Shown here: piece after piece, positions 1 to 64,000 of the stretch
How the letters are laid out: every line of letters begins with the position of its first letter
Numbering within the stretch: the stretch's first letter is position 1
Assembly: GCA_029564765.1 (NCBI GenBank)
Contig: JAKQPK010000029.1
Coordinates: 119 to 64,118, forward strand
Direction of reading: 5' to 3'
Source: Candidatus Omnitrophota bacterium
GTDB lineage: Bacteria; Omnitrophota; Gorgyraeia; Zapsychrales; Aceulaceae
DNA length: 64,000 nt
The notes under the pieces: model-generated
What the model saw: the letters and a program-made list of their open reading frames with translations, nothing else
Database searches by the model: none
What the model was told of the DNA's origin: nothing
Program-made: the position numbers and the translations under genes

Positions 1-1
1 T

Positions 2-3000
2 CCTACTTTCACAGCGCCTGAAACACCTTTTGTACCTACATTTGAAACACCTGTTATGCCTGCTGAACCGGTTATGCCGATGATGCCGGTCATTAACTTT
101 ACGATGCCGCTTTCCTTTAATAATACAAGCCCCGGATTAAGCGTGACATCACAAAATTCGAACCCTGAGAGCGGGTGGACTACTCCGTTATACGCCTTCG
201 TTTATCCAAATAATAGTCAACCCAATACTGACAGTGGCAAAGACAGTCATAATAAACCAAATCAAGAGGCCATTCCGCTCTCAGGGCCTCAATTACCAGC
301 TGTTCCTGTGTCTGAGATGCCAACTCCGACAAGTTCTGGCTCTAAACCTAAGGCACCTCAACATTTGGTAGTCGCGTTTGTCAATAATTCTCATGTAGAT
401 AAGGCAGCCATACTGCAAACCAGCGCGCCGGTAAGGACATTTGAAGGTGTAGAGTTTAAGGTTGCTGTTGCCAAAGACACCAGTACGCGCGGCTTGACGT
501 CTGGCTTGTCCCCAGGTATCAACATGCCGTCGTCCACTCCCGCAGTGGATCAGACGGTGAGAGGAATAGTTAGAGCGGGAACAATAGCTACGGATGCTGC
601 TTTGAGAGTTAGAGCTCTTTCTCTCTCTGCCGCAATAGAAGAAATAAGAGCAAAGGTTGTACAAAGCGTTAACTTGATCTCTGTAAAATCTGTCAAGTTA
701 GTGGTGCGTGGGGTGCGCGCTCTTCAGATCACCCTCAGCCAGGCCCAATTCGCCTTGTTGTTCGAATTAGGGGAAATTGGGACGTCTCGATTACCTTTGT
801 TTGTAGGTCGAGGAAAATCGAGTCAGGCCAAAGCTGCTCTCGTTAAGAGAGAAACAGGCTTGAATAGCTCTTTGAATTCAAGGTTTGCAGGTGTTTTGCA
901 AAACTTAGCTTCCTTGAAAGGTGTTATTAAGGAAAGCGGAATTCACTTCGATCTCCTTAGCGTTATTCGAGGAAAATCGGAGCTGATTTCTGGATTCAAA
1001 GCTTTTGCTCTTTGGATAGTAATGTCGCTACAGGAAGTGCTGACTGCAAATGAAGCTTATGCAAGCGAGTTTGTGTTCGCAGAGTCTAGCGTTTCCGGTG
1101 CTTTGGAAGGTGCGTCTGTCGCAAAGACTGCCAAGACAGCTAAGAATGTGTCCAGCAATGTCTATAGACAGGCCAGATCTAGCGTGTCCAGTGCTGTTGT
1201 GGGCCGCGAGACTGTCGCATCCTCTGTATTAGAGGCCGGGTTTGCTAGAAACGATGCCAATATGAGCTCTGTTGGCTTAAGTGACAGACGTTCTGTGATT
1301 GCAGAAATTGGCGTTTCCGGTGCTTTAGAGAGTGTGTCTGTCGCGAAGACTGTTGAAACAGCCGAAACTGTGGCTGTGAAGACTGTGCCGCAGACCAGAT
1401 CAAGCGAGACTGCGTTGGTTGCAGACCGTGTGATCGCGAAAGCCTTTGTATTAGAGAATGCCGGTGCCAAGAATGTGTCTACAGAGTCTGGGCTTAATAC
1501 AACAATTGTTTATGCTCCGTCTGCAGAATTTGGCGTTTCTGGTGTGTCGCAAGGTGTGTCTTCGCTCAAAGCTGCCTCAGCGGTTGTCAACGCCGGTGCT
1601 AGCTTTAAGGAAGAGACCGTAGAGAGTGTTTCCGCGGCGCTCGTTAGCCGTAGAGATGCTAACTCTGTATCAAACGACTACTCCAGAGGCGTACGATCTG
1701 TAAATGTAGGGTCTGTGAGAGAGCCTGCGTTTGCAGAAATTGGCGTTTCCAGTGCTGTAGAAGGTGTGTCTTCTGAAAACAGATTCAGAGCCCTTGCAGT
1801 CAAGGCACAGAATGCCTTAGAGAACGCAAGACGCTACGCTGAGTCTTTAAATAGGAAGACGACTGCATTACTAAACAAAGTTGTCAGAGCGCAAAGAGAA
1901 TTTGAGCCTCAGGCCGAACAAAGCAATATTGGTGCACGCTTGGTCGGAATCCTCATTCCGACATTTGTCATAGCGCAGATCATCACCCATTTGCTTCCGT
2001 CGACAGGTCTGGCCCAAAATACCCTCTATATCGCTGGCGCAACGGTTAGCTTGACCGACTTTATCGCTCTAACTGGCTTAATGTTAGGATTGGTTAGGAA
2101 TTTACCGTTCACATTTGTGTTCGGATTCTTCCACATATTCCAGAACTATGTGACAGACGACATAGGATTTTTAGGCACATTTGCCACCAATTATGGCAAC
2201 AACATCCTCTTCGATGTTCCTTATTATACCGCGATGCTGATCATGCCCATCGAGATCACTGCCTGGATCATGAAGATAGCCGAGAAAAAAGATTTTGTTG
2301 CGGCCAGCAAGATGACCCGAAAAGCGATCTTAAGGTTTGTTGCCGCTATTTTCGTTCTTCTTTCTATCCAAGAAGCTTTAAGCGATCAGGTCACTCCGCT
2401 TTATCAGGCCATTCGCGAAAACATGCAACCCGGCAGTGAATATAATGCCCGCGTTCTGACCCGCGATTGGTGGGATATCGCCGCTTACTTTGCTGGAGCT
2501 GTTTGGTTCTACGCCTTCATGGATTGGTTCAAGCGTAAAACATACAACATTTCTCATGTGGAGAAGATTGAAAAGATGTTCGCCTTAGAAGAAGATGACG
2601 CCATTAATCCTTCGAAAGGCAGCGAGAATAGAATGAAGAATTCAAGAACAAGCAACAAAGCAAACGGCACTTCCAGCGCGATCAGCAACAAGGCTTCTTC
2701 CAACAACGTTCAAGATAAATTAGACGATATTCAGCAGAGAATGGAAAATTTTCAGGACGCTATTGAGGCTACTGGCTTAACGGCGAAAGTCGCTCGCTTG
2801 CAATACGCTATCTCTCTGGTTGAAAAAAGAATTAACGCTGCGCTCAAAGAGCACATGTCTTTAGAAACATCTTTTGATGCTTTGTGGGCTCAGAAAAATA
2901 ATGTTTCAGGTAGAAAAGAACGCATTCGTTTTGTTCAGAAAGCCAGATCGATCCATCAACAAAAGATCGCGGCTGAAAAGAAATTGGCTGATTTGATCTC

Positions 3001-6000
3001 CAAGAAAGAAGACTTTGAAAATCAAGCGGCTGATCTTCAAGAACAGATCTTCGGCTTCGCCGAACAGCACGAAGATTTCGTCAGCGAAGAAGATCGCTCT
3101 TTTGCCTACACCGTTTCTGTCTACAACAACGAAGTTGCCGGCAAGTGGTATTTCACCCGCGTTGCCAAGATCAAGAGATTGGCTGAGATCATCCGCGTGG
3201 CTTACAACGAGCTTTTGGCCAAGAGAGCAGGTGAGTGGCAGCAAGCTGGCGTTGCGACAATTTATGCCGATAGATTGTTAGGCGATGTCGTCAGCCGCGA
3301 GACCATGAGCGATATTTACGCCGCGACCATTTTAAAGAACGCAGGAGACCTATCTAACCTTAGCGCAGAAGTCGCTCAATTTGAAACCGTTGTCGCCATG
3401 ACGCTTGCTTCTAAGAATGTTTCCCGCAAGGCCAAAAAGCATTTCTTGAAGAATATTGAAGACGCTCTTAATTCACGACTTGGACAGGAATCTTTCAAGC
3501 TTGCCCGCAATGTAGCGATCGTTGTGATCGCGGTCGTTGTTGGCGGTCTTCTCTTATCAACATCAGCCTTCGCGCAAACAGCAACTACCACCAACAATGT
3601 CAACCTTGACCAGGCAGACACTCTTCAAGGTCTGTCCTTCAGCCATTCCTTTATCGGCGATACCACAAATGGCTATTATGCTCCGGTTGGTAAGTGGACA
3701 TCAAGGAATCCTGGCCAGAATACTTTAAGCGGTATCGTGATGGACGCGCAAAGCATTGGATTGATCCCGCAAGGCAATGTCATGAAGTATGTTGAAATTG
3801 TTGCCAAAGACAATCACATCAGAAATCCCAATGTTATCCGCGTTGGACAGAAGATCTGGATCCGATACGCCTTAGCAACGCTTACATCCGTGGTCCCGGC
3901 GCCAAGCAACAGGGTGCCGGTGAACAACAACGTGCCGGTCGAACAAAAAGTTGAGCAAGTTGTCCCTTCTGTTGTCAACGACACGATCGGCGCGGCAACA
4001 ACAACATTCGTCGTCACCGCTGACACGCTTGCACGAGCTGCTCAACCCACAACAGAAACAGCCGTTGTTAAGGCTGATGTAACATCTGTTCAGGCCCAGG
4101 CACCGCCGGTAGGATATACAGAAACGCGTGTCTCCCTCCAGGGTTATCAGATGTTCGTCAATGATTCCTCTTACTTTATCCGCGGTGTTACAGTTGATGA
4201 AAACTTCTCCATTAGCGATATCCACTATGTTCAAGCCTTAGGCGCCAATACTGTTCGTACGTACCAAGCGTATCCTTCTATCTTTAACAAGGCTACCTTA
4301 GATAGCTTAGCCAAGAGCGGTATTCGCGTGATCGTTGGCATCCCTGCCGATGCCGGTAGCGGTGCTCGTGTCAATATTAAAGACGGTACCTACAAAGACT
4401 TTATCCGTCAATACGGCAGTCATCCAGCTGTTTTAATGATCGAGTTCGGCAACGAGTACAATTATCATCCGGAATGGTTTAACAACAATATTAACAACTG
4501 GTACAGCATGCTGGAAAAGGCTGCTTCTGAAACAAAGAAGATCAATTCTAAGATCATTGTCGCTACAGCCCACGGTGAAGTACCGACATTTGATGTTGTT
4601 CAAAAAGTTCCTTCTGTGGATGTCTGGGGCTTAAACGTTTACCGCGGCACAAGCTTCGGCACATTGTTCCAGCAATGGGTGAACTTGACAACGCAACTAA
4701 ACCGCCCGATGCCGATGTATCTCGCTGAATATGGCTTTGATTCCCACAGATATGCTGAAGAAGGTCAGGCCAATGGCATTATGAGCTTGGCTCAAGAGCT
4801 TGAGAACAATAAAGATAAGGTCATCGGCGGAACAGCGATGAGCTTTAAGGATAACCGTAACAAGGGAAGCGAAGACGAAAATAGTTATGGTTTCTATACG
4901 ATTGATTTTAATGATCAGGTCAGCGGCGCTAAACAGGTTGTAGAAATTATTTCCAAGATTTGGGGCGGCAAGGGAGAGGTAGCAGTATTAACACAGCGAC
5001 AATTATTCCGCCAAGAAACAGAAGCAAAGGCCAAAGCCGCTGAAATGAGTATCGCCCAGTTCGACAGCACTGCCGCTGTTCGTGATTCGCTGCGCATCGA
5101 TTCGTTACAGCTTGTTAGCAAAAAAGACCTTGTTGATGCTCAGATCAACGCGCTCGCCGGCAATCCTGACAGTGTACTAAACGACCTAAGGCAGGTCTAT
5201 AGATATACAGGCGCTAGCAAGAACTTTGCTTGGCCGCTGACATTAAGCGCTGGCTACAACTACAACACAGGAAGCTTGATCAGCGTACCGTTTACCAAGA
5301 ATGGATTAGGGACCGTAAACCTTAGCATTAACAACGCGTTTGGCAATAGTATTAACTTCCTACAGCAAACAACAGGTCTTATGAACACAACGCTAACCGG
5401 TACAGCTTTGGAGATCGGAGTCGGTTATGTGGCGTATCTGCATGCTGCCATGGAGCTTCGCAACAGCATCATTTCAGCCGCGCATCAAGGTGATGGCGCC
5501 CTCGTCACAGGCCGCCGTATCAATGGCGCTCCTGTCTTAAGACCGGTCTTTTCTAAAACACATTACATGTATGAAAACAAGATCATTACCGATACCAACG
5601 ATGTCAATTCTTTTGCAGAAAGAAAAGACCGCTCCCACGTTTCCTTTAGGCCAGGACAATTCCTCTTTAATGATGTGATGCGCAAATATGTTCCCGAAGT
5701 CATTACCGGCATTACAGATGAAGTTTTCGCGCTGCCATTTGACATGAGTAAAGATTTTAATCTAACCGATTCTGCAAAGACAATGAAGGCAAAAACAGGT
5801 GTTCAGACCTTCTTCAGCGGACTCGTCAATAAAACTTTAGGATATGACCCTGCGATCGTTCCTGCTTACGCAAAGCCAAAATACGACGTCTGGGCCGTGA
5901 TCGGAGATAAGGAGCATGCGTTCGTCTATGACAGCGCCTTAACTTGCATGAACCCGAACCTGTATTACGTTATCGCGCGTGATAGCATCTACGCTGTCGG

Positions 6001-9000
6001 CTATGTGATCGATCTTCAAGATCCTATGCATCCTGTCGTTAAGGAATACTTCCGCACCCCTCGTTTCATTGACAGCTTGGACCGCACATTCTTTATCGAT
6101 TACAACCTTTGGTTAGAGCCAAAACAAGCCTACATCGTTCCAACCGGTTGGATGATCCAGAATCTGATCGATGCTTACAGTGTTCGCTCCAGCAAGCAGG
6201 CGATCGTTGCCGCTCAAGATCCTCGCAGTGGAAAAATTCTTAACACATATCATTTATCCCAATCCCCGTCTATTGAGCATCGCCCTGTTTATATGAAAAA
6301 AGGAACCATTGCTTATCAAGATTCTATTGTGATGGCACCTGTCTTTACGGATACGATCTTAGGTTCTTGGCCGAACGGACAGCCTATTTATCCTAACGCG
6401 ATCTTTAGCGAAAGCTGTGCCGCGATGAGTTATTTCTTCTATCGTCAGTCCGATGCCGCCACATGGAATGACCTGCAAGGTGATGTGATCGACCTTGCAA
6501 CAGGCAAAGCCACGCCAGTCATGGCTCATGATACAGTGACCTTTAAAGTGTTGCCTGGCGACCTAACGATCAAGACATTTGCTCAGGACACCATTCTACC
6601 TGCTGGATTCAAGGTCGCTTATCTTAACAACGATACGGCCATGAGCATTTTTGTTGCCAAACCTGTTGATATGCCCCAACCGCCGCTGGCACGCTTATTC
6701 ATCTATCCGGCAGGGCAGCAATACATTTATGATTCCGTTGAATTACGCAATCTTAACACTTATACCTTGAATGGTGTGACATATAAGCAGTTTGAGAATG
6801 GCCAGATCGCGCTTGTTGATTACAGCCCTAACGCCCAACGCCTTGACCTGCGTCACGTCAACGCTACGGTTATTTATGAAGATGGCACGATCAAGAACTT
6901 CACTAACGACAGCATTCCTGTCAATGTAAGCAAGAAAGAGATCCCTGTGGCTAAAGGGGAAGTGCCTTTAAGCGTTTCCATTCAGAATATTCCTGGCGAT
7001 CGTTTCGCGCAGCTGTCAGAAGCTTTAAATGTTTTAGGCATTCCAGGCGCTGACAGCATTGTCAATGACTTAAGACAAAAAGCTTTGGCTTTCGAACAAA
7101 GCACAGCTGCCTTGAGCCGCGAAAGCAACAATCTTCGCAACGCCGCCTTACAACGCGAGCAAGCCTATCAAATTTCCCGCGGCCTCAACCTCTTTACTCA
7201 AGGTCTTTATAAGATTGTCCAGTCCCTGGAAGAGCACAATACTAAGATCGACAACAAAGAGCTCCTTTATAGCTGGTTACGTCAGATATCTTTTGACATG
7301 GTTGCCGGATCTTTAGATCCTCAAGCAGATGCCAACGCCTTTTACAATACGATCATTGAAAGAATGAAAGAAAGCACTCCAGAAGATGTCATGTTCAATT
7401 CACAAGATTCAGTTTTCTTAAACGGCAAGAGCCTTTTCGCTTATTGGAAAGATATGGTTTTGGGTGCTGGCAACACAAAGATCGCTGACATGGACTCTCT
7501 TAATATCAAGTCTTTAATCACAGTCGCTGACGCGAACTCCCAGCTTGCTATTTTGCAAGGTATTGGCCAGCCAGTAACAGATCCTTATGGTATGGCTGTG
7601 AACGTCCCTTACGCGATCACACAGCAAGATACCGCTCAAACAGCCGCCAATGATCTTAATGGCATGATTACTTTGAACAATTACGACAGCCTCTTTAATT
7701 ATGTTCCTGCTGACCTGGCGGCAACGCTGCAGGCATGGAATTATTATTTGAGCCTTTATAATGATTCTATCCCTGTCTGGGACAGTATCTGGAATGCAAG
7801 GCTTCAACAGGCAACAGTGGCAGGCGATGCGGCGTGGATCAGCCTTTGCAACAACGCGATCGCGAACATTAATACCTTGAAGACCACCTTAGGCAATCCT
7901 AATGCCTCTGTACCGAATACCATGTTCTGGGCTTTATATCAGCTTCAGCTTCATTATAATGGTAATATTGTGCCGTTCTCAACACTCGCCAATATCTTTG
8001 CCTCTATTAATCAGCAAATGGCTAACTACTGGACAGCTCAGATCAGCCTTCTCAATCAAGGCGCTGCTTTGATTATCCCTAATTATTTAGGCCTCAACGC
8101 TGTAATTATTCCTTATTTTGCGTCTTATCCGATCGTAGACGATCCCAGCACGCCTAACGTTAACGAGGCTAAGTTTGATACAGGGGAAGACGATCCTACA
8201 ACACCTGTTGATGAATCCAAGATCTTTACAATTTCATTCATCAACCAGTATCTTTATGTTGACGACAATACACCCAATGCCCAATCAGTGATGGGTTACT
8301 TAGCCAGAATGGAAGGCTTTGTGGCTTGGTTAGAAGACATCTTGGCAGAACACACAGATCTCTGGCAAACACATCCTCAATATCAGCAGAATATCCAGAA
8401 TTTGATCACCGCTATCAAGAACGTCTGGGATCCTGATGCCGCAAACTATAGCTATTGGAGAGTTCACGGCATTCCAGAATTAGCCAAAGATTCTATCTTG
8501 CAAGCTGTGAATCAGTATGCAGAAAGCGGCGCCCAGATCGTTACTCGTAAAACAGATGCCCGCAACGCTCAAGTGACCGCGTATACAGACCTTGCCAATG
8601 CGGCCTTAGGATTTAAAGATTTCTTAGAGTTCTTCTACGATGCTGATAGCGGCAAGACAGCTGAATATGTCAGCTTCGCCGAAAAGCAGATCAAGCGTGC
8701 TTTAAAGACCGTTCGCCATTACAACTCATTTGCCAATCATCCTTTACGCAATCTTCTGCAGGCAGGCCAAACCGTAAATAGCAGCAGCAAAGATCACGCA
8801 AGACAAAAGGCTCGCCAAAACGCTTCTTATCAGCAGGCGGAAGTTCGATATGATCAGATCTTTGCCGCGTACGACAGCGCCTTCAGTATTTTTGCCAACG
8901 CCAAGAACGCTCATGAACAATTTGTTCTAAGTACGATCGACAGCTTGGGCCGCAAGGACAGCATTCAAGCCAAAGCCTTGATCCAGAACTATTTTGCCAA

Positions 9001-12000
9001 CATCAATATTGTTAAACCAGCCTTTATCATTAAAGGTGATCAGCTGATCTTTATCAAAGACGGCGAGCAGATCCCAATGGTTCGCGTCAATGGCCAAGCC
9101 CTCAGCAAATCTTCTGCTCAGTGGTCAGGCAACATTTCTGATATCTCAAAGATCAACGATGATAAAAAGTATGGCAACTTTACCGGCTTATCAGTATATG
9201 ACATCGTCAGGATGTCTAACGGCGCTGTGTCTATTGGCGCGCATGTCATCAACACACAAGCCATGGGCATCGAGAACCCTGCCGCGTTTAATCAGGTCCT
9301 CTTGTTCCAGGTCAGCGTTGATCCTAAGGAAGAGAATTGGGTATTTAATTTCGCGGGAGGCTCAAGCCAGAGATCGTTCTTTGAAGAGCAGTCCGGCAGC
9401 ACAGAAGAAAATCCGATCGGCGAAAATGTTCGCAAACAACACTATCTGATGATCTCTAATATAGGCTTTAGCTCTAAGGATGGGTCTTTCTGCGGCGCTG
9501 TCGCGGGTGTGGCTCAATTCTCGCTGGATGAGAAAAACAATGTCATCGGCGTGGTCATGGATCTGGATTATGAGATATCCAGACGTTTTGTTGCCACGTT
9601 TAATGGCGGCTTTGCCTACGGCAAGAAAGAAACAGATTATACCATCAACGTGATCGATCCTCTCACGGGCAACAGCTACGGCTCTTATCCTTATGTTCTA
9701 AAGTCCGAAGACCAATTTAACTTCCAGAATTTCACAGTTCACTTTAAGCCGCTTCAGGGCGACAACGCCAACAAGCTTGTTTTTGACCTTTCCTTTATCA
9801 ATGAAATTAAAGGTGTTAATGATGCTTGGGGTCAAGATCAAACAACAGCGCTTGCGGTTGGTGGCGGAACGACCTTAGGCCGTTTCCATTTTGAAGCAAA
9901 AACAACCATTACAGGAGAAAATCACCGTTACGGCGCTGTGGCTGGTGTCGCTTTAGATAAGGCCGGCACGTGCCACTTGAACGGCTTCTACAACTATATT
10001 GAAGGTGAGCAGGGCGCTGGCATCGGCTTTAACTGGGGTAATCATTTAAATGTCAGTGTTAAGACGAATTTCGATAAAGATCATCAACTTTCCGCGAACT
10101 TTGGGTACAAATTTGATAACGGCCTTGGCGCAGGCGCTCGCGTGATGCCCAGCAGCCAGAATTGGTTCGGCGCCGGCGTTTCTTATCCGATCCTCAATCT
10201 CTTCACCAAGAAAGCTCCTCAGGAGAGCAAGCTTGTCTCCCGGCCGTTCAGCGCGCGCGACGCTCAGATCGTCGGCGGCATCGTCAACGATACGATCAAA
10301 CCCGCTGAAGGATCCAAGAGCAATATTTTCAATGTTGAACTGCCTCAGTCTGTCGCTGCTGACAACGTTGTCCGCCAAGACGGCGTCAACGGAACTGTTG
10401 TTTGGGGTTTGCCGCCATATCAGAGAACGGCTGAAGGATTACGCGGCAACGGCCTTCTTCACACCTTTGACGGTTTGATGCCGCAAGTTTTGAAGGGCAA
10501 TATTTGGGACGGTAAACAAATCTGGACAATGAAAGGCATTACAGAGACTTTGATCGCGGACAGCCTTGGACATTTTAGACAGATGAACAACTTAGGGATC
10601 ACCAAAAAAGCTGACGGTTATTATTTCAAGACAGCCAACGGCACTCTTCAAAAAATTAGCGATCCTGACGGCTCAGCCTTGGTCGTCCTTCAGAATGTTG
10701 ATGAAAAGAACTATCGCGCAGACGTGGTTGGCGTTGTTGAGATCGGCCTTCGTTGGTTAGACTTAGAAGATGCTCTTCTTTCTGATCGTTTATATGTTGA
10801 TCGCCAGAACAACTACTACATTGTTAATGATGCTGCTCAGGCCCAGGAGGGATGGGAGCTTGTGGTCATGTTCGTTGAAGGCAATGACACTATCAATGGC
10901 CTTCCTTGGATCCCTGTTCGCAAAAGTGAATATTCCCCAGCTAATATTCGCGCAACTCAGAAATCCGGTTCTGGTTATTGGTGGCAAGATAAGAACGGGG
11001 ATAACCGTCAAGACCCTGTCAACGAGCCAACAGTACGCAAACCATGGAAGGTTACAGAGCGCAACAGTGAAGTTGAAGATCTTTTGATCAGAGGCTTTAA
11101 GCCGTATTATGAAGTTAAAATGATCGTTTCTGGGGAAAACAGGCGTATTTGGATGTCCGGAAGAGCTGTTGAAGATATTGATCAGACGTTCTACAGATCG
11201 CATCTTTTATTTATCGAGTACGATGCTTCCGCAAATGACGGCATCCGTCAGACATGGATCTCTTTGAGCGATCTCAATTCTGGAAGCAACCGTGCTTATT
11301 ATCAGAAGAAGATCTATGAAGAAGGCGCTATCTTGCAACAGATGGCTAAGAGTGGAGAGCAAGTTGCTCCTATCCGTTATTATTACCCCAACCAAATCTT
11401 TTCTAAGAGCAATATTTTAGATCTTAAGACCAACGTGACCCATGCAATGAACGCTCAGCTTGGCCAGGGAAGCTCTCTGTACAAGGTCGCTCGCATTGGC
11501 GATTACCGTATTAAAACCGTGGATGGTAAGGTTCAGCGATTCATTCTTTATCGCAATACAAGCTTCAATGGCGCGATCGTTGGCTATACCGCAACTGATG
11601 CTTGGGGCAAGGTCGTGGCGGAGTTTATGATGAAGAACGGCAACATGATCAAGGCTATTGTGAGCTTGGGTGAAAAAGCCTCTATCTTGAGCCAGCAGAT
11701 CCGCAGAGATTACGACCTTAAGGGTTTTGAAAAAGTTTCCCGTCTTTATGATCATTTTGATAACAAAGCCGCTGGAAATTATAATTTAAGCCACCAAGCA
11801 GGCTGGGCTGTGAATTGTGGAGAATACAATTTAAGGCTTTTAGATGGGCGGATCATTCCCTTTAATCTTATCAAACAGATTTCCATGAATGGTAGCTTGC
11901 AAAGAATGTTCGGTATCCAAAAAAATAATGAAGAGATCACGATCACTTGCGATGGTTCTGTTTTCCGTGTTGATCGCCAGAATGGCTCCGATTCTTATAT

Positions 12001-15000
12001 CGTAAGTTTTGATGGTAATAAGACGTATACCGTAGAATACAAGACGGCTGAAGGCCAAACAGTTTCTTTCGCGAGCCTTCCTAATAATTGGTCTTCAACA
12101 ATGCGCAATGTTTTTGCTCAAATTGCCAGAATACAACCACAGGCAAAGATTTACAATCCTGCTCAGCTAACTTGGCTAAGAGTAACGCGATTTGATAGCC
12201 AGCGTAATGAAGCTTTCCGCTATTATCATGCTTTTGCCGGCAACTTCAGTGAAGCATTAATTGAGCTCAACCATAGCCTTACAAAAGGATATGTGATCGT
12301 TAACATCGGACAAGGTTATGATCAGAGAGTCAACGATAGTACGGTGTATCATTGGCAAGGCCGTCAGATCTATTCATTTGAAATGACACCTAATGGATTA
12401 AAGGTCCTTTTGGAAAAATATGAAGCAGTTTCCGCACAGCAAAGCATTCTCGTTGACCTAAGAACGATCAACGATGGGAAGAAGGGTGCCATCGTTCGAT
12501 GGACAAACAAGCCTAGATCAGATGATGCTTTTGGCGATGCTTTTTATCAAAGCATTATTCAAAATTATAAACAGAAAGAAGGATTTTTGCCGATCGACTT
12601 CAATCGTGTTTATGATGCCAGAACCCTTGTTGAAAGCCTTTCTAATATCTCGTGGGATGCCTATATCGAAGTCCGTCAGACCGCCGATGGATATGAACAA
12701 AGATTAACCTATGAAGCTGATCCTTTGACCGGAGAAAAGGCCAGATCAGGAAATCTTATCGGCCTTCAGATCGTTTTAGATAATGAGCAGTGCGGCGTTA
12801 TCAACAGCGTTTACCGCGACATCTTGAATATTAACCTTCGCTACCATGAGCGATGGGCTGGCTTTGCTCCTGTTAAGCTTGATCGCTATGATAGGCGCTA
12901 TGGCCACATTGTTGAATCCAAAGAGGGCATCTTTGTTTTGCCAGCAGATTTCCGCACCAATACAGAATTCTTTAAAAATATCACAGAAAAGAACTACAAC
13001 TATCGTGTTGTGAATTCCTATGATCAGGATTATCAAATTTTAAAGAGCAGCATTGTTTATATTCGTCCTCAGGTCAATATGGAATGGGTGAAGGCTTGGG
13101 ATTTAGTTGTTGAAGACGAGATCGCAGCCGGCAATATCCAAAAAGTCAACATTGCCATGTTATTGAAGCAAGGCGAGATCAGAGACGCCTTACAAAAAAT
13201 CTATGCGCGACAGGGTGCTTATGGCGTTGATCTTTCAACAGTATTTATTCCATCAATCGTGACGACCATCGATGGCGTTGTGACAACTGATTACCGTATC
13301 CCTCATGATTATCAGGCAAGAAAGATCATCAGTGTTCGCGAAGAAGGCGGACGTATCTTAGAGATCATTGTTGCCAGTCAGTTTGATCCCAAAACAGGAG
13401 AGGTTATCAAATCATTCTCAGTAACGCCGAATTATAAGATCCGCGGTGTTTATGAGTCCTTGGAAGAGAACGCTGAGGATTATCGCCAAGGATTGGCTCA
13501 GCATACTGTCCAAGGCCTTATTGACAACGGCATCATGAAAGCATATAGCAAGAAGTCGAAAGAATTTTTGAATGTTCAGAATGCGAACATCTGGAACGAT
13601 CTTGCCAGGATCGGTGTCGCGCCTAAAACGCGTCCGATCGTTGTTCGGTTCACGCCACGTTTACTTTTAACAGACAAAGACGGAACCACAGACTACACAA
13701 CAAAAACAGGTCGTCCTACATATCAATATCTGCAGCCCAACGATGCTCGTGGTCGCTCGCTGGCTATCGCCTATCCAGATGGTAATTTAGAGCTTAATTT
13801 CTGGTGGATGGAAGCTGAAACAAAACATGTTACAAACGGCAACCAACACGAAGTTTATATGAGGCCTGGGATCCTTCCTGGCCACATGCTTATTGGTGAG
13901 GATGGTAAATTTAAAGCTTTTGAGATTTATAAAGGCGTTCGCCCTGAAGTCTCACAGAACAATGACATTAGCTGGCAAGACCAGCAAGAGAATGTCTTTG
14001 TTATGTCCCGAAGCGAAGACCAGCGCTTTGTTTTGACTGTTACGACACCTGGTAAAGATACTATTTCAATGAAGGGCAATGAATATCATGTTCTCGGTGA
14101 ACCTTATCGTCGCGAGATCGTTTTCTCAGCCGCTGGACAGCTCTTAGCTGAAAAATATTCCTTTATGCGCATGCAAGTTATGAAGGAAAACTTTGGCGTT
14201 GCCGTCAAGGATGTTGAAACAACCCTTTACGACATCACGTCTAATTATCGTAAACCGGTCGTTTCTTTCTTGGATGACGGAACGATCACAAAAGATTACT
14301 TGAAGATCGTATTTAGCATTGAAGAGAAGAACGGCATTTATTATCAGAGGACAATAGTCCTTGTCAATGAAACTGAAGGATTGGATGTGTCTAAGATCAA
14401 TCTTCAAGAATATTCTTATCTTGATGGCAAGATGGTGAACAAGGAACGCCCGAGCTTATTCATGTCTTGGCTCGAGAAAGCTGCTGCTTGGCGTAATATT
14501 GGTCTAGTTTTATTTGGCTATATTTTTGGAACGTTGGCCTTAGGCAAGATACTGGCCTGGATCGGGCAAGCTATGAGAGCCCGCCGTTCACGCCGCCAAG
14601 GCTTAGATGAAGTAGTTCTACAGCTTTCAAAAGAAACAATTCAGAAGATCTTAGATGAAGTACAGGCTTATTCAGATTATGGCTTCCAGATCGGTGTTGT
14701 TAAGGTTGTGAAAGAGCAGCTAGTTGCCTTATTGAATCGCAGACTAAGCGCTGGCGAGAAATTAAGCGACATCACAACTGAATATTTCTCTCGATTTAAG
14801 AATGTTTGGTTTACGCCTGTGATGAAGAAAGTTTTAAGCGCAGAGGAGTTCAAGATTTGGATCGAAAGAATTGATCAGTTCGGTGTCCATGAGATCTATA
14901 TCTATATGCTCACAAACACAGCTGGCGGCAAGCTGGCGAACGTTACCGCATCTGTTGATTTCTTTAATTTCTATAGAGGGGTTAAGCTTCTTCGAAGCGG

Positions 15001-18000
15001 GGATGATCATTTTGGCGCCAGCATTGAACAGGATGTTTCAATGTGGGATAAGATCATTCTTCTTCATGGCGCTGGCAGCGATAAGTACCAAAAGATCCAT
15101 CACGATGATATCGAAGGATACTTCTGGACGCCAGGATTTATTACATTTTATGAGAATGGCGGAAGAGATCAGATCTGGAACTTGCTGACCGATGACGAAA
15201 AGAATAGCTATGAGATTGATCCACCGGCTAAGGGGGGTAGAAAAGGAATATTAACGGTCGACAATATTCTACGCAAGGTTTATCCAGATATTAAAACTTC
15301 CAAGTGGGGCATTTTAGGCTGGATCCGCGTTAATATCAGTTTCAATAGAATTTTGGCTGTTGTACTTGGCGTTTCAGCTTTGTCTTCCTTGGGATTGATC
15401 TTTGCGCCGGCAACAATGAGCTTTACGGCTGTCACAGGTCCTTTTGCTATTATTGCAGGTACCGTAGCCATTATTGGCATCGCTTATGGCGTTATGGTAT
15501 GGGTTGATAAGAAAAATCAGCAAAAGCTTCAGACAAAGGATGTTTACGGCGAATCCGTTTCCCCAGACACATGGGCTAAGAACAATCCTGTTAAAGGCAC
15601 AGCTACCCGCAAGGCAAGAGCTACTGTTGTTATGGTCGTTACGCTCTTGATGAAGCTGGGAGCTGACTTTATCACTTGGCATTGGCTTTCTGGAGCCTTA
15701 AATATTATTCATGGAAGCACATGGATTACAGCGTATGGCGCTATGTTTGGAGGCCCATACATTCTTTTAGCTGTCGTTGTATCGTTGTTCTTCCTTATTT
15801 TCTTCCTTGATATCTTTGCTTGCTACTATATTGTTGAAGGCGCCTTGGGCCACTGGATCGCAAAATTTGAAGGGGTCAATCGCGTTAACGCGTGGAATAA
15901 TCGCTCCTGGAAGAGTATTTCCGGATTTTTCTTTAGCACAGTAAGTTTTCTTGGTATCGTTTCTTTGATCCCAGGCGTTAACGTGGTCACTGGCATTGCT
16001 GTTGCTGTAAGTATTCCAAAGTTTTGGGCTTTCTTGGCAACAGGAGCTGCCATAACTTTATTTGTGTTAGTTATCGATGCTGCGCTAAAGGCCTTTGGCG
16101 CTGAAAGGATCATGGGTGAGAGTGTTAGAGGAAGCTTCAAGAGAGCTTCTCAATATTTCGCTGAAAAGATCCTCCCAGCCTCCATTGTAGGCGTTGATGG
16201 CCAGCGTCGCCCGATGACAAAGACCGAGAAGCTTATCGCTTGGGCTAAAGCATGGAACATGATCATTGCTCAATACCGCGAAGATGATCTGATCTCGGAT
16301 GATGAAAAAAGCGCTTTAAGCTATACAATTGCAAACATTCAAGAAAATGATTTCTTAGCCGGAAATATCACTAAGGATCCTGATTTAAGCGTTGTCCCTG
16401 AAGATGAGCGTGTTCGCGCAAGGATCCAGTTCTTTGTTTCTACGCTTTTCATGAAAATGGAAAACATGCCAGTCTGGGAAAAAATGTATTTATTCAGCGT
16501 TGTCACACCTCTTTATGAAGAGCCGATCATGTATCCGTTTGCCGACAAAACTTTTGGTGAATACGATGCGATCAATCAGAAGTATAAATCCGGACATACG
16601 CTTTTAACCTATCTTATTCATCGTCATTTACAGCAATGGATCAATTTTGTTGAGCGCTTAGCACGTTCCGGCAAGTATAGCGAAAAAGATATTAGTAAGC
16701 TTTACGATTTAAAGCAGAACGAAAGATTAGAGATCACCAATGAAGATCTGATCACTGAAGTTCGTCTATGGGTATCTTATAGATTGCAGCCTTTAGCTCG
16801 CACCGTTCGCGGCGTCATGAATTATCGTCAAGTTTATACCTTCTGGGCTAAGGTCAACTATCCAACACCTCAAAGCCTCCAGCAGCCGACAGCTGAGCAA
16901 TACAACGAAGAGATCGAGAAGATGGTTGATGATAAGTTTGAATATATTGTTGGCCATCAGCCTTATGGCAACTTAGTCGGTAAAGAGGGCGATAAGGAAA
17001 CAATGCTAGTCCAAGACATTCACTATATGTTAAAGAAGTATCGCGGCATGAAGGTTGCTTATCTTGGTAATAGCGATGTCAAAACTGGCACGCCTTATCG
17101 CGGCGTTCTATTGCAATATCGTAAAGGTCCTAAACAGCAAGGGGAGAAGGTTGTTCAGGAGTTTGAAGGCGGTCGCATTGTTGAGATCCATTGTATTAAT
17201 CTTTCTTCGCATTTTGCCGCAGGCCAAGGTAAGCCATTTAACCAGAATAACATCTTTAAGTTTGTTCGTGGCGAGATCGTTCAGATGATGGATATGAATC
17301 AGGACTTTTATCTTGAAGAGGCGTTCAAAGCCCCGAACCTTATGGAGGAATTCAAGAAAGAATCTCGCTTGGCCATTGCAGGGTTCCCCGAAGACGTTAT
17401 CACGGACGTGACAACGCCTGCCGGCCAGGTCCATGCTTTCGGTGACCATACGTTTGTCACTTTAGTTCAGAGAACATTGAATTTTATGGGTATTCGTTAT
17501 CATTATGGCCATCCGGATTTTGTTCGCGCTCAATCCTTCAGGCAGCTTGGTCTTTTGAGCGCTCCTTGGGTCAACGAAGATATTTTCGGGGCTTATAAAG
17601 GCACTATGTATGGCGAAAAGATTATCAACAAAGAAATTCTTCAGGCGGCTAAAGCTCGTGAAACGGTCTTTATTGGCTTAGTGGGTATTTCCGATAAATT
17701 TGGTGCTGGCGCAGGCGAGCAGGCCGTAAGCCAGATCGTATATCGTCACAATCGCTCTAAAGTAGTTGGTTTTTCCAGATCTTTCATGCATTATGTCGCA
17801 TCGATCGGTTACTACTTAAGAAAGCCTGCCATTGTCCTTCAGAACAATTTATATCTTTTAACCGTCGTTCTTTTTGGTATGAGCTTGTTCATGACTTTCC
17901 CTGACGAACTTATTTTTGGTCTTTTGGGCCTTATTCTTTCGCAAGCGATCACCTTTACAGGTTTCTTCCAGTTGGTGCTTGAGAACAGATTGAGCAAGGC

Positions 18001-21000
18001 GATCCGCAAATTCTTGATCATTTTCCCCAAGGCCGCTGTTTCTTATATGTCCTTAGTTTATACAGCGTTCTCTGTAGGTATGAAAAAAGCAATGAAGAAT
18101 AATGGTGATTATGTAAAAACAGGGCGTCGACCTGGCCGAGAACATATGGCGCCGTTTAAGCCTTTGTCAGCAATTGAACTTTTTGATCAGGATGGAAATC
18201 CAACAACAGAAACAAAAGAAGAAATCCAAGGACAAAGAATTGGCGATGCAAGTGATCTTTATGCGCAAATTAATTTGCCGGGCTTCCAGTGGGTGATCAT
18301 CGCTGTCTTTACTATTGCTGGCGGCATCTTCTTGTGGCAAAGCCCTTCAATGATTTGGTCTTTATTCCCGATTGGTATGATCGTTTGCGCTTTGTTTGCT
18401 CCGTTCATTTTGAATGCCGGTTCGTTACCGTTTACTACTGGTGTAAGATCCTGGATTCATCAGCATAGCGCTGATTGGAAAGACTTCCTTAAGAAGATTC
18501 ACGAACAATATCTTGAGGAAGTTAGCATTATGAAGCTTAAGAAGAAAACAAATTTTTACATTGAGAAAAAAATAAAAGACGTTGGTAAGAAAGCAAAAGA
18601 TGATTTAAAGAAGGGAATCCAAGGAGAAAAAGAAGAAGCCCAGGCAAAGAAAGCATTGCAAGATTATCAAGATGCTCAACAGGCAAGAAAGCAGGCGCTC
18701 GGAAAAATTAAAGTTTGGCAAGGAGCTCTTGCTTGGCTTGTCGTCACGACTATTGGCATCTTAACCGTTGTTTTTGCCGGAGGAAAAGTCTTCATCATCT
18801 TAGCCGCAACACTTTTGCTCTATACACTTTCTACGTTTGTCACCGGAACCAAAAGCATAGAAACATATTTAGCTGGTAAAAAGAAGTTTCCTTCTGTTGA
18901 TCAAGATAAAAATCCTTTTTATGCAAAAATTATTAAAGCACGTATTGTCATATATCAATGGGTTATCAAAAACCATATTTTTAAAACTATTTTAAAAACA
19001 CGAATTTCGATATCTAAATGGATTATCAAGGTCAGAGAACTCTTTAATTTTTATGTTTCTGGAACAGCTATTATGATAACGCTAACCATCGTCGGTTTTA
19101 TAAGCATCATTTTTGCTGCCCCTTATTGTATGATTGTAGGCTTAAAGAAAACCCGAATTTTAAAGAAAGGCTTTAATCCAAAGAATCGCGGAGCAGCTAA
19201 CGAGAATTCTTCAAATGATCCCCGTAACAGCCCCCGCAACAACCCGCCGGTCAACGAAAATAAGAAAGCCGTTTATGAAGAAGAAACAGAAAAAGCCGCT
19301 ACTGAAAAAGCTGAGCAAGATAGAATTGCTGAAGCTGCCCATATCGCCCAAGAGAACCGCAAAGCCCAAGAAGCCGAAGCTGCTCGCCTTGCTCAAGAAA
19401 AGGCAGATCAAGAAAAAGCCGCTCAAGCTGAAGCCGCCCGCGTGAACGGCCTTCTCGCTCAGATCAAGAATTTTATTCAATCCAGCGAAGTTACGGATGC
19501 CTTAATGAGCGATGCCGATCAGCGCGTTAGCGAGGCTGCTTCGCTTAAGAAGCAAGAGTTAAGAAATGCTGAGGCTCAGGCTGAAAAAGAAGCTGCTGAA
19601 GCCGCCCGCCTTGCTGATGAAAAGGCCGCTCAAGAAAAGGCAGATCAAGAAAAAGCCGCTCAAGCCGAAGCCGCCCGCCTTGCTGAAGAAAAAGCTGAAG
19701 CTGATCGTATCGCTGGTGAGAAAGCGGGCCAAGAAGACACAGAAACGACTCTTAACGCCCAGCAAGCCGAAGCTGATGACCGCATCGCTGAAAATAAACT
19801 TAAAGCCAATAAAGCCATAGATTCTCTTCAAAAATTGATCGATCAATATAACAATCTGATCGAGAAGTTTCGCGCTGGCAATGATCTTGCGACCGCGCAG
19901 AAATATGAACAGCTAAGAGATCAAGTTCAGGGAAAGATAGAAAAAATACGCAATGAAAATAACGGCACACTATCTTCCGCCCTTAAAGCAAATAACAGCT
20001 CAAGCTCTTCTTCGGTCAGATCGTGGAAAAATATCTTCAACAGAAATAAGATTTCTGCGCAAGATCCCGCAGAGCAGTCGACAGATAGATCAGCCGAAGA
20101 CTCTATCCAAGTTCCTGAATTTAACGAAAATGGACCTGTCAAGGTAACGCCAGAAGCAGAGGAATTGGAAGACCTGATCAGATCATTAGTTGATCAATAT
20201 AAGAACTATCTTGCCATTGTCGAAGATGTTAAGGCTCGCCTGCCGCAATTAGAGGCTTTGAGAGTTTTGTTGACCGAAACGACAAAGCAAGTGGAAGAGA
20301 CCCAAGAACTTGCGATGGGCAATGAAGATCCTGAAACGATATCAGCGATCTCAGAGGCAGTTCTTGAGATGATCAGCACGACCGAGACCTTAAGAGCGGA
20401 TCTTACAAATTTCGAAAATGAAATTGTTACTTTAAAAGAGCAGGCTGGCCAGCGATTGAACGCAATGGGCGACCTGTACGAAGACATCGCGCAAAAACAA
20501 AGATTTTATCAAGAGAAGAAAGAACAAGCTTCTCGCGCGCAGCAAAAAGCCCAAGATGCTCTGCGTAAGGCTCATGATGAATATAACACTGCCAACAACA
20601 GCCAGCAGACAGCCATAAGTCTTGTAGGCGAAAAAGAAGCTGCCGCAACAAAAGCCCAGGAAGCGATCAACGTTCTATTGCAGAGCATTCAGACAGCCAA
20701 AGAATGGCTCGATCCTTTGAAAGAAGAACTCCGATCCCTTGAGCAAAGAATACGTGACGAAAAAGCATTAGAAGCTGGTCGTCGAAGCCAGAGGGAAACC
20801 TTCGAAAATAGGGCTGATCATCTAGAAAATAAAAAGAATGTATTGCAAGCAGAATTAGATGCGATCGACCAGCAGCTTAACGATGTTTTGAGATCTTTAT
20901 CTGAAGCGCGTGCGAAAGAGGCGGAAGCGTTGCTTCTGATGACCACGAAAGAGGCTGAAGAAAACGACGCCCGTTTAGCCGCAAAGGCCGCGCAAGCATC

Positions 21001-24000
21001 TTGCAAAAAAGCCAAAGAAGAAGCTTTAGCGCAAAGACGTAGCGAAGAATTAGCCCGCACTCTTGCCCAAGATGCTGAGATCCAGGCTCAAGGATTTGAA
21101 GAAAATGAAAATGATGCCAGAAGCATAGCAGAAGCTAATGAACAAAAAGCTGAAAGCACCTCCAGCGACTATCGATCCGTACAAAAACTTGCCTCTGACA
21201 AAGAAAGCGCAATGTTGCGCGAACAAGCTGATGAGCAAGAAGCTACGCGAAAAGTTTATGATCTGACAGAGCAAAAGCTTCAGCTGGAAAAACAGGCGCA
21301 ACAAGCACAAGCAATTATTGCTCAAAAAGAACGCGAAGCTAAGGCCTATCGGACAAAAGAGCAGAACCATAGAATGCTCGCGGAGCAGAAAGAAAAAGAT
21401 ATAGAACAGCAAGAAAAGATCAAGCAAGAAGCTCGCGAGCGGATGATCAAAGAAGGTTTGCAGGCAAGATCTGCCTCTTTATGGGAGCAGCATGAAGAGA
21501 TCAGGAAGCTTCTTGCTTCTGCTGAAAACGATAAAGGAACGCTGCAAAGAACAATCGACGACAATGTTTTGTCTATCGGTAAGCTTAAAGAAGAGCAAGC
21601 AAAGAATAAAGAGAGGCTATCTGATGTTTTGCAAGAGATAGAAGCTGTTCGCTCTAAGATCCAAGAAAGCCGGAAAAAGATCTATGATGCCAACAATGGC
21701 TATGGGGCTTCTTTAAAAGAAAGAAATTCACAGGCCGTTGCTTCAGAAAGCGGCATGGACGAGTTGTTGTTCTCGCAAAGAACCCTTTTAACCGAGAAAC
21801 AACATTTAGAGGAGAGGGACACAGAAATTAGCCGAGCGCTTGGAGGCTTGCAAAATAGTCTAACAAAGCATCGCATTGCTGTTGTCTCGCTTAATAAGAA
21901 AATTGTTGAAAATAGCCCGAAATTTAGGCGCATACGAAAAGAAGCAGAAAGCGTAGATCAGCTGATAACAGACCTGCAGAGCGCGATAGAAAGGGCCAAT
22001 GCCGCCAGCACAGAATATGTTCTTGCTGCTCAGAAAGAACGCAGGCAGGAAGACGAAAATCGTCAGTTGGCAATAGGGATTGAAATAGAAATAAAGAATG
22101 CAAAGTCTTCTAAAGACCAGGCAAAAAAGATGATCGAAGACCTGGAACAGCAGATCCTTGGCAAGAAGGCCGCGCAAGAAACAGCAAAGAGCAGATTCTT
22201 TGAGCTAAAAAGCTCTTTTGGATCTTTGCAAGCACGTGCTCGCGCCTTGGGCGAAGAGAATAAGGGCGCGTCTGAGAAGGCGAAGGCCGCGCGCGATCAG
22301 GAAAAGCTATTTTGTCAGAAAAAAGAAGAATCTTTGCATGTGGCCCGCCTAAAGCGTCAAGAGGAGCAAGAAGCTCGTCAGGAAGCGGAAGAGCAAGAAG
22401 CGCTTTCCCACAAGAAAACACAAGAGCACAATCTGTTTTTAGCTAAAGCTCGGGAAGCAAAGGAGATCTCTCAGCAGCAAGCCCAGATCGTGGAGGCGCA
22501 GCAAAAGAGGATCCTTGAGCTTGAGATCCTTCAGCAGCAGTTCAGCGAGAGCTCTTCTAAGAAGCGTTCTCAGGTAGGACGGCTAGCGCAGATCCTCAAT
22601 CTTTTATTCAAGGAGATCAACGAAAAGATCCTCAACGAGGAGAATCTGAGACAATCTTGGCAAGAATATGAGCAACAATACAATACACAGCAGACTGTTT
22701 ACGCGTCTACGTCAAAAGAGAAATTTGACGCTGAACAAGAAGTCCTTAAGCAACAAAACATCCTTCAGCTATCACAGCAAGAGAAGATAAGGCAGGAAAC
22801 GATCGCTTATGAGGCTCAGCAAATAGCCGAACGATCACAGACAGAAATAGATCATCTGAGCGCAAAGATCTTGCGCGCCCAACAGGATGAGATCCGCTTT
22901 GGGCAGGTCATGATCGACATAGAAAGGCTGCATACGGAAACGACACGCCAATGGCTTGCAAAGATCTCCGATGAGATCAAAAAAGACCGATCACAAGGCC
23001 AAGGCGCTTCGCCGATATCTGAGCCTTTCATTCCCGTGCCGTCGATAACACCAGCGTCTTCGATCTTGTTGCCGAGTATTTTAATGCCAACATTTATAGT
23101 GATCCCAGGCTTTTTAAGCCGTTCGTACCCATCCAATAGGGGCCAAGGCGTTTTAAGTAATGATGCTATTCGCGCTTGGCTTGCCGAAAAGATTTCTGCA
23201 CCAACAAAAGCTGTCAAAGAGAACCAGGGGTTGGTGTTCGGAAAGCCGTTGTCGCAATCGACAACGGCTTTCTCTTTGCTTCGCCCCAGGGAAAATTTGG
23301 TCAGGGATGAGATTTCTTCACAAACAGGCCGCTGTCAGAATCTTCCTACCGTGGCAGGAAGCAAGATTTCTTCAACAGCGGCCTTTGCTTTGATCGATAA
23401 GTCGTCGAAGGCTGACCTTCTTTCCGTGGCTGGAACGGGCACCGATGTGGCGACTTTAAATTTTGCTAACAGGCCGTTATTAGAAACATCTTCTTTCCGT
23501 GGTCCCGCTCCTCTCATTCAAAATTTTGTTTATCAAGGAAAAGGAAGCGGTATCCAGATTTCCTCTCGAAATAAATTTAAGGGGAATCTGGTCTGGAACC
23601 GGGTTTCGAGCACGGCCTGTTCTTTATTTTTCAGTGGTTTCAATTCGACTTCTAAATTTTTCTCACAAAACAGGCCGGCGCTTAATCCTTACCGTGGCAG
23701 GGAAGATTTTAATGCACCGGCTTCTGTTTCTTGTTCATTGATAAATATTTTAAGAACGGTCTCGATCTGTTTCTTGGCCGCCGCTATCTTGACTTTTGCA
23801 TCTTGCAAGAAAGAGGAAGAAGACCTGATCAGCCAAGGCATTTGGCCGGTCAGCGTGACGACCCAGAATAACCAGATCTATGTTGATGGCACGCAGTTTC
23901 GGATCAAGGGCCTCACAGCAGACCAAAAACTCTTGACCATGGATGACCTCGCGCAGATCAAAAAGCTTGGCAATGACATTACCTTGCGCGTTTATCTGCC

Positions 24001-27000
24001 TGTTGTGAACAAAGAACTTTTAGCAAAAGCTGCCCAAGAGAATATTAAGCTTATTATCGTTATTCCTTATGATATTAAAGCCGGATCTGTTTACGCTCTT
24101 AAAGACGGTTTTTATGCGGCTTATATCGAAGACTATAAAAAATACGCTGCTATTTTAATGTACGAACTTGGCAACGAATATAATCTCCACCCTGAATGGT
24201 TCAACGGTGACATCAATGTTTGGTACGCAGCCGCGGAAGAGGCTGCTCAAGTGATCAAATCGATCGATCCATCTCGTCCAGTCTCGATGTCTTTTGGCGG
24301 TTGGGCTCCAACCCCTGATATTATCGCCCAATGTCCTTCTGTTGACGTCTGGAGCTTAAACGTTTATCAAGGCTTAAGCTTAAGCGGTGTTTATTCCGCT
24401 TGGCAATCCTTAGGCGTCAACAAGCCGATGTATGTCGGTGAAACAGGCGCGGATTCTTGGAATGCTACAACAAATCAAGAAGATGAGGCTGCACAGGCGT
24501 ATGCCGCTAAAACGCTTTGGCAGGAATATGCGCAGTCCTACACAAATGTTTGCGCTGGCATAACCTTCATGACCTTGCAAGACAATCCTACCTTAACTCA
24601 AAGCCTTCCGTTGTCTGTTTATCCGGATAACACGGCCAATGAATGGGCATGGGGCTGGCTCAGATCTAACGGAACACCCAAAGCTGTTGTCGATACCATG
24701 GCCAATGTGTGGGCGGGGAATGGCGGTAAGAAAAATATAAAAATTAAGCTGGCCCCCAACGAGAAGATTGAAAAAAAGAACAGCAATAAAAAAGTATCGT
24801 CCGCTATTATTTTAGATATTTATGATCCAGGCTTGCTGCTTTTGACAGTTGTTTTTTGGGGGGGTGCTATTATTTTTGTCATTTACCACATATTGAAGTT
24901 TATTGCGAGCACTATACAAGAAGTCGTAAGAACGCGTCAAAACAAAAGATCGCAAGCAAATCAGCAAGGAAAAGATGAGCTAAAAGAGATCTTTTTGTCA
25001 GCTTTAAGGGATGTTGACGAGGGTAAAGGAAGCGGAGAAGTTAAAGAAGCTTTTATTCGTAATCGTCAACAGTTAAACCAATTATTTGCCGAAAACAGCA
25101 TTATTTATCGTGAGCACACCTGGGGGACGATGATGGTTACCCCAGATGGCGTATACAATAATGAATATGATTTCCCACAAAGATACTCTAACACAAAAGA
25201 GCGAGAGGAGCTCGTAGGCAGCAAGAATATTGAAGATTTTGGTTATCAAGATTCCTTTTTAGGGGACGAGAAAGCTGGTATAGAGATCACGTATCGACTA
25301 TCTCGTAAAATAAACACTGCGAAGCTGAAAGATTTCTTTCTTCAGTTTACTCGGGAAGCGGCGATAATATTTTCCTATATTCCCGGAGAACCTTCTGAAG
25401 CCGTTTTTTCTTTTCAGCTTCTTTTAGACGAAGCTCTTGTAAAAGCTGCGGAAATCTACCAGCAAGGTTTTCATTTCAAAATTGATATAGACGAGGCAAC
25501 AGAGGAGAGAGGAAGATATCATTCTTGTACAGATGCAAATAGTAATCATTGCTGTGGTGAACCTTATGCTTCAGGATGCCCAGGATCAGGATATTGGGTT
25601 GTTACGGGGATCTCCACTCGTGTTACTAAAAACGGCGAGATACATAAGACAAAAAAGACCTCTTCTTCAACCCTTAGCCAGCGCAAAGCCCAAGAGATAT
25701 TATTCTCCTTTTTAGCGCAGGAAGACCAGCTTCCTTCTGATCCGGCTGACTTGTTGTTATTGTTAGGCAACAGCCGCTTGGAAACAGTTGAATTAGCTGC
25801 ATATATATACAATCAAGGATTAGCTAGAAATATATTTGTTACCGGCGGCATTGGAAGGGAAACACCATTTCTCGTTAACAACATCAAACGATCTGGAAGA
25901 TATTTAGTCCAGTCGAACCAGCCTGAGGCGTACATATTTAAGGATGTTCTTGTCGCCAATGGGGTCCCAGAAGGCGCTATTTTTGTAGAAGACCTATCAA
26001 CTAATTCAAAAGAAAATATTATTTATAGCAAAGAGATCATTGAGGATCGAAATATTGCGCATGATGTTGTTATTCTGGTCCAGCATCCTTTGATCCAGAA
26101 AAGAGCGGTGGCCACATTCAAACGCTGGATGAGCGATGATGTTGTCATAAGCCGTACGCCTTCCTGGAGAAACATTTGGAATAGACTGACAACAGAAGAG
26201 CAACGAGATTTCACAAAGATGGCTTTAGGAGAAATTGATCGACTTCAAAAATATGGTCCCAAGGGCTTTGGCGATATTGCTTATGTCAAGATCCCTTCCC
26301 GGGTATCGGAAGCATATTCTATTTTAAAAGGAAAGATTTCTTCATCTATTTCTTCTTTTCGTTTTTATTTTAAGTTATCTCTGCTTGTCTTAAGTCTGGG
26401 CCTTTTTACTGCCTGTTCTTCTCGCGATCAGAACGAGAAGAACAATCAGGCGGAACAATCGGTACGCCAGTGCCCACAGATGAAAGTCGAAGACAGGGCA
26501 AAGCTTTCCGATATTCTTGAGCGCGCAGGGTATTCTGGCGCGGCTAAGGATCAGCTGATTAATGAGTTTGCAATACTTTTCCAAGAGATCAACTTTGAGC
26601 GCTTCCAGAAAGAATTACAAACCGAAGATCCTGAAGATCTGGAAAAAGCCATCAACGAACTTATCAGCGTTCTTAAGGGAAAAGGATATTTAGACACTTC
26701 CAATCCCAAGACATTGCTGAAGCTTTTAGTCAACGGTCTTAATCCAAGAGGCGAAGATGTTTTTAAATTGTTGGACGAGTCTAGCTTGAGCAACGAAGTC
26801 AAGACTTTAGAAAAAGAAATCCTTGTTGCTTGTTCTGCTCAATCCCAATTAGCATATATTCTTCTGCGCTTAGCTGATATATCTGCAATTGGAATTCTTT
26901 CAGATAATCCACATCTTTCAAAAGCCGGGCATGCTTATGTCATTATAGAAACAAGGAGCGGACGGTTTATTTTTGTAGATTTTGTAAATAGATTTGCTCG

Positions 27001-30000
27001 AATTATAAATCTTTTTAAGTTTTATCAAAAAGAAGGAGAATTTTGGGTAATAAAATTACAATATAGGTTAAATAAAGATGCATTACCTAAAAAGTCGCCA
27101 GACCTGAAGAGCTCCATAGACATAGAACTCCTTAATCAGCTTTCTTATTACTTTCTTATTTCATCAAAAGATAAAGGAGATTTTATTACTTCTGGCATCT
27201 TAGTTAATATCGCATCTACTTATTCTAAATTAGTTAGATATCATGAAGCAATGCAACTTTGTAAAGAAGCCATTAGACTTAATCCGAACAATGCCGTGGC
27301 ATTTTATAATTTAGGTGTTTTTTATGCTAAATTAAATCAATCTCATAAAGCAATTCAAGCTTATGAAGAAGCCATTAGGCTTAATCCGAACAATGCCGAT
27401 GTTTATTATAATCTCGGTGTTACATATGACAATTTAAGCCAATATAGCGAAGCAATTCAAGCATATAAAGAAGCCATTAGGTTTAATCAGAATTATGCTG
27501 AGGCTTATTCTAATTTAGGCGTTACGTATTGTGCTTTAATGCGACACTTTGATGCAGTTCGAGCATTGGAAAAAGCGATTAGACTTGATCCAAGCCTTGC
27601 CGAGGCTTATCTTAATTTGGGTAGTGCGTATTATCTGGCGGGAAACGAAAACAAAGCATTAGAAAGCTGGGAAAAAGCTGTGCAGTTAGACGGTACGTTT
27701 TTGAATCTGCTTCCTGCGAATATTAAAGCTAAAATTCTTCAAAAAGGCAGTTCAAGCGTTCAGGCATGCTTAAAGAAACTCGCGCTTAAAGGCCTCTTTT
27801 TAGCTATGGGAATAGGTCTTTTCTTTTCATGCAAGAAAGACAATATTGTGGAGCCTATCGATCCATCTCCGGCACAGGATACAGTTCCTGCTTATCTGCT
27901 CAATGAGCGCATAGGTTTTGTTGAGACCGGCTCAATCGATGGGGGTATGTTGTGGCTTAAAGATATGAAGGGCACAAATACAGCTCTATTAAGTGATGGG
28001 GTTTGGAGTGATGTCAAGTGGGCGCCTTGCGGCGATAAGGCTGTTTTTTCTATTCGAGAGAACGGGCAATATTTTATGAAAGTTGTTGATACCCTTGGCA
28101 CGATTAGAATTAAGATGACAGATGGGGCAGCCAATTATGACGCTCAATGGCTAAGTGATACAACAGTGCTTTATACAAATAATTTTGATGGTATTTATAA
28201 GCTTAACGTGAATACAGGCATTTCAGAAGTTCTTTTTAAAACAAACGGTTATGTGCTGGACCATAATCCTGCAGTTCACGGAAACAAGCTTGCGTTTATT
28301 GAGCATTATTATGAAACATTCTTTTCTTTGAGGCTAAAAGATATAGACGGAACAAATAACTTTGCAACATTATTCAAAGGGAATTCTGCATTTAACGAGC
28401 ATATGGGCTTAGTCTGGACGCCAGACGGTAGGAAGCTCATATTTTTCTCGCAGGTGAACGGTGGCCTTATTTATGTTTACGATGTTTTTGTTCGGTCAAT
28501 GGATACTATCAGCCTTCAAGATCTCGGAATACCAATGTATATGAGGATGCTTCTTTCTCCAGACGGCCAGAAGATTGCTATTGGCGGGCATTATGTAGTA
28601 AATATTGATGGGACTGGGTTTTCCCAGATGAACGAAAATATATATCAGCCGCTTGCCTATGCGTGGTCATGGGATAGTCAATATATCATTGCTTCTCCAT
28701 GGAACCAGGATGTTTATATTTATAGCGTTGATGGATCAAAGGGATACACTGTTAAAGACGTTACGCGGAAGCCGTATTTTATTAATGGAATATCATGGCG
28801 TCCTCAAGGAGATAAAAAGGGCGTGATTGTTGGCGGCAAGGCCAATTCTCCGATCGGTTCTCGTCAGGACATTCCAAGCCTTCCTTTGATGGACAGATCT
28901 ATCAGTAGTCCTATGAATTTATTGCCGACCATGCCGGTCTTTGCGCCGATGATGTTCGTCGCCGGCGCTGTGCCGGGTGCAAGGTTTGTGCTGACAGCTT
29001 TGGCAGTCTTAACGATTATTACGATCTTAGGAAAGTGGTTTGCTAAGCGAATTAGTGCGTCTAACGCTGATCAGCAAGCATCAACTTTGGTTTTGTTCTT
29101 TGAAAAAATGAAGTTGATGTCAGGTCTTTCGGTTGAAATGAAAGAAGAAAAAGACCTGAATAACTTTGCGGCATTTTCCAACAGGCCGCTGCCCAATCTT
29201 CCTTCCGTGGCAGGAATTAGATATGTGGCAGCGGCTGCTTTCTTTTCTTACCGCAGTCCCGCTTTCCTAAGTAAGAATAAAGGAAGCGTTACGACTGTCT
29301 TCGCCAATCGTCCCGTTTCCCTTAAAGAAAATCAAGGAAACGGTATCCAGATTTCCATTAAAAATCGATTCAAAGTGAATCTAGTCAGGATGAAAGATTT
29401 GGCACCGACCTTTGTTCTTTTTCCCCAAGCCTCTTCCTCAGCGTTAAAAAATGATTTTGATATGCATATTTATTCTATGCTTAACGTGATTCCTTCGGTT
29501 TCTGCGCAAGGATGGTCTTTCGGGGTAAAAGAATTTTCAAAAATTTTAGCCAACGCAGACATCCGCTATTCAATTGAGGTTGGAAGCTTTGTTAAAGGAT
29601 TTCCTAAATCTATCGCACGAACACTACACTTAAAGTTTCTCGATTCAAGTATTAAAGGATCGCCATTGTTGAATTTAGCGAGCGCCGAAACTCGACAGAA
29701 AGCCGAAGATGGTACGCTTCATCTATATGATGTTGTTAAAAAAGTTAGACCGCAGATCATATCTTTCCATCTCGGATTTTCAGTAGAAGCGGTCGTTGTG
29801 AATTCTAAAACAAGAGATTTTGAACCAGCGTCAAATACTTTCAGCGCGATGACGCAAAGCGAGGTTTTTGATAGCATTGCTGCGACAACACGCGCCATTT
29901 TCGAAGCCTTGAAAAATTTAGGATATAAGAAAAATGATCTTCTTTTAGAAAATCTTGTTTATTCTGAAAATGGCGCGTTTGAACATGTTTGCAATCCATA

Positions 30001-33000
30001 TTTTATCCGTTCTGTTTGGCAGGAAACAGAATATGGAGCGCTGGTCGATTTCGGTCACGCCTTTGTCAGTGCTAAGCTACTCGGTTACGATCCAAAAGAT
30101 TACATTAAGATTATTATTAATAAAGATAATATTTCCCATCTTCGGGAGGTCCACATCGCTGTTCCAGGTTATGACCAAGGAAAAAAGCAATGGAGAGATC
30201 AGCACAATTGTTTCTCCAGCGATACCGGGAGCGAAGCCAACCAAGCGCTAAGATCCATGCTTTATTATATCTTAGACCTTAGAAGAGTAGAGAGCGTGTC
30301 CGAGCCTTTGATTGTTAATTTTGAGACAGGAGAGGAAAGCGCGACCAGAGAACTTGATGCTTTAAATAGCTATTTGTGCGAAGTTTCTTCAAGCGTGTTA
30401 TCTTTTTTTAGAAATTGGCGGGAAATACGTAAGGAAAAAAGAACGATAGAAGCCATTCAATTTATCAACAGTTTTGATGAAAAGGATGACAACAATATAT
30501 ATATAAGTGAAAATTTAATAATGAATGATGTTTATGATAGGTATGTTAAGACAGGCGTAAATTTTTCACAGTTTATGGAATATGCTGCATTTCTTGCGGC
30601 GACCAAAGATCATCGAAGATTCAAAATTCTTCCAAAGCTAAGAGAAGTATTTTTAAAGCTACCCTCTAAGGTTACCAGAAGCTCCCTCTACAATGGTGAT
30701 ACCTTTGTAGGCATAACATCCGGTTCTTGTTTTGAGAGTGACGAGCTTTTAAAGATAATAAATGACATAGAAAGCTCCTTAAGAGAAAGAAATTCTTCGG
30801 CAACAGCTATTTCCTCCCCAAGCCGATACAATCCTCATAAAAGTTTTGGGTATCGTCCGCAGAGCTGGAATGAGGAAAAAGGTTTTGAGTATCAGCCAAG
30901 AAGAAAATATTCTTATCCCATCAGAGAGCGCTCTTCCAAAGGCTCCGAAAACGACCAAGAAAAAGAGAGCGAAGCATCTTCTGAGCAAGAGAATGATCCG
31001 CAAACGTCTGAAAACAAAGAGCAGCAAGCAACCAGCGAGAGTTCTTCGAACGTCAAGCTTGTAAAAAGAATAGAAGCGGTCGTTCCGCGGCTGGAAAAGT
31101 ACGCCTTTACCTATATTAAAAGCTGCTATTTGTATGATCATAACGCTCATAGCAAGCTCTCCAGGGTGCATCCCGCGGCTATTTATCTTCCTTTAGTTTT
31201 CTTTTTAGAAGGAGGATGTTCATCCTACCCGCATGTAGAAGAAGCGATCGCATTATTAGCTATCATTTTAGAACCTCAAGATTTCGAAGGCTTTCAGAAG
31301 TCTGCCTGCGCTTGTGACGCCAAACCTGTTCATTTGGTCTATCGCGCGATGGCAAGATCAGAAAAATATCACACAAAGAAAGCTTCTATGGCGAGCCCTC
31401 TGGCGTCCGTGATATCAAGCAGTCTTCGCCGTTTTGTTCTGACCACCATTGTTTTGATCGCTATGAGCGTGACATCCCTTTTCGCCCAAGCGATACCCCA
31501 AGAGAACGCCCAGCTCGATGAATCATGGCGCGTGCGTTTTCTCGCGATCAATGCCAGAGAGATAAAACATTTGGACATGATCTCTATCGGCCAAGACGTG
31601 TATGATACTGTTTTACGTGGTCAGCTTGAGCGAGAGATCGTTCAAAAGAGAGTGTTCTTGGAAAAGAGTTCTTGGCAGTATCAGGAAATGGAGCAAGACA
31701 AGGAAGTTTTGCGTATTTTAAAACTTGTTGAAAACGCGAAAAATAAGCGAGACCTTGAAAACATTGTCATCGGGTCGCAAGTATTCGATCCCCAAGTTAG
31801 GGCGCAAATACAAGAGCATATTGTAAGCGTAAAGACGCAGCTGAAGAATTCCCAGGAATTATCTTATATTGAGGAAATGCTTAAGTTCTCGACTGAAGAA
31901 GACTTTTTGAAGAGAGCGGGAGTTTTTCAGTATATGCGTGCTTTCCCTGCAGAGCAAAGACTTTATGTTGAGAATAAAATTGCTCGGCAGCAAAGAGTGT
32001 TTGAAAAAGAAAAAGAGTATGCGCTTGCGATCTCACGCTCCCAGGGGTACTTATCTATTCTCAGCGATCTTTCGCAATGCACGAACCAGCAGGAAGTGAA
32101 TTCTATCCGCATTGATTGGGATTTGTACGATACGTATCTTAAGCAGGCGATTAGACAGGCGATACGCCAACGCTTAGAGGAGATCGATCAAGAGGCTTCT
32201 TTACACGGCCTGGAAAAAACGTTTTACGCGCGGGAAGCATTCCTTCAAAGCGCGATGCTTTATTTAACAACAGACGCTCGTCTTTCTCTCAATATTTCCA
32301 GTGATAATCCCTGGCTTGAACGATGGATCAAAAAGGAATTAATCGCGAAAGAGCGAGAATTGGTCTCTGGCAAGTTTGATATTGAGCAGGAAAAGGAAGT
32401 TTTACGTTTTTATCGAGCCATGATCGATGCCGATCAGGTAGATCTTTTGGATAGTCTGAAATATGGTCCTCAGATAACTTCTTTAGAGGTGCGCGAACAA
32501 TTGCTGAGAGAAAAGCAAGCAAAGCGAGATCTTTTAAAGAAAATAGAGGATCGTTTTCGAGAAATGGAACAATGGGCTAAGGTCGTCGATCTGCAGAGCG
32601 CGATATTTTATGCTAACGCACAGAAAGATCTTGAGGGTTTTTATGTTGATCCACAAGTCTACGATGCAGACATCCGTCAATGGCTCATGTACCAAGCCCA
32701 AGCGAAACGCCGCGTACTCGCGCAAGATGAAGAAGTGAAACGTGTAGAAAAGAAGATCGATTCCGCTGCGCGCTCTTATGATCTTGAAAACATTTTTATT
32801 GGAAAAGCAGTTGTTGATCTTTCAACATACAAGGAACTTGCGGCCAAGATCTCCGTGCGACAACAAGCCCTTAAAGAACAAGAGCGCTTGCGCATAAGGA
32901 TCCTTGAGCTTCAGGGATCTTTGAGCGTTCGCCAGGATATCCGGCGGGCTTATCAGACCCAAGACCTTGCTCGTGTTAAGATCGATGGCAATGTGACCGA

Positions 33001-36000
33001 TCAAAAGACGCTTCAGCGCGAGATCTTGGATAAAAAAGCTTATTTTGATCTTCAAAAAAGCTTATCGTTTTTGATGGATCGCGATAAGGAGATCTTAACG
33101 ATCCGCTCGCTTGTTGATAACGCCAATACAATCAATGATATAAACATTGTCCAGGCCCGGGTCAAGATCCTGGAAGAGGTAAGGTTTTTTGACGGAACCG
33201 ATTGGGCGCGAAGACTTCAGCAAGAGATCTCGATAAAGAAAGCCGAGATAGAAAAGAAAGACGACACGACACAAAAAGGAAGCGTGAATATTTTCATGAT
33301 CTTTTTCGCCTTTTTGTCCCAGCCCTGGCAAGCCCTCAAGCGTTATGCCAGCCGCCTTCTAAGCCGTCGATCTATCCGCGAACAGACCTTGCAAGAGGAT
33401 GACCAAAAAAGATCACAAAATGATAATATTCTGCGATGCGATGGATTTCGCATCGTTGAAAAGAACGTTTTTGTACCTGAGCGATTGTGGAAAGATATCG
33501 TCAAAGGGCCTTTGAGCGAGAAGATCAGCTTAGCCTTAAGGTCTATCGATGAGAATCCGTATTGTGGATTTTTAGCACGTGAATATCATTTACGTGTTTT
33601 TGTTTCGGATCGGGTCCCTGGCGCAAAGCTTTATGGATACAAGCTTGGCCCGTCACAAAGTTTGTTCTATGTCGTTTTTGATTCTCAGAAAATCCTTGTG
33701 GCAGGTGTTATCTATAATGAATTTACGCACTATTTATCTAAGAATAAGCATTGGATCGCAACGACCCAGCATACCATTGATCGCTTTGTCGCGCTGCATA
33801 GGCAAGCTCTGCAGGAAAGAACAGAGACTGTAGAGATCCCTGAAAACAAACAGAATGTGCCGTTACGTTATATGCAGGCGTTCGCGGCGCAATATGACAA
33901 GGTTGAATTTTTATACACAGAAAAAGACGGCCGAGCCTATTTTGTTATTCCAACGTCGATACAGCGCGTGAAGGACATCGTTGAGAGCAAAGGATTTAGA
34001 TATCAGATCGTTGAAAAACGTTCAACACCGACATTCTTTATTTTAGGACCTGACGATGAGCGCATAGGTCGTTTTGGCGTGTACGATGAGCGTGTTGTTA
34101 TTAATCCATGCCATGTGAACAGCTGGGATCAGGTTCAGACGATCATCGCGATCACGCGTCTTGCTCTTGACCTTAAACCCTTAAGCACGACAGGGCGTAC
34201 GAAGATCTCAAGCGGCATTCTTTTCGATCGAAGATCATGGTTTTCGGCAGATCTATTTTCTGAAAGGCCGCTGTCAATATTGCTATTTTTATCTTTCAGC
34301 TCTTTTGTGAGCAACCATGGCGGTGAGGATAAGAATGGAATGACAGCGGCCTTTTTTGCGATAGGAGCACCTATTCTTCCGCCGCAAGAGCTTACCGACA
34401 ATGTTCATTTAGCCTATCCTGTGGAGCTTGATACGCGCTTGAAGGACACCAGGCCTTCGATGAGGATAGCGACTTTCAAAGCTAAAAAGATCCTTTGGAA
34501 GGTAAAAGATTTTTCTTTATTCTTTTACGCGACAGCGCCTTTTATGTTTTTGACAGTTGGCGCTCAACAAGCGAAAGAAGAAAGCAAGGTTCGGGTTTTC
34601 GCGCCTTTGTCTTTTTATCCGGAGGCGGTTTTACGCTACAGCAGGCCAAATGTCAGGATCACTGTGTTTAAGGTCAAGAAGATAGAATGGAAAGTAAAAG
34701 ATTTTTCTTTGATTCCCCAAGCCCTTGCGCGTCAGGATCAGGATCAGCCAAAGCTTCCAAGGGATCCAAAAAGCCTTCCTTTAAAGAGTGCGCCTGCCTT
34801 AAGCGCGCAAGAACAAAATATGGACATAAGAGTCTCAAGGCCTAAGGGATCTGTGATTACTGAAAAAGGAGATTTGAGCAGCAAGGCCCCAAAAGCTTTT
34901 GAACTTTCTCATAACGATTATGCGCGGGCGGTTGCATCAAGGACGAACGCTATTTCCTGGCATCCTATCAGCAGGGGAAGATCCGTTGCCTGTACCAGCG
35001 CTGTCCTTTCTGATCATTTCTTTTTAACAGTCCTTCATAAAATCACCCTTCTTTTAGCCCGTATCCATGATCGTTTCTTTTTTGGCAGTTCGCGACACGC
35101 AAATGAGCGGCTTTCCGCCCTGTTTTATCACGCGCTTTCTGAGAAAGGCCTGTGGATATCAAAATATTTAAGGACGCGGTCGCGAGAACAAGGACGAGAG
35201 GCTTTGTACCACGAAACTCTTAAGATAATATTTTTCATCCGAAAATTTTCAGAAAGAGCGTTAGGGATCTTGCGCCACGAGCGAAGCGCCGGTCTTTGGA
35301 TCAAAGATGATGAGGCGATCGAACAGCAGCCAAAAAATTTAATGCGCCAAGAACTCTTTGTTCCCGCTAATCCTCGTCCAATGGCCGCGATGGCTGAAGG
35401 CGATCCCAAACCCGAATTTATTTTCTCGAACTTTCCTGTTTTGGAAGAAAGCGCTACCCCCACCAGCGGACAACTGGGTGCCAAGCTTGGCATCGATGCG
35501 TACGAGAAGGGGAGTGCGTGGCCACAGGATAATTCTCGTTTATTCGTAGGGTCGCTTGCAAGTACGCGAGCGGCCTCTGTTTTTTTGTCTGTTGAGCAAG
35601 CGCTTGCTTCAAGCAATGTGTCGAACTGGAAACCGATCTTTCATGTTTCTGGCCAAGGCGTTCAATGGTATTTACCGGAATATTTTCAGAAGAAAGTTAG
35701 GATCACACGGTTTGGCAAGGGAAAAAACTCGTTCGTGGAGATCGTCGACACATCTTTGTCGCCCTGGGACACAGAGAACAAGATGCGTTTATATTTCCCT
35801 TCCAAAGGCTGCGCGCGCGTCGTGTTGTTAAGATTCTTCTCTCCTTCAGGATCACAAAAGATCGTTTGGGAAGAGAAAAGCGCGGAATTTCAGACGGATC
35901 GACGAGGGTATTCGTTGACACGCCATCCTTTGATCGCGGAATTCTTGTTGCGCATGTTCGCCGTACGCCATGCAGAGGATGAGCTGACCGTTGCTGTGCG

Positions 36001-39000
36001 TAAAGAGCTAAGAATGTTGTCCTCGTTCATGCCGTCCTTGAAAAGAGAACTTCGCAAACAAGGGGATCTGCGCTTTGAATGGAACCATGTGCGTTTTAGC
36101 GGATTGCCTTTCAATCGCAAGAACCGCAGTCAGAATAAAGACGCTGCTGATCAGCAAGACAACCATCCTTTCCTTATGTATTCTTTCCCGGGGAGTCTTG
36201 TTGGCAATCCGCTGTTCTTGATCTTTGTTGACCGTAAGGATAGCAGCCGATTTATCGTGTTGGGCCGGGATGAGGAAAAATTTTATGTTCTCAACGACAA
36301 AGGTATCAAGAAATATTTAAAAATAAAAGCTTCCGATGGCCATGGCCGCCACGAAGCAACAGCGGATCTAAGACAGGCTAAAGAATTCCGTGATTTTATT
36401 GGCCTTTCATCGCGCAACAGGATCCTTAAAGATCAATCCAGGGCCTCAGAGAAAAGGAATCATTTTTATGTCGGGTTCTTGGAAAAAGATTTGAGGGTCT
36501 GTTTTACCTCAAAGATCCCCTTGAATGTTGAAGTCGTCAAAGAGCGCGGACGTGTTCGTCGCTTGCTTATTTCTGACCGTCAAGGGCGAGAGATCACCCA
36601 GGTTGCTGCTTTGGGAGATCGACAGTTCTTTGTTAAACACCTTGTTGATAAGAACAGCAAGCCCATTATTTTCACCGTTTATGGCAAGGCTGTCTTGATG
36701 AATGCCGTGTTAACGCGTATCAAAGATATTATCAATCCTTGCCAAGAAATGGCGATCATGCGCCAGCAGGTTTTTCCTTCGTCAAAGCCAGGCTCTCAAT
36801 TTTGCCCTATGCGGATCGTTGAGAAGAACGGCAAGACGAAGGTTATTTTCGAGAAAAAAGAAAAAGGTAAGGGCGCGCAAAATAAGAATATTTCTTCAAG
36901 CCTTGATTTGTCGCTTGATTCTTTCATAATACATATAAGCCTTTCTCAAAGATCAGACTGCCCTGTTAAAAGTTTAAAAGCTATCTTACCTCGTCCGTGG
37001 CTGGTGGGGGGTAGCTCTTTTAACAGGGCAGTTTCTTCTAGTCTTTCGCGCGCGTCATCCAACAACGTAAAGAACAGCAAGCAAGAAAGAACTCTGCCCA
37101 AAGATTCCATGAGCCCGCACAATATCGTTGATCTTCTGGGTATGCCAAAATATATCGGAGCTCAAGGAAAAGGGTCTTATGTAGTCTTAGATTACATGAA
37201 CGCGATCGTTAAGCTGGTCGGCTCTCTTGAGGATGCTCAAAAGCTCATTGGCGAGAAATTATTAGAGAGATTGTCTCAGTCGGAGCAAGGGCTCATTAGC
37301 GCCCAAGGCCTGCAATATTTGGAAAAAGTCGCGCTGGATATTTATGTTCCTCTGGCGATCCGGCTCGGACTTGAACCATTGGCGCAGGAACTTCGTGATC
37401 GCGTTTTTCGAGCTATTGACCCGGATCAATATCAAGAAACAGCTCGGCAAATGCAGGAAGCGACCGGGATGGATGCTGGTCAACGTAAGGCCTTTTTGGA
37501 TACTATTAGCGACCGCGTTGTAAGCAAATTGCGCAGTACCGCTGGCATTGTGATCGTCAATGAAGAGCATCGCGTCAAAGGTATTTACGCCTCAAGCCAA
37601 AAGATCGGACGCAAGGGCAAGAAAGGCAAGCAATACACTTGCATTAACGATCTCGAAGATCTTCTAGGCATCCATCTGATCGTTGACAGTGAAGAAAGTT
37701 TTTGGAATACGGTCGGACAGCTCAGAGGCTGGGCTTATAATTTTAAAGATATTAAAGGCGAGATCTTAGAAGATCAGACAGAACTGAAGAGTATTTATAA
37801 AGGAGACAATTATAACGCCCATCATTTTGGGGTCCGTATCCCTGTGGACGCTGGAGCGCAGAAGCGCTTTGTGATCCTTGAGATCAAAGTATTCAGCAAA
37901 AGCGAATATGACGCTTTCAAATACGGCAATGCCGCTGTCTGGATCTGGGAAGCTAAGAAAAGAAACCCTAGCCAGCGATTTGACCTTGATGGGCTTGTTT
38001 ACGTGAGCGAAAATGCGAAAGAAAGTTTTTCTTCTTTGCTTTCGTTTTTAAACAATTGGATATATGTTTTCTTGTATCAAGAACTGCCTTCAGGGGAAAC
38101 CGTTCTTCAACCTGTGCGCATGAAGCAGGGAGCCATTGTCGCTGATTTTCTAGCTGCGCAGTCAAAGGAAGACAAGCAATGTATCCATAGTGAACAGTAC
38201 CGACGTTTTTATAAAAAACCTTTTTCTTTGCAGATCGCTCGCAGCTATCGTCCACACGGCAAAGACGAGCGCGACCTTGGAGAGGCATTGTTCAACGCGG
38301 ATATCGTGCGTATCAGCACGCGCTATGCGGAGATGACCGTGCCTTTGATGCAGCATATAATGGCCCGGGCGCGATATTTTAAGACTATTAGCTTCTTACA
38401 ATCAGAACCTCGAAAGGCTGACAAGAAAGGCAATGATCTTAGTCCTAATGTTGAAGAATTTTTTAAGGAGATCGGAGGAACAAGCTTTGAAGCATTCTTA
38501 AGATATCACACGCTGACGGTTGCTCAGGCCAATGCGCTTCTCTCCAATAGCGTAATGCGTGTCCGTCTTGATCAAAGAGAGTCCGTTGTGCCTGGGGAAG
38601 AGACGATCAACATGAAGACCGTTATTTTTCAGTCTCCTTCTGGCCAGGCAAGAGAATCTTTTGTTTCCTTGCGCATCGAGATCGCTCAAGATCGCATAGG
38701 GTTCATGCGGGACATCCTTGAGCATATTTCTGCTTTTGGTGCTGTTATTGCTCAAGATCGATCCACACAAAAAGTTGTTCACATCGAATTAGTTCAAGTT
38801 GATCCCCAAGACCTTGATCAGCTATTTTCTTCGTTAAGTGATATTCAATTTCAGGATTTTGTCGCTGTGGAGCAAGTTCAATATCGGCCAGGCCATGTTT
38901 CTGTTCTCGTTTTGTCGGAGCAAAAAGGCTTTCGTTATAGGGCGCTTAAACTTCTTATTTTGCAACGTTTATCCCGGCTTAGCGTTAACTTTCAAGAAGC

Positions 39001-42000
39001 CTTGGGCTCTCAAACAACCATGGATCAGACTGGATGGTTGTTCTCGTATTCTGTCGATATTCCGCTGGAATTAGGGAACGCGATCATTAAGGAGAGCTTA
39101 GAAAATCTTTTGTTTGAGGATCTTAGCTTTACACCCGCAGAGGTCGCTATCGAGGTCACATCGTCCAGCCTTGATATCAAGCGCGTGTTCGATGAGAAAT
39201 TAAGCGCGATCTACACGACAACCAAGCCAGTTGTCGTGGATATCTCTCTGGAAGCTTTTTTGCCCGAATTAGATGACCGGGCTTGCCGTGCTTTGGGAGC
39301 GGGTGGGCTTGGATTTTTAACCGGAGAAACATGGGGAGCGTATAGCGAACTTAATAATATTTTGGCTTTTGGTGTTATGCCGCTTTACGATCTTGATAAG
39401 CAAGATCAGCAGATCGATTGGACGAGCGAGCGCAATATCCATCCTGTTATTCTGGAGAATGGAAATCCGCTTGTTATTAACGTTGTGTTTAATTCTATGA
39501 TCTATAGCGCGTCGATCTTTTGGGTCAACCGCAGAGGCACTCTTGTTTTTCTCATCCGCTGTCCAGAGATCTTTTCACGGTTATATCGCGGCGGGGATGA
39601 GCAAACGAGATATTATGGATTTTTAGCGCGTAGTTTTGTCGAATTAATGAAGCGTTTGAAGATCGCGCCCGCGCTCACTCGACTCAATGAGCCTCAACTA
39701 GTGTTTGTGGCAACAGCCATGGAAAATGATCGCGCTTGGTATCGAGATAATGGCAATGGCCACCACAGTCTTTTTGAAAAGACAAAGATCGTTATGACAA
39801 CGCATACGCCTGAAGCCGCGGCTCTTCCTTACTGGAATCGTGGTCATATTTGCCATGTGGTGGGTGAAGACCTGGTGCGATGGGAGATCGTCTTAGGTGG
39901 AAAATATGGAAATGTTGTCAATGCCGCGATCGGTTTAGCTCGTTTAGCGGATGTCATTAATGGTGTTGCGCAAGAGCATGCCGAAGTCACAAAGATCGCT
40001 GTATTGCCGGAGTTTAAAGATAAGATCGTTGGCATCGTCAATGGATCTGACCCATGGCTATGGGCTTGCGATGATCTGCGTGCACTGTTGGAACAAAAAG
40101 GCAGAGAAGACATTACTGGTGAGGATCTCTTTGCTCTTCGCCATGCGCAAAAAGAACCTTTGAATCAATACTTGGAGAAGAATTTTGGATTCTCTTTTTC
40201 TGATCCTTCAAAGCCTCTTATTGGGCTCATTCGCCGTTTAGTGGACTATAAAGAGCAAGGCATTTTGATCCCGAACTGGCAGCAGGAGTGGGATAAATTT
40301 TTGCATAAAAAGTATGCTGCCTGGATCACAGGCGATAGGGATCGTTTTTATGAAACTCCTTGGGACGCAGAAGTTCCGCTCAAGAAAGGATTGGCAGCGA
40401 ATCTTTTGGTCGGCGGAGATACTTATTACGACAACGGTGCTATCTGGGTGTCTTTATTCAAGGAAATGGCACAGGATCCTGAGCTAAAGGGTAAATTTTT
40501 ATTTGTGGAAAAAAGCGGCATTGAGATCATGAAAAAGGTTATTAACGCCACCGATGTATGGGTCAGCATGCCGCGTTGCACGCGTGAAGCCTGCGGCACC
40601 AGCGATCAGCGGGCGGCGCTTACAGGCGGATATAATATCGCGACCGCGACCGGAGGCCCTCTGGAATACATCATTCATGGAGTGAATGGATGGCTTATGG
40701 ATCCTTTCGCAGGATGGGATCTGGCGCGCGTGGTTCGAGGATTTGATTTTAAGGATCCATGGTTCGTCGGTGAATTTCAGCGGCAAGCCGCTATTCTTCT
40801 GGGCCGTTATCTTCAAGAGGCTATGGACCGTTATTATCGATATACAGAGCAAGGTGATCGCGCTTGGGTGCAAGGCCTTAAAGATTCTATGGATATTGCT
40901 TATGAAAAAGTTTCTATTCATGTCATGGCGCGCAAATACGAGCTTTTGTTTTTGAGTACTTTAAGCGGCAGAGGGGCTGAAGGCTTTAAGCAGGATATGC
41001 TGAACGTAGGTTCTTCGAACATTTCTCTTGCCGTGCGTACGCTCAAGAATTTATTTGGTATAACGATCGACTTGCAAAAACAGACCGTTAACGGTATGAC
41101 TATCAAAGATTTTCTTTTTAATCATGAGCTTTTCTGTGACTGCGCTGAGGCGGGCGAATACAAAAAGCAAGATGAGCAAAATTGGTACCTTACTTTATTG
41201 CATGACTATAACCTCGCGCGCATGTCTGTTGCGAAAGCTAAAAAATATATTTTAGCTACTGCTGAAAAGCTTGACTTAAAGGATGAAACGCAGAAAAAAC
41301 TTGATGGTTGCACAACGAAAAAGGGACAATTGTGGCATCTTTATAAATGGGCGGCGGCTGAGCAATGTTTCACAAGCCGCAAGCGCCAGCGTCAGATGAA
41401 AAAAGAATTGCTCTTTGCCAGGATCGATGTTCGCGATATCAAGCTTGAGCATCTTCCATTGTTTGTTGTTGATCGCAACGGGTATTTTCTTCAGAGTCCC
41501 GCGATGTGGCGCTGGATGACACAGCCGCAACAAGCTCCACCGGAAGAATATTTTTATGCCCGCAAGACCTCCCTTTTTCAGTATTCCCCCAAGCAGCCTC
41601 AACAACTAACACTTAAATTCCCAAGCTCTTCCGCGATCCTTGTCAAGGTCGAACATATTGCTTCCATTTGGAAATATCTTGTGGAATCGAACGCATTATC
41701 CGGCCTGTTGGCACAGTACGGACAAGGCGCGACAACGAAAAACAGCCGGAAGGCGTCTTTTAAAAAAGATCTCATGGCTCTCATCCAAGGCTATGCCACG
41801 TTGGAGCCTGAGGCTCAGGAATGCGCGCGAGAGATCACAAGGCTTTATACGGAAGATGGCAAGGTCGTTGTTGTCTACGGTCGTTATCCAAACGCATTTT
41901 TAGTGCGTATTGCGCGTATTGATTTTGTGGATTACATGACCGACGTTGCTGCAACGACATCTTTTTTCAGCCGTGATATTTCAGCTCGGGTTGATATTAT

Positions 42001-45000
42001 TCGCGATCAAAGAGAGGTTCAGAGCATTGAGCAGGAGCTTTCGGTATACGGTCAGTATCCTTATTTATATGCTTTCATGCGAAGTTTTGCGGGGTATGAT
42101 ATTTTTGATATCGAAGAAAAGATGCGACAGGCGCGTCGCGTTTATCAGATGCCTGGCACATCGGAAAAATCACGCAAAGAGATCCTTCGTTTGTTCGTTG
42201 CTCTTTTAGCTAAAGATAATATGTGGCAGATCCAGCAAAAAGCCCAGGGGATCTTAAACCATATTTTTAGCTTGCGGCCGTCAGAATTTCCATCCGCAGT
42301 TGATGTTCAGATCGTTTGCCCAGGGCAGGCAATTGACATTGAGCCTGTCGTGATCAATATTGGCTTTGATCCTTTTCGCGAAAAAAGAAAGCTCAAAGCT
42401 TTACGCGCCCAATTAGTCATTTATCAATCCAGCAATGATCGCTATGCGCATGTTGATCTCAAGGTCACAGCGCATGCGGATCATCAGGTCAGGCTCGATG
42501 TCGAGGACCGATTCCAGATCGTTGCTGACAAAGGTTATGTTCATGTAAGCGTTCGTTTAGCTCGTGGACGTAGTCAGACGTTACGATATATCGCTTTGCC
42601 GCAAGCCAATCGCACGTTCATTGTTCAGCCGGATATCTCGGGGAAGAAAATTTATCAGCTTTGGCCTAACTATGTGAACGTTTATCATAATGAAGATGGA
42701 AGCTCTCATCACCAGGGGAGCGTTGAGCGCGGCAGAGACGGCCGACCTGCCTGCGGACATTTTCAAATGGTCGAAGCTCTTTTGCCTCAGCTTAAGGCGA
42801 AAGGTTATAGCCATGTGTATGTGATGGGCGCTTATCAGCTGGAGCGTCCGGAGAATATTCAAGGCCAGGCTGGACCTGATGCATCACTGTTCTCGCCTTA
42901 CAGCTGGCGCGTAAGCCGCGAGGCGGGCGGGGAAGAAGCGTTTCGTTCAATGGTGACAAAAGCTAATGAGCTTGGGTTAGGCATTTTGGTCGATGTGATT
43001 CCGCATTTAAATCAAAACTCTCATGAGCTTCCTGAGTGGGCGACTGTCAAGGCTTATGGCCCAAATGGCCAGATCGTGCGCAGACTTGCCACGGATGGCG
43101 GTGTTAATCATGAGGACGGCAGCCCGGTGGAGTGGCATGACTCGGTGGCTCTTAATTTCCGGGATAAACGCGTTTTGGATGCCTTTGCGGCGCTGATCCT
43201 CAAATTAGCTGGGATGGGAGTTGCTGGTATCCGCGGCGATGTTTTTCATAATTATGGTAACGCGTTACCAGTATCAGAAAATCTTCAAGGGCGAGAAAAA
43301 GTTTTTGGCTATGTGACAAGCTGGCAGCGCGCGGATAGCGGCGGATTTAAGATCGTCAATCAATGGCGCAACGACCAGGCCAATCCTTTGCTCACGCATT
43401 TGGTTGCTCAGACCACCCAGCAGTACCCGCAGTTCATCTTTATTGGCGAGAACTACAGTCGCTATGAACAGTTGATCAAATCTGGCATTATCCCGATGAA
43501 TTCTGGGACTCATGACGATTTGGAAAAAGTTATCGTTAAGGACGAACCTGCTAAGCATATCTTGAATGGTCATTTCTATTGGTTGTTCAATATGTTGCCT
43601 TTTGGCGCTCAACTGGTTACTGCCTTAGAGACGCATGATTATTATCGCATTATGGATAGGTGGCAAAGTTACGGTCCACATAAGGTCAAAGCGGCTCTGT
43701 GGGCATGGCTGGCGACGATCAAGGGCGCTCTTTTGGTGTATAACGGCCAAGAAAAAGGAGAGGTCCACCGCATCCGTATTGATAACTGGAGTGAGCATAA
43801 TTATGAAGAGGCGGACCGTCAACGTTATTATGCCTTGAAAGAGTTTGAAAGGGTCAATCGCGTCACCTATGAGGATTATTGGCAGCGATTGTTCAGTTTT
43901 TACCAAGAGAACAGAGAGCTTTATAGCCGCCAAGCCAAGACCTATCTTTTTAATGTATCCCATGATCGTATTTTAGCCTTTGCGCGCTATACCAACGATC
44001 GAAATGCTATTTTCGTTATTAACACCAGCTGGCATTTAGCGCGTGTGACGATCAACTTAGCGGATATCTTTCAGGATCTAGGGATCAAGGATAGCGCCAG
44101 CAGGATCTATCGCGTTTCTGATATCGAGAGCGGTGAAGAAGAAACGTCTTCTGGTCACGGCCTTTTTGTTCATGGCATTGATGTGCGCCTGAAAGCTTAT
44201 GATGTGGCTGTTCTCAGGCTTGAGGATATCAGTGATCAGCCTGGGGCTGAAGAAAGTTTGATCAAGGATTCTTTCGCGCGCTATGAACAACAGCCTTTTT
44301 CTTATCGCACTCAGCATAATTATGCTTCGCGCTGGATGCAGCATGCTCTGAACACAAAGAACAGGGAGATGTTCGTGCAACGCTTTGCCTTTTTGGCCAA
44401 GCTGGTTGATACGGATGACCGTTATAAAGACCTTTGGCCATGTGATCTGACCATGATGATGCATGAGCTGACCGACGAAAGAACAGATGTCCGAGATTTT
44501 TCAAAAACAGTGTTGGCGAGCATTGTCGCCGCCCAACAAGATGAGAAGATCTGCGATGTAGCGGCCAAGGTTTTGCGCTGGATCGATATCGGTATCATTG
44601 TCGACATCTCTCCTGAGGTTGCGCCTTTTTCTAAGGGTGGCGGCTTAGCAAACGTTCCAGGGCAAAAGGCTGAAGAGTTCGTCCAGTCCGGCCTTAAGGT
44701 TTATATCATAAGCCCATTATATTCTTTTAGGGAAGATGAGGCGACTTTAGAGAGGACCTATGTTAAGGACGAAACGATCAGAAAATTCGATATTCGTTAC
44801 GTGAACGTTGTTCCACAGGTCTATATGGGTCGCCATGGATCTGTTCCAGCCGCTGTCGCGTATACGCGCAAAGGTGGCGTGAACTATCTTTTCTTGGATA
44901 ATCCGAACTTTTCAGATTCACTTTATGGCCAGCTACGTGGCAACACGACCGACAGATCTCAGCGCGTCACCAAGGAACATGAACAACTGCGATCGATCTT

Positions 45001-48000
45001 CCTTTCCCTTGGGGCTTTAGAAGCGATTAAGCAGATCGATGTCCATCCTTCCTTTATTGTGGGTAATGATTGGATGTGCGCTCCATTGATGGCGCATTTG
45101 AATTGTGATGCCTCTTTGTACCGTCACGACCCGCATTTTAAGAACACACAAACGATCTTCTTCGTTCATAACAATGGCCAAGATTATCAATTTAAACTTG
45201 CCCACGATCAGAATGGCGTAGAACTTTTAGATAATTTAGGATTGCCCAGAACGGATCACGCTTGGTTTCTAGATCCACATCATCCGGAATTAATGAATTT
45301 TACCGCAGCAGCCATCCGTCATGCCCGCTTTGTCGGGACCGTGAGCCCGGGCCAAATGGAAGATTTCTTAGGATCTGACAACAAGGGCGGCGGTGAGGGA
45401 TTGTGCCATTTATTTCATGAGAAAAATGACCAGGGAAGATTGTTCGCCATCACCAACGGACTTCCGTTGGAAGTTCGCCAAAAAGGTTGGCTAGGATTTT
45501 CTTTCAAGGATGTTGACCGCAGTGACCGCGTCGCTGTCAAAAGGGCTTTAGATGAAATTAAAGCTCTCCAGAAAGAGGCGCGCCAAAAGATCGCAACTGA
45601 ACATCCTGATTTCTTTCCATTTTCAAACGGCACTTCGCCTTACTTGACTGATGATGACCATCTTGTCGTCATGATGGTTACGCGCGTCACAGAGCAAAAG
45701 GGGGTTCATTATGTAGCGTCTTTCGTACGCAGGGTTATTCATTCAGGAAAAAAAGTTGTCTTTTTATTCGTTGGCGCGGGAGATCAGCGTCTCATGGATA
45801 CCCTAACAGAGGTCGCGAGGGAATTTCCAGGGCGTGTTGGCTATCCAGCCAAGTTCGTTTCGGATCAGCAACCGATCTATTATCATATGTATCTTGCTGG
45901 AGACATTTACTTAGCTTTCTCGACTTGGGAGCCGGGTGGAATTTCCCCGATGGAAGCGCTGGCGTTTATGACCGCGGTCTTAGCTTCTGATAAGCAGGGC
46001 CACAAATCAACGATCAGATCCCTTTATATAGAAGCCCTAAAAGATATTTTAGGAGTTTTTGCAGATGAACAAGGTGTGAATGGCGCGCGTTTTCCGATCG
46101 ATGACGGAAATTTTGACAATACAGTTGATAATGCTTATCAAGCATTTGAGACGCTGTTTGCAGCTTGGGAAGATCGTTTTGTCGATAGCAAGTGGGATGC
46201 GATCCTTGAAAACGCCTTTTTCTCTGACAATAGCTGGGAGAGGGTTGTCGGAGACTTTGAAGCGCTATTCAAGAATATCCGTTTTCTGGGGAGGGTATCG
46301 TCATCAATTGAAGATCGCACAAGATTGTTCTTTGATCTGCAGATGCTCAAAGACGCTTTTGATACACAGAAGATCATACAATATATCCCAGAATTCAAGG
46401 CCCTGAGTAAGAATGATTTTCGGAAAAGAGGTCATTTTAGATTCCTGTCTGTTTATAAGCATATCTATCGGGCTCTTTTTTCAGAACCAGAACGCGTGAC
46501 TGCAAGATCAAGACACGATTTTCGTCCTGAGGCTGTTATCAGGGCTGCCTTGGTTTTTCACGATATTGGCGTTGGTGAGCCTAGCAATACAGAATATGCC
46601 TATCTGGCATCCTGGAGCCCAGAGAGGGAAGAAGCGATCGCAAGACAGATGATGCCTTTCGTGGATCCACGCAGCGAGATCGCGCGCCAGCACGTTCAGT
46701 ACCTTAAGCATCCTTACATTTCTGTCGCTATCGCTGATAAATATTTAGAAAGTTTTGGGTTTTCACAACCTGAGATCATCGTTATTCGTTTTTTGATCTG
46801 GTATCATTCAGCTCTTTCAGAGTTTGTCTTGCATGGCAAACTCAAAGACCTTACTTCTTTAGATCAATTTTTGGAGGAGGCTTACGGACTTTCTGGTTGG
46901 ATGGACATTGACTTTAATGATTTGATCGACATGCTTTTGATCGTGCAGTTGCGTGATTCCTACGCGGTTGTCTCCCGCAAAGAAGATGGGATGAATGAAG
47001 CCACTGAAGAAAAGATCCGACAGCTGGCTTCTTTGATCAAAAAAGGATCTGAGGCAAGAATCCATTTAACGCAATTTTTGGACAATATCTCGCGTGAGCG
47101 CCAGAATATTTACGCTCAATATTCTTATCTGATCGACGTCATCAAGCGTAAAGCTGCGCAACAAGGACAAGACCGTATCAGCGATGAACGACTGGCAGAG
47201 ATCTTTTCCATTCTTTATCGCCTTCACGCTTTTCAGAGAAGGCGCCAACGCAAAGAAGAAGGTATCTGGCTTCCAGAGTTTTCTTACAAGCTTTATATTG
47301 AGCATGTTATTGATGTCACTACAAAGCTTGTGTTCCATTATGGTCTGACGGATGAAATATCGATCTTGGAAGCGCTATTTCATGATGTTAAGGAAGACAC
47401 GCGGTTTTCAGATACGCTGTTGCGGATCATTTTCCATCCTCATGGAAAAGGGATCGTGACCGGATTGAATGTTCTCGACAAGACGAGAAAATTTGATTTT
47501 AGCGTACTTAGTTTTTCTTCGCTGAAGAATTCTTTAAAGGAGCAGAGAGATCTCGTTTATATGGCCATGATCTTTGTTGCCGGAGAGCGAAGAGAGCAGT
47601 GCATCAAATCATGTGATGTTTTTTCTAATTTTGAGACGCTCGGCGGATTTGAGACCCCGGAAGACAAGCTTAAACAACTGAAGAAGTTTAGAACATTGCT
47701 GATGTTTCTTGTCGAAGCCTCATACTTAACTGAACAAGAAAAGATCTTGATGCTCCGCCAACACCATGTTTATATCCAGGCTGCTGAAAAAAAGGAAGTC
47801 AGCGAGCTGGTCATAAGCTTTCTGAAGAATTACACAGATGATGTGCGGTCTTATGGCAAGCGCATCCGTAACGCGAAGATTGACCTTAGCGCCCTGCACA
47901 TTTTAACAGCCCTGTATCAAATAACCACCCCCAAAGAGATACTTGTCTCAGAGACAGTTTCTGACTTGGCCCTGTTGGATCCTAAAATGCGTATTTTAGA

Positions 48001-51000
48001 ATTCCTACCGATCGTTTCGATCAGCATAACGCCTGTGATCAAGAAAATATTTGGCCATAAAGGCTTTGTGGCCATTTTGCGGGAATTCTTGCCACATATT
48101 GTTTTAAGTTATTTGCCTGATGAATTCCGTCGCGATATCAAGGCTGATGTTAAGGCGAAGGTCATTGATTCACGTATCCATATTTTTGGCCATCGCATGA
48201 TGGCACAATATATCTTTAAGTATGCGTGCGATACATATCGTAAACCCCGGCGTTCATCATCGAGTGTGTGTGATCCAAGCCGTCAAAAACTTTCAGCGGA
48301 TATCGCCCGTTGGCATGAACTGCAGAATATGCGTTCGCGGATCTTTAGTATGCGCATGCCAAGGATCGCTAAGGATATTTTGACAGCGGTTTCCTGGGTG
48401 CAAGACGCTAGAAAGCTTTTTACTGATGAGGAGATACAAAAGATCCGCCAGAACCCTATTGTCGCTTTAAAGTGGATAGGCCGAAAAGGTATTCCGTTTT
48501 ATCGGATCAATGATGCTAGAGCTGATTATTCACAGAGCATTGTGGATAGGCTTAGCGCCGAGAGCCAGATCGATAAGCTTTTTACTTCTTTTCCTGTGCG
48601 AACACAAAAATTTCTCAAGAGACGATACATAGCGAAAGGGTTTTATTTTTCTCCTGAAAGAACGGCTTTACGCTCTCAAAAGAAAGGTTCGGGCCGGGCC
48701 GACAGGATCTCTTCGAACATCACGCCGATCGTGATCGATGATGTTCTGCCGACACATGGGGACATGTATCGTTTGGCGCATCAAAGATTCGCGCAGATCA
48801 AGAAACCCTTATTTATTTTTAATGTGGATGCCCACGACGATCAGCGGGATAACAAGTTTTTAGACGCCAGCTGGGCGTTTCGGCTTGCACAGGAGAATGT
48901 CGCGTTCGTGCAACACGTTCCTTCCTATCATGATATGTGCGGTAATCGAACAGCAGAGAACTGGAATACGGATACCCCAAAGATCGTTGAGCATCAAGGC
49001 CTCATCTATGAACTCCCTAACCGGAACGCTATTCTCAATGCGTATTTGGCGCTGAAAGAAGACATCGCAGAAACTTGGGTCACGATCGATCTTGACTTTT
49101 TTTCTCTGCGGCAAGAACCTCGTCCTGATCTTCACCTTGGAATGATGATCCCCGGAAAACGTCTTTATCATCTCTCCTGGGAAGAGATTGATCGGGAATT
49201 ACTTGCCTTAACAACATTTTTTGATGAACACCACATGATGATTCACCGTGTTATTCCTTCGATGCCATCTAATACTGAGGAATATTTGAATCTTGATGAT
49301 ATGGAGCTTAGCTTTTTCGAGGAAGAAAATGATATCCGTTCGTATGAAGAGATCTTCGCGGACAAAGTCACACGCCGCATCCATGATCATTTTGGCGAGC
49401 TTTCAAGAAGGCAAATGCGCAAGATCGCCGCTCAGGCCGTTTCCTCATCCGTGAATAATATTAGCGAAGCTTTTTTATTTGGCACATGCGAAAGCGCTTC
49501 CTCAGCCAGCGCACTGACCAATTTCCAAGACGCGCAGTTCAAACGTAGTCTTGAGATGGTGCGGGCCGCTTTTGAAAAAACGGGCGACGCTAACGCTGTC
49601 TTTGATCGTTTTTATCAGTTCGTTGTTAAATTAAGATTTGAAGGTTCTTTGTTCGCGCTTCAGCTTTTCGCGCAAGGATATACCCATCAGCTTTGCCAGG
49701 AGCTTATTTCTTTTGATCGTGATAAGTTGACACCTAAAAATCAGATCTTGCAGAAAATGCTGGAAGGGTATCTGTTGAGCGAGACAGAGAATTTTATGTC
49801 TTGCTGGGACGCTTTTTTGCAAGCAGCATGGGATGCTGCTGATCAAAAAGATTTTGATCTAGGGCGCTTCTGTTTTTCCACTATGCGCGATCTTTTGCAT
49901 TCGATGGCAAAAACAAAGGACGCGGTAACGTTTGCTGTCAGGATGCAGGGGATCGTTGCCGCCTTGCAGGATGCGCGTGATAATTCTGAGATCTTTTTAG
50001 TAGTGAAGCTTATCGAAAGGCTTCGCCGATCCTTAGCAGCCGACATGGAAAAGGTGAAAAAAGGGTCAAAAAGATCGATTTCAAAGAATGAATATCAGAA
50101 TTTTGCCTTTGTCGTTGAGCTGGAGGCAGGTTTTTATGACCATAAGGAGTTCCGTGAGCTTGTGTCCTACAGCGACCAGGAAATGGCTAATTTGTATGAT
50201 ACTTTGGGGCAAACGTATCTTGCGATCGATCCTTACGCTTTTGACATGGTTGAAAAATCTGAGCGTGCGATGAATCAAGCGCTTTGGATCATTCCGGATC
50301 ACCCCCCTTATCTTATGCGCTTAGTGGATATCTATCTATGGAAGATAGGATTTTTTATCAGCGTTTTAGATTTTAATTCAGCTTATGATTACTACTGTAA
50401 AGCTTCTAAGCTCGATCGTATCGCGACCACGCATGGGGCTGTAAGCCAGATCCCAACGATAGATTTTTATTTTATGGTTTTAGAGACTTTGGATCCGCAA
50501 GGGGACAAAGAGAAGGCGCAAGAGGTCTATCGTACAATGGTGCTGCCTGCGCAAGATGCCTGTGCATTAATCGCACTGTTTCGTAGGGTCTTTCATGAGA
50601 ACATGGAAACAGCTTTGAAAGAGGAAATGATCAGGCTTTTCATGTTGTCTCTAAAGAATAACTCATTTTCTCAAGAACAGCATATCATCATATCGAAATT
50701 GCTTCGAGAGATCGATAGCGAGAGCAACCTTCTTCTCCTCGCTCGTCAGCAGATCACCCGCGCGCAGCAGATGATCGCTAAGGGACAATACGAAAAAGCC
50801 GGCCATGCTTTGATGATCGCGGTCACGTTAGGAGCTTCTCGGCGAGAGGTTCAGGAGGCTCAGGCACGCATTGATCAAATCTCGCGCTTATGGAAAAAGA
50901 TCGAAAAAGCGCAAGAAAACAAGAATGTTGAAGAAGCTTTAAGGAATGTAGAAAAGATCCTCAGTCAAAATCCCGGAGATATTTTGGCCCAGGTGAAGCG

Positions 51001-54000
51001 GCAAGAACTTAGTGCGCAGCATAAGGTGGCTTTAGAGCGTCGAGCGATCACCTCCCAGATCGAGGAATGCTTACGCAATGCGAACAATCAGGCTCAGCAT
51101 CCGGATAAGCATGACCGCGCCCAGAAGAATTTAGACAGGGTAGAGGAATTGCTGCGTGGATTCAGCGAGGGCGATGCGCAGGCATACGCAGTTCGGCTTT
51201 CGAATGTCCAAAACCTTATGGCGCAAAGCAGAAATCGCACGACAGAAAGAATAGCCAAAACAGAAAAAGAGAATAATCATAACAAGGCACCACCAGCTGT
51301 TGAAGGAGATCAAAAGAAAAACGAGCCCTCTGCCGTACAAGACCCTCTTGAAACAAAAACAATCCGTGTTTATATCACTAAAGATCTCTGGGAAGTCCTT
51401 TCCCAGTCTTCCTACGCGACGTTAAGAAAACAATTTGTTGATTCAGCCAAGGCTTTGGCTGATCGCATTCTCGCAGGGAAGCATCATTATCAGATCAAGC
51501 ATATTACCAAAGGCTACCCTGTTAACCGTATCCATGTTGGCAATATCCATCATTTTGCTTATACCGTCTCTGACGAGACGCAGTCTACAGCTCAAGCATG
51601 GCTGTTCTTTGATTACCAAAAGAGTCAGGGCAGAAAAGGGTATAAGAAGTTAGCCGATCGTGGCGCTCTTGACAATGTGTTCGCAAATCACGAGAAGATC
51701 CTTGGGGAAGCAGTGTTGGTCTATTCGACAGGCTCCAGCGCTGTCATCGCCCAAAGTAGTTCAGGTATCGAAAATATCGTCACTGTTAACGATCTCGTTC
51801 TGCAAACCCTTAAGGACTTTAAGGTTGACGAGCTAAGCTCTGATGAGTGGGCTTGTTTATTAGCTTTATCCAACGTCCTGGATGAAAACAGCTTAAAGCT
51901 TAACGGAAAAGCGTATCTTAGCCGCTTTCAAGAAAGCTTAGGGCTGTTATCTGATATCAAACCTGCTGTGGATGGAAGGCTGCTTTTTGAAGAAAAAGTG
52001 TTTTTATCTCACCCGCGTCACTTAGCGTTCTTTATTGGCGGGCCGGGAGAGATGGTCGTTGATCTTCTCTATGTAATGACCCAGGCCAAGCGCTACCAGC
52101 AGTACACAGCAACAAACCGTGAGTGGCAGATCAGTCTCGTTATCGATTTTGCTTTAGGTGCTTTTATTCACCAGAAGATCGCTGAGCAACTTCTTGAGCT
52201 GGTCGCTCAGGAACCTCTTTTGGCTGATCTGCACGCCTTTATTCAGCAAGGCAAGGTTGAAGTGATCTGGCAGGATGCTGAAAAAGAAGATCAAGGCACC
52301 TTGTCTCGATTTCTGCAGGATCTAAGCCTGAAGAAGGGAACGATCCTGGTCAAAGGATTAAAAGATATCCAATATTTAAAAAGTTTTTCAGCCCGTCGTC
52401 TGCATTTTCTGACAACGAAAAGCCGGGAAGACGCCGTTGAGACAGGCACACAGATCAACGATCTGGTTGTCGCTTATAAGCCGCGTTCTTTTCGAGGACG
52501 GCTGACTGCAGATCAGGAGACAATGCGCAGCGTGACACTCTATCACGCTTTAAAATATCTTTTTCGGTTCGTTCGCGGATATTCTCGCCGCGGGGATGGA
52601 CGAGAAAAAAAGATCATCCCTCCTGAGGAAACTTGGCTGTACCTTCTGCCCCTTGTCCTTTATTTAAAAGAAAAGCGGGAAATCGCATACCCCATCTTTT
52701 TAGAGCGCGGAAGCTTGTTGCTCATCAAGCCATGGAAAACATTGATCGCTTATCTTAAAAAGCTCGATATTATTGATTTCCATGGGGAGTACGCGACGCA
52801 ACGTATTAGCAGTTATAAGAAGGCAGGTGATCTATCCAGGATGATCAACACGATCCTCAGTAGCAGTGAAACGCGTCAAGAGATCATTGGAGCGCGATGG
52901 CGCGGGGTCTGGAGCGCGTATCAAAGCCTGAGCGCTGATCAGCAAAAGATCATCGAAGAACATTTGCGCAAGGTCACAGGGGATATGCAGATGACATTTA
53001 AGGGCCTGGAAGGCAAAAGCGTTGGCGAGATCGTTTCTTTGATCGCTGAAGCAGGTATGGATCAGCGCTATCAAAGGTTTTCTTTTAAGCAAAGTTTATC
53101 GAAAAAAAGATGGGACGCGAACGCAGAAGATATCAAACGTATCCAAGAACAGGATCCATCGCTGGCTGAGCAGATCAGCCTTTTGATATCTTATCGTAAA
53201 GAAAGCTCGGTGAAGTTTTTGGCGAAGATCAAAGAGGTTTTCACGAAATACGACGCGCAGGTGGCCACCGATATGCGCAGAAATACCCAGCACGTTGCCC
53301 GTCCGATCCTGAACATTTTATTGTCAGGAACAAAGTTCTCGCAGCTTTTAAGATCGCGCCAAGTTGTCTTTATCGATGAGGCTTTGGCAGGGGGCGCGAC
53401 CGTGATCACTTGTGAATTGATTGCCAAAAGCTTTGATGGTAACAATGAATTTCAGTTCGCGGCCATTGACGCTTGGGACGCGACGCGATCTCCGCGCTCG
53501 ATCGTGGACATTCTTGTGACATCGGACTCCATGATCGAAGAAGATGCGCCAGAAAAACTAGGTGTTTTTGCGTATGTCACAGAAAAGATCTCAAATATTG
53601 AGAGATATAAGCAGATCAACATTGAAGGCATGATACAAGATCTGTCTCGCGCGTATACGACTTCCCGCGGCCATTTGGCAGACGAACGCCTAGAAGATGC
53701 TTTAGATAAAGATTATTTTAGCCAGAAAAAATTACGTGAAGTTAACGCCAAGATCCAGTCGTTCGTTCATGCACATTTAAAGGATCTTTTTTCTGAAGAT
53801 TATAACGAAAAAGTTCTTGTAGCCCTTGTTAAGCATTATTTGCGTAAGCATGATGTTTCCAAGGTGTATTTTGAAGAATATATGGCTCCTCGAGGATGGG
53901 AATATTTGCTCGCGGAAGAATTTAAGGCAAAAAACGAACAAGCTTATAACATTCTTCGAAGCCTTGATCAACAAGAAGACCTAGGATTAGAGGATGTCCG

Positions 54001-57000
54001 TCAGCTTGATAGCGAAGTCGCTTCGTATGACATGCTGAAAGTCCTGCTGTCCTGGAAGCTTGAGGAAGAGGCTTATCAAGCGCGTCAGGTCAAAGGGATC
54101 GAGCGTCTTGTTCAAGATACGAAGTTAAGGACGCTAACCTCTCTTTATCTGCAAGGGCCAGAGTCCATGGGGGAAGCCGCTCGGCTTCACGAACAAAATC
54201 AAAGAATTTCTAAGATATATCCCCAATTTCTGCACTCTCGCTTTAAAACAAAAATAGCCATTTTTGATTGGGATGGAACGTTATCGCGTATTCGAGAAGG
54301 ATGGGAGTGGATCCTGTCTCCTTTAGTCGCGGCGATCATTTCTGGAGCCCAATGCCCCATGACGTTTTGGGATGAGGTCGTTCGCGCTGTTTTAAATGAT
54401 GAGCGACGATATGATGCCACGCGCCTGGATGGCGTTGAGGACTTGATCAAGAAAGGTATTCTACGCCAAGAAGATATGGAGTGGGCTTATCAGATAGTCG
54501 AACGGACAAAAGGTTTTACGAACCGGGAACAGATCCTTTTAGCCTACGATGAAGCCATGGCCCGCAATATCAAGATCGAGAATTTTCAATGGGTCCTAGA
54601 TTATTGCCAAGATAAAAGCGGTGCGGCTCCTCCATCGGCAGCTGAAGCCCTGGTCATATTCTTTCTTGATCTAGTTTATCGTTTGCGTAACGACCGCCTT
54701 GCCACCCTTAAAGAAACTAACCTTTCGCCCGCCAAATACCTTTTTCCAAAGACAACCGCTTTCTTAAGCCGCTTACAAGATGAAAATGTTGTGTGCTATA
54801 TCGTGACAGGCTCTGATAAGCGAGGCGTTGAGGAGGAAGTGGCCTTGTTGGGCTTGCGACCTCAGGTCAAGGATATCGTTGGTTTTTCTCTTGAAGGAGG
54901 GAAGGGAGAAAGCAAGGAAGAGATCATGCAGGCTTTAGTGAATCAAGCCATCAAGGAGCGCGTGATCGGGCATACCCAAGAAGTTTTGGTCGTTGGTGAT
55001 GGATGGGCTGAATTGCAGGCGGGTCACAAGATAGGATGCTTAACGGTCGCGATTCGCTCTCGCGAGAATACAGATTCTTTTTCTTTTATAGAGGAGGCCA
55101 AGCCTTGTTTTACGATCAATATTCAGACCGATGGTGTACAGCCTTATGATCTGGCTCTTCGTGAAGCTAGAGATATCTTCGAAGCGCTTCAAAAAGGGAA
55201 GCCAGAACAATGCGCGTGGCTTCCTGATCCGATCCTTTCTTTATCATTAACCAGCAAGGTAGAAGAAAGTTATGCTAGCTTTTTGACTCCCCAGGCGACC
55301 GACGCGGTTTTGCCTCAGGTTTTGCGTCATTTTCCGTTCTCAGAGAACGAGAGTGTTCGCATGGAAACTGTTTATCAGGTATCCGCCCTTAATAACGAAG
55401 ATGTTAACGCGCACGCGCATGATCTTATTCTTTTTAAGATTGGTCATGAAAAATGGATAAAACATTTCGCGGAAATCCTTTCACATCGCATCCGTCAGAT
55501 GATCCCAGATCTCAGCGGGTGGATCTTGGCTTTTCGCAAGTCAACTCCGGAGCACGCCACACAACGACTGGGAGACTATATCGCGGCTAGCTTGGGCGCG
55601 GAGGTGGTTTATTTAGAGCAGAAAAAATGGCCTGTCGGATATGTCTCTATGTCCGCCCAAGAGCGCTATAAGGCTGTGGAGAACTCGACCGTGGTTTTAT
55701 CACCTGAAAAGGTCGCAGGAAAGAAAGTGATCATTATTGATGATGTGATCCATAGCGGCGGCGTGTTAAAAGATTTGGCGCAGACGCTTATAATCCTTAA
55801 AGCGAAAGAAGTTTTTGCCTTTGTACTTTTTGATTCAGGAGACGTTAGTTTTGAGGTTGGCATCTATCCTTTCTTGCAGGCGCATCCTTCCTTGCTTAAA
55901 GAGGCGATCATTGAAAATCAAGGGAGGCTTTCCTTGGGAGGGATCAAGTATTTGATGCAGTTCATCCGCGATTCACGGACAGCTTTTCTACAGGCAACAG
56001 AAGGTCTTTCCCGAGATGTTCGCTATGAGCTTGTCAAACGCAGCTTGCAATATCTTGACATTGTTCCTCGTCAATATGAAAAAGATCTGCTGCACGCGCT
56101 TCTTTCAATCTGGGCTGCGGACATTTATCAAGGACTTTCACTATCAAATAAATTAGAGGTTCTGACAAGCTTGAAAGATGTTGTGTCTCGTGGGATCTTA
56201 GCCAACGGCGAGCGGACATTATTTGTAAGCGCGCAAGAATGGGAGTCTTCTTCAAAAGCGGTCTTCTATGCGTATGTCAAAGGGTATGACTTCCTAGTTT
56301 TTAGGGACAGACGCGCAATGAGCTCTGACGCGACCGAAGAAGCCCTAGAGGCAGCCCGCCTTTTCCATGTTTTTTTAGCAAGTCCTTATTATACAACGTT
56401 GCCGCGTTCCATTTATGCTAAGCAGGAAAACCAAGGGTTCGCGATCGCGAAAGAACAAAAGGATTTTCTAAGCTTTTTAGCTGAGGCCATGAAAAATATC
56501 CGTAATGCGCATAAGGCGAGGATCCTTGAGCTGTCTTTGGGAGCTGCTGAGAACGATGCTCCATCCGCCATACTGAAGGCGTCCAAGGACTATGCGCAGC
56601 AGTGCGCCAAGATCTTTCAGGATGTTTGTGAAAGTTTGATCGATTTTTTAAGGAAGAAAAATATCGCTATTTCCAAGAATGATCTTGCGATCGCCTTTGT
56701 TGGATCCTTAGCTCGCGGCGAGGTGACTGAAGCTTCTGATATTGATTTTGATATTATCGCTAAAGATGAAGAGACCGCTAAGATCATTGAAGGGTCTGTT
56801 GCGTTAGCTCTTACGCATTTTTTAAGGCTGGCCGGATTTGATGTTGGCCCCTCGGATGAATTATATCAGCGCCATATCAAAACCCGTTACGAGCTTAAGA
56901 CGCATAAATTATTTGATGAGCGCATGCGCGCTGAAGACCGCCCAAGCACGCTCATCCGTTTTTGTGATTACACCTTTGCCTGGGGAAACCCGATGATCTT

Positions 57001-60000
57001 TCACGCGTTTACCAAACGGGGTAAGTCAGAGATCCTTTGTCAGCAGGGACCTTGCGTGCTTATGATCGAGCAGGCTGCTAATGAATATATTGATATTGCT
57101 AAAAACGGGCACGGACGTTTTTCGGGGCGCAATTTTATCGTGGCTTATGACACGTTGCGCCGCATTTCCTTTGACGTTAAATGGATCATTAATCTTGTCG
57201 AAATTTCTTTGAAAGAGTTCGTGATCCGTAATCTTCCTTTATTATCGACCGATAAGCATTTTTCTTGGGATAGCTTGCCCAAACAAAAGAGCGCTTTGCT
57301 GACATTTTTTAAAGAACATCATTTTCTCAACGGTATTGATGATCAGGAGATAGAGAAAGTTAAGAACTCCTATGCATGGTTCTTGGAGTATCGACAGCAA
57401 AGAGCCGCGCGGGGAGAACTGAATACAGCTTGCCCGTTTGAACCAGGATTTATCGATCATTTGAACATCCTCGGGCGATTCATCTTGCGTCACATTATTG
57501 CCCAACGGATTAAGCCCGCGATCATTAAAGAGCACAATATTCCTTTTGTGAGCAATGAACTTGGTCAGCAGATCGGAGTGTATATCGGTCATTTTCCCGA
57601 TGGAGAGATCCATTTGTCCTTAGAAAATCCAGACGATGTTAAGGATAGCCATATAAAGGTCATCCACGCCTTAGAAACGAGCCACGACCTTGTCCAGCTT
57701 GTTCTTTTAGCAGGAGCTTTAAAAACCTATCATGCCAAAGAGCTGACCCTTGTGGTTCCTCAAGAGCCTTCGATGTCCCGGCATAACGGCTATCGATATG
57801 TTTTATATTATTATTTTGACCATGTTATGTATCAGGACGGCAAGGATATCCCTCGGCTAGAAATTTTTGACCGCGCACCGTATACACAGGCTGTCCGTTT
57901 CGAGACTGTTTTGTACCAGCATGGGCGTTTTGGTGAGGACGCGCGGGAAGCCGCGGCACGTATTAACATTGATCATGCCAAGATCGACATCGTGAAGATA
58001 GAGGACAATCCTTTATCGTGGCAAGTTTGTCTGCCTTTTGGGCTTAACGGTAAGCACGTCGCGCTGATCCACAGCACAGAAAACACAGAAGATATTGTTG
58101 AGCTGTGGTTCATCCTCGTTGCCTTGCATCGCGCCAATGTTGGCAGCATTTCCTTGATCAATACGTGCGAGGGATATTCGCGGCAGGATAAAATATTTGA
58201 GCATGGACAGGCTGTAAGCGCGAAAACGATCCTGGACGCAACAGATGGATTTTTAAGCGCTCATGCGGCATTTAATATTCATTATGGTAAACAAGTGGGG
58301 TGGGTCGCTCTCAAAGGGCATGACATCCTGAACTTGAACGCCTTTACGGCTATCGCCCAGACCATGATCGATTGGATCATGAAATCTTTCGCTTGCGCGG
58401 CAGAGCTTGTTCAAGAAACACAACGACATCCCATTCTATTGCTTGGCCCTGATGACGGCTCTTTTCCTTATGTGCAAGAAGCGGTGACGGCGATCAAGCG
58501 ACATTTCAGAAAATGGCACGATATAGACCTTGATCTTTATTGCGGTTACCTCGACAAGGTCCGCAAAAGCGGCACAGAGGTTTCTATTCCTGATTATATT
58601 TTAGGGCCTGACGGCCAACGCATCGAACAAATAAATGGTCTGGATGTATCAGAGTGTTGGTGTTTGATCTTGGATGATGAAACAGCTTATGGGTCAACAT
58701 TGTTCGCGGCTACTTATATGTTGGTGCGAAAACTCCGTTTTTCCTGGCAAAGGATCCTCGCGGGCGTTGTGCGTGCTAAGCTTGTGCGCGGGCTTGAGCC
58801 GTTTCTGACGGGCCTCAAGGCGACAGAGCTGTCTTCAGCCAAAGAGCCTGTGGCGGTATACGTCAATGAACAGAAAGAGCACATGCCTCCTCGCGCTTTA
58901 TTTGCAACAGAATCTGTCGCGCTGCCCAAAGAGTTCCCGGAGGATCAAAAGATCCCGATCGGCCCCTTGGTAAGCTATGCGCTGCGGTATTTGCAAGGCG
59001 ATATTCATGAAGGCGACAGCTCTAACGGTCAGAATTTAATTAGCTCTTCCGTCGATATTGCTGGCGCGTGGGAGCGCGCGCAAAATCAAAGAATAGACGC
59101 TGTTCGATCTGCCGTCGCAACCTTAGAACAGGTTCAGGAAAAAATAATCTCGCATTATCCGCAATTTTTGGCGTTCTGGAGCAAGCTTGACACTTTAGAT
59201 ATTTGGTATGACGCATCGGGATTCATCGAGAATACGTTTGATTATATTCCTTCTGAGCTATCTGAAGAGAACATGATCCTTCGCCGTTCGTTTAACGCTA
59301 TTATTCGGGCAGAACAAGCTTTGACCGTTCTTTTTGAATGCGCGACAGCGGATACCCAGCAACAGCTGTACAACGCCTGCAAGGGAAAAACAATGTTGTA
59401 CTTTCCTGCCAGACTTGTCCAACAAGTACAGCGATCAGGCAAGAAAAGCTCCAGCATCCTTAGAGCTTGTTATCATCCGAAGTGCTTTTCGCTCAAAAGA
59501 TATGTGGAGCCTGTTAGCCAGCATGTTTTTTCTTTTGTGTTTTTCTCAGCGACTTTGTGCGTGATCTTTGATCATTGGCTTGTTCTTGCTTTGAGCCTTA
59601 CCTTGGCGATCAGGAATTACGCTTTTCGTGACACAACAGCGTTCTTTCGCAATCGACATGTTCGGGATCCTTTCCAGGACTTCTACGGGAATGTGGTCGG
59701 TGGCTACATCATTCCTGTTCTGAAAAAGCAAGGACGTTCAGCGAGGATCCACTCCGCGGGGGCTTCTGATTTCAAGGAAGCGATCAGCATTGCGATCATG
59801 CTCCATGAAGATTATCAAAAGGACCCAGGATCCTGGGGAAAGATCAATCCTCTTGAACATATCAAGATCTACGCGACGGAATTTGACCCTATCGTGTTTA
59901 AGCGCGGAAAATCTTTTGTTTATTCTTCTGAACAGATCCGACAAGGATTCTCCTTTAGACAACAAGAGAGAAGCTCTTTTGACCAAAGCAAGATCTTCTG

Positions 60001-63000
60001 CCAGAACGAATATTTTGACGAGATAAAGCGCAAAGATGGGACGATCGCGTATCGGCTCAAGCCTTATATTCGTTCAATGATCAGGATCCGACAGCGTAAT
60101 TTAAAGGACGCGCATCCCCGCGATGTCGATGTTGTTTTCTTTTTGCACACCGCTTATCTGATGGGGCCCTGGACGCTGAAGAGAACGATCAAGAATTTCA
60201 TTGACTCTGTACGTCAAGACAGCATTATTGTGGCTTCGTATGGGCACTGCTTCATCAATCCTTTTAGCTTTTTGATCAAAAAACATTTTATTGGCTATGA
60301 CCAGCGATATGTTTTCTCTTCTCGTAATAGCGTAAATCATTATATTTTCCGTTTCAAAGATCAGAAGCCAAGAGCAGCTTATCGCTTTGGATCCGCTGTT
60401 TATGGTCTAAAAAAAGCATCAAACACCTCCGCAGTTTCTTCCTGTCTTTGGCAGGAATTCAGACAGATCGATCATAAATTAAAGACGGAGGTTGAGGAGC
60501 TTTTATGGCTTCGATACGCTCGTCGACAGCTAGGCAAGGTCAGGACGTTTTATGGTCAGTATATTTTTGTTAGGCCGGGAGCTTGCGCAACATCGGAAGA
60601 GGCCGTCGGTATCCAAGATATTTTAGAGGATCTTCGAAACCAAGGTGATACTCAGGCCAGCTTAAGCAGTGCCCGCCACCCTCAAAAACGTGTGATCGCG
60701 GCAAACCTTGAAAAAGTCATGTCCTATCTTCAGACAAACGACACGCGATCGTTGGTCGAGACCATTGGGAACACCATTGATGTGGTTGACGCCAGAGGAA
60801 AAGAGGTTCGAAAGATCATCAAGAATATTTATGAGCGTCAATTGCCGGGGTTACGTGATCGCTTTATTTACATGAACGATCAATACGGATCTCGCATCAC
60901 GAACATCCTTGCGAAGCTTCATGACGGGGATTATCGGACAGCCTGGCAGTATGTTCAGGGATTTTTGAGCTCTCGAGCGCTCGAAGGGTCTTTTAGTGAA
61001 CCGGATTTGACAGGCATGCGTCAGCTGTTAGGCTACGTGGGGTCGCTGTTAAAGGATGGAAAAGATGTTGATGCCGCGAAAAGAAAGCTTGAAGATTTTC
61101 AGGCAGAGGTACAAATAGCACAAGCCGTTCATGATTTTATGTATAGGCTTAGGACCCTCTATGTTGTCCAGGCCTTAGAGCATAAGGGCCTTGACTGGCA
61201 GCAGGCATTTAATTGTGCTTATGATATTTATCTTAAGGAAAAAGGCCTTATTCGTGGATCGCCCAAAGAAGAGATCTTTCGCCTCGCTGTTTTTCGCCCC
61301 GCCTTTATTCCGTTTATGATTGATCATCCCCAAAAAAAGAACCAGCGCCTTATCAATCCTTTCTTCTTAGCTGTAACGAGTCTGATCCAGATCCAGCGAT
61401 CTTTGTCCTTTGATCTTATGTCACGGCATTTCCAGCGCCGCCATCCAGAAACAGCTTCATTATTATCGCAATTTGCCTCTGAGCATAAGCATGTTTTTAC
61501 GGACCTTAGCTTTAAGGATAGGCGTGCTCTTGTTGGGGCTTTGGCGCGTGATCATCAGTTGATCAAGCAGGATGTCCATATGTTCGTCACGATCGCCATT
61601 CCTCGCAAGAGGCATGAGCAGGATCAATATACGCTTATCTCCAAGATCGTTGCGGTAGCTGAAGAGCAGGAAGCGGAGCTGGCAAGGCGGTCTTCTGCGG
61701 ATTCTCAAAAAAAGGGGCAGGATGCCCAACATGAGCGCGTTGTTCGCATGGCCCAGATCATTGAGAACACCATTTTGGATCACTACATTGACGAATATGA
61801 CCGCGGTCTTTTGTGCGCCGTTGGATATATCAAGAATGACAAAGCTTTTCATAGCAACAAGAAAAGTTTTCAGGAGTTGCTCCCTGTGATCGCTGAGCTC
61901 TGTTGCTTGACGGATCCTCAGAAAGCGATCATCACGATCGCTTTCTTGCCGCAAGACCGCGAGGCGGATGATAGGACGGGGAAGGCAGTTTCCAGCGGGC
62001 TTTCTGATCGCTGCAAGGCGTTTCGTGCCCAGCTCGGATTTCTTCTTGTCGATATGATTAGCGTTATCTTTGCTGTCGGCGCTTTGCTTTCTTATGGGAT
62101 TATGAAAATTTTATTCTTTGGCATGAACACCACTGCAAGAACCATACGCTATGTTAATAGAAAAGGTTTTAAGAATGATTGCCACGTGATCTGGTCTTTT
62201 TGGCTGTTAATGGCGTCGATTGTGATCTTGCCCGATATGCTGGTCTCGTTGATCCTGCAGTCCTTAGGTCTTGCTTATTTTTCGATCGCTCTTGTCAGGC
62301 TTGAAGCCCGAGAAGACCAGAAAAAAGCTGAAGCCAAGCTTTTTGACAATCGTCTTTCACGTCTATGGAATGAGCGCATGCAGAAGGGTGGAGTGTTTAG
62401 ATACCGACTTTCATACCCGCAGTATCGGCGAGTTGGAGATTTTATTCTATTCCTGAATCAGGGAAGGGCACGGGCTGAAGAGGAAAAAAAGCGTTCTTTC
62501 GTTGATTGGAGCCCTGTGTTTGAACCGTTCGGCCGCACAGATAATTTTAACCGGATCTACAGAGATCATCCCCATCAGCGGTTATTCACTCAGAGGATCG
62601 GCTTTCAGCGTTTAGTTGTCAATGTTAACCATACACCTTATTTTTCATGCCATTTCCTTTTGATCCCTTCTCCCAAGAAAAATGTTGAGCAGTTCTTGAT
62701 CCTGTCGAACTTAAAAACTATTTATCGTGTTTTTCGTCTTAGCTATGCGGATAATCTATATTTTGGATTTAACAGCAGAGGCGCCTGGGCTTCTATTAAT
62801 CACCTTCATTTCCATGGCATATATTATCCTTTCGGCGTTTTACCCATAGACCAAGCTGTGAGACAAATTGTCGCAAAGGAACAAAGTGTCCGCATATCAA
62901 AAGTTTCCGACTATCCCTTGCGAGGGCTTATTTTTGAGAGTGCCAAGACCAGGCGGTTGATCAAGGCCACGTATTCATTTATTAGTTTTTTACAAAATCA

Positions 63001-64000
63001 CAACATTCCTCACGTCGTTCTTTTCGCAAGAGATCGGACGTATGTGTTTCCAGGCAATCGCAAGATGCGAACGCTCTCTCGATGCGGGATCGGATTTCTG
63101 GAGGCAGCAGGCGTTATGTACGCGGGGGATCAAGAAACTTTTAACACTTTAGCAGAAGTCGATGTTGCGCAAGAGCTTTCCCTTGGCTCCTTAAGTTCAC
63201 AGCAATTTGATCAATTGATCAAGTCTTGGAAGGCGTCTTCGCAGGTGCCAGCCTCTCCGCCTTTTATACCTTTTTTTGTTCATGGCGTGTTCAATGATTA
63301 CAACGCGCGACAACTTATCGCCTTGGGGCAAAAAGCGCGCCAGATCATCGCCTTATCCCGTAAAGACGCTCACCATCTTTTTGTGATCCTTTTTTCTGGG
63401 CCAACGGGAACATTAAAGACGACATTACTGAAGGCGATGAAAAGCAAGATCGAGGAAGCTGGATTGAGCGCCACTGTTGTTGATGAAGCGTCTTATTCTG
63501 ATCCACGCGCGGCTTTCACGATCGATGCGCTTGCCAAGGCTTTTTCATCACATAACATTCTTTTTGTGGAGACGGCAACATTTTTGCCATCTGGCGGCCA
63601 GAGCTTAGATCTTTTTATCCGATGTGAAGGAAGCTTGAAGGCGCGTCATGAAAGGATCACGCAGGGCAGCGGGTCATTTGAATACGCGCAACAACGAGTT
63701 TCTGTTGATGAGATACCAGCCAGCTCTTATCAGAGGTATCGAGCGGCCGATCTTGTGATCAATACGGATGTCGCTGATCAAGATTTTATCCAGGGTGGAT
63801 TTTTGCAAGCATTGTTCGATCAGGGTTTTGGTTTATCTTTACCCAAAGAGCTGCCAAGACCAAAGAACGAATGGAGAGAGTATTATTATTGCAGTATCAT
63901 CGGGCCGATCGCTTTCTGGGCTTTCTTAGGGCGCGCGGCCATACAAGCTTCTAAAAAAGTTTTTCAATATTTTGATCAAAGGCCAAGGCAGGAGAACATC
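2..64000 (+). CDS. Internal fragment of a giant multidomain protein gene (more than 21,333 codons; 5' and 3' ends outside the window)
   Basis: Frame +2 has no stop codon across the entire window (read through codon by codon, with triplet spot-checks at 9 positions). All plus-strand ORFs in the supplied track are in frames +3 or +1, none in +2, consistent with a frame that never terminates. Recognisable protein motifs at 4.4k, 24.2k, 27.3k, 39.8k, 43.0k, 44.6k, 54.3k, 56.7k and 59.8k all sit in this same frame. Confidence 0.9.
1020..1810 (+). repeat. Four tandem copies of a ~222-nt (74-aa) repeat; protein unit contains AE(I/F)GVSGALEG(A/V)SVAK
   Basis: The seed gcaga(a/g)(a/t)ttggcgtttc(c/t)ggtg recurs at 1079, 1301, 1523 and 1733 with periods of 222, 222 and 210 nt. 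The copies are in frame, so the protein carries the same repeat. Confidence 0.8.
1915..2560 (+). other. Cluster of ~5-6 predicted transmembrane helices
   Basis: Long hydrophobic stretches in the frame +2 translation (IGARLVGILIPTFVIAQIITHLL, LYIAGATVSLTDFIALTGLMLGLV, YYTAMLIMPIEITAWIM, AILRFVAAIFVLLSI, WWDIAAYFAGAVWFYAFMDWF). Confidence 0.55.
3512..3575 (+). other. Internal signal-peptide-like / signal-anchor segment (VAIVVIAVVVGGLLLSTSAFA|QT)
   Basis: A hydrophobic core followed by an AxA-type site (SAFA-QT), positioned immediately before the LysM-like and GH-A module. Confidence 0.45.
3700..3866 (+). other. LysM-like peptidoglycan-binding segment, followed by a Pro/Thr/Val-rich linker (3867-4110)
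   Basis: KYVEIVAKDNHIRNPNVIRVGQKIWI resembles the C-terminal half of the LysM consensus (N..I.pGQ.L.IP). The N-terminal half is only weakly similar. Confidence 0.3.
4125..4915 (+). other. Clan GH-A (beta/alpha)8 glycoside-hydrolase catalytic module, copy 1 (GH5/GH72-like)
   Basis: IEFGNEYNYHPEWF carries the acid/base Glu in an NEY motif at ~4451-4459. VDVWGLNVY is a beta-strand 6 motif. MYLAEYGFDS carries the nucleophile Glu in an EYG motif at ~4727. The spacing between the two glutamates is typical of the GH-A clan. Confidence 0.55.
9480..10200 (+). other. Beta-barrel-like segment with alternating hydrophobic pattern
   Basis: YGAVAGVALD...GFYNYIEGEQGAGIGFNWGNHLNVSVKTNFDKDHQLSANFGYKFDNGLGAGARV...WFGAGVSYPI has Gly/aromatic-rich amphipathic strands reminiscent of outer-membrane beta-barrels. 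Confidence 0.25.
14470..14560 (+). other. Single predicted transmembrane helix (NIGLVLFGYIFGTLALGKILAWIG) followed by an RRSRR stop-transfer-like motif
   Basis: A hydrophobic segment is followed by MRARRSRRQG in frame +2. Confidence 0.5.
15330..16090 (+). other. Polytopic membrane bundle (~7-9 predicted TM helices)
   Basis: Consecutive hydrophobic helices (ILAVVLGVSALSSLGLIFAPA, FAIIAGTVAIIGIAYGVMVWV, ATVVMVVTLLMKLGADFITW, GGPYILLAVVVSLFFLIFFLDIFACYYIV, FFFSTVSFLGIVSLIPGVNVVTGIAVAVSI, FLATGAAITLFVLVIDAAL). Confidence 0.6.
17830..19160 (+). other. Two further TM clusters (17830-18440 and 18700-19160) separated by a Lys/Glu-rich loop
   Basis: Hydrophobic helices LYLLTVVLFGMSLFMTF, LLGLILSQAITFTGFFQLVL, FQWVIIAVFTIAGGIFLW, IWSLFPIGMIVCALFAPFIL, ALAWLVVTTIGILTVVFAGGKVFIILAATLLLYTL, GTAIMITLTIVGFISIIFAAPYCMIVGL. 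Confidence 0.55.
19160..23020 (+). other. ~1,280-aa Glu/Lys/Gln/Ala-rich coiled-coil rod
   Basis: Heptad-like charged composition throughout (AEEKAAQEKADQEKAAQAEAARL, LEQQILGKKAAQETAKSRFFELK and similar) with no hydrophobic cores. Lys-rich ORFs in the track at 19215-19445 and 19566-19820 are frame-shifted readings of the same GAA/AAG-rich DNA. Confidence 0.7.
19396..19678 (+). repeat. 45-nt near-perfect direct repeat (gaaaaggcagatcaagaaaaagccgctcaagc(t/c)gaagccgcccgc) at 19396-19441 and 19634-19678
   Basis: Seen directly in the sequence: one mismatch over 45 nt, with extended similarity gccgcccgccttgct on both sides. Confidence 0.85.
23270..23740 (+). repeat. Cluster A of hairpin-forming nucleotide repeats, embedded in frame. 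Core hairpin 23327-23383: GGCCGCTGTCA ... (inner palindrome CTTCCTACCGTGGCAGGAAG) ... ACAGCGGCC, then a T-rich run
   Basis: The outer arms ggccgctgt / acagcggcc are reverse complements, and the inner cttcct...aggaag is a second palindrome. Degenerate copies (aacaggccg...ttccgtgg...) recur at ~23441 and ~23657. The track shows several overlapping ORFs in different frames here, i.e. a stop-poor low-complexity region. Confidence 0.6.
23737..23806 (+). other. Lipoprotein-signal-peptide-like segment (INILRTVSICFLAAAILTFAS-C-KKEE), internal to the ORF
   Basis: A positively charged n-region is followed by a hydrophobic core and the lipobox-like LTFASC, with Cys at 23804-23806. A possible TTG start sits at 23737, but no stop codon lies upstream. 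Confidence 0.45.
23810..24720 (+). other. Clan GH-A glycoside-hydrolase catalytic module, copy 2 (paralogue of 4125-4915)
   Basis: MYELGNEYNLHPEWFNGDINVWY has the NEY motif at 24173-24181. VDVWSLNVYQG and MYVGETGADSWN carry the nucleophile Glu at ~24440. Motif order and spacing match copy 1. Confidence 0.55.
24800..24900 (+). other. Single TM helix (LLLLTVVFWGGAIIFVIYHILKFIAS)
   Basis: A hydrophobic stretch in frame +2. Confidence 0.5.
25690..26190 (+). other. DUF218 (YdcF/SanA/ElyC-like) envelope-associated domain
   Basis: VEDLSTNSKENIIYS at ~25990-26030 matches the DUF218 signature (E..STNT.ENA). A Rossmann-like GGIGRETPF segment lies upstream. Confidence 0.4.
26372..26416 (+). other. Second internal lipoprotein-signal-like segment (FRFYFKLSLLVLSLGLFTA-C-SSRDQ)
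   Basis: A hydrophobic core plus lipobox-like LFTAC, with Cys at 26414-26416. Confidence 0.45.
27167..27700 (+). other. Five tandem TPR repeats (34 aa, 102 nt)
   Basis: AIRLNPNNA..YNLG..Y units begin at 27269, 27371, 27473, 27575 and 27677 with exact 102-nt spacing (AIRLNPNNAVAFYNLGVFYAKLNQSHKAIQAYEEA and following units). Confidence 0.85.
27770..27832 (+). other. Third internal lipoprotein-signal-like segment (LKKLALKGLFLAMGIGLFFS-C-KKDN)
   Basis: A KK n-region, a hydrophobic core and a Cys at 27830-27832 followed by KK, as in segment 1 (both have C-K-K). Confidence 0.45.
27900..28800 (+). other. PD40/TolB-like beta-propeller repeats
   Basis: Recurrent (W/S)xPDGxK(I/L)(A/I)F motifs: WAPCGDKAVFS, LVWTPDGRKLIFFS, LLSPDGQKIAIGG, plus YIYSVDGSKG. 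Confidence 0.5.
28890..29040 (+). other. Two adjacent predicted TM helices
   Basis: MNLLPTMPVFAPMMFVAGAVPGARFVLTALAVLTIITILGKWFAK. Confidence 0.5.
29170..29420 (+). repeat. Cluster B of the hairpin repeat. Core hairpin 29184-29236: GGCCGCTGCCC ... CTTCCTTCCGTGGCAGGAA ... GGCAGCGGCT, then a T-rich run; a second hairpin CCGTTTCC...GGAAACGG at ~29306-29340
   Basis: Homologous to cluster A (aacaggccgctg..aatcttcct.ccgtggcagga...). There are compensatory changes in both stem arms (tgtca/tgaca becomes tgccc/ggcag). A 1-nt indel means the 5' arm is translated in a different frame than in copy A. Confidence 0.6.
31388..31486 (+). other. Sec-type signal-peptide-like segment starting at an in-frame ATG (MASPLASVISSSLRRFVLTTIVLIAMSVTSLFA|QA)
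   Basis: ATG at 31388 in frame +2. The n-region has RR, the hydrophobic core is ~15 aa, and the cleavage site is AxA-like. There is no upstream stop codon and no obvious GGAGG Shine-Dalgarno sequence. Confidence 0.5.
31490..33250 (+). other. Alpha-helical region with ~4 degenerate ~100-aa repeats
   Basis: Repeat cores EQDKEVLRILKLVENAKNKRDLENIVIG (~31690), EQEKEVLRFYRAMIDADQVDLLDSLKYG (~32380), DEEVKRVEKKIDSAARSYDLENIFIG (~32730) and DRDKEILTIRSLVDNANTINDINIV (~33080). Confidence 0.45.
33500..33740 (+). other. Possible RelE/ParE/YoeB-fold (toxin-like) segment
   Basis: YGYKLGPSQSLFYVVFDSQKILVAGVIYNEFTHY resembles the C-terminal beta-strands of RelE/YoeB-family toxins (R(I/L)(V/I)Y.V..(I/V).(I/V)...HY). 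Weak. Confidence 0.2.
34240..34720 (+). repeat. Cluster C of the hairpin repeat. Perfect 11-bp stem GGCCGCTGTCA(34266-34276)...TGACAGCGGCC(34341-34351) followed by TTTTTT; also the direct repeats tggaa(g/a)gtaaaagatttttcttt at 34496 and 34687
   Basis: The 5' and 3' arms are identical to cluster A, but the loop is larger (64 nt) and contains accatggcggtgagg, similar to accgtggcaggaag of cluster A. The T-tract immediately 3' gives an intrinsic-terminator-like architecture. A degenerate copy cagcaggccaaatgtcagg sits at ~34636. Confidence 0.6.
37540..37960 (+). other. RelA/SpoT-type nucleotidyltransferase ((p)ppGpp-synthetase / small-alarmone-synthetase-like) domain
   Basis: EEHRVKGIYASSQKIGRKGKK...DLEDLLGIHLIV matches RVKs..Si..Ki.RK...DiaGlRvI. 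DNYNAHHFGVRI and RFVILEIKVFSKSEYDAFKYGNAAVWIW correspond to the G..NGYxSLH and EiQiRT..mh.WAe...H..YK regions. Confidence 0.45.
38650..38830 (+). other. ACT-like small-molecule-binding domain
   Basis: SLRIEIAQDRIGFMRDILEHISAFGAVIAQ resembles the ACT beta-alpha-beta core (L.v...DRpG.L..i...l...g.nI). Its position after a RelA/SpoT-like domain mirrors RelA C-terminal organisation. Confidence 0.35.
39230..40900 (+). other. GT35 alpha-glucan phosphorylase-like module
   Basis: LGAGGLGFLTGE is the GGLG.L motif. VMTTHTPEAAALPYW matches T.HT..PEA. INGVAQEHAEVTK matches NGVa.lH..lvk. IVNGSDPWLW corresponds to the TNGitpRRW region. REACGTSDQRAALTGG aligns to the PLP site EASGTsNMKf.lNG, but with Arg in place of the Schiff-base Lys. 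Confidence 0.55.
42700..44250 (+). other. GH13 (alpha-amylase superfamily) catalytic (beta/alpha)8 module
   Basis: The four conserved regions are in canonical order: I GILVDVIPHLN (~42990), II GVAGIRGDVFHNYG (~43225, nucleophile Asp), III FIFIGENYS (~43447, acid/base Glu), IV ALETHDYY (~43630). A beta-sandwich-like segment lies upstream at 42280-42700. Confidence 0.45.
44580..46000 (+). other. GT5 glycogen/starch-synthase-like module
   Basis: DISPEVAPFSKGGGLANVPG matches the GlgA N-terminal K(T)GGL motif (SE.APF.KTGGLgDV). STWEPGGISPMEALAFM matches the C-terminal S.fEPcGl.q.yAm motif (~45920-45960). Confidence 0.55.
46500..46840 (+). other. HD-domain (metal-dependent phosphohydrolase) module
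   Basis: RSRHDFRPEAVIRAALVFHDIGVGE is the H....HD(I)G motif at ~46555-46570. A downstream His sits in FLIWYHSA (~46797). Confidence 0.4.
54245..55080 (+). other. HAD-superfamily hydrolase-like module
   Basis: Motif I IAIFDWDGTL (DxDGT, ~54266-54280). Motif II YIVTGSDKRG. Motif IV VLVVGDGWAELQAG (~54990-55015). Confidence 0.5.
55640..55830 (+). other. Type I phosphoribosyltransferase-like PRPP-binding segment
   Basis: KKVIIIDDVIHSGGVLKDL (~55727-55766) resembles the PRPP motif hhhhDD.h.tGgT. Similar but weaker motifs occur at ~53330 (VVFIDEALAGGATV) and ~58650 (CLILDDETAYGSTL). Confidence 0.35.
56650..56900 (+). other. Minimal nucleotidyltransferase (Pol-beta superfamily) fold
   Basis: IAFVGSLARGEVTEASDIDFDII (~56692-56752) matches G[SG]x9-13Dx[DE]. 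Confidence 0.5.
59740..60330 (+). other. CheR-type SAM-dependent methyltransferase-like module
   Basis: ARIHSAGASDFKEAISIAIMLHE matches the CheR motif RIWSAgCStGEEpYSiAm.l. DVDVVFFLHTAYLMG matches DvIfCRNvlIYF. Confidence 0.4.
62030..62290 (+). other. Cluster of ~3-4 predicted TM helices
   Basis: LGFLLVDMISVIFAVGALLSYGIMKILFFG, CHVIWSFWLLMASIVILPDMLVSLILQSLGLAYFSIALV. Confidence 0.5.
63370..63500 (+). other. Degenerate P-loop NTPase-like segment
   Basis: LFVILFSGPTGTLKTTLL is Walker-A-like, with Leu replacing the conserved Gly before Lys. SATVVDEASYSD is Walker-B-like (hhhhDE). Confidence 0.25.

Follow-up and report, generated by a model that had tools for sequence, protein, structure and literature searches.

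Diverged alarmone-, nucleotide- and alpha-glucan-handling enzyme modules within one giant Omnitrophota gene

The DNA analysed here (the window) is a stretch of 64,000 nucleotides from a Candidatus Omnitrophota bacterium. An earlier note on its sequence described a run of nucleotide-handling modules inside an envelope giant protein and suggested that they may be enzymatic cargo delivered into a prey or host cell, or that the protein integrates nucleotide second-messenger signalling with its envelope functions. This locus raises the question of what the modules are, on which side of the membrane they would act and whether they resemble known toxins.

A single giant reading frame

One feature spans the window:

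2..64000, + strand: open reading frame of 21,333 uninterrupted codons, open at both window ends

Frame +2 contains no stop codon, compared to 738–1581 stops in each of the other frames (residue i corresponds to nt 3i-1..3i+1). NCBI fragments annotated as Candidatus Omnitrophota are 100% identical to the window, which is a piece of one giant Omnitrophota gene. In line with the description as an envelope giant protein, the frame encodes 33 hydrophobic segments and, upstream of the enzyme run, an FKS-type glucan synthase. An orthologue (L001) is 79% identical over 1829 codons without gaps (dN/dS 0.19), and its frame remains open for 4.7 kb beyond the window end. The dN/dS values of 0.07–0.2 against L001 show purifying selection for nt 58.5–64 kb; a close orthologue is available only for this part.

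The run inside this gene consists of highly diverged nucleotide-, alarmone- and alpha-glucan-handling enzyme modules. Pfam and TIGR profiles recovered nearly every module named earlier, and catalytic motifs are retained in the HD, HAD, GH13, GT5, PRTase and Prs modules. Divergence is extreme, with PDB phmmer E-values of mostly only 1e-4 to 1e-6.

The Rel-like module and its clade

The alarmone-related part at the start of the run is composed as follows:

37310..38851, + strand: long-RSH-derived (Rel-like) module without hydrolase domain, found with profiles, phmmer and AlphaFold/Foldseek
from nt 37310, + strand: last HD helices and linker of the Rel-like module, LDIYVPLAIRLGLEPLAQELRD, shared with long Rel
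nt 37568–37954, + strand: SYN core
nt ~38057–38326, + strand: TGS-like part, beta-grasp GAIVADFLAAQ...ADIVRIST
between the TGS-like and ACT-like parts, + strand: helical part
nt ~38657–38851, + strand: ACT-like part, beta-alpha-beta-beta-alpha-beta pattern

The proposed RelA/SpoT-type synthetase fold was confirmed by TIGR00691 (nt 37325–38146, 63.9 bits, E 9e-18); Pfam RelA_SpoT yielded 22.9 bits, which is under Pfam's own cutoff. The SYN part of the AlphaFold model has a pLDDT of 80–90, and Foldseek ranked B. subtilis Rel (6yxa, E 3e-10) and SpoT (7qpr) highest for the model. Of the ACT domain claimed alongside, an ACT-like assignment can be kept, based on the sequence pattern, a model of low confidence in this part and Pfam ACT_4 in 3 homologues only. 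The last HD helices and the linker are followed by SYN, TGS and ACT-like parts, and PDB phmmer favours long Rel (E 3e-6) over SAS (E 0.24). The synthetase is therefore a long-RSH derivative and not a small alarmone synthetase, and the analogy with toxSAS drawn earlier does not hold; in the fold search, CapRel comes no higher than rank 44 (E 9e-5).

HMMER yielded 287 matches. The HD..ED motif is absent from the best 23 non-self matches. This set is made up of pieces of very long proteins, full-length proteins of several thousand residues and proteins of ~700 aa; all but one of the named members are annotated as Omnitrophota. The module recurs in other giants. A neighbour-joining tree separated this group from canonical Rel in 200/200 bootstraps, which places the Rel-like module in a separate RSH clade on sequence grounds. 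At an overall identity of ~25–35%, the ATP/Mg core (RxKxxxSxxxK, D and E) is largely invariant (R 22/23, K 23/23, S 21/23, K 23/23, D 23/23, E 20/23). In contrast, the acceptor-side residues of canonical Rel, namely N, the S of YxSxH and the R of ExQxRT, were each found in 0/23. Members of the clade thus retain the ATP-phosphate-binding and Mg-binding core, and lack a working HD motif and several acceptor-side residues that are invariant in canonical Rel. Compared with the clade consensus, the SYN copy of the window has degenerated further (S to A, R to H, Q to K, H to V, Y to W and K to E).

All inspected clade members with a true N-terminus, both free-standing proteins and those of several thousand residues, start with a Sec-type signal-peptide-like segment, as called by eye. 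Such segments carry AxA sites in P0009, P0010, P0012, P0014, P0017 and P0022, while a comparable start is missing from all canonical Rel proteins among the listed matches. In P0186, the PRTase-NTase block (see below) and the Rel-like module lie behind a signal-peptide-like start ending VIAS|G, with no further hydrophobic segment. The free-standing relatives of the module thus seem to leave the cell. Experiments have established the existence of exported alarmone synthetases, which do not need an immunity gene (Ahmad et al. 2025, PMC12691689). That survey ended before large multidomain RSH proteins entered it, and it does not mention Omnitrophota.

The remaining enzyme modules

Downstream of the Rel-like module, the following features were found:

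39269..40951, + strand: alpha-glucan-phosphorylase-like GT-B module (TIGR02094 84.7 bits; 9l6i E 8e-11)
42749..44101, + strand: GH13 alpha-amylase-family module (regions II GIRGDVFH, III FIGENY and IV ALETHD retained)
44597..46282, + strand: GT5/GT1 glycogen-synthase-like module (PF08323 108 bits; glgA 129.6 bits)
47222..47671, + strand: Mesh1/SpoT-type HD module, alarmone-hydrolase type (profile and PDB match, motifs intact)
53366..53407, + strand: PRPP-loop-like motif VVFIDEALAGGAT (motif level only, no profile support)
54251..55051, + strand: HAD phosphatase-type module (48 bits; motifs I DWDGT, II VTGS and IV GDGWAE)
55400..57307, + strand: PRTase-helical-NTase block, collinear with residues 852–1502 of a 3.1-kaa Endomicrobia protein
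nt 55568–55843, + strand: type-I PRTase (33.7 bits; VIIIDDVIHSGG)
nt 56591–56845, + strand: GlnE/GlnD/DrrA-like nucleotidyltransferase core (GSLARGEVTEASDIDFD; GSLARGE..SDIDFD)
57551..58801, + strand: PRPP-synthetase-like (Prs) module (NF002095 94.7 bits; Pribosyltran_N 59.5 bits)
59633..60232, + strand: CheR-type SAM-methyltransferase-like module (PF01739 43.3 bits, cutoff 27)

The earlier description had omitted three alpha-glucan modules (phosphorylase-like, GH13 and GT5) that separate the Rel-like module from the HD module. The phosphorylase-like module retains LGAGGLG, with the PLP-binding Lys replaced by Arg (EACGTSDQR). In the GT5/GT1 module, KGGGL, RVTEQKG and WEPGG are retained and GNDW replaces HDW.

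The HD phosphohydrolase named earlier was recovered with positions 20–125 of the spoT_relA profile (E 4e-4) and with Drosophila Mesh1 as best PDB match (3nqw, E 4e-5); Pfam HD_4 did not reach E 0.1. Its matches also include the HD domains at the N-termini of canonical Rel proteins, and both motifs, H...HD..ED and K..D...N, are intact (YIEH, LFHDVKEDT, IKSCDVFSN). The HAD hydrolase and the CheR-like methyltransferase were likewise verified by the scores and motifs listed above, as was the minimal nucleotidyltransferase (NTP_transf_2 26.1 bits, cutoff 21). Among PDB entries, its motif most resembles that of the Legionella effector DrrA (E 0.013), and it resembles GlnD and GlnE, both housekeeping enzymes, to the same degree. 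Of up to three postulated PRTase-like PRPP motifs, the type-I PRTase and the PRPP synthetase were substantiated, and the third (VVFIDEALAGGAT) stays at motif level. The Prs module comprises two N-type half domains with YSRQD, NIH and the C-domain loop ILDDETAYGST, and dN/dS of its C-terminal part is 0.07. For the CheR module, dN/dS is 0.12–0.15, motif I is partly degenerate (IHSAGASDFKE) and no PDB phmmer match was found.

Two other claims had to be dropped. A motif scan for G....GK[ST] found no P-loop anywhere in the window; the sole degenerate Walker-A (GPTGTLKTT, nt ~63390, a weak T2SSE match) lies beyond the region in which one had been postulated. The RelE/ParE-like fold suggested at 33500–33740 gave no Pfam match at E<0.1 and no PDB match at E<10.

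The modules could mostly be structural or ligand-binding relics, serving as bulk, for nucleotide or glucan binding or for docking, with little or no catalysis. The extreme divergence, the lost PLP-binding Lys, the substitutions in the SYN copy at positions invariant in canonical Rel, the partly degenerate CheR motif I and Prs loops and the absence of a canonical Walker A from the whole window fit this explanation. Nevertheless, the HD, HAD, GH13 and GT5 modules hold complete catalytic motif sets, both catalytic carboxylates and the basic ATP-binding motif of the synthetase persist in 20–23 of the 23 clade members at this low overall identity, and the Prs C-terminal part is under strong purifying selection. 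We therefore regard a pseudoenzyme scaffold as unlikely.

Classical toxin cargo is the stronger reading of the earlier note. The Rel-like, NTase and PRTase modules would then be toxSAS-like or polymorphic-toxin-like warheads released into a target cell to poison it, with tRNA pyrophosphorylation, (p)ppApp synthesis or AMPylation as possible activities. An intact Mg/ATP core with an altered acceptor side, the match to DrrA, a weak similarity of the PRPP-loop to PsyrT and ShosT, a Fic domain in one clade member and the existence of exported and injected RSH toxins are compatible with this. However, the ancestry is long-RSH with TGS and ACT-like parts, the modules are internal and embedded among anabolic enzymes (GT5, Prs), and no C-terminal variable, pre-toxin or trafficking domain was found. 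Where selection could be measured, the sequence is conserved and not diversifying, and the NTase motif fits housekeeping enzymes just as well. PADLOC returned nothing significant for the region beyond motif-level NTase and PRPP-loop matches, which does not sustain the polymorphic-toxin or anti-phage analogy. No separate ORF of >140 aa that could encode an immunity protein is present in the region, a weak point given that Sec-exported alarmone synthetases also lack immunity genes. Taken together, the classical toxin-plus-immunity reading is not supported, and we consider warhead modules of this kind very unlikely.

Membrane topology and proposed function

Two hydrophobic segments delimit the enzyme-bearing stretch:

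31433..31489, + strand: signal-anchor-like hydrophobic segment (KK..RR, then FVLTTIVLIAMSVTSLFAQ, then AIPQ)
59513..59614, + strand: 34-residue hydrophobic segment, hairpin or single long TM, closing the soluble stretch

The first segment opens a stretch of ~9.3 kaa without convincing TM helices and looks signal-anchor-like, which predicts an N-in/C-out orientation. The flank upstream of the closing segment (aa 19838) is K/R-rich, with 6 K/R in 25 residues, and points to the cytoplasmic side, in conflict with the N-terminal boundary. No TM that could reconcile the two was found between them. In published topology surveys, the enzyme-rich parts of such giants were placed outside the cell.

We tentatively favour, with a probability of roughly 45%, tethered enzymes that act outside the cytoplasm of the producer, within the known type of Omnitrophota giant envelope proteins. 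The region is an internal, TM-free part of such a protein and forms a string of strongly diverged ordinary enzymes, descended from alarmone, PRPP/nucleotide and alpha-glucan metabolism; this string would be tethered to the producer's membrane on its outer face. Tethering on this side is proposed because the Rel-like clade retains its ATP/Mg core and its free-standing members have signal-peptide-like N-termini. Targets may be nucleotides and glucans that become accessible at or within a host or prey cell attached to the producer. The Rel-like module could correspond to a tethered form related to exported alarmone synthetases, perhaps using a different acceptor, with the Mesh1-like HD module as its hydrolase counterpart. 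Of the earlier cargo proposal, action outside the producer would thus be kept, supported by the signal-peptide-like clade, the signal-anchor-like TM and the precedent in PMC12691689, while the classical toxin would not. ATP, GTP, ADP-glucose, PRPP and SAM are normally unavailable outside cells, and the retained TGS and ACT parts are ribosome- and tRNA-sensing parts of cytoplasmic Rel; both observations run counter to an outer location. The K/R-rich flank, the degenerate SYN copy of the window and the lost PLP-binding Lys also count against the favoured reading.

Alternatively, the region could be a cytoplasmic, membrane-anchored metabolon or regulator that links envelope functions from other parts of the protein, such as the glucan synthase, to the turnover of glycogen, the supply of PRPP and nucleotides and the synthesis and hydrolysis of (p)ppGpp. 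Every module descends from cytoplasmic enzymes that require cytoplasmic substrates, and synthetase- and hydrolase-type RSH modules occur together with regulatory TGS and ACT-like parts. The flank at aa 19838 agrees with this location, 46% of the catalogued long Omnitrophota proteins are TM-only and were read as having cytoplasmic domains, and West-Roberts et al. themselves express doubts about some predictions of an extracellular location. Set against this are the orientation of the preceding TM, the SYN core without canonical acceptor-side residues and the signal-peptide-like N-termini across the clade, including a 3.1-kaa protein with the PRTase-NTase block and the Rel-like module. A cytoplasmic metabolon is thus the less probable option, though less doubtful than a scaffold of relics.

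Comparison with known systems

The best sequence and fold matches of the Rel-like module are long RSH proteins (Rel, RelA, SpoT; TIGR00691), with which it shares the HD-end helices and linker (LDIYVPLAIRLGLEPLAQELRD), the SYN fold and the TGS-like and ACT-like parts. It differs in lacking a preceding hydrolase domain, in its position within a giant protein and in the missing acceptor-side residues; a Mesh1-like HD module follows 2,800 residues downstream instead. That module has both motifs in register with Mesh1, small alarmone hydrolases and the SpoT hydrolase domain, but is embedded and apart from SYN.

Exported alarmone synthetases (SaEAS, VpEAS/RelV; PMC12691689) share the RSH synthetase fold, Sec-type N-termini (signal-peptide-like in the clade) and the absence of an adjoining immunity gene, but are single-domain and SAS-type, whereas the modules described here are long-RSH-derived with TGS and ACT-like parts, and their activity and export are putative. 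With toxSAS and Tas1/Apk1-type RSH toxins (CapRel, FaRel2, Apk1), the module has the SYN fold and a possible non-guanine acceptor in common. Unlike these, it does not form a small protein; the structural match to CapRel is much poorer, and neither an antitoxin or immunity neighbour nor an Rhs/PAAR/LXG-type delivery domain was detected in the window.

FPDGE, YSRQD, NIH and the DD-loop are shared with class I Prs and type-I phosphoribosyltransferases. In contrast to Prs, the module carries its N-type half domain twice, has a modified R5P loop (DDETAYGST) and scores far under curated whole-protein cutoffs.

As a whole, the window resembles the 'Archaeovorin' giants (West-Roberts et al. 2023, bioRxiv 10.1101/2023.11.21.568195), also classed as 'multi-enzyme metabolic cluster' giants (Nielsen and Lui 2026, bioRxiv 10.64898/2026.06.07.730766). 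In contrast to that type, the window is a fragment without the N-terminus, and SecA-DEAD, C39 and NUDIX domains were not found in it. RelA/SpoT, PRPP synthetase, PRTase, NTase and CheR are unmentioned in the main texts of both studies and gave no matches in one supplement of Nielsen and Lui (2026). Common to both are the Omnitrophota origin, extremely diverged domains and a shared set of GT5 starch-synthase-like, GT1, glycoside hydrolase, methyltransferase, HAD, HD and TPR domains; the ORF of the window exceeds 21 kaa and has many hydrophobic segments. Multi-enzyme Omnitrophota giants are thus a known kind, and the new detail is the distinct, so far unremarked subfamily to which the Rel-like module belongs.

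Giant open reading frame

Frame +2 of the window (nt 2-64000) contains no stop in 21,333 codons and is open at both ends, whereas the other five frames carry 738-1581 stops. It follows that the window lies inside a single giant gene. Two short NCBI protein fragments match a 1000-aa tile of the flagged stretch (nt 37540-60330) with 100% identity and are both titled 'MAG TPA: hypothetical protein, partial [Candidatus Omnitrophota bacterium]'. An orthologue with 79% identity is encoded on a 10.2-kb contig from another MAG (L001, CAZAOD010000050.1), where the reading frame is still open 4.7 kb past the window end. Both sequences align without gaps over 1829 codons, with a dN/dS of about 0.19 that was measurable via L001 for nt 58.5-64 kb only, because neither of two metagenome scans, one with the Rel module and one with the C-terminal part of Prs as query, found relatives. 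Word-indexed homologue searches yielded two self fragments only for the Rel tile and zero matches for the PRTase-NTase block (nt 55400-57307).

The giant ORF is real, translated and subject to purifying selection. The possibility of a chimeric assembly or a pseudo-ORF was rejected, given the absence of stops in 21,333 codons, the identical independent fragments and the gapless orthologue under purifying selection. L001 is labelled 'uncultured Planctomycetales bacterium', as opposed to Candidatus Omnitrophota for the identical fragments, and one of the two bin labels is probably wrong.

Enzyme modules

The protein was tiled in 1000-aa pieces against Pfam and NCBIfam, and single modules were searched against PDB sequences. 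Almost all modules that the earlier note had listed were found; a P-loop and the RelE/ParE hint were not supported.

The RelA/SpoT-type synthetase was recognised by TIGR00691 (E 9e-18) and by long Rel in the PDB (E 3e-6). The HD phosphohydrolase (nt 47222-47671) is of the Mesh1/SpoT type: its motifs YIEH, LFHDVKEDT and IKSCDVFSN are in register with Mesh1, and the metal and catalytic motifs of Mesh1/SAH-type hydrolases (H, HD, ED, D...N) are present. Pfam HD_4 gave no match at E<0.1 on this module, which is supported by NCBIfam, PDB and the motifs. The HAD hydrolase (PF00702, 48 bits) carries motifs I (DWDGT), II (VTGS) and IV (GDGWAE), with a tentative assignment of the motif III Lys. The candidate minimal nucleotidyltransferase has the motif GSLARGEVTEASDIDFD, which is closest to DrrA, GlnE and GlnD; it contains GS-x(9-12)-DxD and matches NTP_transf_2 above its cutoff; its structure prediction from a 2-sequence alignment reached a pLDDT of 36 and was unusable. 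The CheR-like methyltransferase scored 43.3 bits with PF01739 (cutoff 27), has a partly degenerate motif I and found no PDB match with phmmer.

Up to three PRPP motifs had been proposed. A type-I PRTase (VIIIDDVIHSGG) and a PRPP synthetase were found, and the third candidate at nt 53366 is a match at motif level only. The PRPP synthetase module (94.7 bits) has N- and C-terminal PRTase-like domains, RQD, the His of DxH and the R5P DD-loop. It differs from the canonical enzyme by D to N in DxH and by the altered loop DDETAYGST.

The proposed degenerate P-loop was not recovered, as no G....GK[ST] occurs across all 21,333 residues. The suspected RelE/ParE-like fold (nt 33500-33740) likewise gave no Pfam match at E<0.1 and no PDB match at E<10. 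This region (nt 33518-34177) is a conserved module with a fold unmatched in Pfam and PDB, and is common to P0004, an Omnitrophota giant fragment (residues 3463-3683, 23% identity, E 2e-15).

About 7 kb of alpha-glucan enzymes, missed in the earlier note, separate the Rel-like module from the HD module. In a phosphorylase-like module, arginine takes the place of the PLP lysine, regions II-IV of a GH13 module are intact, and a GT5/GT1 glycogen-synthase-like module shows KGGGL, RxxxQKG and WEPGG. Further modules of the giant ORF are listed below.

Further modules of the giant ORF
nt 16394-17878, + strand: FKS-type 1,3-beta-glucan synthase module (PF02364, 84.5 and 207.9 bits on two tiles)
nt 25760-26170, + strand: DUF218 (55.9 bits)
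nt 27209-27721, + strand: five TPR repeats (136 bits)
nt 29714-30208, + strand: MbnB/TglH/ChrH-like domain (31.5 bits)

Members of the FKS-type family are known mainly from fungi and plants; in the giant ORF, the module is flanked by many hydrophobic segments (cluster at nt 14498-19120). The modules at nt 3920-4852 (aa 1307-1617) and nt 23639-25003 (aa 7880-8334) are internal paralogues. Both match residues 1267-1721 of the giant fragment P0006 with 29-31% identity, indicating ancient internal duplications in the giant protein. Towards the window end, ASINHLHFHG (nt ~62830) is reminiscent of the HxHxH signature found in HIT/GalT-type nucleotidyl transferases, and nt 62402-63301 gave no Pfam match at E<0.1. 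At nt 63305-63493, a T2SSE-type ATPase was matched weakly (E 2.4e-4, below cutoff), and the Walker A there is degenerate (GPTGTLKTT). Downstream of the window end, three more domains follow in L001 (nt ~6750-10100): a nucleotide-processing domain of the LOG/'Lysine_decarbox' SLOG type (127 bits), the receiver domain of a response regulator and an HMGL-like domain. The predicted LOG domain is a further nucleotide-handling module of the suite.

Rel-like module and its clade

The Rel-like module (nt 37310-38851) starts with the last hydrolase-domain helices and a linker typical of long RelA/SpoT homologues (RSH), followed by the synthetase (SYN) core, a TGS-like segment, a helical part and an ACT-like end. 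SYN is not directly preceded by an HD hydrolase or pseudo-hydrolase, and a Ser-rich low-complexity region is found upstream. Long RSH (Rel, RelA, SpoT), in contrast, have an N-terminal HD domain, of which only the last helices and the linker are present in the module. The structure modelled with eight homologues reached a pLDDT of 80-90 over the SYN part. In Foldseek, it matched Rel, SpoT and small alarmone synthetases (SAS) at E 3e-10 to 1e-5, the best matches being B. subtilis Rel, full-length SpoT and S. aureus Rel, with SAS later and the toxSAS CapRel on rank 44. Based on this architecture and these best matches, the module descends from long Rel and not from a small alarmone synthetase.

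The TGS-like sequence shows conservation throughout the clade and was modelled with a pLDDT of ~71-77. For the ACT domain proposed in the earlier note, a beta-alpha-beta-beta-alpha-beta ACT-like part was modelled with a pLDDT of ~50-60, and ACT_4 matches 3 of 17 homologues. Pfam TGS and ACT found no match on the window copy.

Compared to the canonical motifs RxKxxxSxxxK, DxxGxR, YxSxH and ExQxRT, the catalytic residues are partly retained. R12524, K12526, K12534, D12553, Y12604, H12608 and E12627 are kept, while A12530, H12558, A12606, K12629 and F12631 deviate. At A12530, H12558, K12629, F12631 and V12646 the window copy deviates beyond its clade.

An exhaustive HMMER search with the module found 287 relatives. 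The HD..ED motif is absent in all 23 of the best non-self matches of these 287 (27-35% identity). The basic ATP-binding motif and both catalytic carboxylates are conserved in these 23 clade members (R in 22, K in 23, S in 21, K in 23, D in 23 and E in 20), none of which has the canonical-Rel invariants N, S of YxSxH or R of ExQxRT. The named ones among the best 23 of 287 are annotated as Omnitrophota with one exception and are fragments of very long proteins, for which annotators chose names such as 'glycogen/starch synthase', 'phosphoglycerate kinase', 'HAD', 'GNAT' or 'SAM-dependent methyltransferase'. Other clade members are free-standing proteins of ~700-780 aa, such as the 771-aa Ca. Orphnella occulta protein MDP8297324.1, or a few complete proteins of 3-4.6 kaa; two are annotated as Elusimicrobiota. 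In an NJ tree, the clade was split from canonical Rel in 200 of 200 bootstraps, with free-standing and embedded copies interleaved inside it.

Parts of the window suite recur among these homologues. P0006 has two Prs-like modules, the PRTase-NTase block is complete and in unchanged order in P0074/P0186, P0004 shares the GT5 module, and P0015 combines HD, HD_4, RelA_SpoT and HAD. The free-standing 778-aa member P0010 (L002 nt 10001-12337; GCA_964634945.1, contig CAZWMG010000002.1) has a signal-peptide-like start and a degenerate HD domain. Its neighbourhood is ordinary chromosomal (Fur, Fe-S proteins, CbiA, a methyltransferase, an MBL hydrolase, DUF3108 and a PabB-like protein), and no secretion or immunity genes were found near it in L002.

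The substituted synthetase residues and the phosphorylase arginine are what a pseudoenzyme scaffold would be expected to show; the ATP-binding motif and carboxylates kept in the clade, together with the intact HD and GH13 motifs, argue for catalysis. We regard such a scaffold as unlikely.

Side of the membrane

Judged by inspection, every inspected clade member with a genuine N-terminus has a signal-peptide-like start. In P0009, P0010, P0012, P0014, P0017 and P0022, a basic n-region is combined with a hydrophobic core and an AxA site, and P0186 has a similar start ending in VIAS|G. No such segment was found in the canonical Rel proteins of the same match list. In five free-standing members (P0009, P0010, P0012, P0014 and P0017), the predicted signal-peptidase site is immediately followed by the conserved motif A|(L/F)RP(V/I/T)(A/S)(Y/F/S), after which comes a Ser-rich stretch. 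The (L/F)RP motif may be a sorting or processing signal.

The window copy of the Rel-like module is internal and has no N-terminus of its own. A Kyte-Doolittle scan detected 33 hydrophobic segments in the window ORF. All modules except CheR are located in a TM-free stretch of 9.3 kaa, which is preceded by a signal-anchor-like segment at aa 10478. Published surveys predict the enzyme-rich parts of Omnitrophota giants outside the cell, with stated doubts (West-Roberts et al. 2023, bioRxiv 10.1101/2023.11.21.568195; Nielsen and Lui 2026, bioRxiv 10.64898/2026.06.07.730766). K/R residues are abundant before the hydrophobic segment at aa 19838, with which the soluble stretch ends, and this points against an outside location. 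The positive-inside rule thus gives contradictory answers at the two ends, and no TM was found between them that would resolve this conflict. A tethered metabolon in the cytoplasm would fit the K/R-rich flank; the signal-anchor-like segment and the signal-peptide-like starts of the clade argue for export. Such a metabolon appears possible, if rather improbable.

Function and significance

According to the earlier note, the giant protein might deliver enzymes into prey or host cells. This interpretation is partly supported. Its strict form, a toxSAS or polymorphic toxin with immunity, fails: the Rel-like module is internal and not C-terminal, has long-RSH architecture and anabolic neighbours, and evolution is conservative where measurable. 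The suggested immunity-like genes were not found, as no ORF >140 aa occurs in any other frame of nt 37540-60330, and PADLOC gave no significant defence-system match. Action outside the producer is supported better than expected by the signal-peptide-like starts and the signal-anchor-like segment. True toxin cargo is very unlikely.

We tentatively favour, with a probability of about 0.45, tethered enzymes on the outer face that would act on host-derived nucleotides and glucans. A more far-reaching proposal is that Omnitrophota and some Elusimicrobiota possess a dedicated exported RSH branch derived from long Rel, secreted in free-standing form and built into giant surface proteins. There, together with a Mesh1-like hydrolase, a PRPP synthetase, the PRTase-NTase block, a LOG-type nucleosidase and glycogen enzymes, it would constitute a device that faces the host, produces or destroys alarmone-like nucleotides inside an attached prey cell and harvests its nucleotides and glycogen. 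As a whole, this proposal is speculative and quite unlikely.

Published work on the function of Omnitrophota giants centres on adhesion and cell-wall degradation. The region studied here adds two testable handles: a recurrent nucleotide-handling suite with some catalytic motifs intact (Rel-type synthetase, Mesh1-type hydrolase, Prs, PRTase-NTase), and a Rel-like module tied to a clade in which the free-standing proteins look secreted. Should these modules be active outside the cytoplasm, the way in which these ultra-small predators or episymbionts deal with their hosts would include alarmone or PRPP chemistry, and exported alarmone synthetases (EAS) would extend to a long-RSH-derived form. If they are inactive, the region would be a clear case of large-scale pseudoenzyme recruitment. 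The free-standing homologues of ~700 aa are small enough for expression and assay.

Comparison with known systems

The window ORF is a member of the described Omnitrophota multi-enzyme giant class; the catalogue of giants by Nielsen and Lui comprises 916 proteins. With the 'Archaeovorin'-type giants it shares a very long single ORF (class: more than 10-30 kaa), numerous hydrophobic or transmembrane-like segments, and GT5/GT1, glycoside hydrolase, methyltransferase, TPR and HAD/HD content; the class features SecA-DEAD, C39/S8 peptidase and NUDIX were not found in the window, which is part of the gene only. Giants with GT5, GT1, methyltransferase, HAD, HD, NUDIX and even glycolytic enzyme domains have already been described, and the main text of both papers contains no mention of RelA/SpoT, ppGpp, phosphoribosyl, CheR or nucleotidyltransferase (West-Roberts et al. 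2023, bioRxiv 10.1101/2023.11.21.568195; Nielsen and Lui 2026, bioRxiv 10.64898/2026.06.07.730766). Within the literature collection that was searched, no paper joins Omnitrophota with ppGpp. Judged from its sequence, the window giant is of a known kind and new in carrying the putative exported-type RSH branch.

ToxSAS and polymorphic toxins are small or C-terminal domains with an adjacent antitoxin or immunity gene, and the Rel-like module has neither feature. EAS were described in 2025 as enzymes that bear a Sec signal peptide or a secretion-system domain, are toxic if retained in the cytoplasm and lack immunity genes; the survey deliberately stopped before large multidomain RSH proteins entered (Ahmad et al. 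2025, PMC12691689). EAS themselves are single-domain, whereas the Rel-like clade, with its free-standing and embedded members, looks like their long-RSH-derived counterpart.

What the first reader, a model, noticed from the sequence alone, without database searches (positions are those of the whole stretch)
39230..46000. A complete alpha-glucan (glycogen) metabolism enzyme set fused into the giant ORF, with a PLP-lysine-less phosphorylase
Three modules that are normally separate cytoplasmic enzymes are contiguous in one frame. They are a GT35 phosphorylase-like module (GGLG.L, TTHTPEA, NGVAQEH; 39230-40900), a GH13 (beta/alpha)8 module with regions I-IV in order (42700-44250), and a GT5 glycogen-synthase-like module (PFSKGGGL ... 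EPGG; 44580-46000). In the phosphorylase-like module the segment aligning to the PLP-binding EASGTsNMK reads EACGTSDQR. The Schiff-base lysine is replaced by arginine, which predicts a PLP-independent or catalytically altered (possibly binding-only) phosphorylase fold. A glucan synthase/phosphorylase/amylase triad inside a membrane-anchored giant protein suggests a built-in polysaccharide remodelling or storage machine, or a polyglucan tether. It does not look like simple cell-wall lysis.
Basis: partly seen in the sequence, partly recalled or inferred. Interest (0 to 1): 0.75.

Follow-up and report, generated by a model that had tools for sequence, protein, structure and literature searches.

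The report
Lysine-less phosphorylase-like module in fused glucan cassette
Inside a giant gene of an uncultured Omnitrophota bacterium, three starch/glycogen-type enzymes are fused in a row, and the first belongs to a large, uncharacterised branch of the glycogen-phosphorylase family that has lost the lysine which normally holds the vitamin-B6 cofactor.

Summary
The whole 64-kb window is one open frame (21,333 aa, no stop). At 39.1-46.2 kb it encodes three consecutive modules.

- Module 1 is a GT-B module related to clade-2 alpha-glucan phosphorylases (TIGR02094, E=8e-25).
- Module 2 is a GH13 module with regions I-IV and the Asp/Glu/Asp triad.
- Module 3 is a GT5 glycogen/starch-synthase module (PF08323, E=3e-35).

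All three are under strong purifying selection (dN/dS 0.06-0.07). They are colinear in two other Omnitrophota genomes and occur in the same order in two distant proteins.

The Lys-to-Arg change is real (CGG, 40610-40612) and is a clade trait. 112 of the 148 aligned domain rows from the 150 best cluster representatives carry Arg. They come from Omnitrophota, CPR, Elusimicrobia and Sedimentisphaerales.

Sugar-enzyme clusters in these giant proteins are already published, and "complete set" overstates the case. The new element is the lysine-less, probably covalent-PLP-free phosphorylase-like clade. Its chemistry is untested.

The parts
39140..41070 (+). Module 1: about 640-aa GT-B module of the Arg clade, related to clade-2 (TIGR02094-type) alpha-glucan phosphorylases (giant aa about 13047-13690)
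40610..40612 (+). CGG codon for Arg13537, at the position of the PLP Schiff-base lysine (rabbit GP K680, S. copri GP K609)
   Evidence: Alignments; codon. Arg in 112 of 148 aligned domain rows from the best 150 representatives. Arg in 38 of 40 genome loci.
40514..40516 (+). Ser13505, at the position of the Tyr conserved in 90% of K-type relatives (S. copri GP Y577; rabbit Y648, a PLP-ring contact by my recollection)
   Evidence: Among the seven of 57 K-clade-conserved positions that differ in the Arg clade, this and the Lys are the only two that I tie to PLP.
40232..40258 (+). RRLVDYKEQ: the Arg-Arg...Tyr-Lys phosphate-site motif (S. copri GP R507, R508, Y512, K513)
   Evidence: Invariant R340, R341, Y345, K346 and Q348 in A1. 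Conserved in both the K and R clades. Residue roles from PMC12912991.
39794..39820 (+). MTTHTPEAA: T-H-T motif; the matching His in S. copri GP (H316) contacts substrate or product, and by my recollection rabbit H377 binds the glucosyl O6
   Evidence: Invariant T195, H197 and T198 in A1. His is 100% conserved in both clades.
39296..39328 (+). GAGGLGFLTGE: the GGLG glycine loop shared with GT35 and GT5 enzymes
   Evidence: Invariant G30, G31, L32 and G33 in A1. Aligned to the GGL of the GT5 module by hhalign.
41071..41650 (+). Poorly conserved linker between module 1 and the GH13 unit
   Evidence: 30-57% identity to L006, against 65-93% within module 1 and 67-93% within the GH13 and GT5 cores. 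dN/dS 0.21 for 41072-42559.
41660..42559 (+). Conserved accessory region upstream of the GH13 catalytic domain (probable N-terminal domains of the GH13 unit); fold not determined
   Evidence: 53-82% identity to L006. Travels with the GH13 domain in P0163 and P0059. No Pfam or NCBIfam hit.
42560..44300 (+). Module 2: GH13 (beta/alpha)8 catalytic domain plus C-domain. Regions I-IV at 42992-43009, 43226-43252, 43439-43456 and 43625-43642. Predicted nucleophile D (GIRGD), acid/base E (IGENY), third D (THD)
   Evidence: PF00128 23.2 bits. Profile A2 against PDB: 1lwh E=2e-9. Invariant R221, D223, E293 and H355 in A2. Foldseek GlgE 4u33 E=7e-19, from a model of only pLDDT 65. dN/dS 0.063.
44540..46243 (+). 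Module 3: GT5 glycogen/starch-synthase-type GT-B module with KGGGL, NDW, HN, R..QK and E-x7-E (EPGGISPME)
   Evidence: PF08323 E=3.2e-35 (44600-45400) and PF00534 E=5.7e-16 (45650-46021). TIGR02095 E=3e-38. PDB 3vue GBSS E=5e-14. dN/dS 0.063.

Best explanation
Window 39.1-46.2 kb encodes a fused, selectively maintained alpha-1,4-glucan (glycogen-like) cassette. It lies in a long soluble stretch, most likely cytoplasmic, of a membrane-associated giant protein from an Omnitrophota bacterium.

- Module 3 (GT5) elongates alpha-1,4 chains from a nucleotide-glucose donor.
- Module 2 (GH13, triad intact) cuts or transfers alpha-glucan segments. Its exact specificity is unresolved.
- Module 1 is a catalytically active relative of clade-2 alpha-glucan phosphorylases that no longer binds PLP covalently.

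For module 1 I commit to one mechanism. It is a cofactor-lysine-free retaining transferase that interconverts glucan chain ends and glucose-1-phosphate. Phosphate is held by the conserved Arg-Arg/Lys site and by the new Arg, and it acts directly as nucleophile and leaving group in an SNi-like reaction. The PLP-free GT4 trehalose phosphorylases work this way.

Shown:
- Family relationships of the three modules.
- Retention of catalytic residues.
- Loss of the Lys, and of a Tyr that I recall as a PLP contact.
- Clade-wide fixation of Arg.
- Purifying selection.
- Recurrent fusion to alpha-glucan enzymes.

Inferred:
- Cytoplasmic location.
- Enzymatic activity.
- Choice of phosphate rather than a nucleotide as the leaving group.
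- Functional coupling of the three modules.
For: Family assignments.

Active site: 57 positions are at least 85% conserved in K-type relatives. Only seven show a different commonest residue in the Arg clade. Two of these are the PLP Lys (now Arg) and the Tyr577/648 equivalent (now Ser/Thr). Retained are GGLG, LNE, T-H-T, NGVS.EH, NG..W, RR..YK and EA.GTS (consensus). The only invariant lysines in A1 (K313, K346) are also conserved in the K clade, so no compensating Schiff-base lysine has appeared.

Selection: dN/dS is 0.074, 0.063 and 0.063 for the three modules, against 0.21 for the linker.

Synteny: the triad is colinear in L005 (89% aa identity) and L006 (75%). The same module order occurs in the distant P0040 and P0059.

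Fusion partners: Arg-clade modules are repeatedly fused to UDPGP, PGM, GH77, GH13, a product named amylo-alpha-1,6-glucosidase, sucrose-synthase-like domains and GT5.

Gene neighbourhood: a separate-gene homologue (P0001) lies in a cluster with a GT4/GT5 transferase, DUF4912 and a GH57 branching enzyme. A Sedimentisphaerales homologue lies 4.6 kb from a GH57-GT5 fusion.

Location: no strongly hydrophobic 19-mer occurs between aa 10496 and 19838, apart from one that lies inside the GH13 domain itself. Neighbouring modules use ATP/GTP, PRPP or SAM (RelA/SpoT, PRPP-synthetase-like, PRTase, CheR).

Precedent: PLP-free retaining GT-B phosphorylases exist (GT4 trehalose phosphorylase; my own knowledge).
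Against: No biochemical data exist for any member of the Arg clade.

Within one CPR-rich sub-branch the Arg position varies (M, L, G, V, D). The Arg itself may therefore not be catalytic.

Topology rests on a crude hydropathy scan. Published TM predictions for these proteins are described as unreliable.

The GH13 model is of low confidence (pLDDT 65), so its role in the cassette is open.

The giant protein may be cleaved after translation (suggested in 10.1101/2023.11.21.568195). 'Fused' may then not describe the mature enzymes.
Confidence: 0.45

Rival explanations
1. Module 1 and the whole Arg clade are nucleotide-sugar-dependent alpha-glucan synthases. In this reading the nucleotide fills the space that PLP occupies in phosphorylases. 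The clade would then be a surviving or reverted 'proto-GT35' Leloir enzyme, and the cassette would hold two synthases plus a GH13 transferase.
For: - hhalign of A1 against the ORF's own GT5 family gives probability 98.6% and E=8e-16 over 406 columns. Arg13537 falls on the second Glu of the E-x7-E motif. That position is a nucleotide-ribose contact in GT4/GT5 enzymes (my own knowledge).
- Arg-clade members score 38-90 bits against TIGR02095 glgA.
- Pfam labels several of them PF08323.
- The clade is fused to UDP-glucose pyrophosphorylase in P0003.
- A review proposes just such an NDP-sugar-dependent ancestor of GT35 (PMC11046441 section 6.3).
Against: - By sequence the clade is closer to TIGR02094 phosphorylases (88-115 bits) than to glgA (34-90 bits).
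- The C-terminal signature is the phosphorylase EA(S/C)GTS, not the GT5 EPCGL.
- Phosphorylases align over more residues (514-529 against 434-461).
- Fusions to GH77, to a debranching-type product and to PGM resemble catabolic phosphorylase partnerships.
- A bona fide GT5 already sits 3.5 kb downstream.
Confidence: 0.28
2. Module 1 is still a PLP-dependent phosphorylase, but it binds PLP or another phosphorylated cofactor non-covalently. The Arg would help to hold the cofactor.
For: - The phosphate cradle (GTS after the catalytic Glu) and the Trp of the NG..W motif, which I recall as a PLP-pocket residue (rabbit W491), are retained.
- Classical work shows that borohydride-reduced phosphorylase stays active. 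The imine is therefore not needed for catalysis; only the 5'-phosphate is (my own knowledge).
Against: - The Tyr that I recall stacking on PLP is lost together with the Lys.
- The Gly-Met before the Lys is replaced by Asp-Gln.
- In a sub-branch the position is M, L, G, V or D. That is hard to reconcile with a cofactor-holding role.
Confidence: 0.1
3. Module 1 is a non-catalytic glucan-binding or scaffolding pseudoenzyme. It would tether alpha-glucan to the giant protein or regulate the neighbouring GH13 and GT5 modules.
For: - The residue regarded as indispensable for GT35 enzymes is lost.
- The module scores below every curated family cut-off.
Against: - Catalytic and substrate-binding residues are near-invariant across more than 100 cluster representatives.
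- dN/dS is 0.074, as low as in the GT5 and GH13 modules.
- The clade also exists as standalone proteins of about 500-700 aa in small CPR genomes and in Sedimentisphaerales.
Confidence: 0.1
4. The triad is extracellular and acts on prey or host polysaccharides, as part of the predatory cell-wall attack proposed for Omnitrophota giant proteins.
For: The published model assigns most detected domains of these giant proteins to the outside of the cell and links them to prey cell-wall degradation (10.1101/2023.11.21.568195).
Against: - GT5 synthases need nucleotide sugars, which are not available outside the cell.
- Neighbouring modules need ATP/GTP, PRPP or SAM.
- Separate-gene homologues sit in ordinary glycogen-type clusters.
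- The same paper says its localisation predictions are unreliable.
- Alpha-1,4-glucan is not a bacterial or archaeal wall polymer (my own knowledge).
Confidence: 0.05

Closest known systems
Clade-2 alpha-glucan phosphorylases (NCBIfam TIGR02094; Segatella copri GP, PDB 9L6I; Thermococcales maltodextrin phosphorylase)
   Same: - Best sequence-profile and Foldseek match.
- GT-B fold with the C-terminal helical extension.
- Shared motifs GGLG, LNE, T-H-T, NGVS.EH, NG..W, RR..YK and EA(S/C)GTS...NG.
- The catalytic His, Arg-Arg and Lys named for ScGP are all present.
   Different: - The PLP lysine (K609) is Arg, and the conserved Tyr577 equivalent is Ser/Thr.
- The score of 88-115 bits is far below the 191.7 cut-off, whereas a K-type relative scores 804.
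- In the NJ tree the Arg clade clusters apart from K-type enzymes, one Lys-bearing member excepted.
- The module is shorter, about 600 aa against 700-850.
GT5 glycogen/starch synthases (E. coli GlgA 2QZS, Arabidopsis SS4 6GNE)
   Same: - hhalign probability 98.6%.
- Shared GGL loop, catalytic-site His, and the Arg/Lys pair in R..(Q)K.
- Some members are annotated 'glycogen/starch synthase'.
   Different: - The signature after the catalytic Glu is phosphorylase-like (EACGTS, not EPCGL).
- The second position of E-x7-E is Arg.
- Extra C-terminal helices.
- glgA profile scores are only 34-90 bits against a cut-off of 328.
GT4 retaining trehalose phosphorylase (PLP-independent GT-B phosphorylase); functional analogy only, from my own knowledge
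   Same: Retaining phosphorolysis on a GT-B scaffold without PLP, using an Arg/Lys phosphate site. This is the mechanism proposed here for module 1.
   Different: A different family and substrate (a disaccharide). No specific sequence relationship was tested here.
Omnitrophota giant proteins: 'Archaeovorins' (West-Roberts et al. 2023) and 'multi-enzyme metabolic clusters' (2026 preprint)
   Same: - One enormous ORF in Omnitrophota, with TM segments, TPR repeats, methyltransferase, HAD and glycosyl-transferase and -hydrolase modules.
- GT5 is reported as the most prevalent GT.
- A sugar-metabolism Pfam module (PF08323, PF00534, PGM) is reported.
   Different: - In the term searches of the two texts I ran, 'phosphorylase' does not occur in the 2023 paper. 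In the 2026 preprint the one hit shown was 5'-methylthioadenosine phosphorylase.
- The phosphorylase-like module is sub-threshold in Pfam.
- The recurrent order Arg-module, GH13, GT5 and the Lys-to-Arg clade do not appear in those searches either.
GlgE-type GH13_3 maltosyltransferases and GH13 4-alpha-glucanotransferases (for module 2)
   Same: GH13 fold. The top Foldseek hits are GlgE (E=7e-19). The top profile hit is the T. maritima 4-alpha-glucanotransferase (E=2e-9). The catalytic Asp/Glu/Asp are present.
   Different: The ranking among GH13 subfamilies is flat and the model is of low confidence (pLDDT 65). No subfamily-specific residues were tested, so the specificity is unassigned.

Membership tests
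GT35 (glycogen/starch/maltodextrin phosphorylase) | Lysine that forms the Schiff base with PLP (rabbit K680, S. copri K609) in EASGT(G/S)xMK | tested here: not met
   Arg13537 (CGG, 40610-40612) aligns to K609. Arg in 112 of 148 aligned rows. No compensating invariant Lys.
GT35 (glycogen/starch/maltodextrin phosphorylase) | Curated profile score (Pfam PF00343 gathering score 27; NCBIfam TIGR02094 cut-off 191.7; TIGR02093 cut-off 552.9) | tested here: not met
   PF00343 16.3 bits; TIGR02094 87.7 bits (E=7.8e-25); TIGR02093 26.8 bits. The module is homologous but outside every curated boundary.
GT35 (glycogen/starch/maltodextrin phosphorylase) | GT-B fold with phosphorylase-type active-site residues (GGLG loop, T-H-T His, NGV, Arg-Arg..Tyr-Lys phosphate site, Glu-Ala-Ser-Gly-Thr) | tested here: met
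   AF2 model pLDDT 88. Foldseek E=2e-30 to 9l6i/20yr. Residue conservation.
GT35 (glycogen/starch/maltodextrin phosphorylase) | Aromatic PLP-ring contact (rabbit Y648 by my recollection; S. copri Y577 by alignment) | tested here: not met
   Ser13505 in the window. Tyr in 90% of the K clade; Ser is the commonest residue (44%) in the Arg clade.
GT35 (glycogen/starch/maltodextrin phosphorylase) | Pi-dependent phosphorolysis of alpha-1,4-glucan to glucose-1-phosphate | not testable with these tools
   Needs an enzyme assay.
GT5 (ADP/UDP-glucose glycogen/starch synthase), module 3 | Pfam PF08323 plus PF00534 above their gathering scores | tested here: met
   122.4 bits (cut-off 22.7) and 59 bits (cut-off 26.4).
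GT5 (ADP/UDP-glucose glycogen/starch synthase), module 3 | Signature residues: K-x-G-G-L, HN, the R...K pair, and the catalytic Glu in E-x7-E | tested here: met
   KGGGL, FVHNNGQ, TRVTEQKG and EPGGISPME, aligned to rice GBSS and E. coli GS.
GT5 (ADP/UDP-glucose glycogen/starch synthase), module 3 | Equivalog-level identity with bacterial GlgA (TIGR02095 cut-off 328) | tested here: not met
   131.6 bits. This is a divergent GT5 with insertions. Its donor nucleotide is unknown.
GH13 (alpha-amylase family), module 2 | Conserved regions I-IV in order, with the catalytic Asp (II), Glu (III) and Asp (IV) | tested here: met
   DVIPH, GIRGDVFHN, IGENY and LETHDY. R221, D223, E293 and H355 are invariant in the seven-sequence alignment A2.
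GH13 (alpha-amylase family), module 2 | Profile or fold match to GH13 structures | tested here: met
   PF00128 23.2 bits against 22. A2 against PDB E=2e-9. Foldseek E=7e-19.
GH13 (alpha-amylase family), module 2 | Assignment to a GH13 subfamily or specificity (branching enzyme, GlgE, amylase, 4-alpha-glucanotransferase) | tested here: inconclusive
   The top hits differ by method (GlgE by fold, 4-alpha-glucanotransferase by profile). The model has pLDDT 65.
Archaeovorin-type Omnitrophota giant protein (West-Roberts et al. 2023) | Giant ORF in Omnitrophota with many TM segments and mixed GT, GH, methyltransferase, peptidase, NUDIX and SecA-like domains | tested here: inconclusive
   The ORF exceeds 21,333 aa and is open at both ends. 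Orthologues are in Omnitrophota MAGs. TM-like segments, GT48, GT5, GH13, CheR and HAD are present. No peptidase, NUDIX or SecA domain was detected in the window, and the ORF ends lie outside it.

The most novel reading that the evidence does not exclude
The Arg clade may be a third, previously unrecognised kind of alpha-glucan GT-B enzyme, lying between GT5 synthases and GT35 phosphorylases. It would be either a surviving PLP-free 'proto-GT35' of the type hypothesised in the literature, or a secondary escape from PLP dependence in small-genome, episymbiotic lineages (Omnitrophota, CPR). It would carry out glucan phosphorolysis or synthesis with no cofactor. In Omnitrophota it is hard-wired with a GH13 and a GT5 into a conserved three-enzyme supermodule inside giant membrane proteins.
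Probability: 0.3. Interest if true: 0.8.

Novelty: new variant of a known kind. Interest (0 to 1): 0.6.

Why it matters
GT35 is treated as a single-activity family in which PLP, held by one invariant lysine, is indispensable. Here a deep and widespread sister clade keeps almost the entire active site. It has lost just that lysine and a tyrosine that I recall as a PLP contact. This gives a direct experimental handle on two questions.

- The first is how PLP-dependent phosphorylases arose from, or can revert to, cofactor-free or nucleotide-dependent GT-B enzymes.
- The second is what the PLP phosphate actually contributes to catalysis.

There is a practical consequence too. Annotation pipelines currently call these proteins 'glycogen synthase' or 'glucan phosphorylase' at random. 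Metabolic reconstructions of Omnitrophota, CPR and Elusimicrobia (glycogen storage, G1P supply) therefore rest on an untested enzyme.

For giant-protein biology, the conserved order of phosphorylase-like, GH13 and GT5 modules, each under strong purifying selection, argues for one reading. At least part of these proteins would be an assembly line of ordinary cytoplasmic metabolism, not an extracellular weapon.

Tried and rejected
- Extra glucan-pathway modules next to the triad (GlgC, PGM, branching enzyme). I searched with Pfam, NCBIfam and PDB phmmer over 29.4-64 kb. I found only RelA/SpoT-like, HAD, PRTase and similar modules, so 'complete set' is rejected.
- The 41.1-42.6 kb stretch has no profile hit. 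It is conserved only from about 41.66 kb and travels with the GH13 unit.
- Gene neighbourhoods of standalone Arg-clade genes in Peribacteria and Elusimicrobia were uninformative: seryl-tRNA synthetase, a GT4, an amidase, SAM synthetase, a peptidase.
- GH13 subfamily assignment failed. The AF2 model is weak (pLDDT 65) and the rankings are flat and depend on the method.
- The afdb50 fold library was not available, so I could not retrieve UniProt-annotated structural neighbours.
- Literature searches for a Lys-to-Arg or PLP-less GT35 found nothing relevant. This is absence in the held library only.
- I considered that the Arg could be a sequencing or assembly error. I rejected this because of an independent 99.9%-identical fragment, the orthologues, and the fact that the CGG codon differs from the Lys codons at two positions.
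- I considered that an Asp two residues before the Arg might mimic the PLP phosphate. I rejected this because the position is variable (D, G, H, Y, Q) within the clade.
- Model coordinates are not exposed, so I could not examine pocket geometry or dock PLP, ADP-glucose or G1P.

Full report
**1. What is in the window**

Frame +2 is open from base 2 to base 64000, that is 21,333 codons. No other frame holds more than 215 codons. The window is therefore an internal piece of a still larger gene.

Pfam finds many unrelated enzyme modules along it:
- an FKS1-type GT48 beta-1,3-glucan synthase domain (E=5e-74) with flanking hydrophobic clusters;
- DUF218, TPR repeats and an MbnB/TglH-like domain;
- a RelA/SpoT-like domain;
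- the three modules of the finding;
- HAD, phosphoribosyltransferase, NTP-transferase, PRPP-synthetase-like, CheR and a weak T2SSE ATPase match.

The closest relatives of the finding region all come from uncultured Candidatus Omnitrophota. Some TPA records are labelled Planctomycetales. This matches the published Omnitrophota giant genes (10.1101/2023.11.21.568195; 10.64898/2026.06.07.730766).

**2. Check of the observation**

- The GT5 module is unambiguous. PF08323 gives E=3.2e-35 and PF00534 gives E=5.7e-16. TIGR02095 gives E=3e-38. It aligns to rice GBSS and E. coli GS with KxGGL, HN, the R..QK pair and E-x7-E intact.
- The GH13 module is weak in Pfam (23.2 bits against a cut-off of 22). 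It has regions I-IV in order. A seven-sequence family alignment keeps Arg and Asp (region II), Glu (region III) and His (region IV) invariant. The family profile hits GH13 structures at E=2e-9. An AF2 model of only pLDDT 65 hits GH13 enzymes at E=7e-19.
- Module 1 fails the Pfam phosphorylase threshold (16.3 bits). It matches NCBIfam TIGR02094, 'alpha-glucan family phosphorylase', at E=7.8e-25 and the Segatella copri enzyme at E=4e-11.
- That last alignment puts the window's R13537 on K609. The structure paper names K609 as the PLP lysine. The R583 named in that paper also falls where expected, which confirms the register.

**3. Module boundaries, selection and synteny**

A scan of species-representative genomes returned 40 loci.
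- L005 is colinear with the window over 6,539 aa at 89% identity.
- L006 is colinear over 2,369 aa at 75% identity, and this span covers all three modules.

Identity to L006 runs at 65-93% inside module 1 and 67-93% inside the GH13 and GT5 cores. It drops to 30-57% between modules. This places the modules at 39140-41070, 42560-44300 (with a conserved accessory part from about 41660) and 44540-46243.

Against L005, dN/dS is 0.074, 0.063 and 0.063 for the three modules and 0.21 for the linker region. All three are maintained as functional protein.

The same order (Arg-type module, then GH13, then GT5) recurs in two much more distant proteins, P0040 and P0059, at 23-27% identity. GH13-GT5 pairs recur in P0164 and P0019. 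The triad is a conserved supermodule, not an accident of this gene.

**4. The Lys-to-Arg change is a clade character**

Eighteen word-indexed homologues of module 1, at 25-47% identity, are all large multidomain proteins; those that carry a source name are Omnitrophota. Every one that covers the site has Arg there.

A profile of 15 of them (A1) was searched against 1.84 billion cluster representatives. It found 2,971 relatives at E<=1e-3 and 266 at E<=1e-30. Of the 148 aligned domain rows from the best 150 representatives:
- 112 carry Arg;
- 21 carry Lys, and these are lower-scoring, mostly canonical EASGTSGMK proteins;
- the remainder carry M, G, I, D, A, V, C or L;
- two rows are GT5 domains with Glu.

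In the 40 genome loci, 38 have Arg, one has Ala and one could not be read. An independent assembly fragment, 99.9% identical to the window, also has Arg. The codon is CGG.

In a rough NJ tree rooted on GT5 domains, the K-type proteins cluster apart from one large Arg clade, in which a single Lys-bearing member is nested. No support values were calculated.

Members occur in three forms:
- inside giant ORFs;
- in proteins of 800-1,300 aa;
- as standalone proteins of 500-720 aa.

Their sources are Omnitrophota, Peribacteria, Falkowbacteria and Paceibacterota (CPR), Elusimicrobia and Sedimentisphaerales.

Sources name them inconsistently. NCBI says 'glycogen/starch synthase' and IMG says 'glucan phosphorylase', sometimes for the same cluster. 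No curated NCBIfam model claims them. They score 100-115 bits on TIGR02094 (cut-off 191.7) and 38-90 bits on glgA (cut-off 328). A K-type relative scores 804 bits on TIGR02094.

**5. What changed and what did not**

Fifty-seven alignment positions are at least 85% conserved in the K-type relatives. Only seven show a different commonest residue in the Arg clade. Two of them are:
- the PLP lysine, now Arg;
- the Tyr aligned with S. copri Y577, now Ser/Thr. I recall the rabbit equivalent, Y648, as a PLP-ring contact.

Retained features include:
- the GGLG loop;
- LNE;
- the T-H-T histidine (ScGP H316);
- NGVS.EH;
- NG..W;
- the RR..YK phosphate site (ScGP R507, R508, Y512, K513; PMC12912991);
- EA(S/C)GTS...NG.

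The only invariant lysines in A1 are also conserved in K-type enzymes, so no substitute Schiff-base lysine has appeared.

The pattern is a near-selective loss of the cofactor anchor with the sugar and phosphate sites kept. This argues for an active enzyme with altered cofactor chemistry, not a decayed one.

**6. Fold**

The AF2 model of module 1 is good (pLDDT 88, pTM 0.89).
- Foldseek ranks the S. copri phosphorylase first (E=2e-30), then starch synthase IV (E=2e-26), then classical phosphorylases.
- hhalign of A1 against the ORF's own GT5 family gives 98.6% probability. It places the Arg on the second Glu of the E-x7-E motif.

The module is therefore a structural and sequence intermediate between GT5 and GT35. 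A review of alpha-glucan enzymes explicitly hypothesises that PLP replaced a nucleoside monophosphate in an NDP-sugar-dependent proto-GT35 (PMC11046441).

**7. Functional context**

Arg-type modules are repeatedly fused to other alpha-glucan or glucose-phosphate enzymes:
- UDP-glucose pyrophosphorylase (P0003);
- phosphoglucomutase (P0006, P0017);
- GH77 4-alpha-glucanotransferase (P0009);
- GH13 (P0015, P0018, P0040, P0057);
- a product named amylo-alpha-1,6-glucosidase (P0057);
- sucrose-synthase-like domains (P0005, P0016);
- GT5 (P0012, P0040, P0059, P0063, P0099).

These are documented.

In one Omnitrophota MAG the homologue P0001 is a separate gene. It lies in a cluster with a GT4/GT5 transferase, DUF4912 and a GH57 branching enzyme. 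In Sedimentisphaerales a standalone member lies 4.6 kb from a GH57-GT5 fusion.

In the window, the triad lies in a roughly 9,300-aa stretch with no strongly hydrophobic segment, apart from one inside the GH13 barrel. Its neighbours need ATP/GTP, PRPP or SAM. From this I infer a cytoplasmic location. The scan is crude, and the published predictions for such proteins are admitted to be unreliable.

**8. Mechanism**

My best reading has confidence of about 0.45.
- The region is a fused cytoplasmic alpha-1,4-glucan cassette.
- GT5 elongates the chains.
- GH13 cuts or transfers segments, with specificity open.
- Module 1 is a PLP-lysine-free, retaining glucan/glucose-1-phosphate transferase. It uses the conserved phosphate site and the new Arg, and works by an SNi-like route. 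PLP-free GT4 trehalose phosphorylase is the precedent (my own knowledge).

The remaining rivals are less likely, for the reasons given under the rival explanations:
- non-covalent PLP (0.10);
- a binding-only pseudoenzyme (0.10);
- an extracellular role in predation (0.05).

**9. Comparison with what is known, and novelty**

Fusion of GT5, GT1, PGM and other sugar enzymes into Omnitrophota giant proteins is already reported. A role in turning prey-derived sugars into glycogen has been suggested.

I ran term searches on those two texts. In them 'phosphorylase' does not occur in the 2023 paper. In the 2026 preprint the one hit shown was 5'-methylthioadenosine phosphorylase. Three things do not appear in those searches or in my literature searches:
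- the phosphorylase-like module, which Pfam does not call;
- its membership in a large lysine-less clade;
- the conserved three-module order.

I file this as a new variant of a known kind. It is homologous to GT35, but it fails the family's defining cofactor feature and every curated threshold.

Calling it a 'complete glycogen enzyme set' is an overstatement. No sugar-nucleotide pyrophosphorylase, PGM, branching enzyme or debranching enzyme was detected in the 64 kb.

**10. Verdict**

Interest is 0.6. The giant-gene context is known. The lysine-less phosphorylase-like clade is a real surprise for a family regarded as uniformly PLP-dependent, and it makes the origin of PLP dependence in GT-B enzymes directly testable.

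Noticed in passing
window about 16240-17870 (giant aa about 5414-5958), with hydrophobic clusters at aa 5117-5362 and 5970-6373: An FKS1-type GT48 1,3-beta-glucan synthase domain lies inside the same giant ORF. Pfam PF02364 gives E=5e-74, and phmmer against yeast FKS1 (7xe4) gives E=9e-39 over FKS1 residues 749-1317. As far as I know, GT48 is essentially a eukaryotic family. A bacterial copy flanked by TM clusters suggests that this protein also makes and exports a beta-glucan.
   Followed up: partly
window 20000-22000: A coiled-coil-like stretch of about 650 aa, rich in E, K, A and Q. It accounts for the AT-skew peak of 0.31 in the composition profile.
   Followed up: partly
window about 37310-38075: A RelA/SpoT-type (p)ppGpp-synthetase-like domain lies 1 kb upstream of the triad. 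Pfam gives 21 bits, which is sub-threshold. PDB GTP pyrophosphokinases match at E=1e-5.
   Followed up: no
window 1-15000: The first 5,000 aa of the frame have no Pfam match at E<=0.01, although a few TM-like segments occur there (aa 643-1189, 4833).
   Followed up: no
window about 54250-63400: A run of further small-molecule enzyme modules lies downstream: HAD hydrolase, phosphoribosyltransferase, NTP_transf_2, the PRPP-synthetase N-domain, CheR methyltransferase and a weak T2SSE-like ATPase. P0051 and P0063 share a block at giant aa about 19155-19684 at 43% identity, and P0023 shares it at 34%. In all three the block sits at a different relative position, which points to module shuffling between giant proteins.
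   Followed up: no
window about 29714-30200: A domain resembling MbnB/TglH/ChrH, a RiPP-precursor-modifying enzyme family (PF05114, E=2.9e-7, 30.4 bits against a cut-off of 25).
   Followed up: no
L002 / L010 (GCA_022711395.1, JAKLFA010000004.1), locus coordinates 1-13882: An Omnitrophota gene cluster: GT4/GT5 transferase, DUF4912, GH57 branching enzyme (BE_C), a 478-aa ORF and a 1,570-aa ORF with no Pfam hit, then the 1,293-aa Arg-type protein P0001. The two unannotated ORFs may be further glucan-pathway components.
   Followed up: no
protein clusters of P0044, P0083 and P0094 (not in the window): The same Arg-clade cluster is named 'glycogen/starch synthase' by NCBI and 'glucan/starch/glycogen phosphorylase' by IMG. 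This is a systematic annotation conflict that affects metabolic reconstructions of CPR, Elusimicrobia, Omnitrophota and Sedimentisphaerales.
   Followed up: partly
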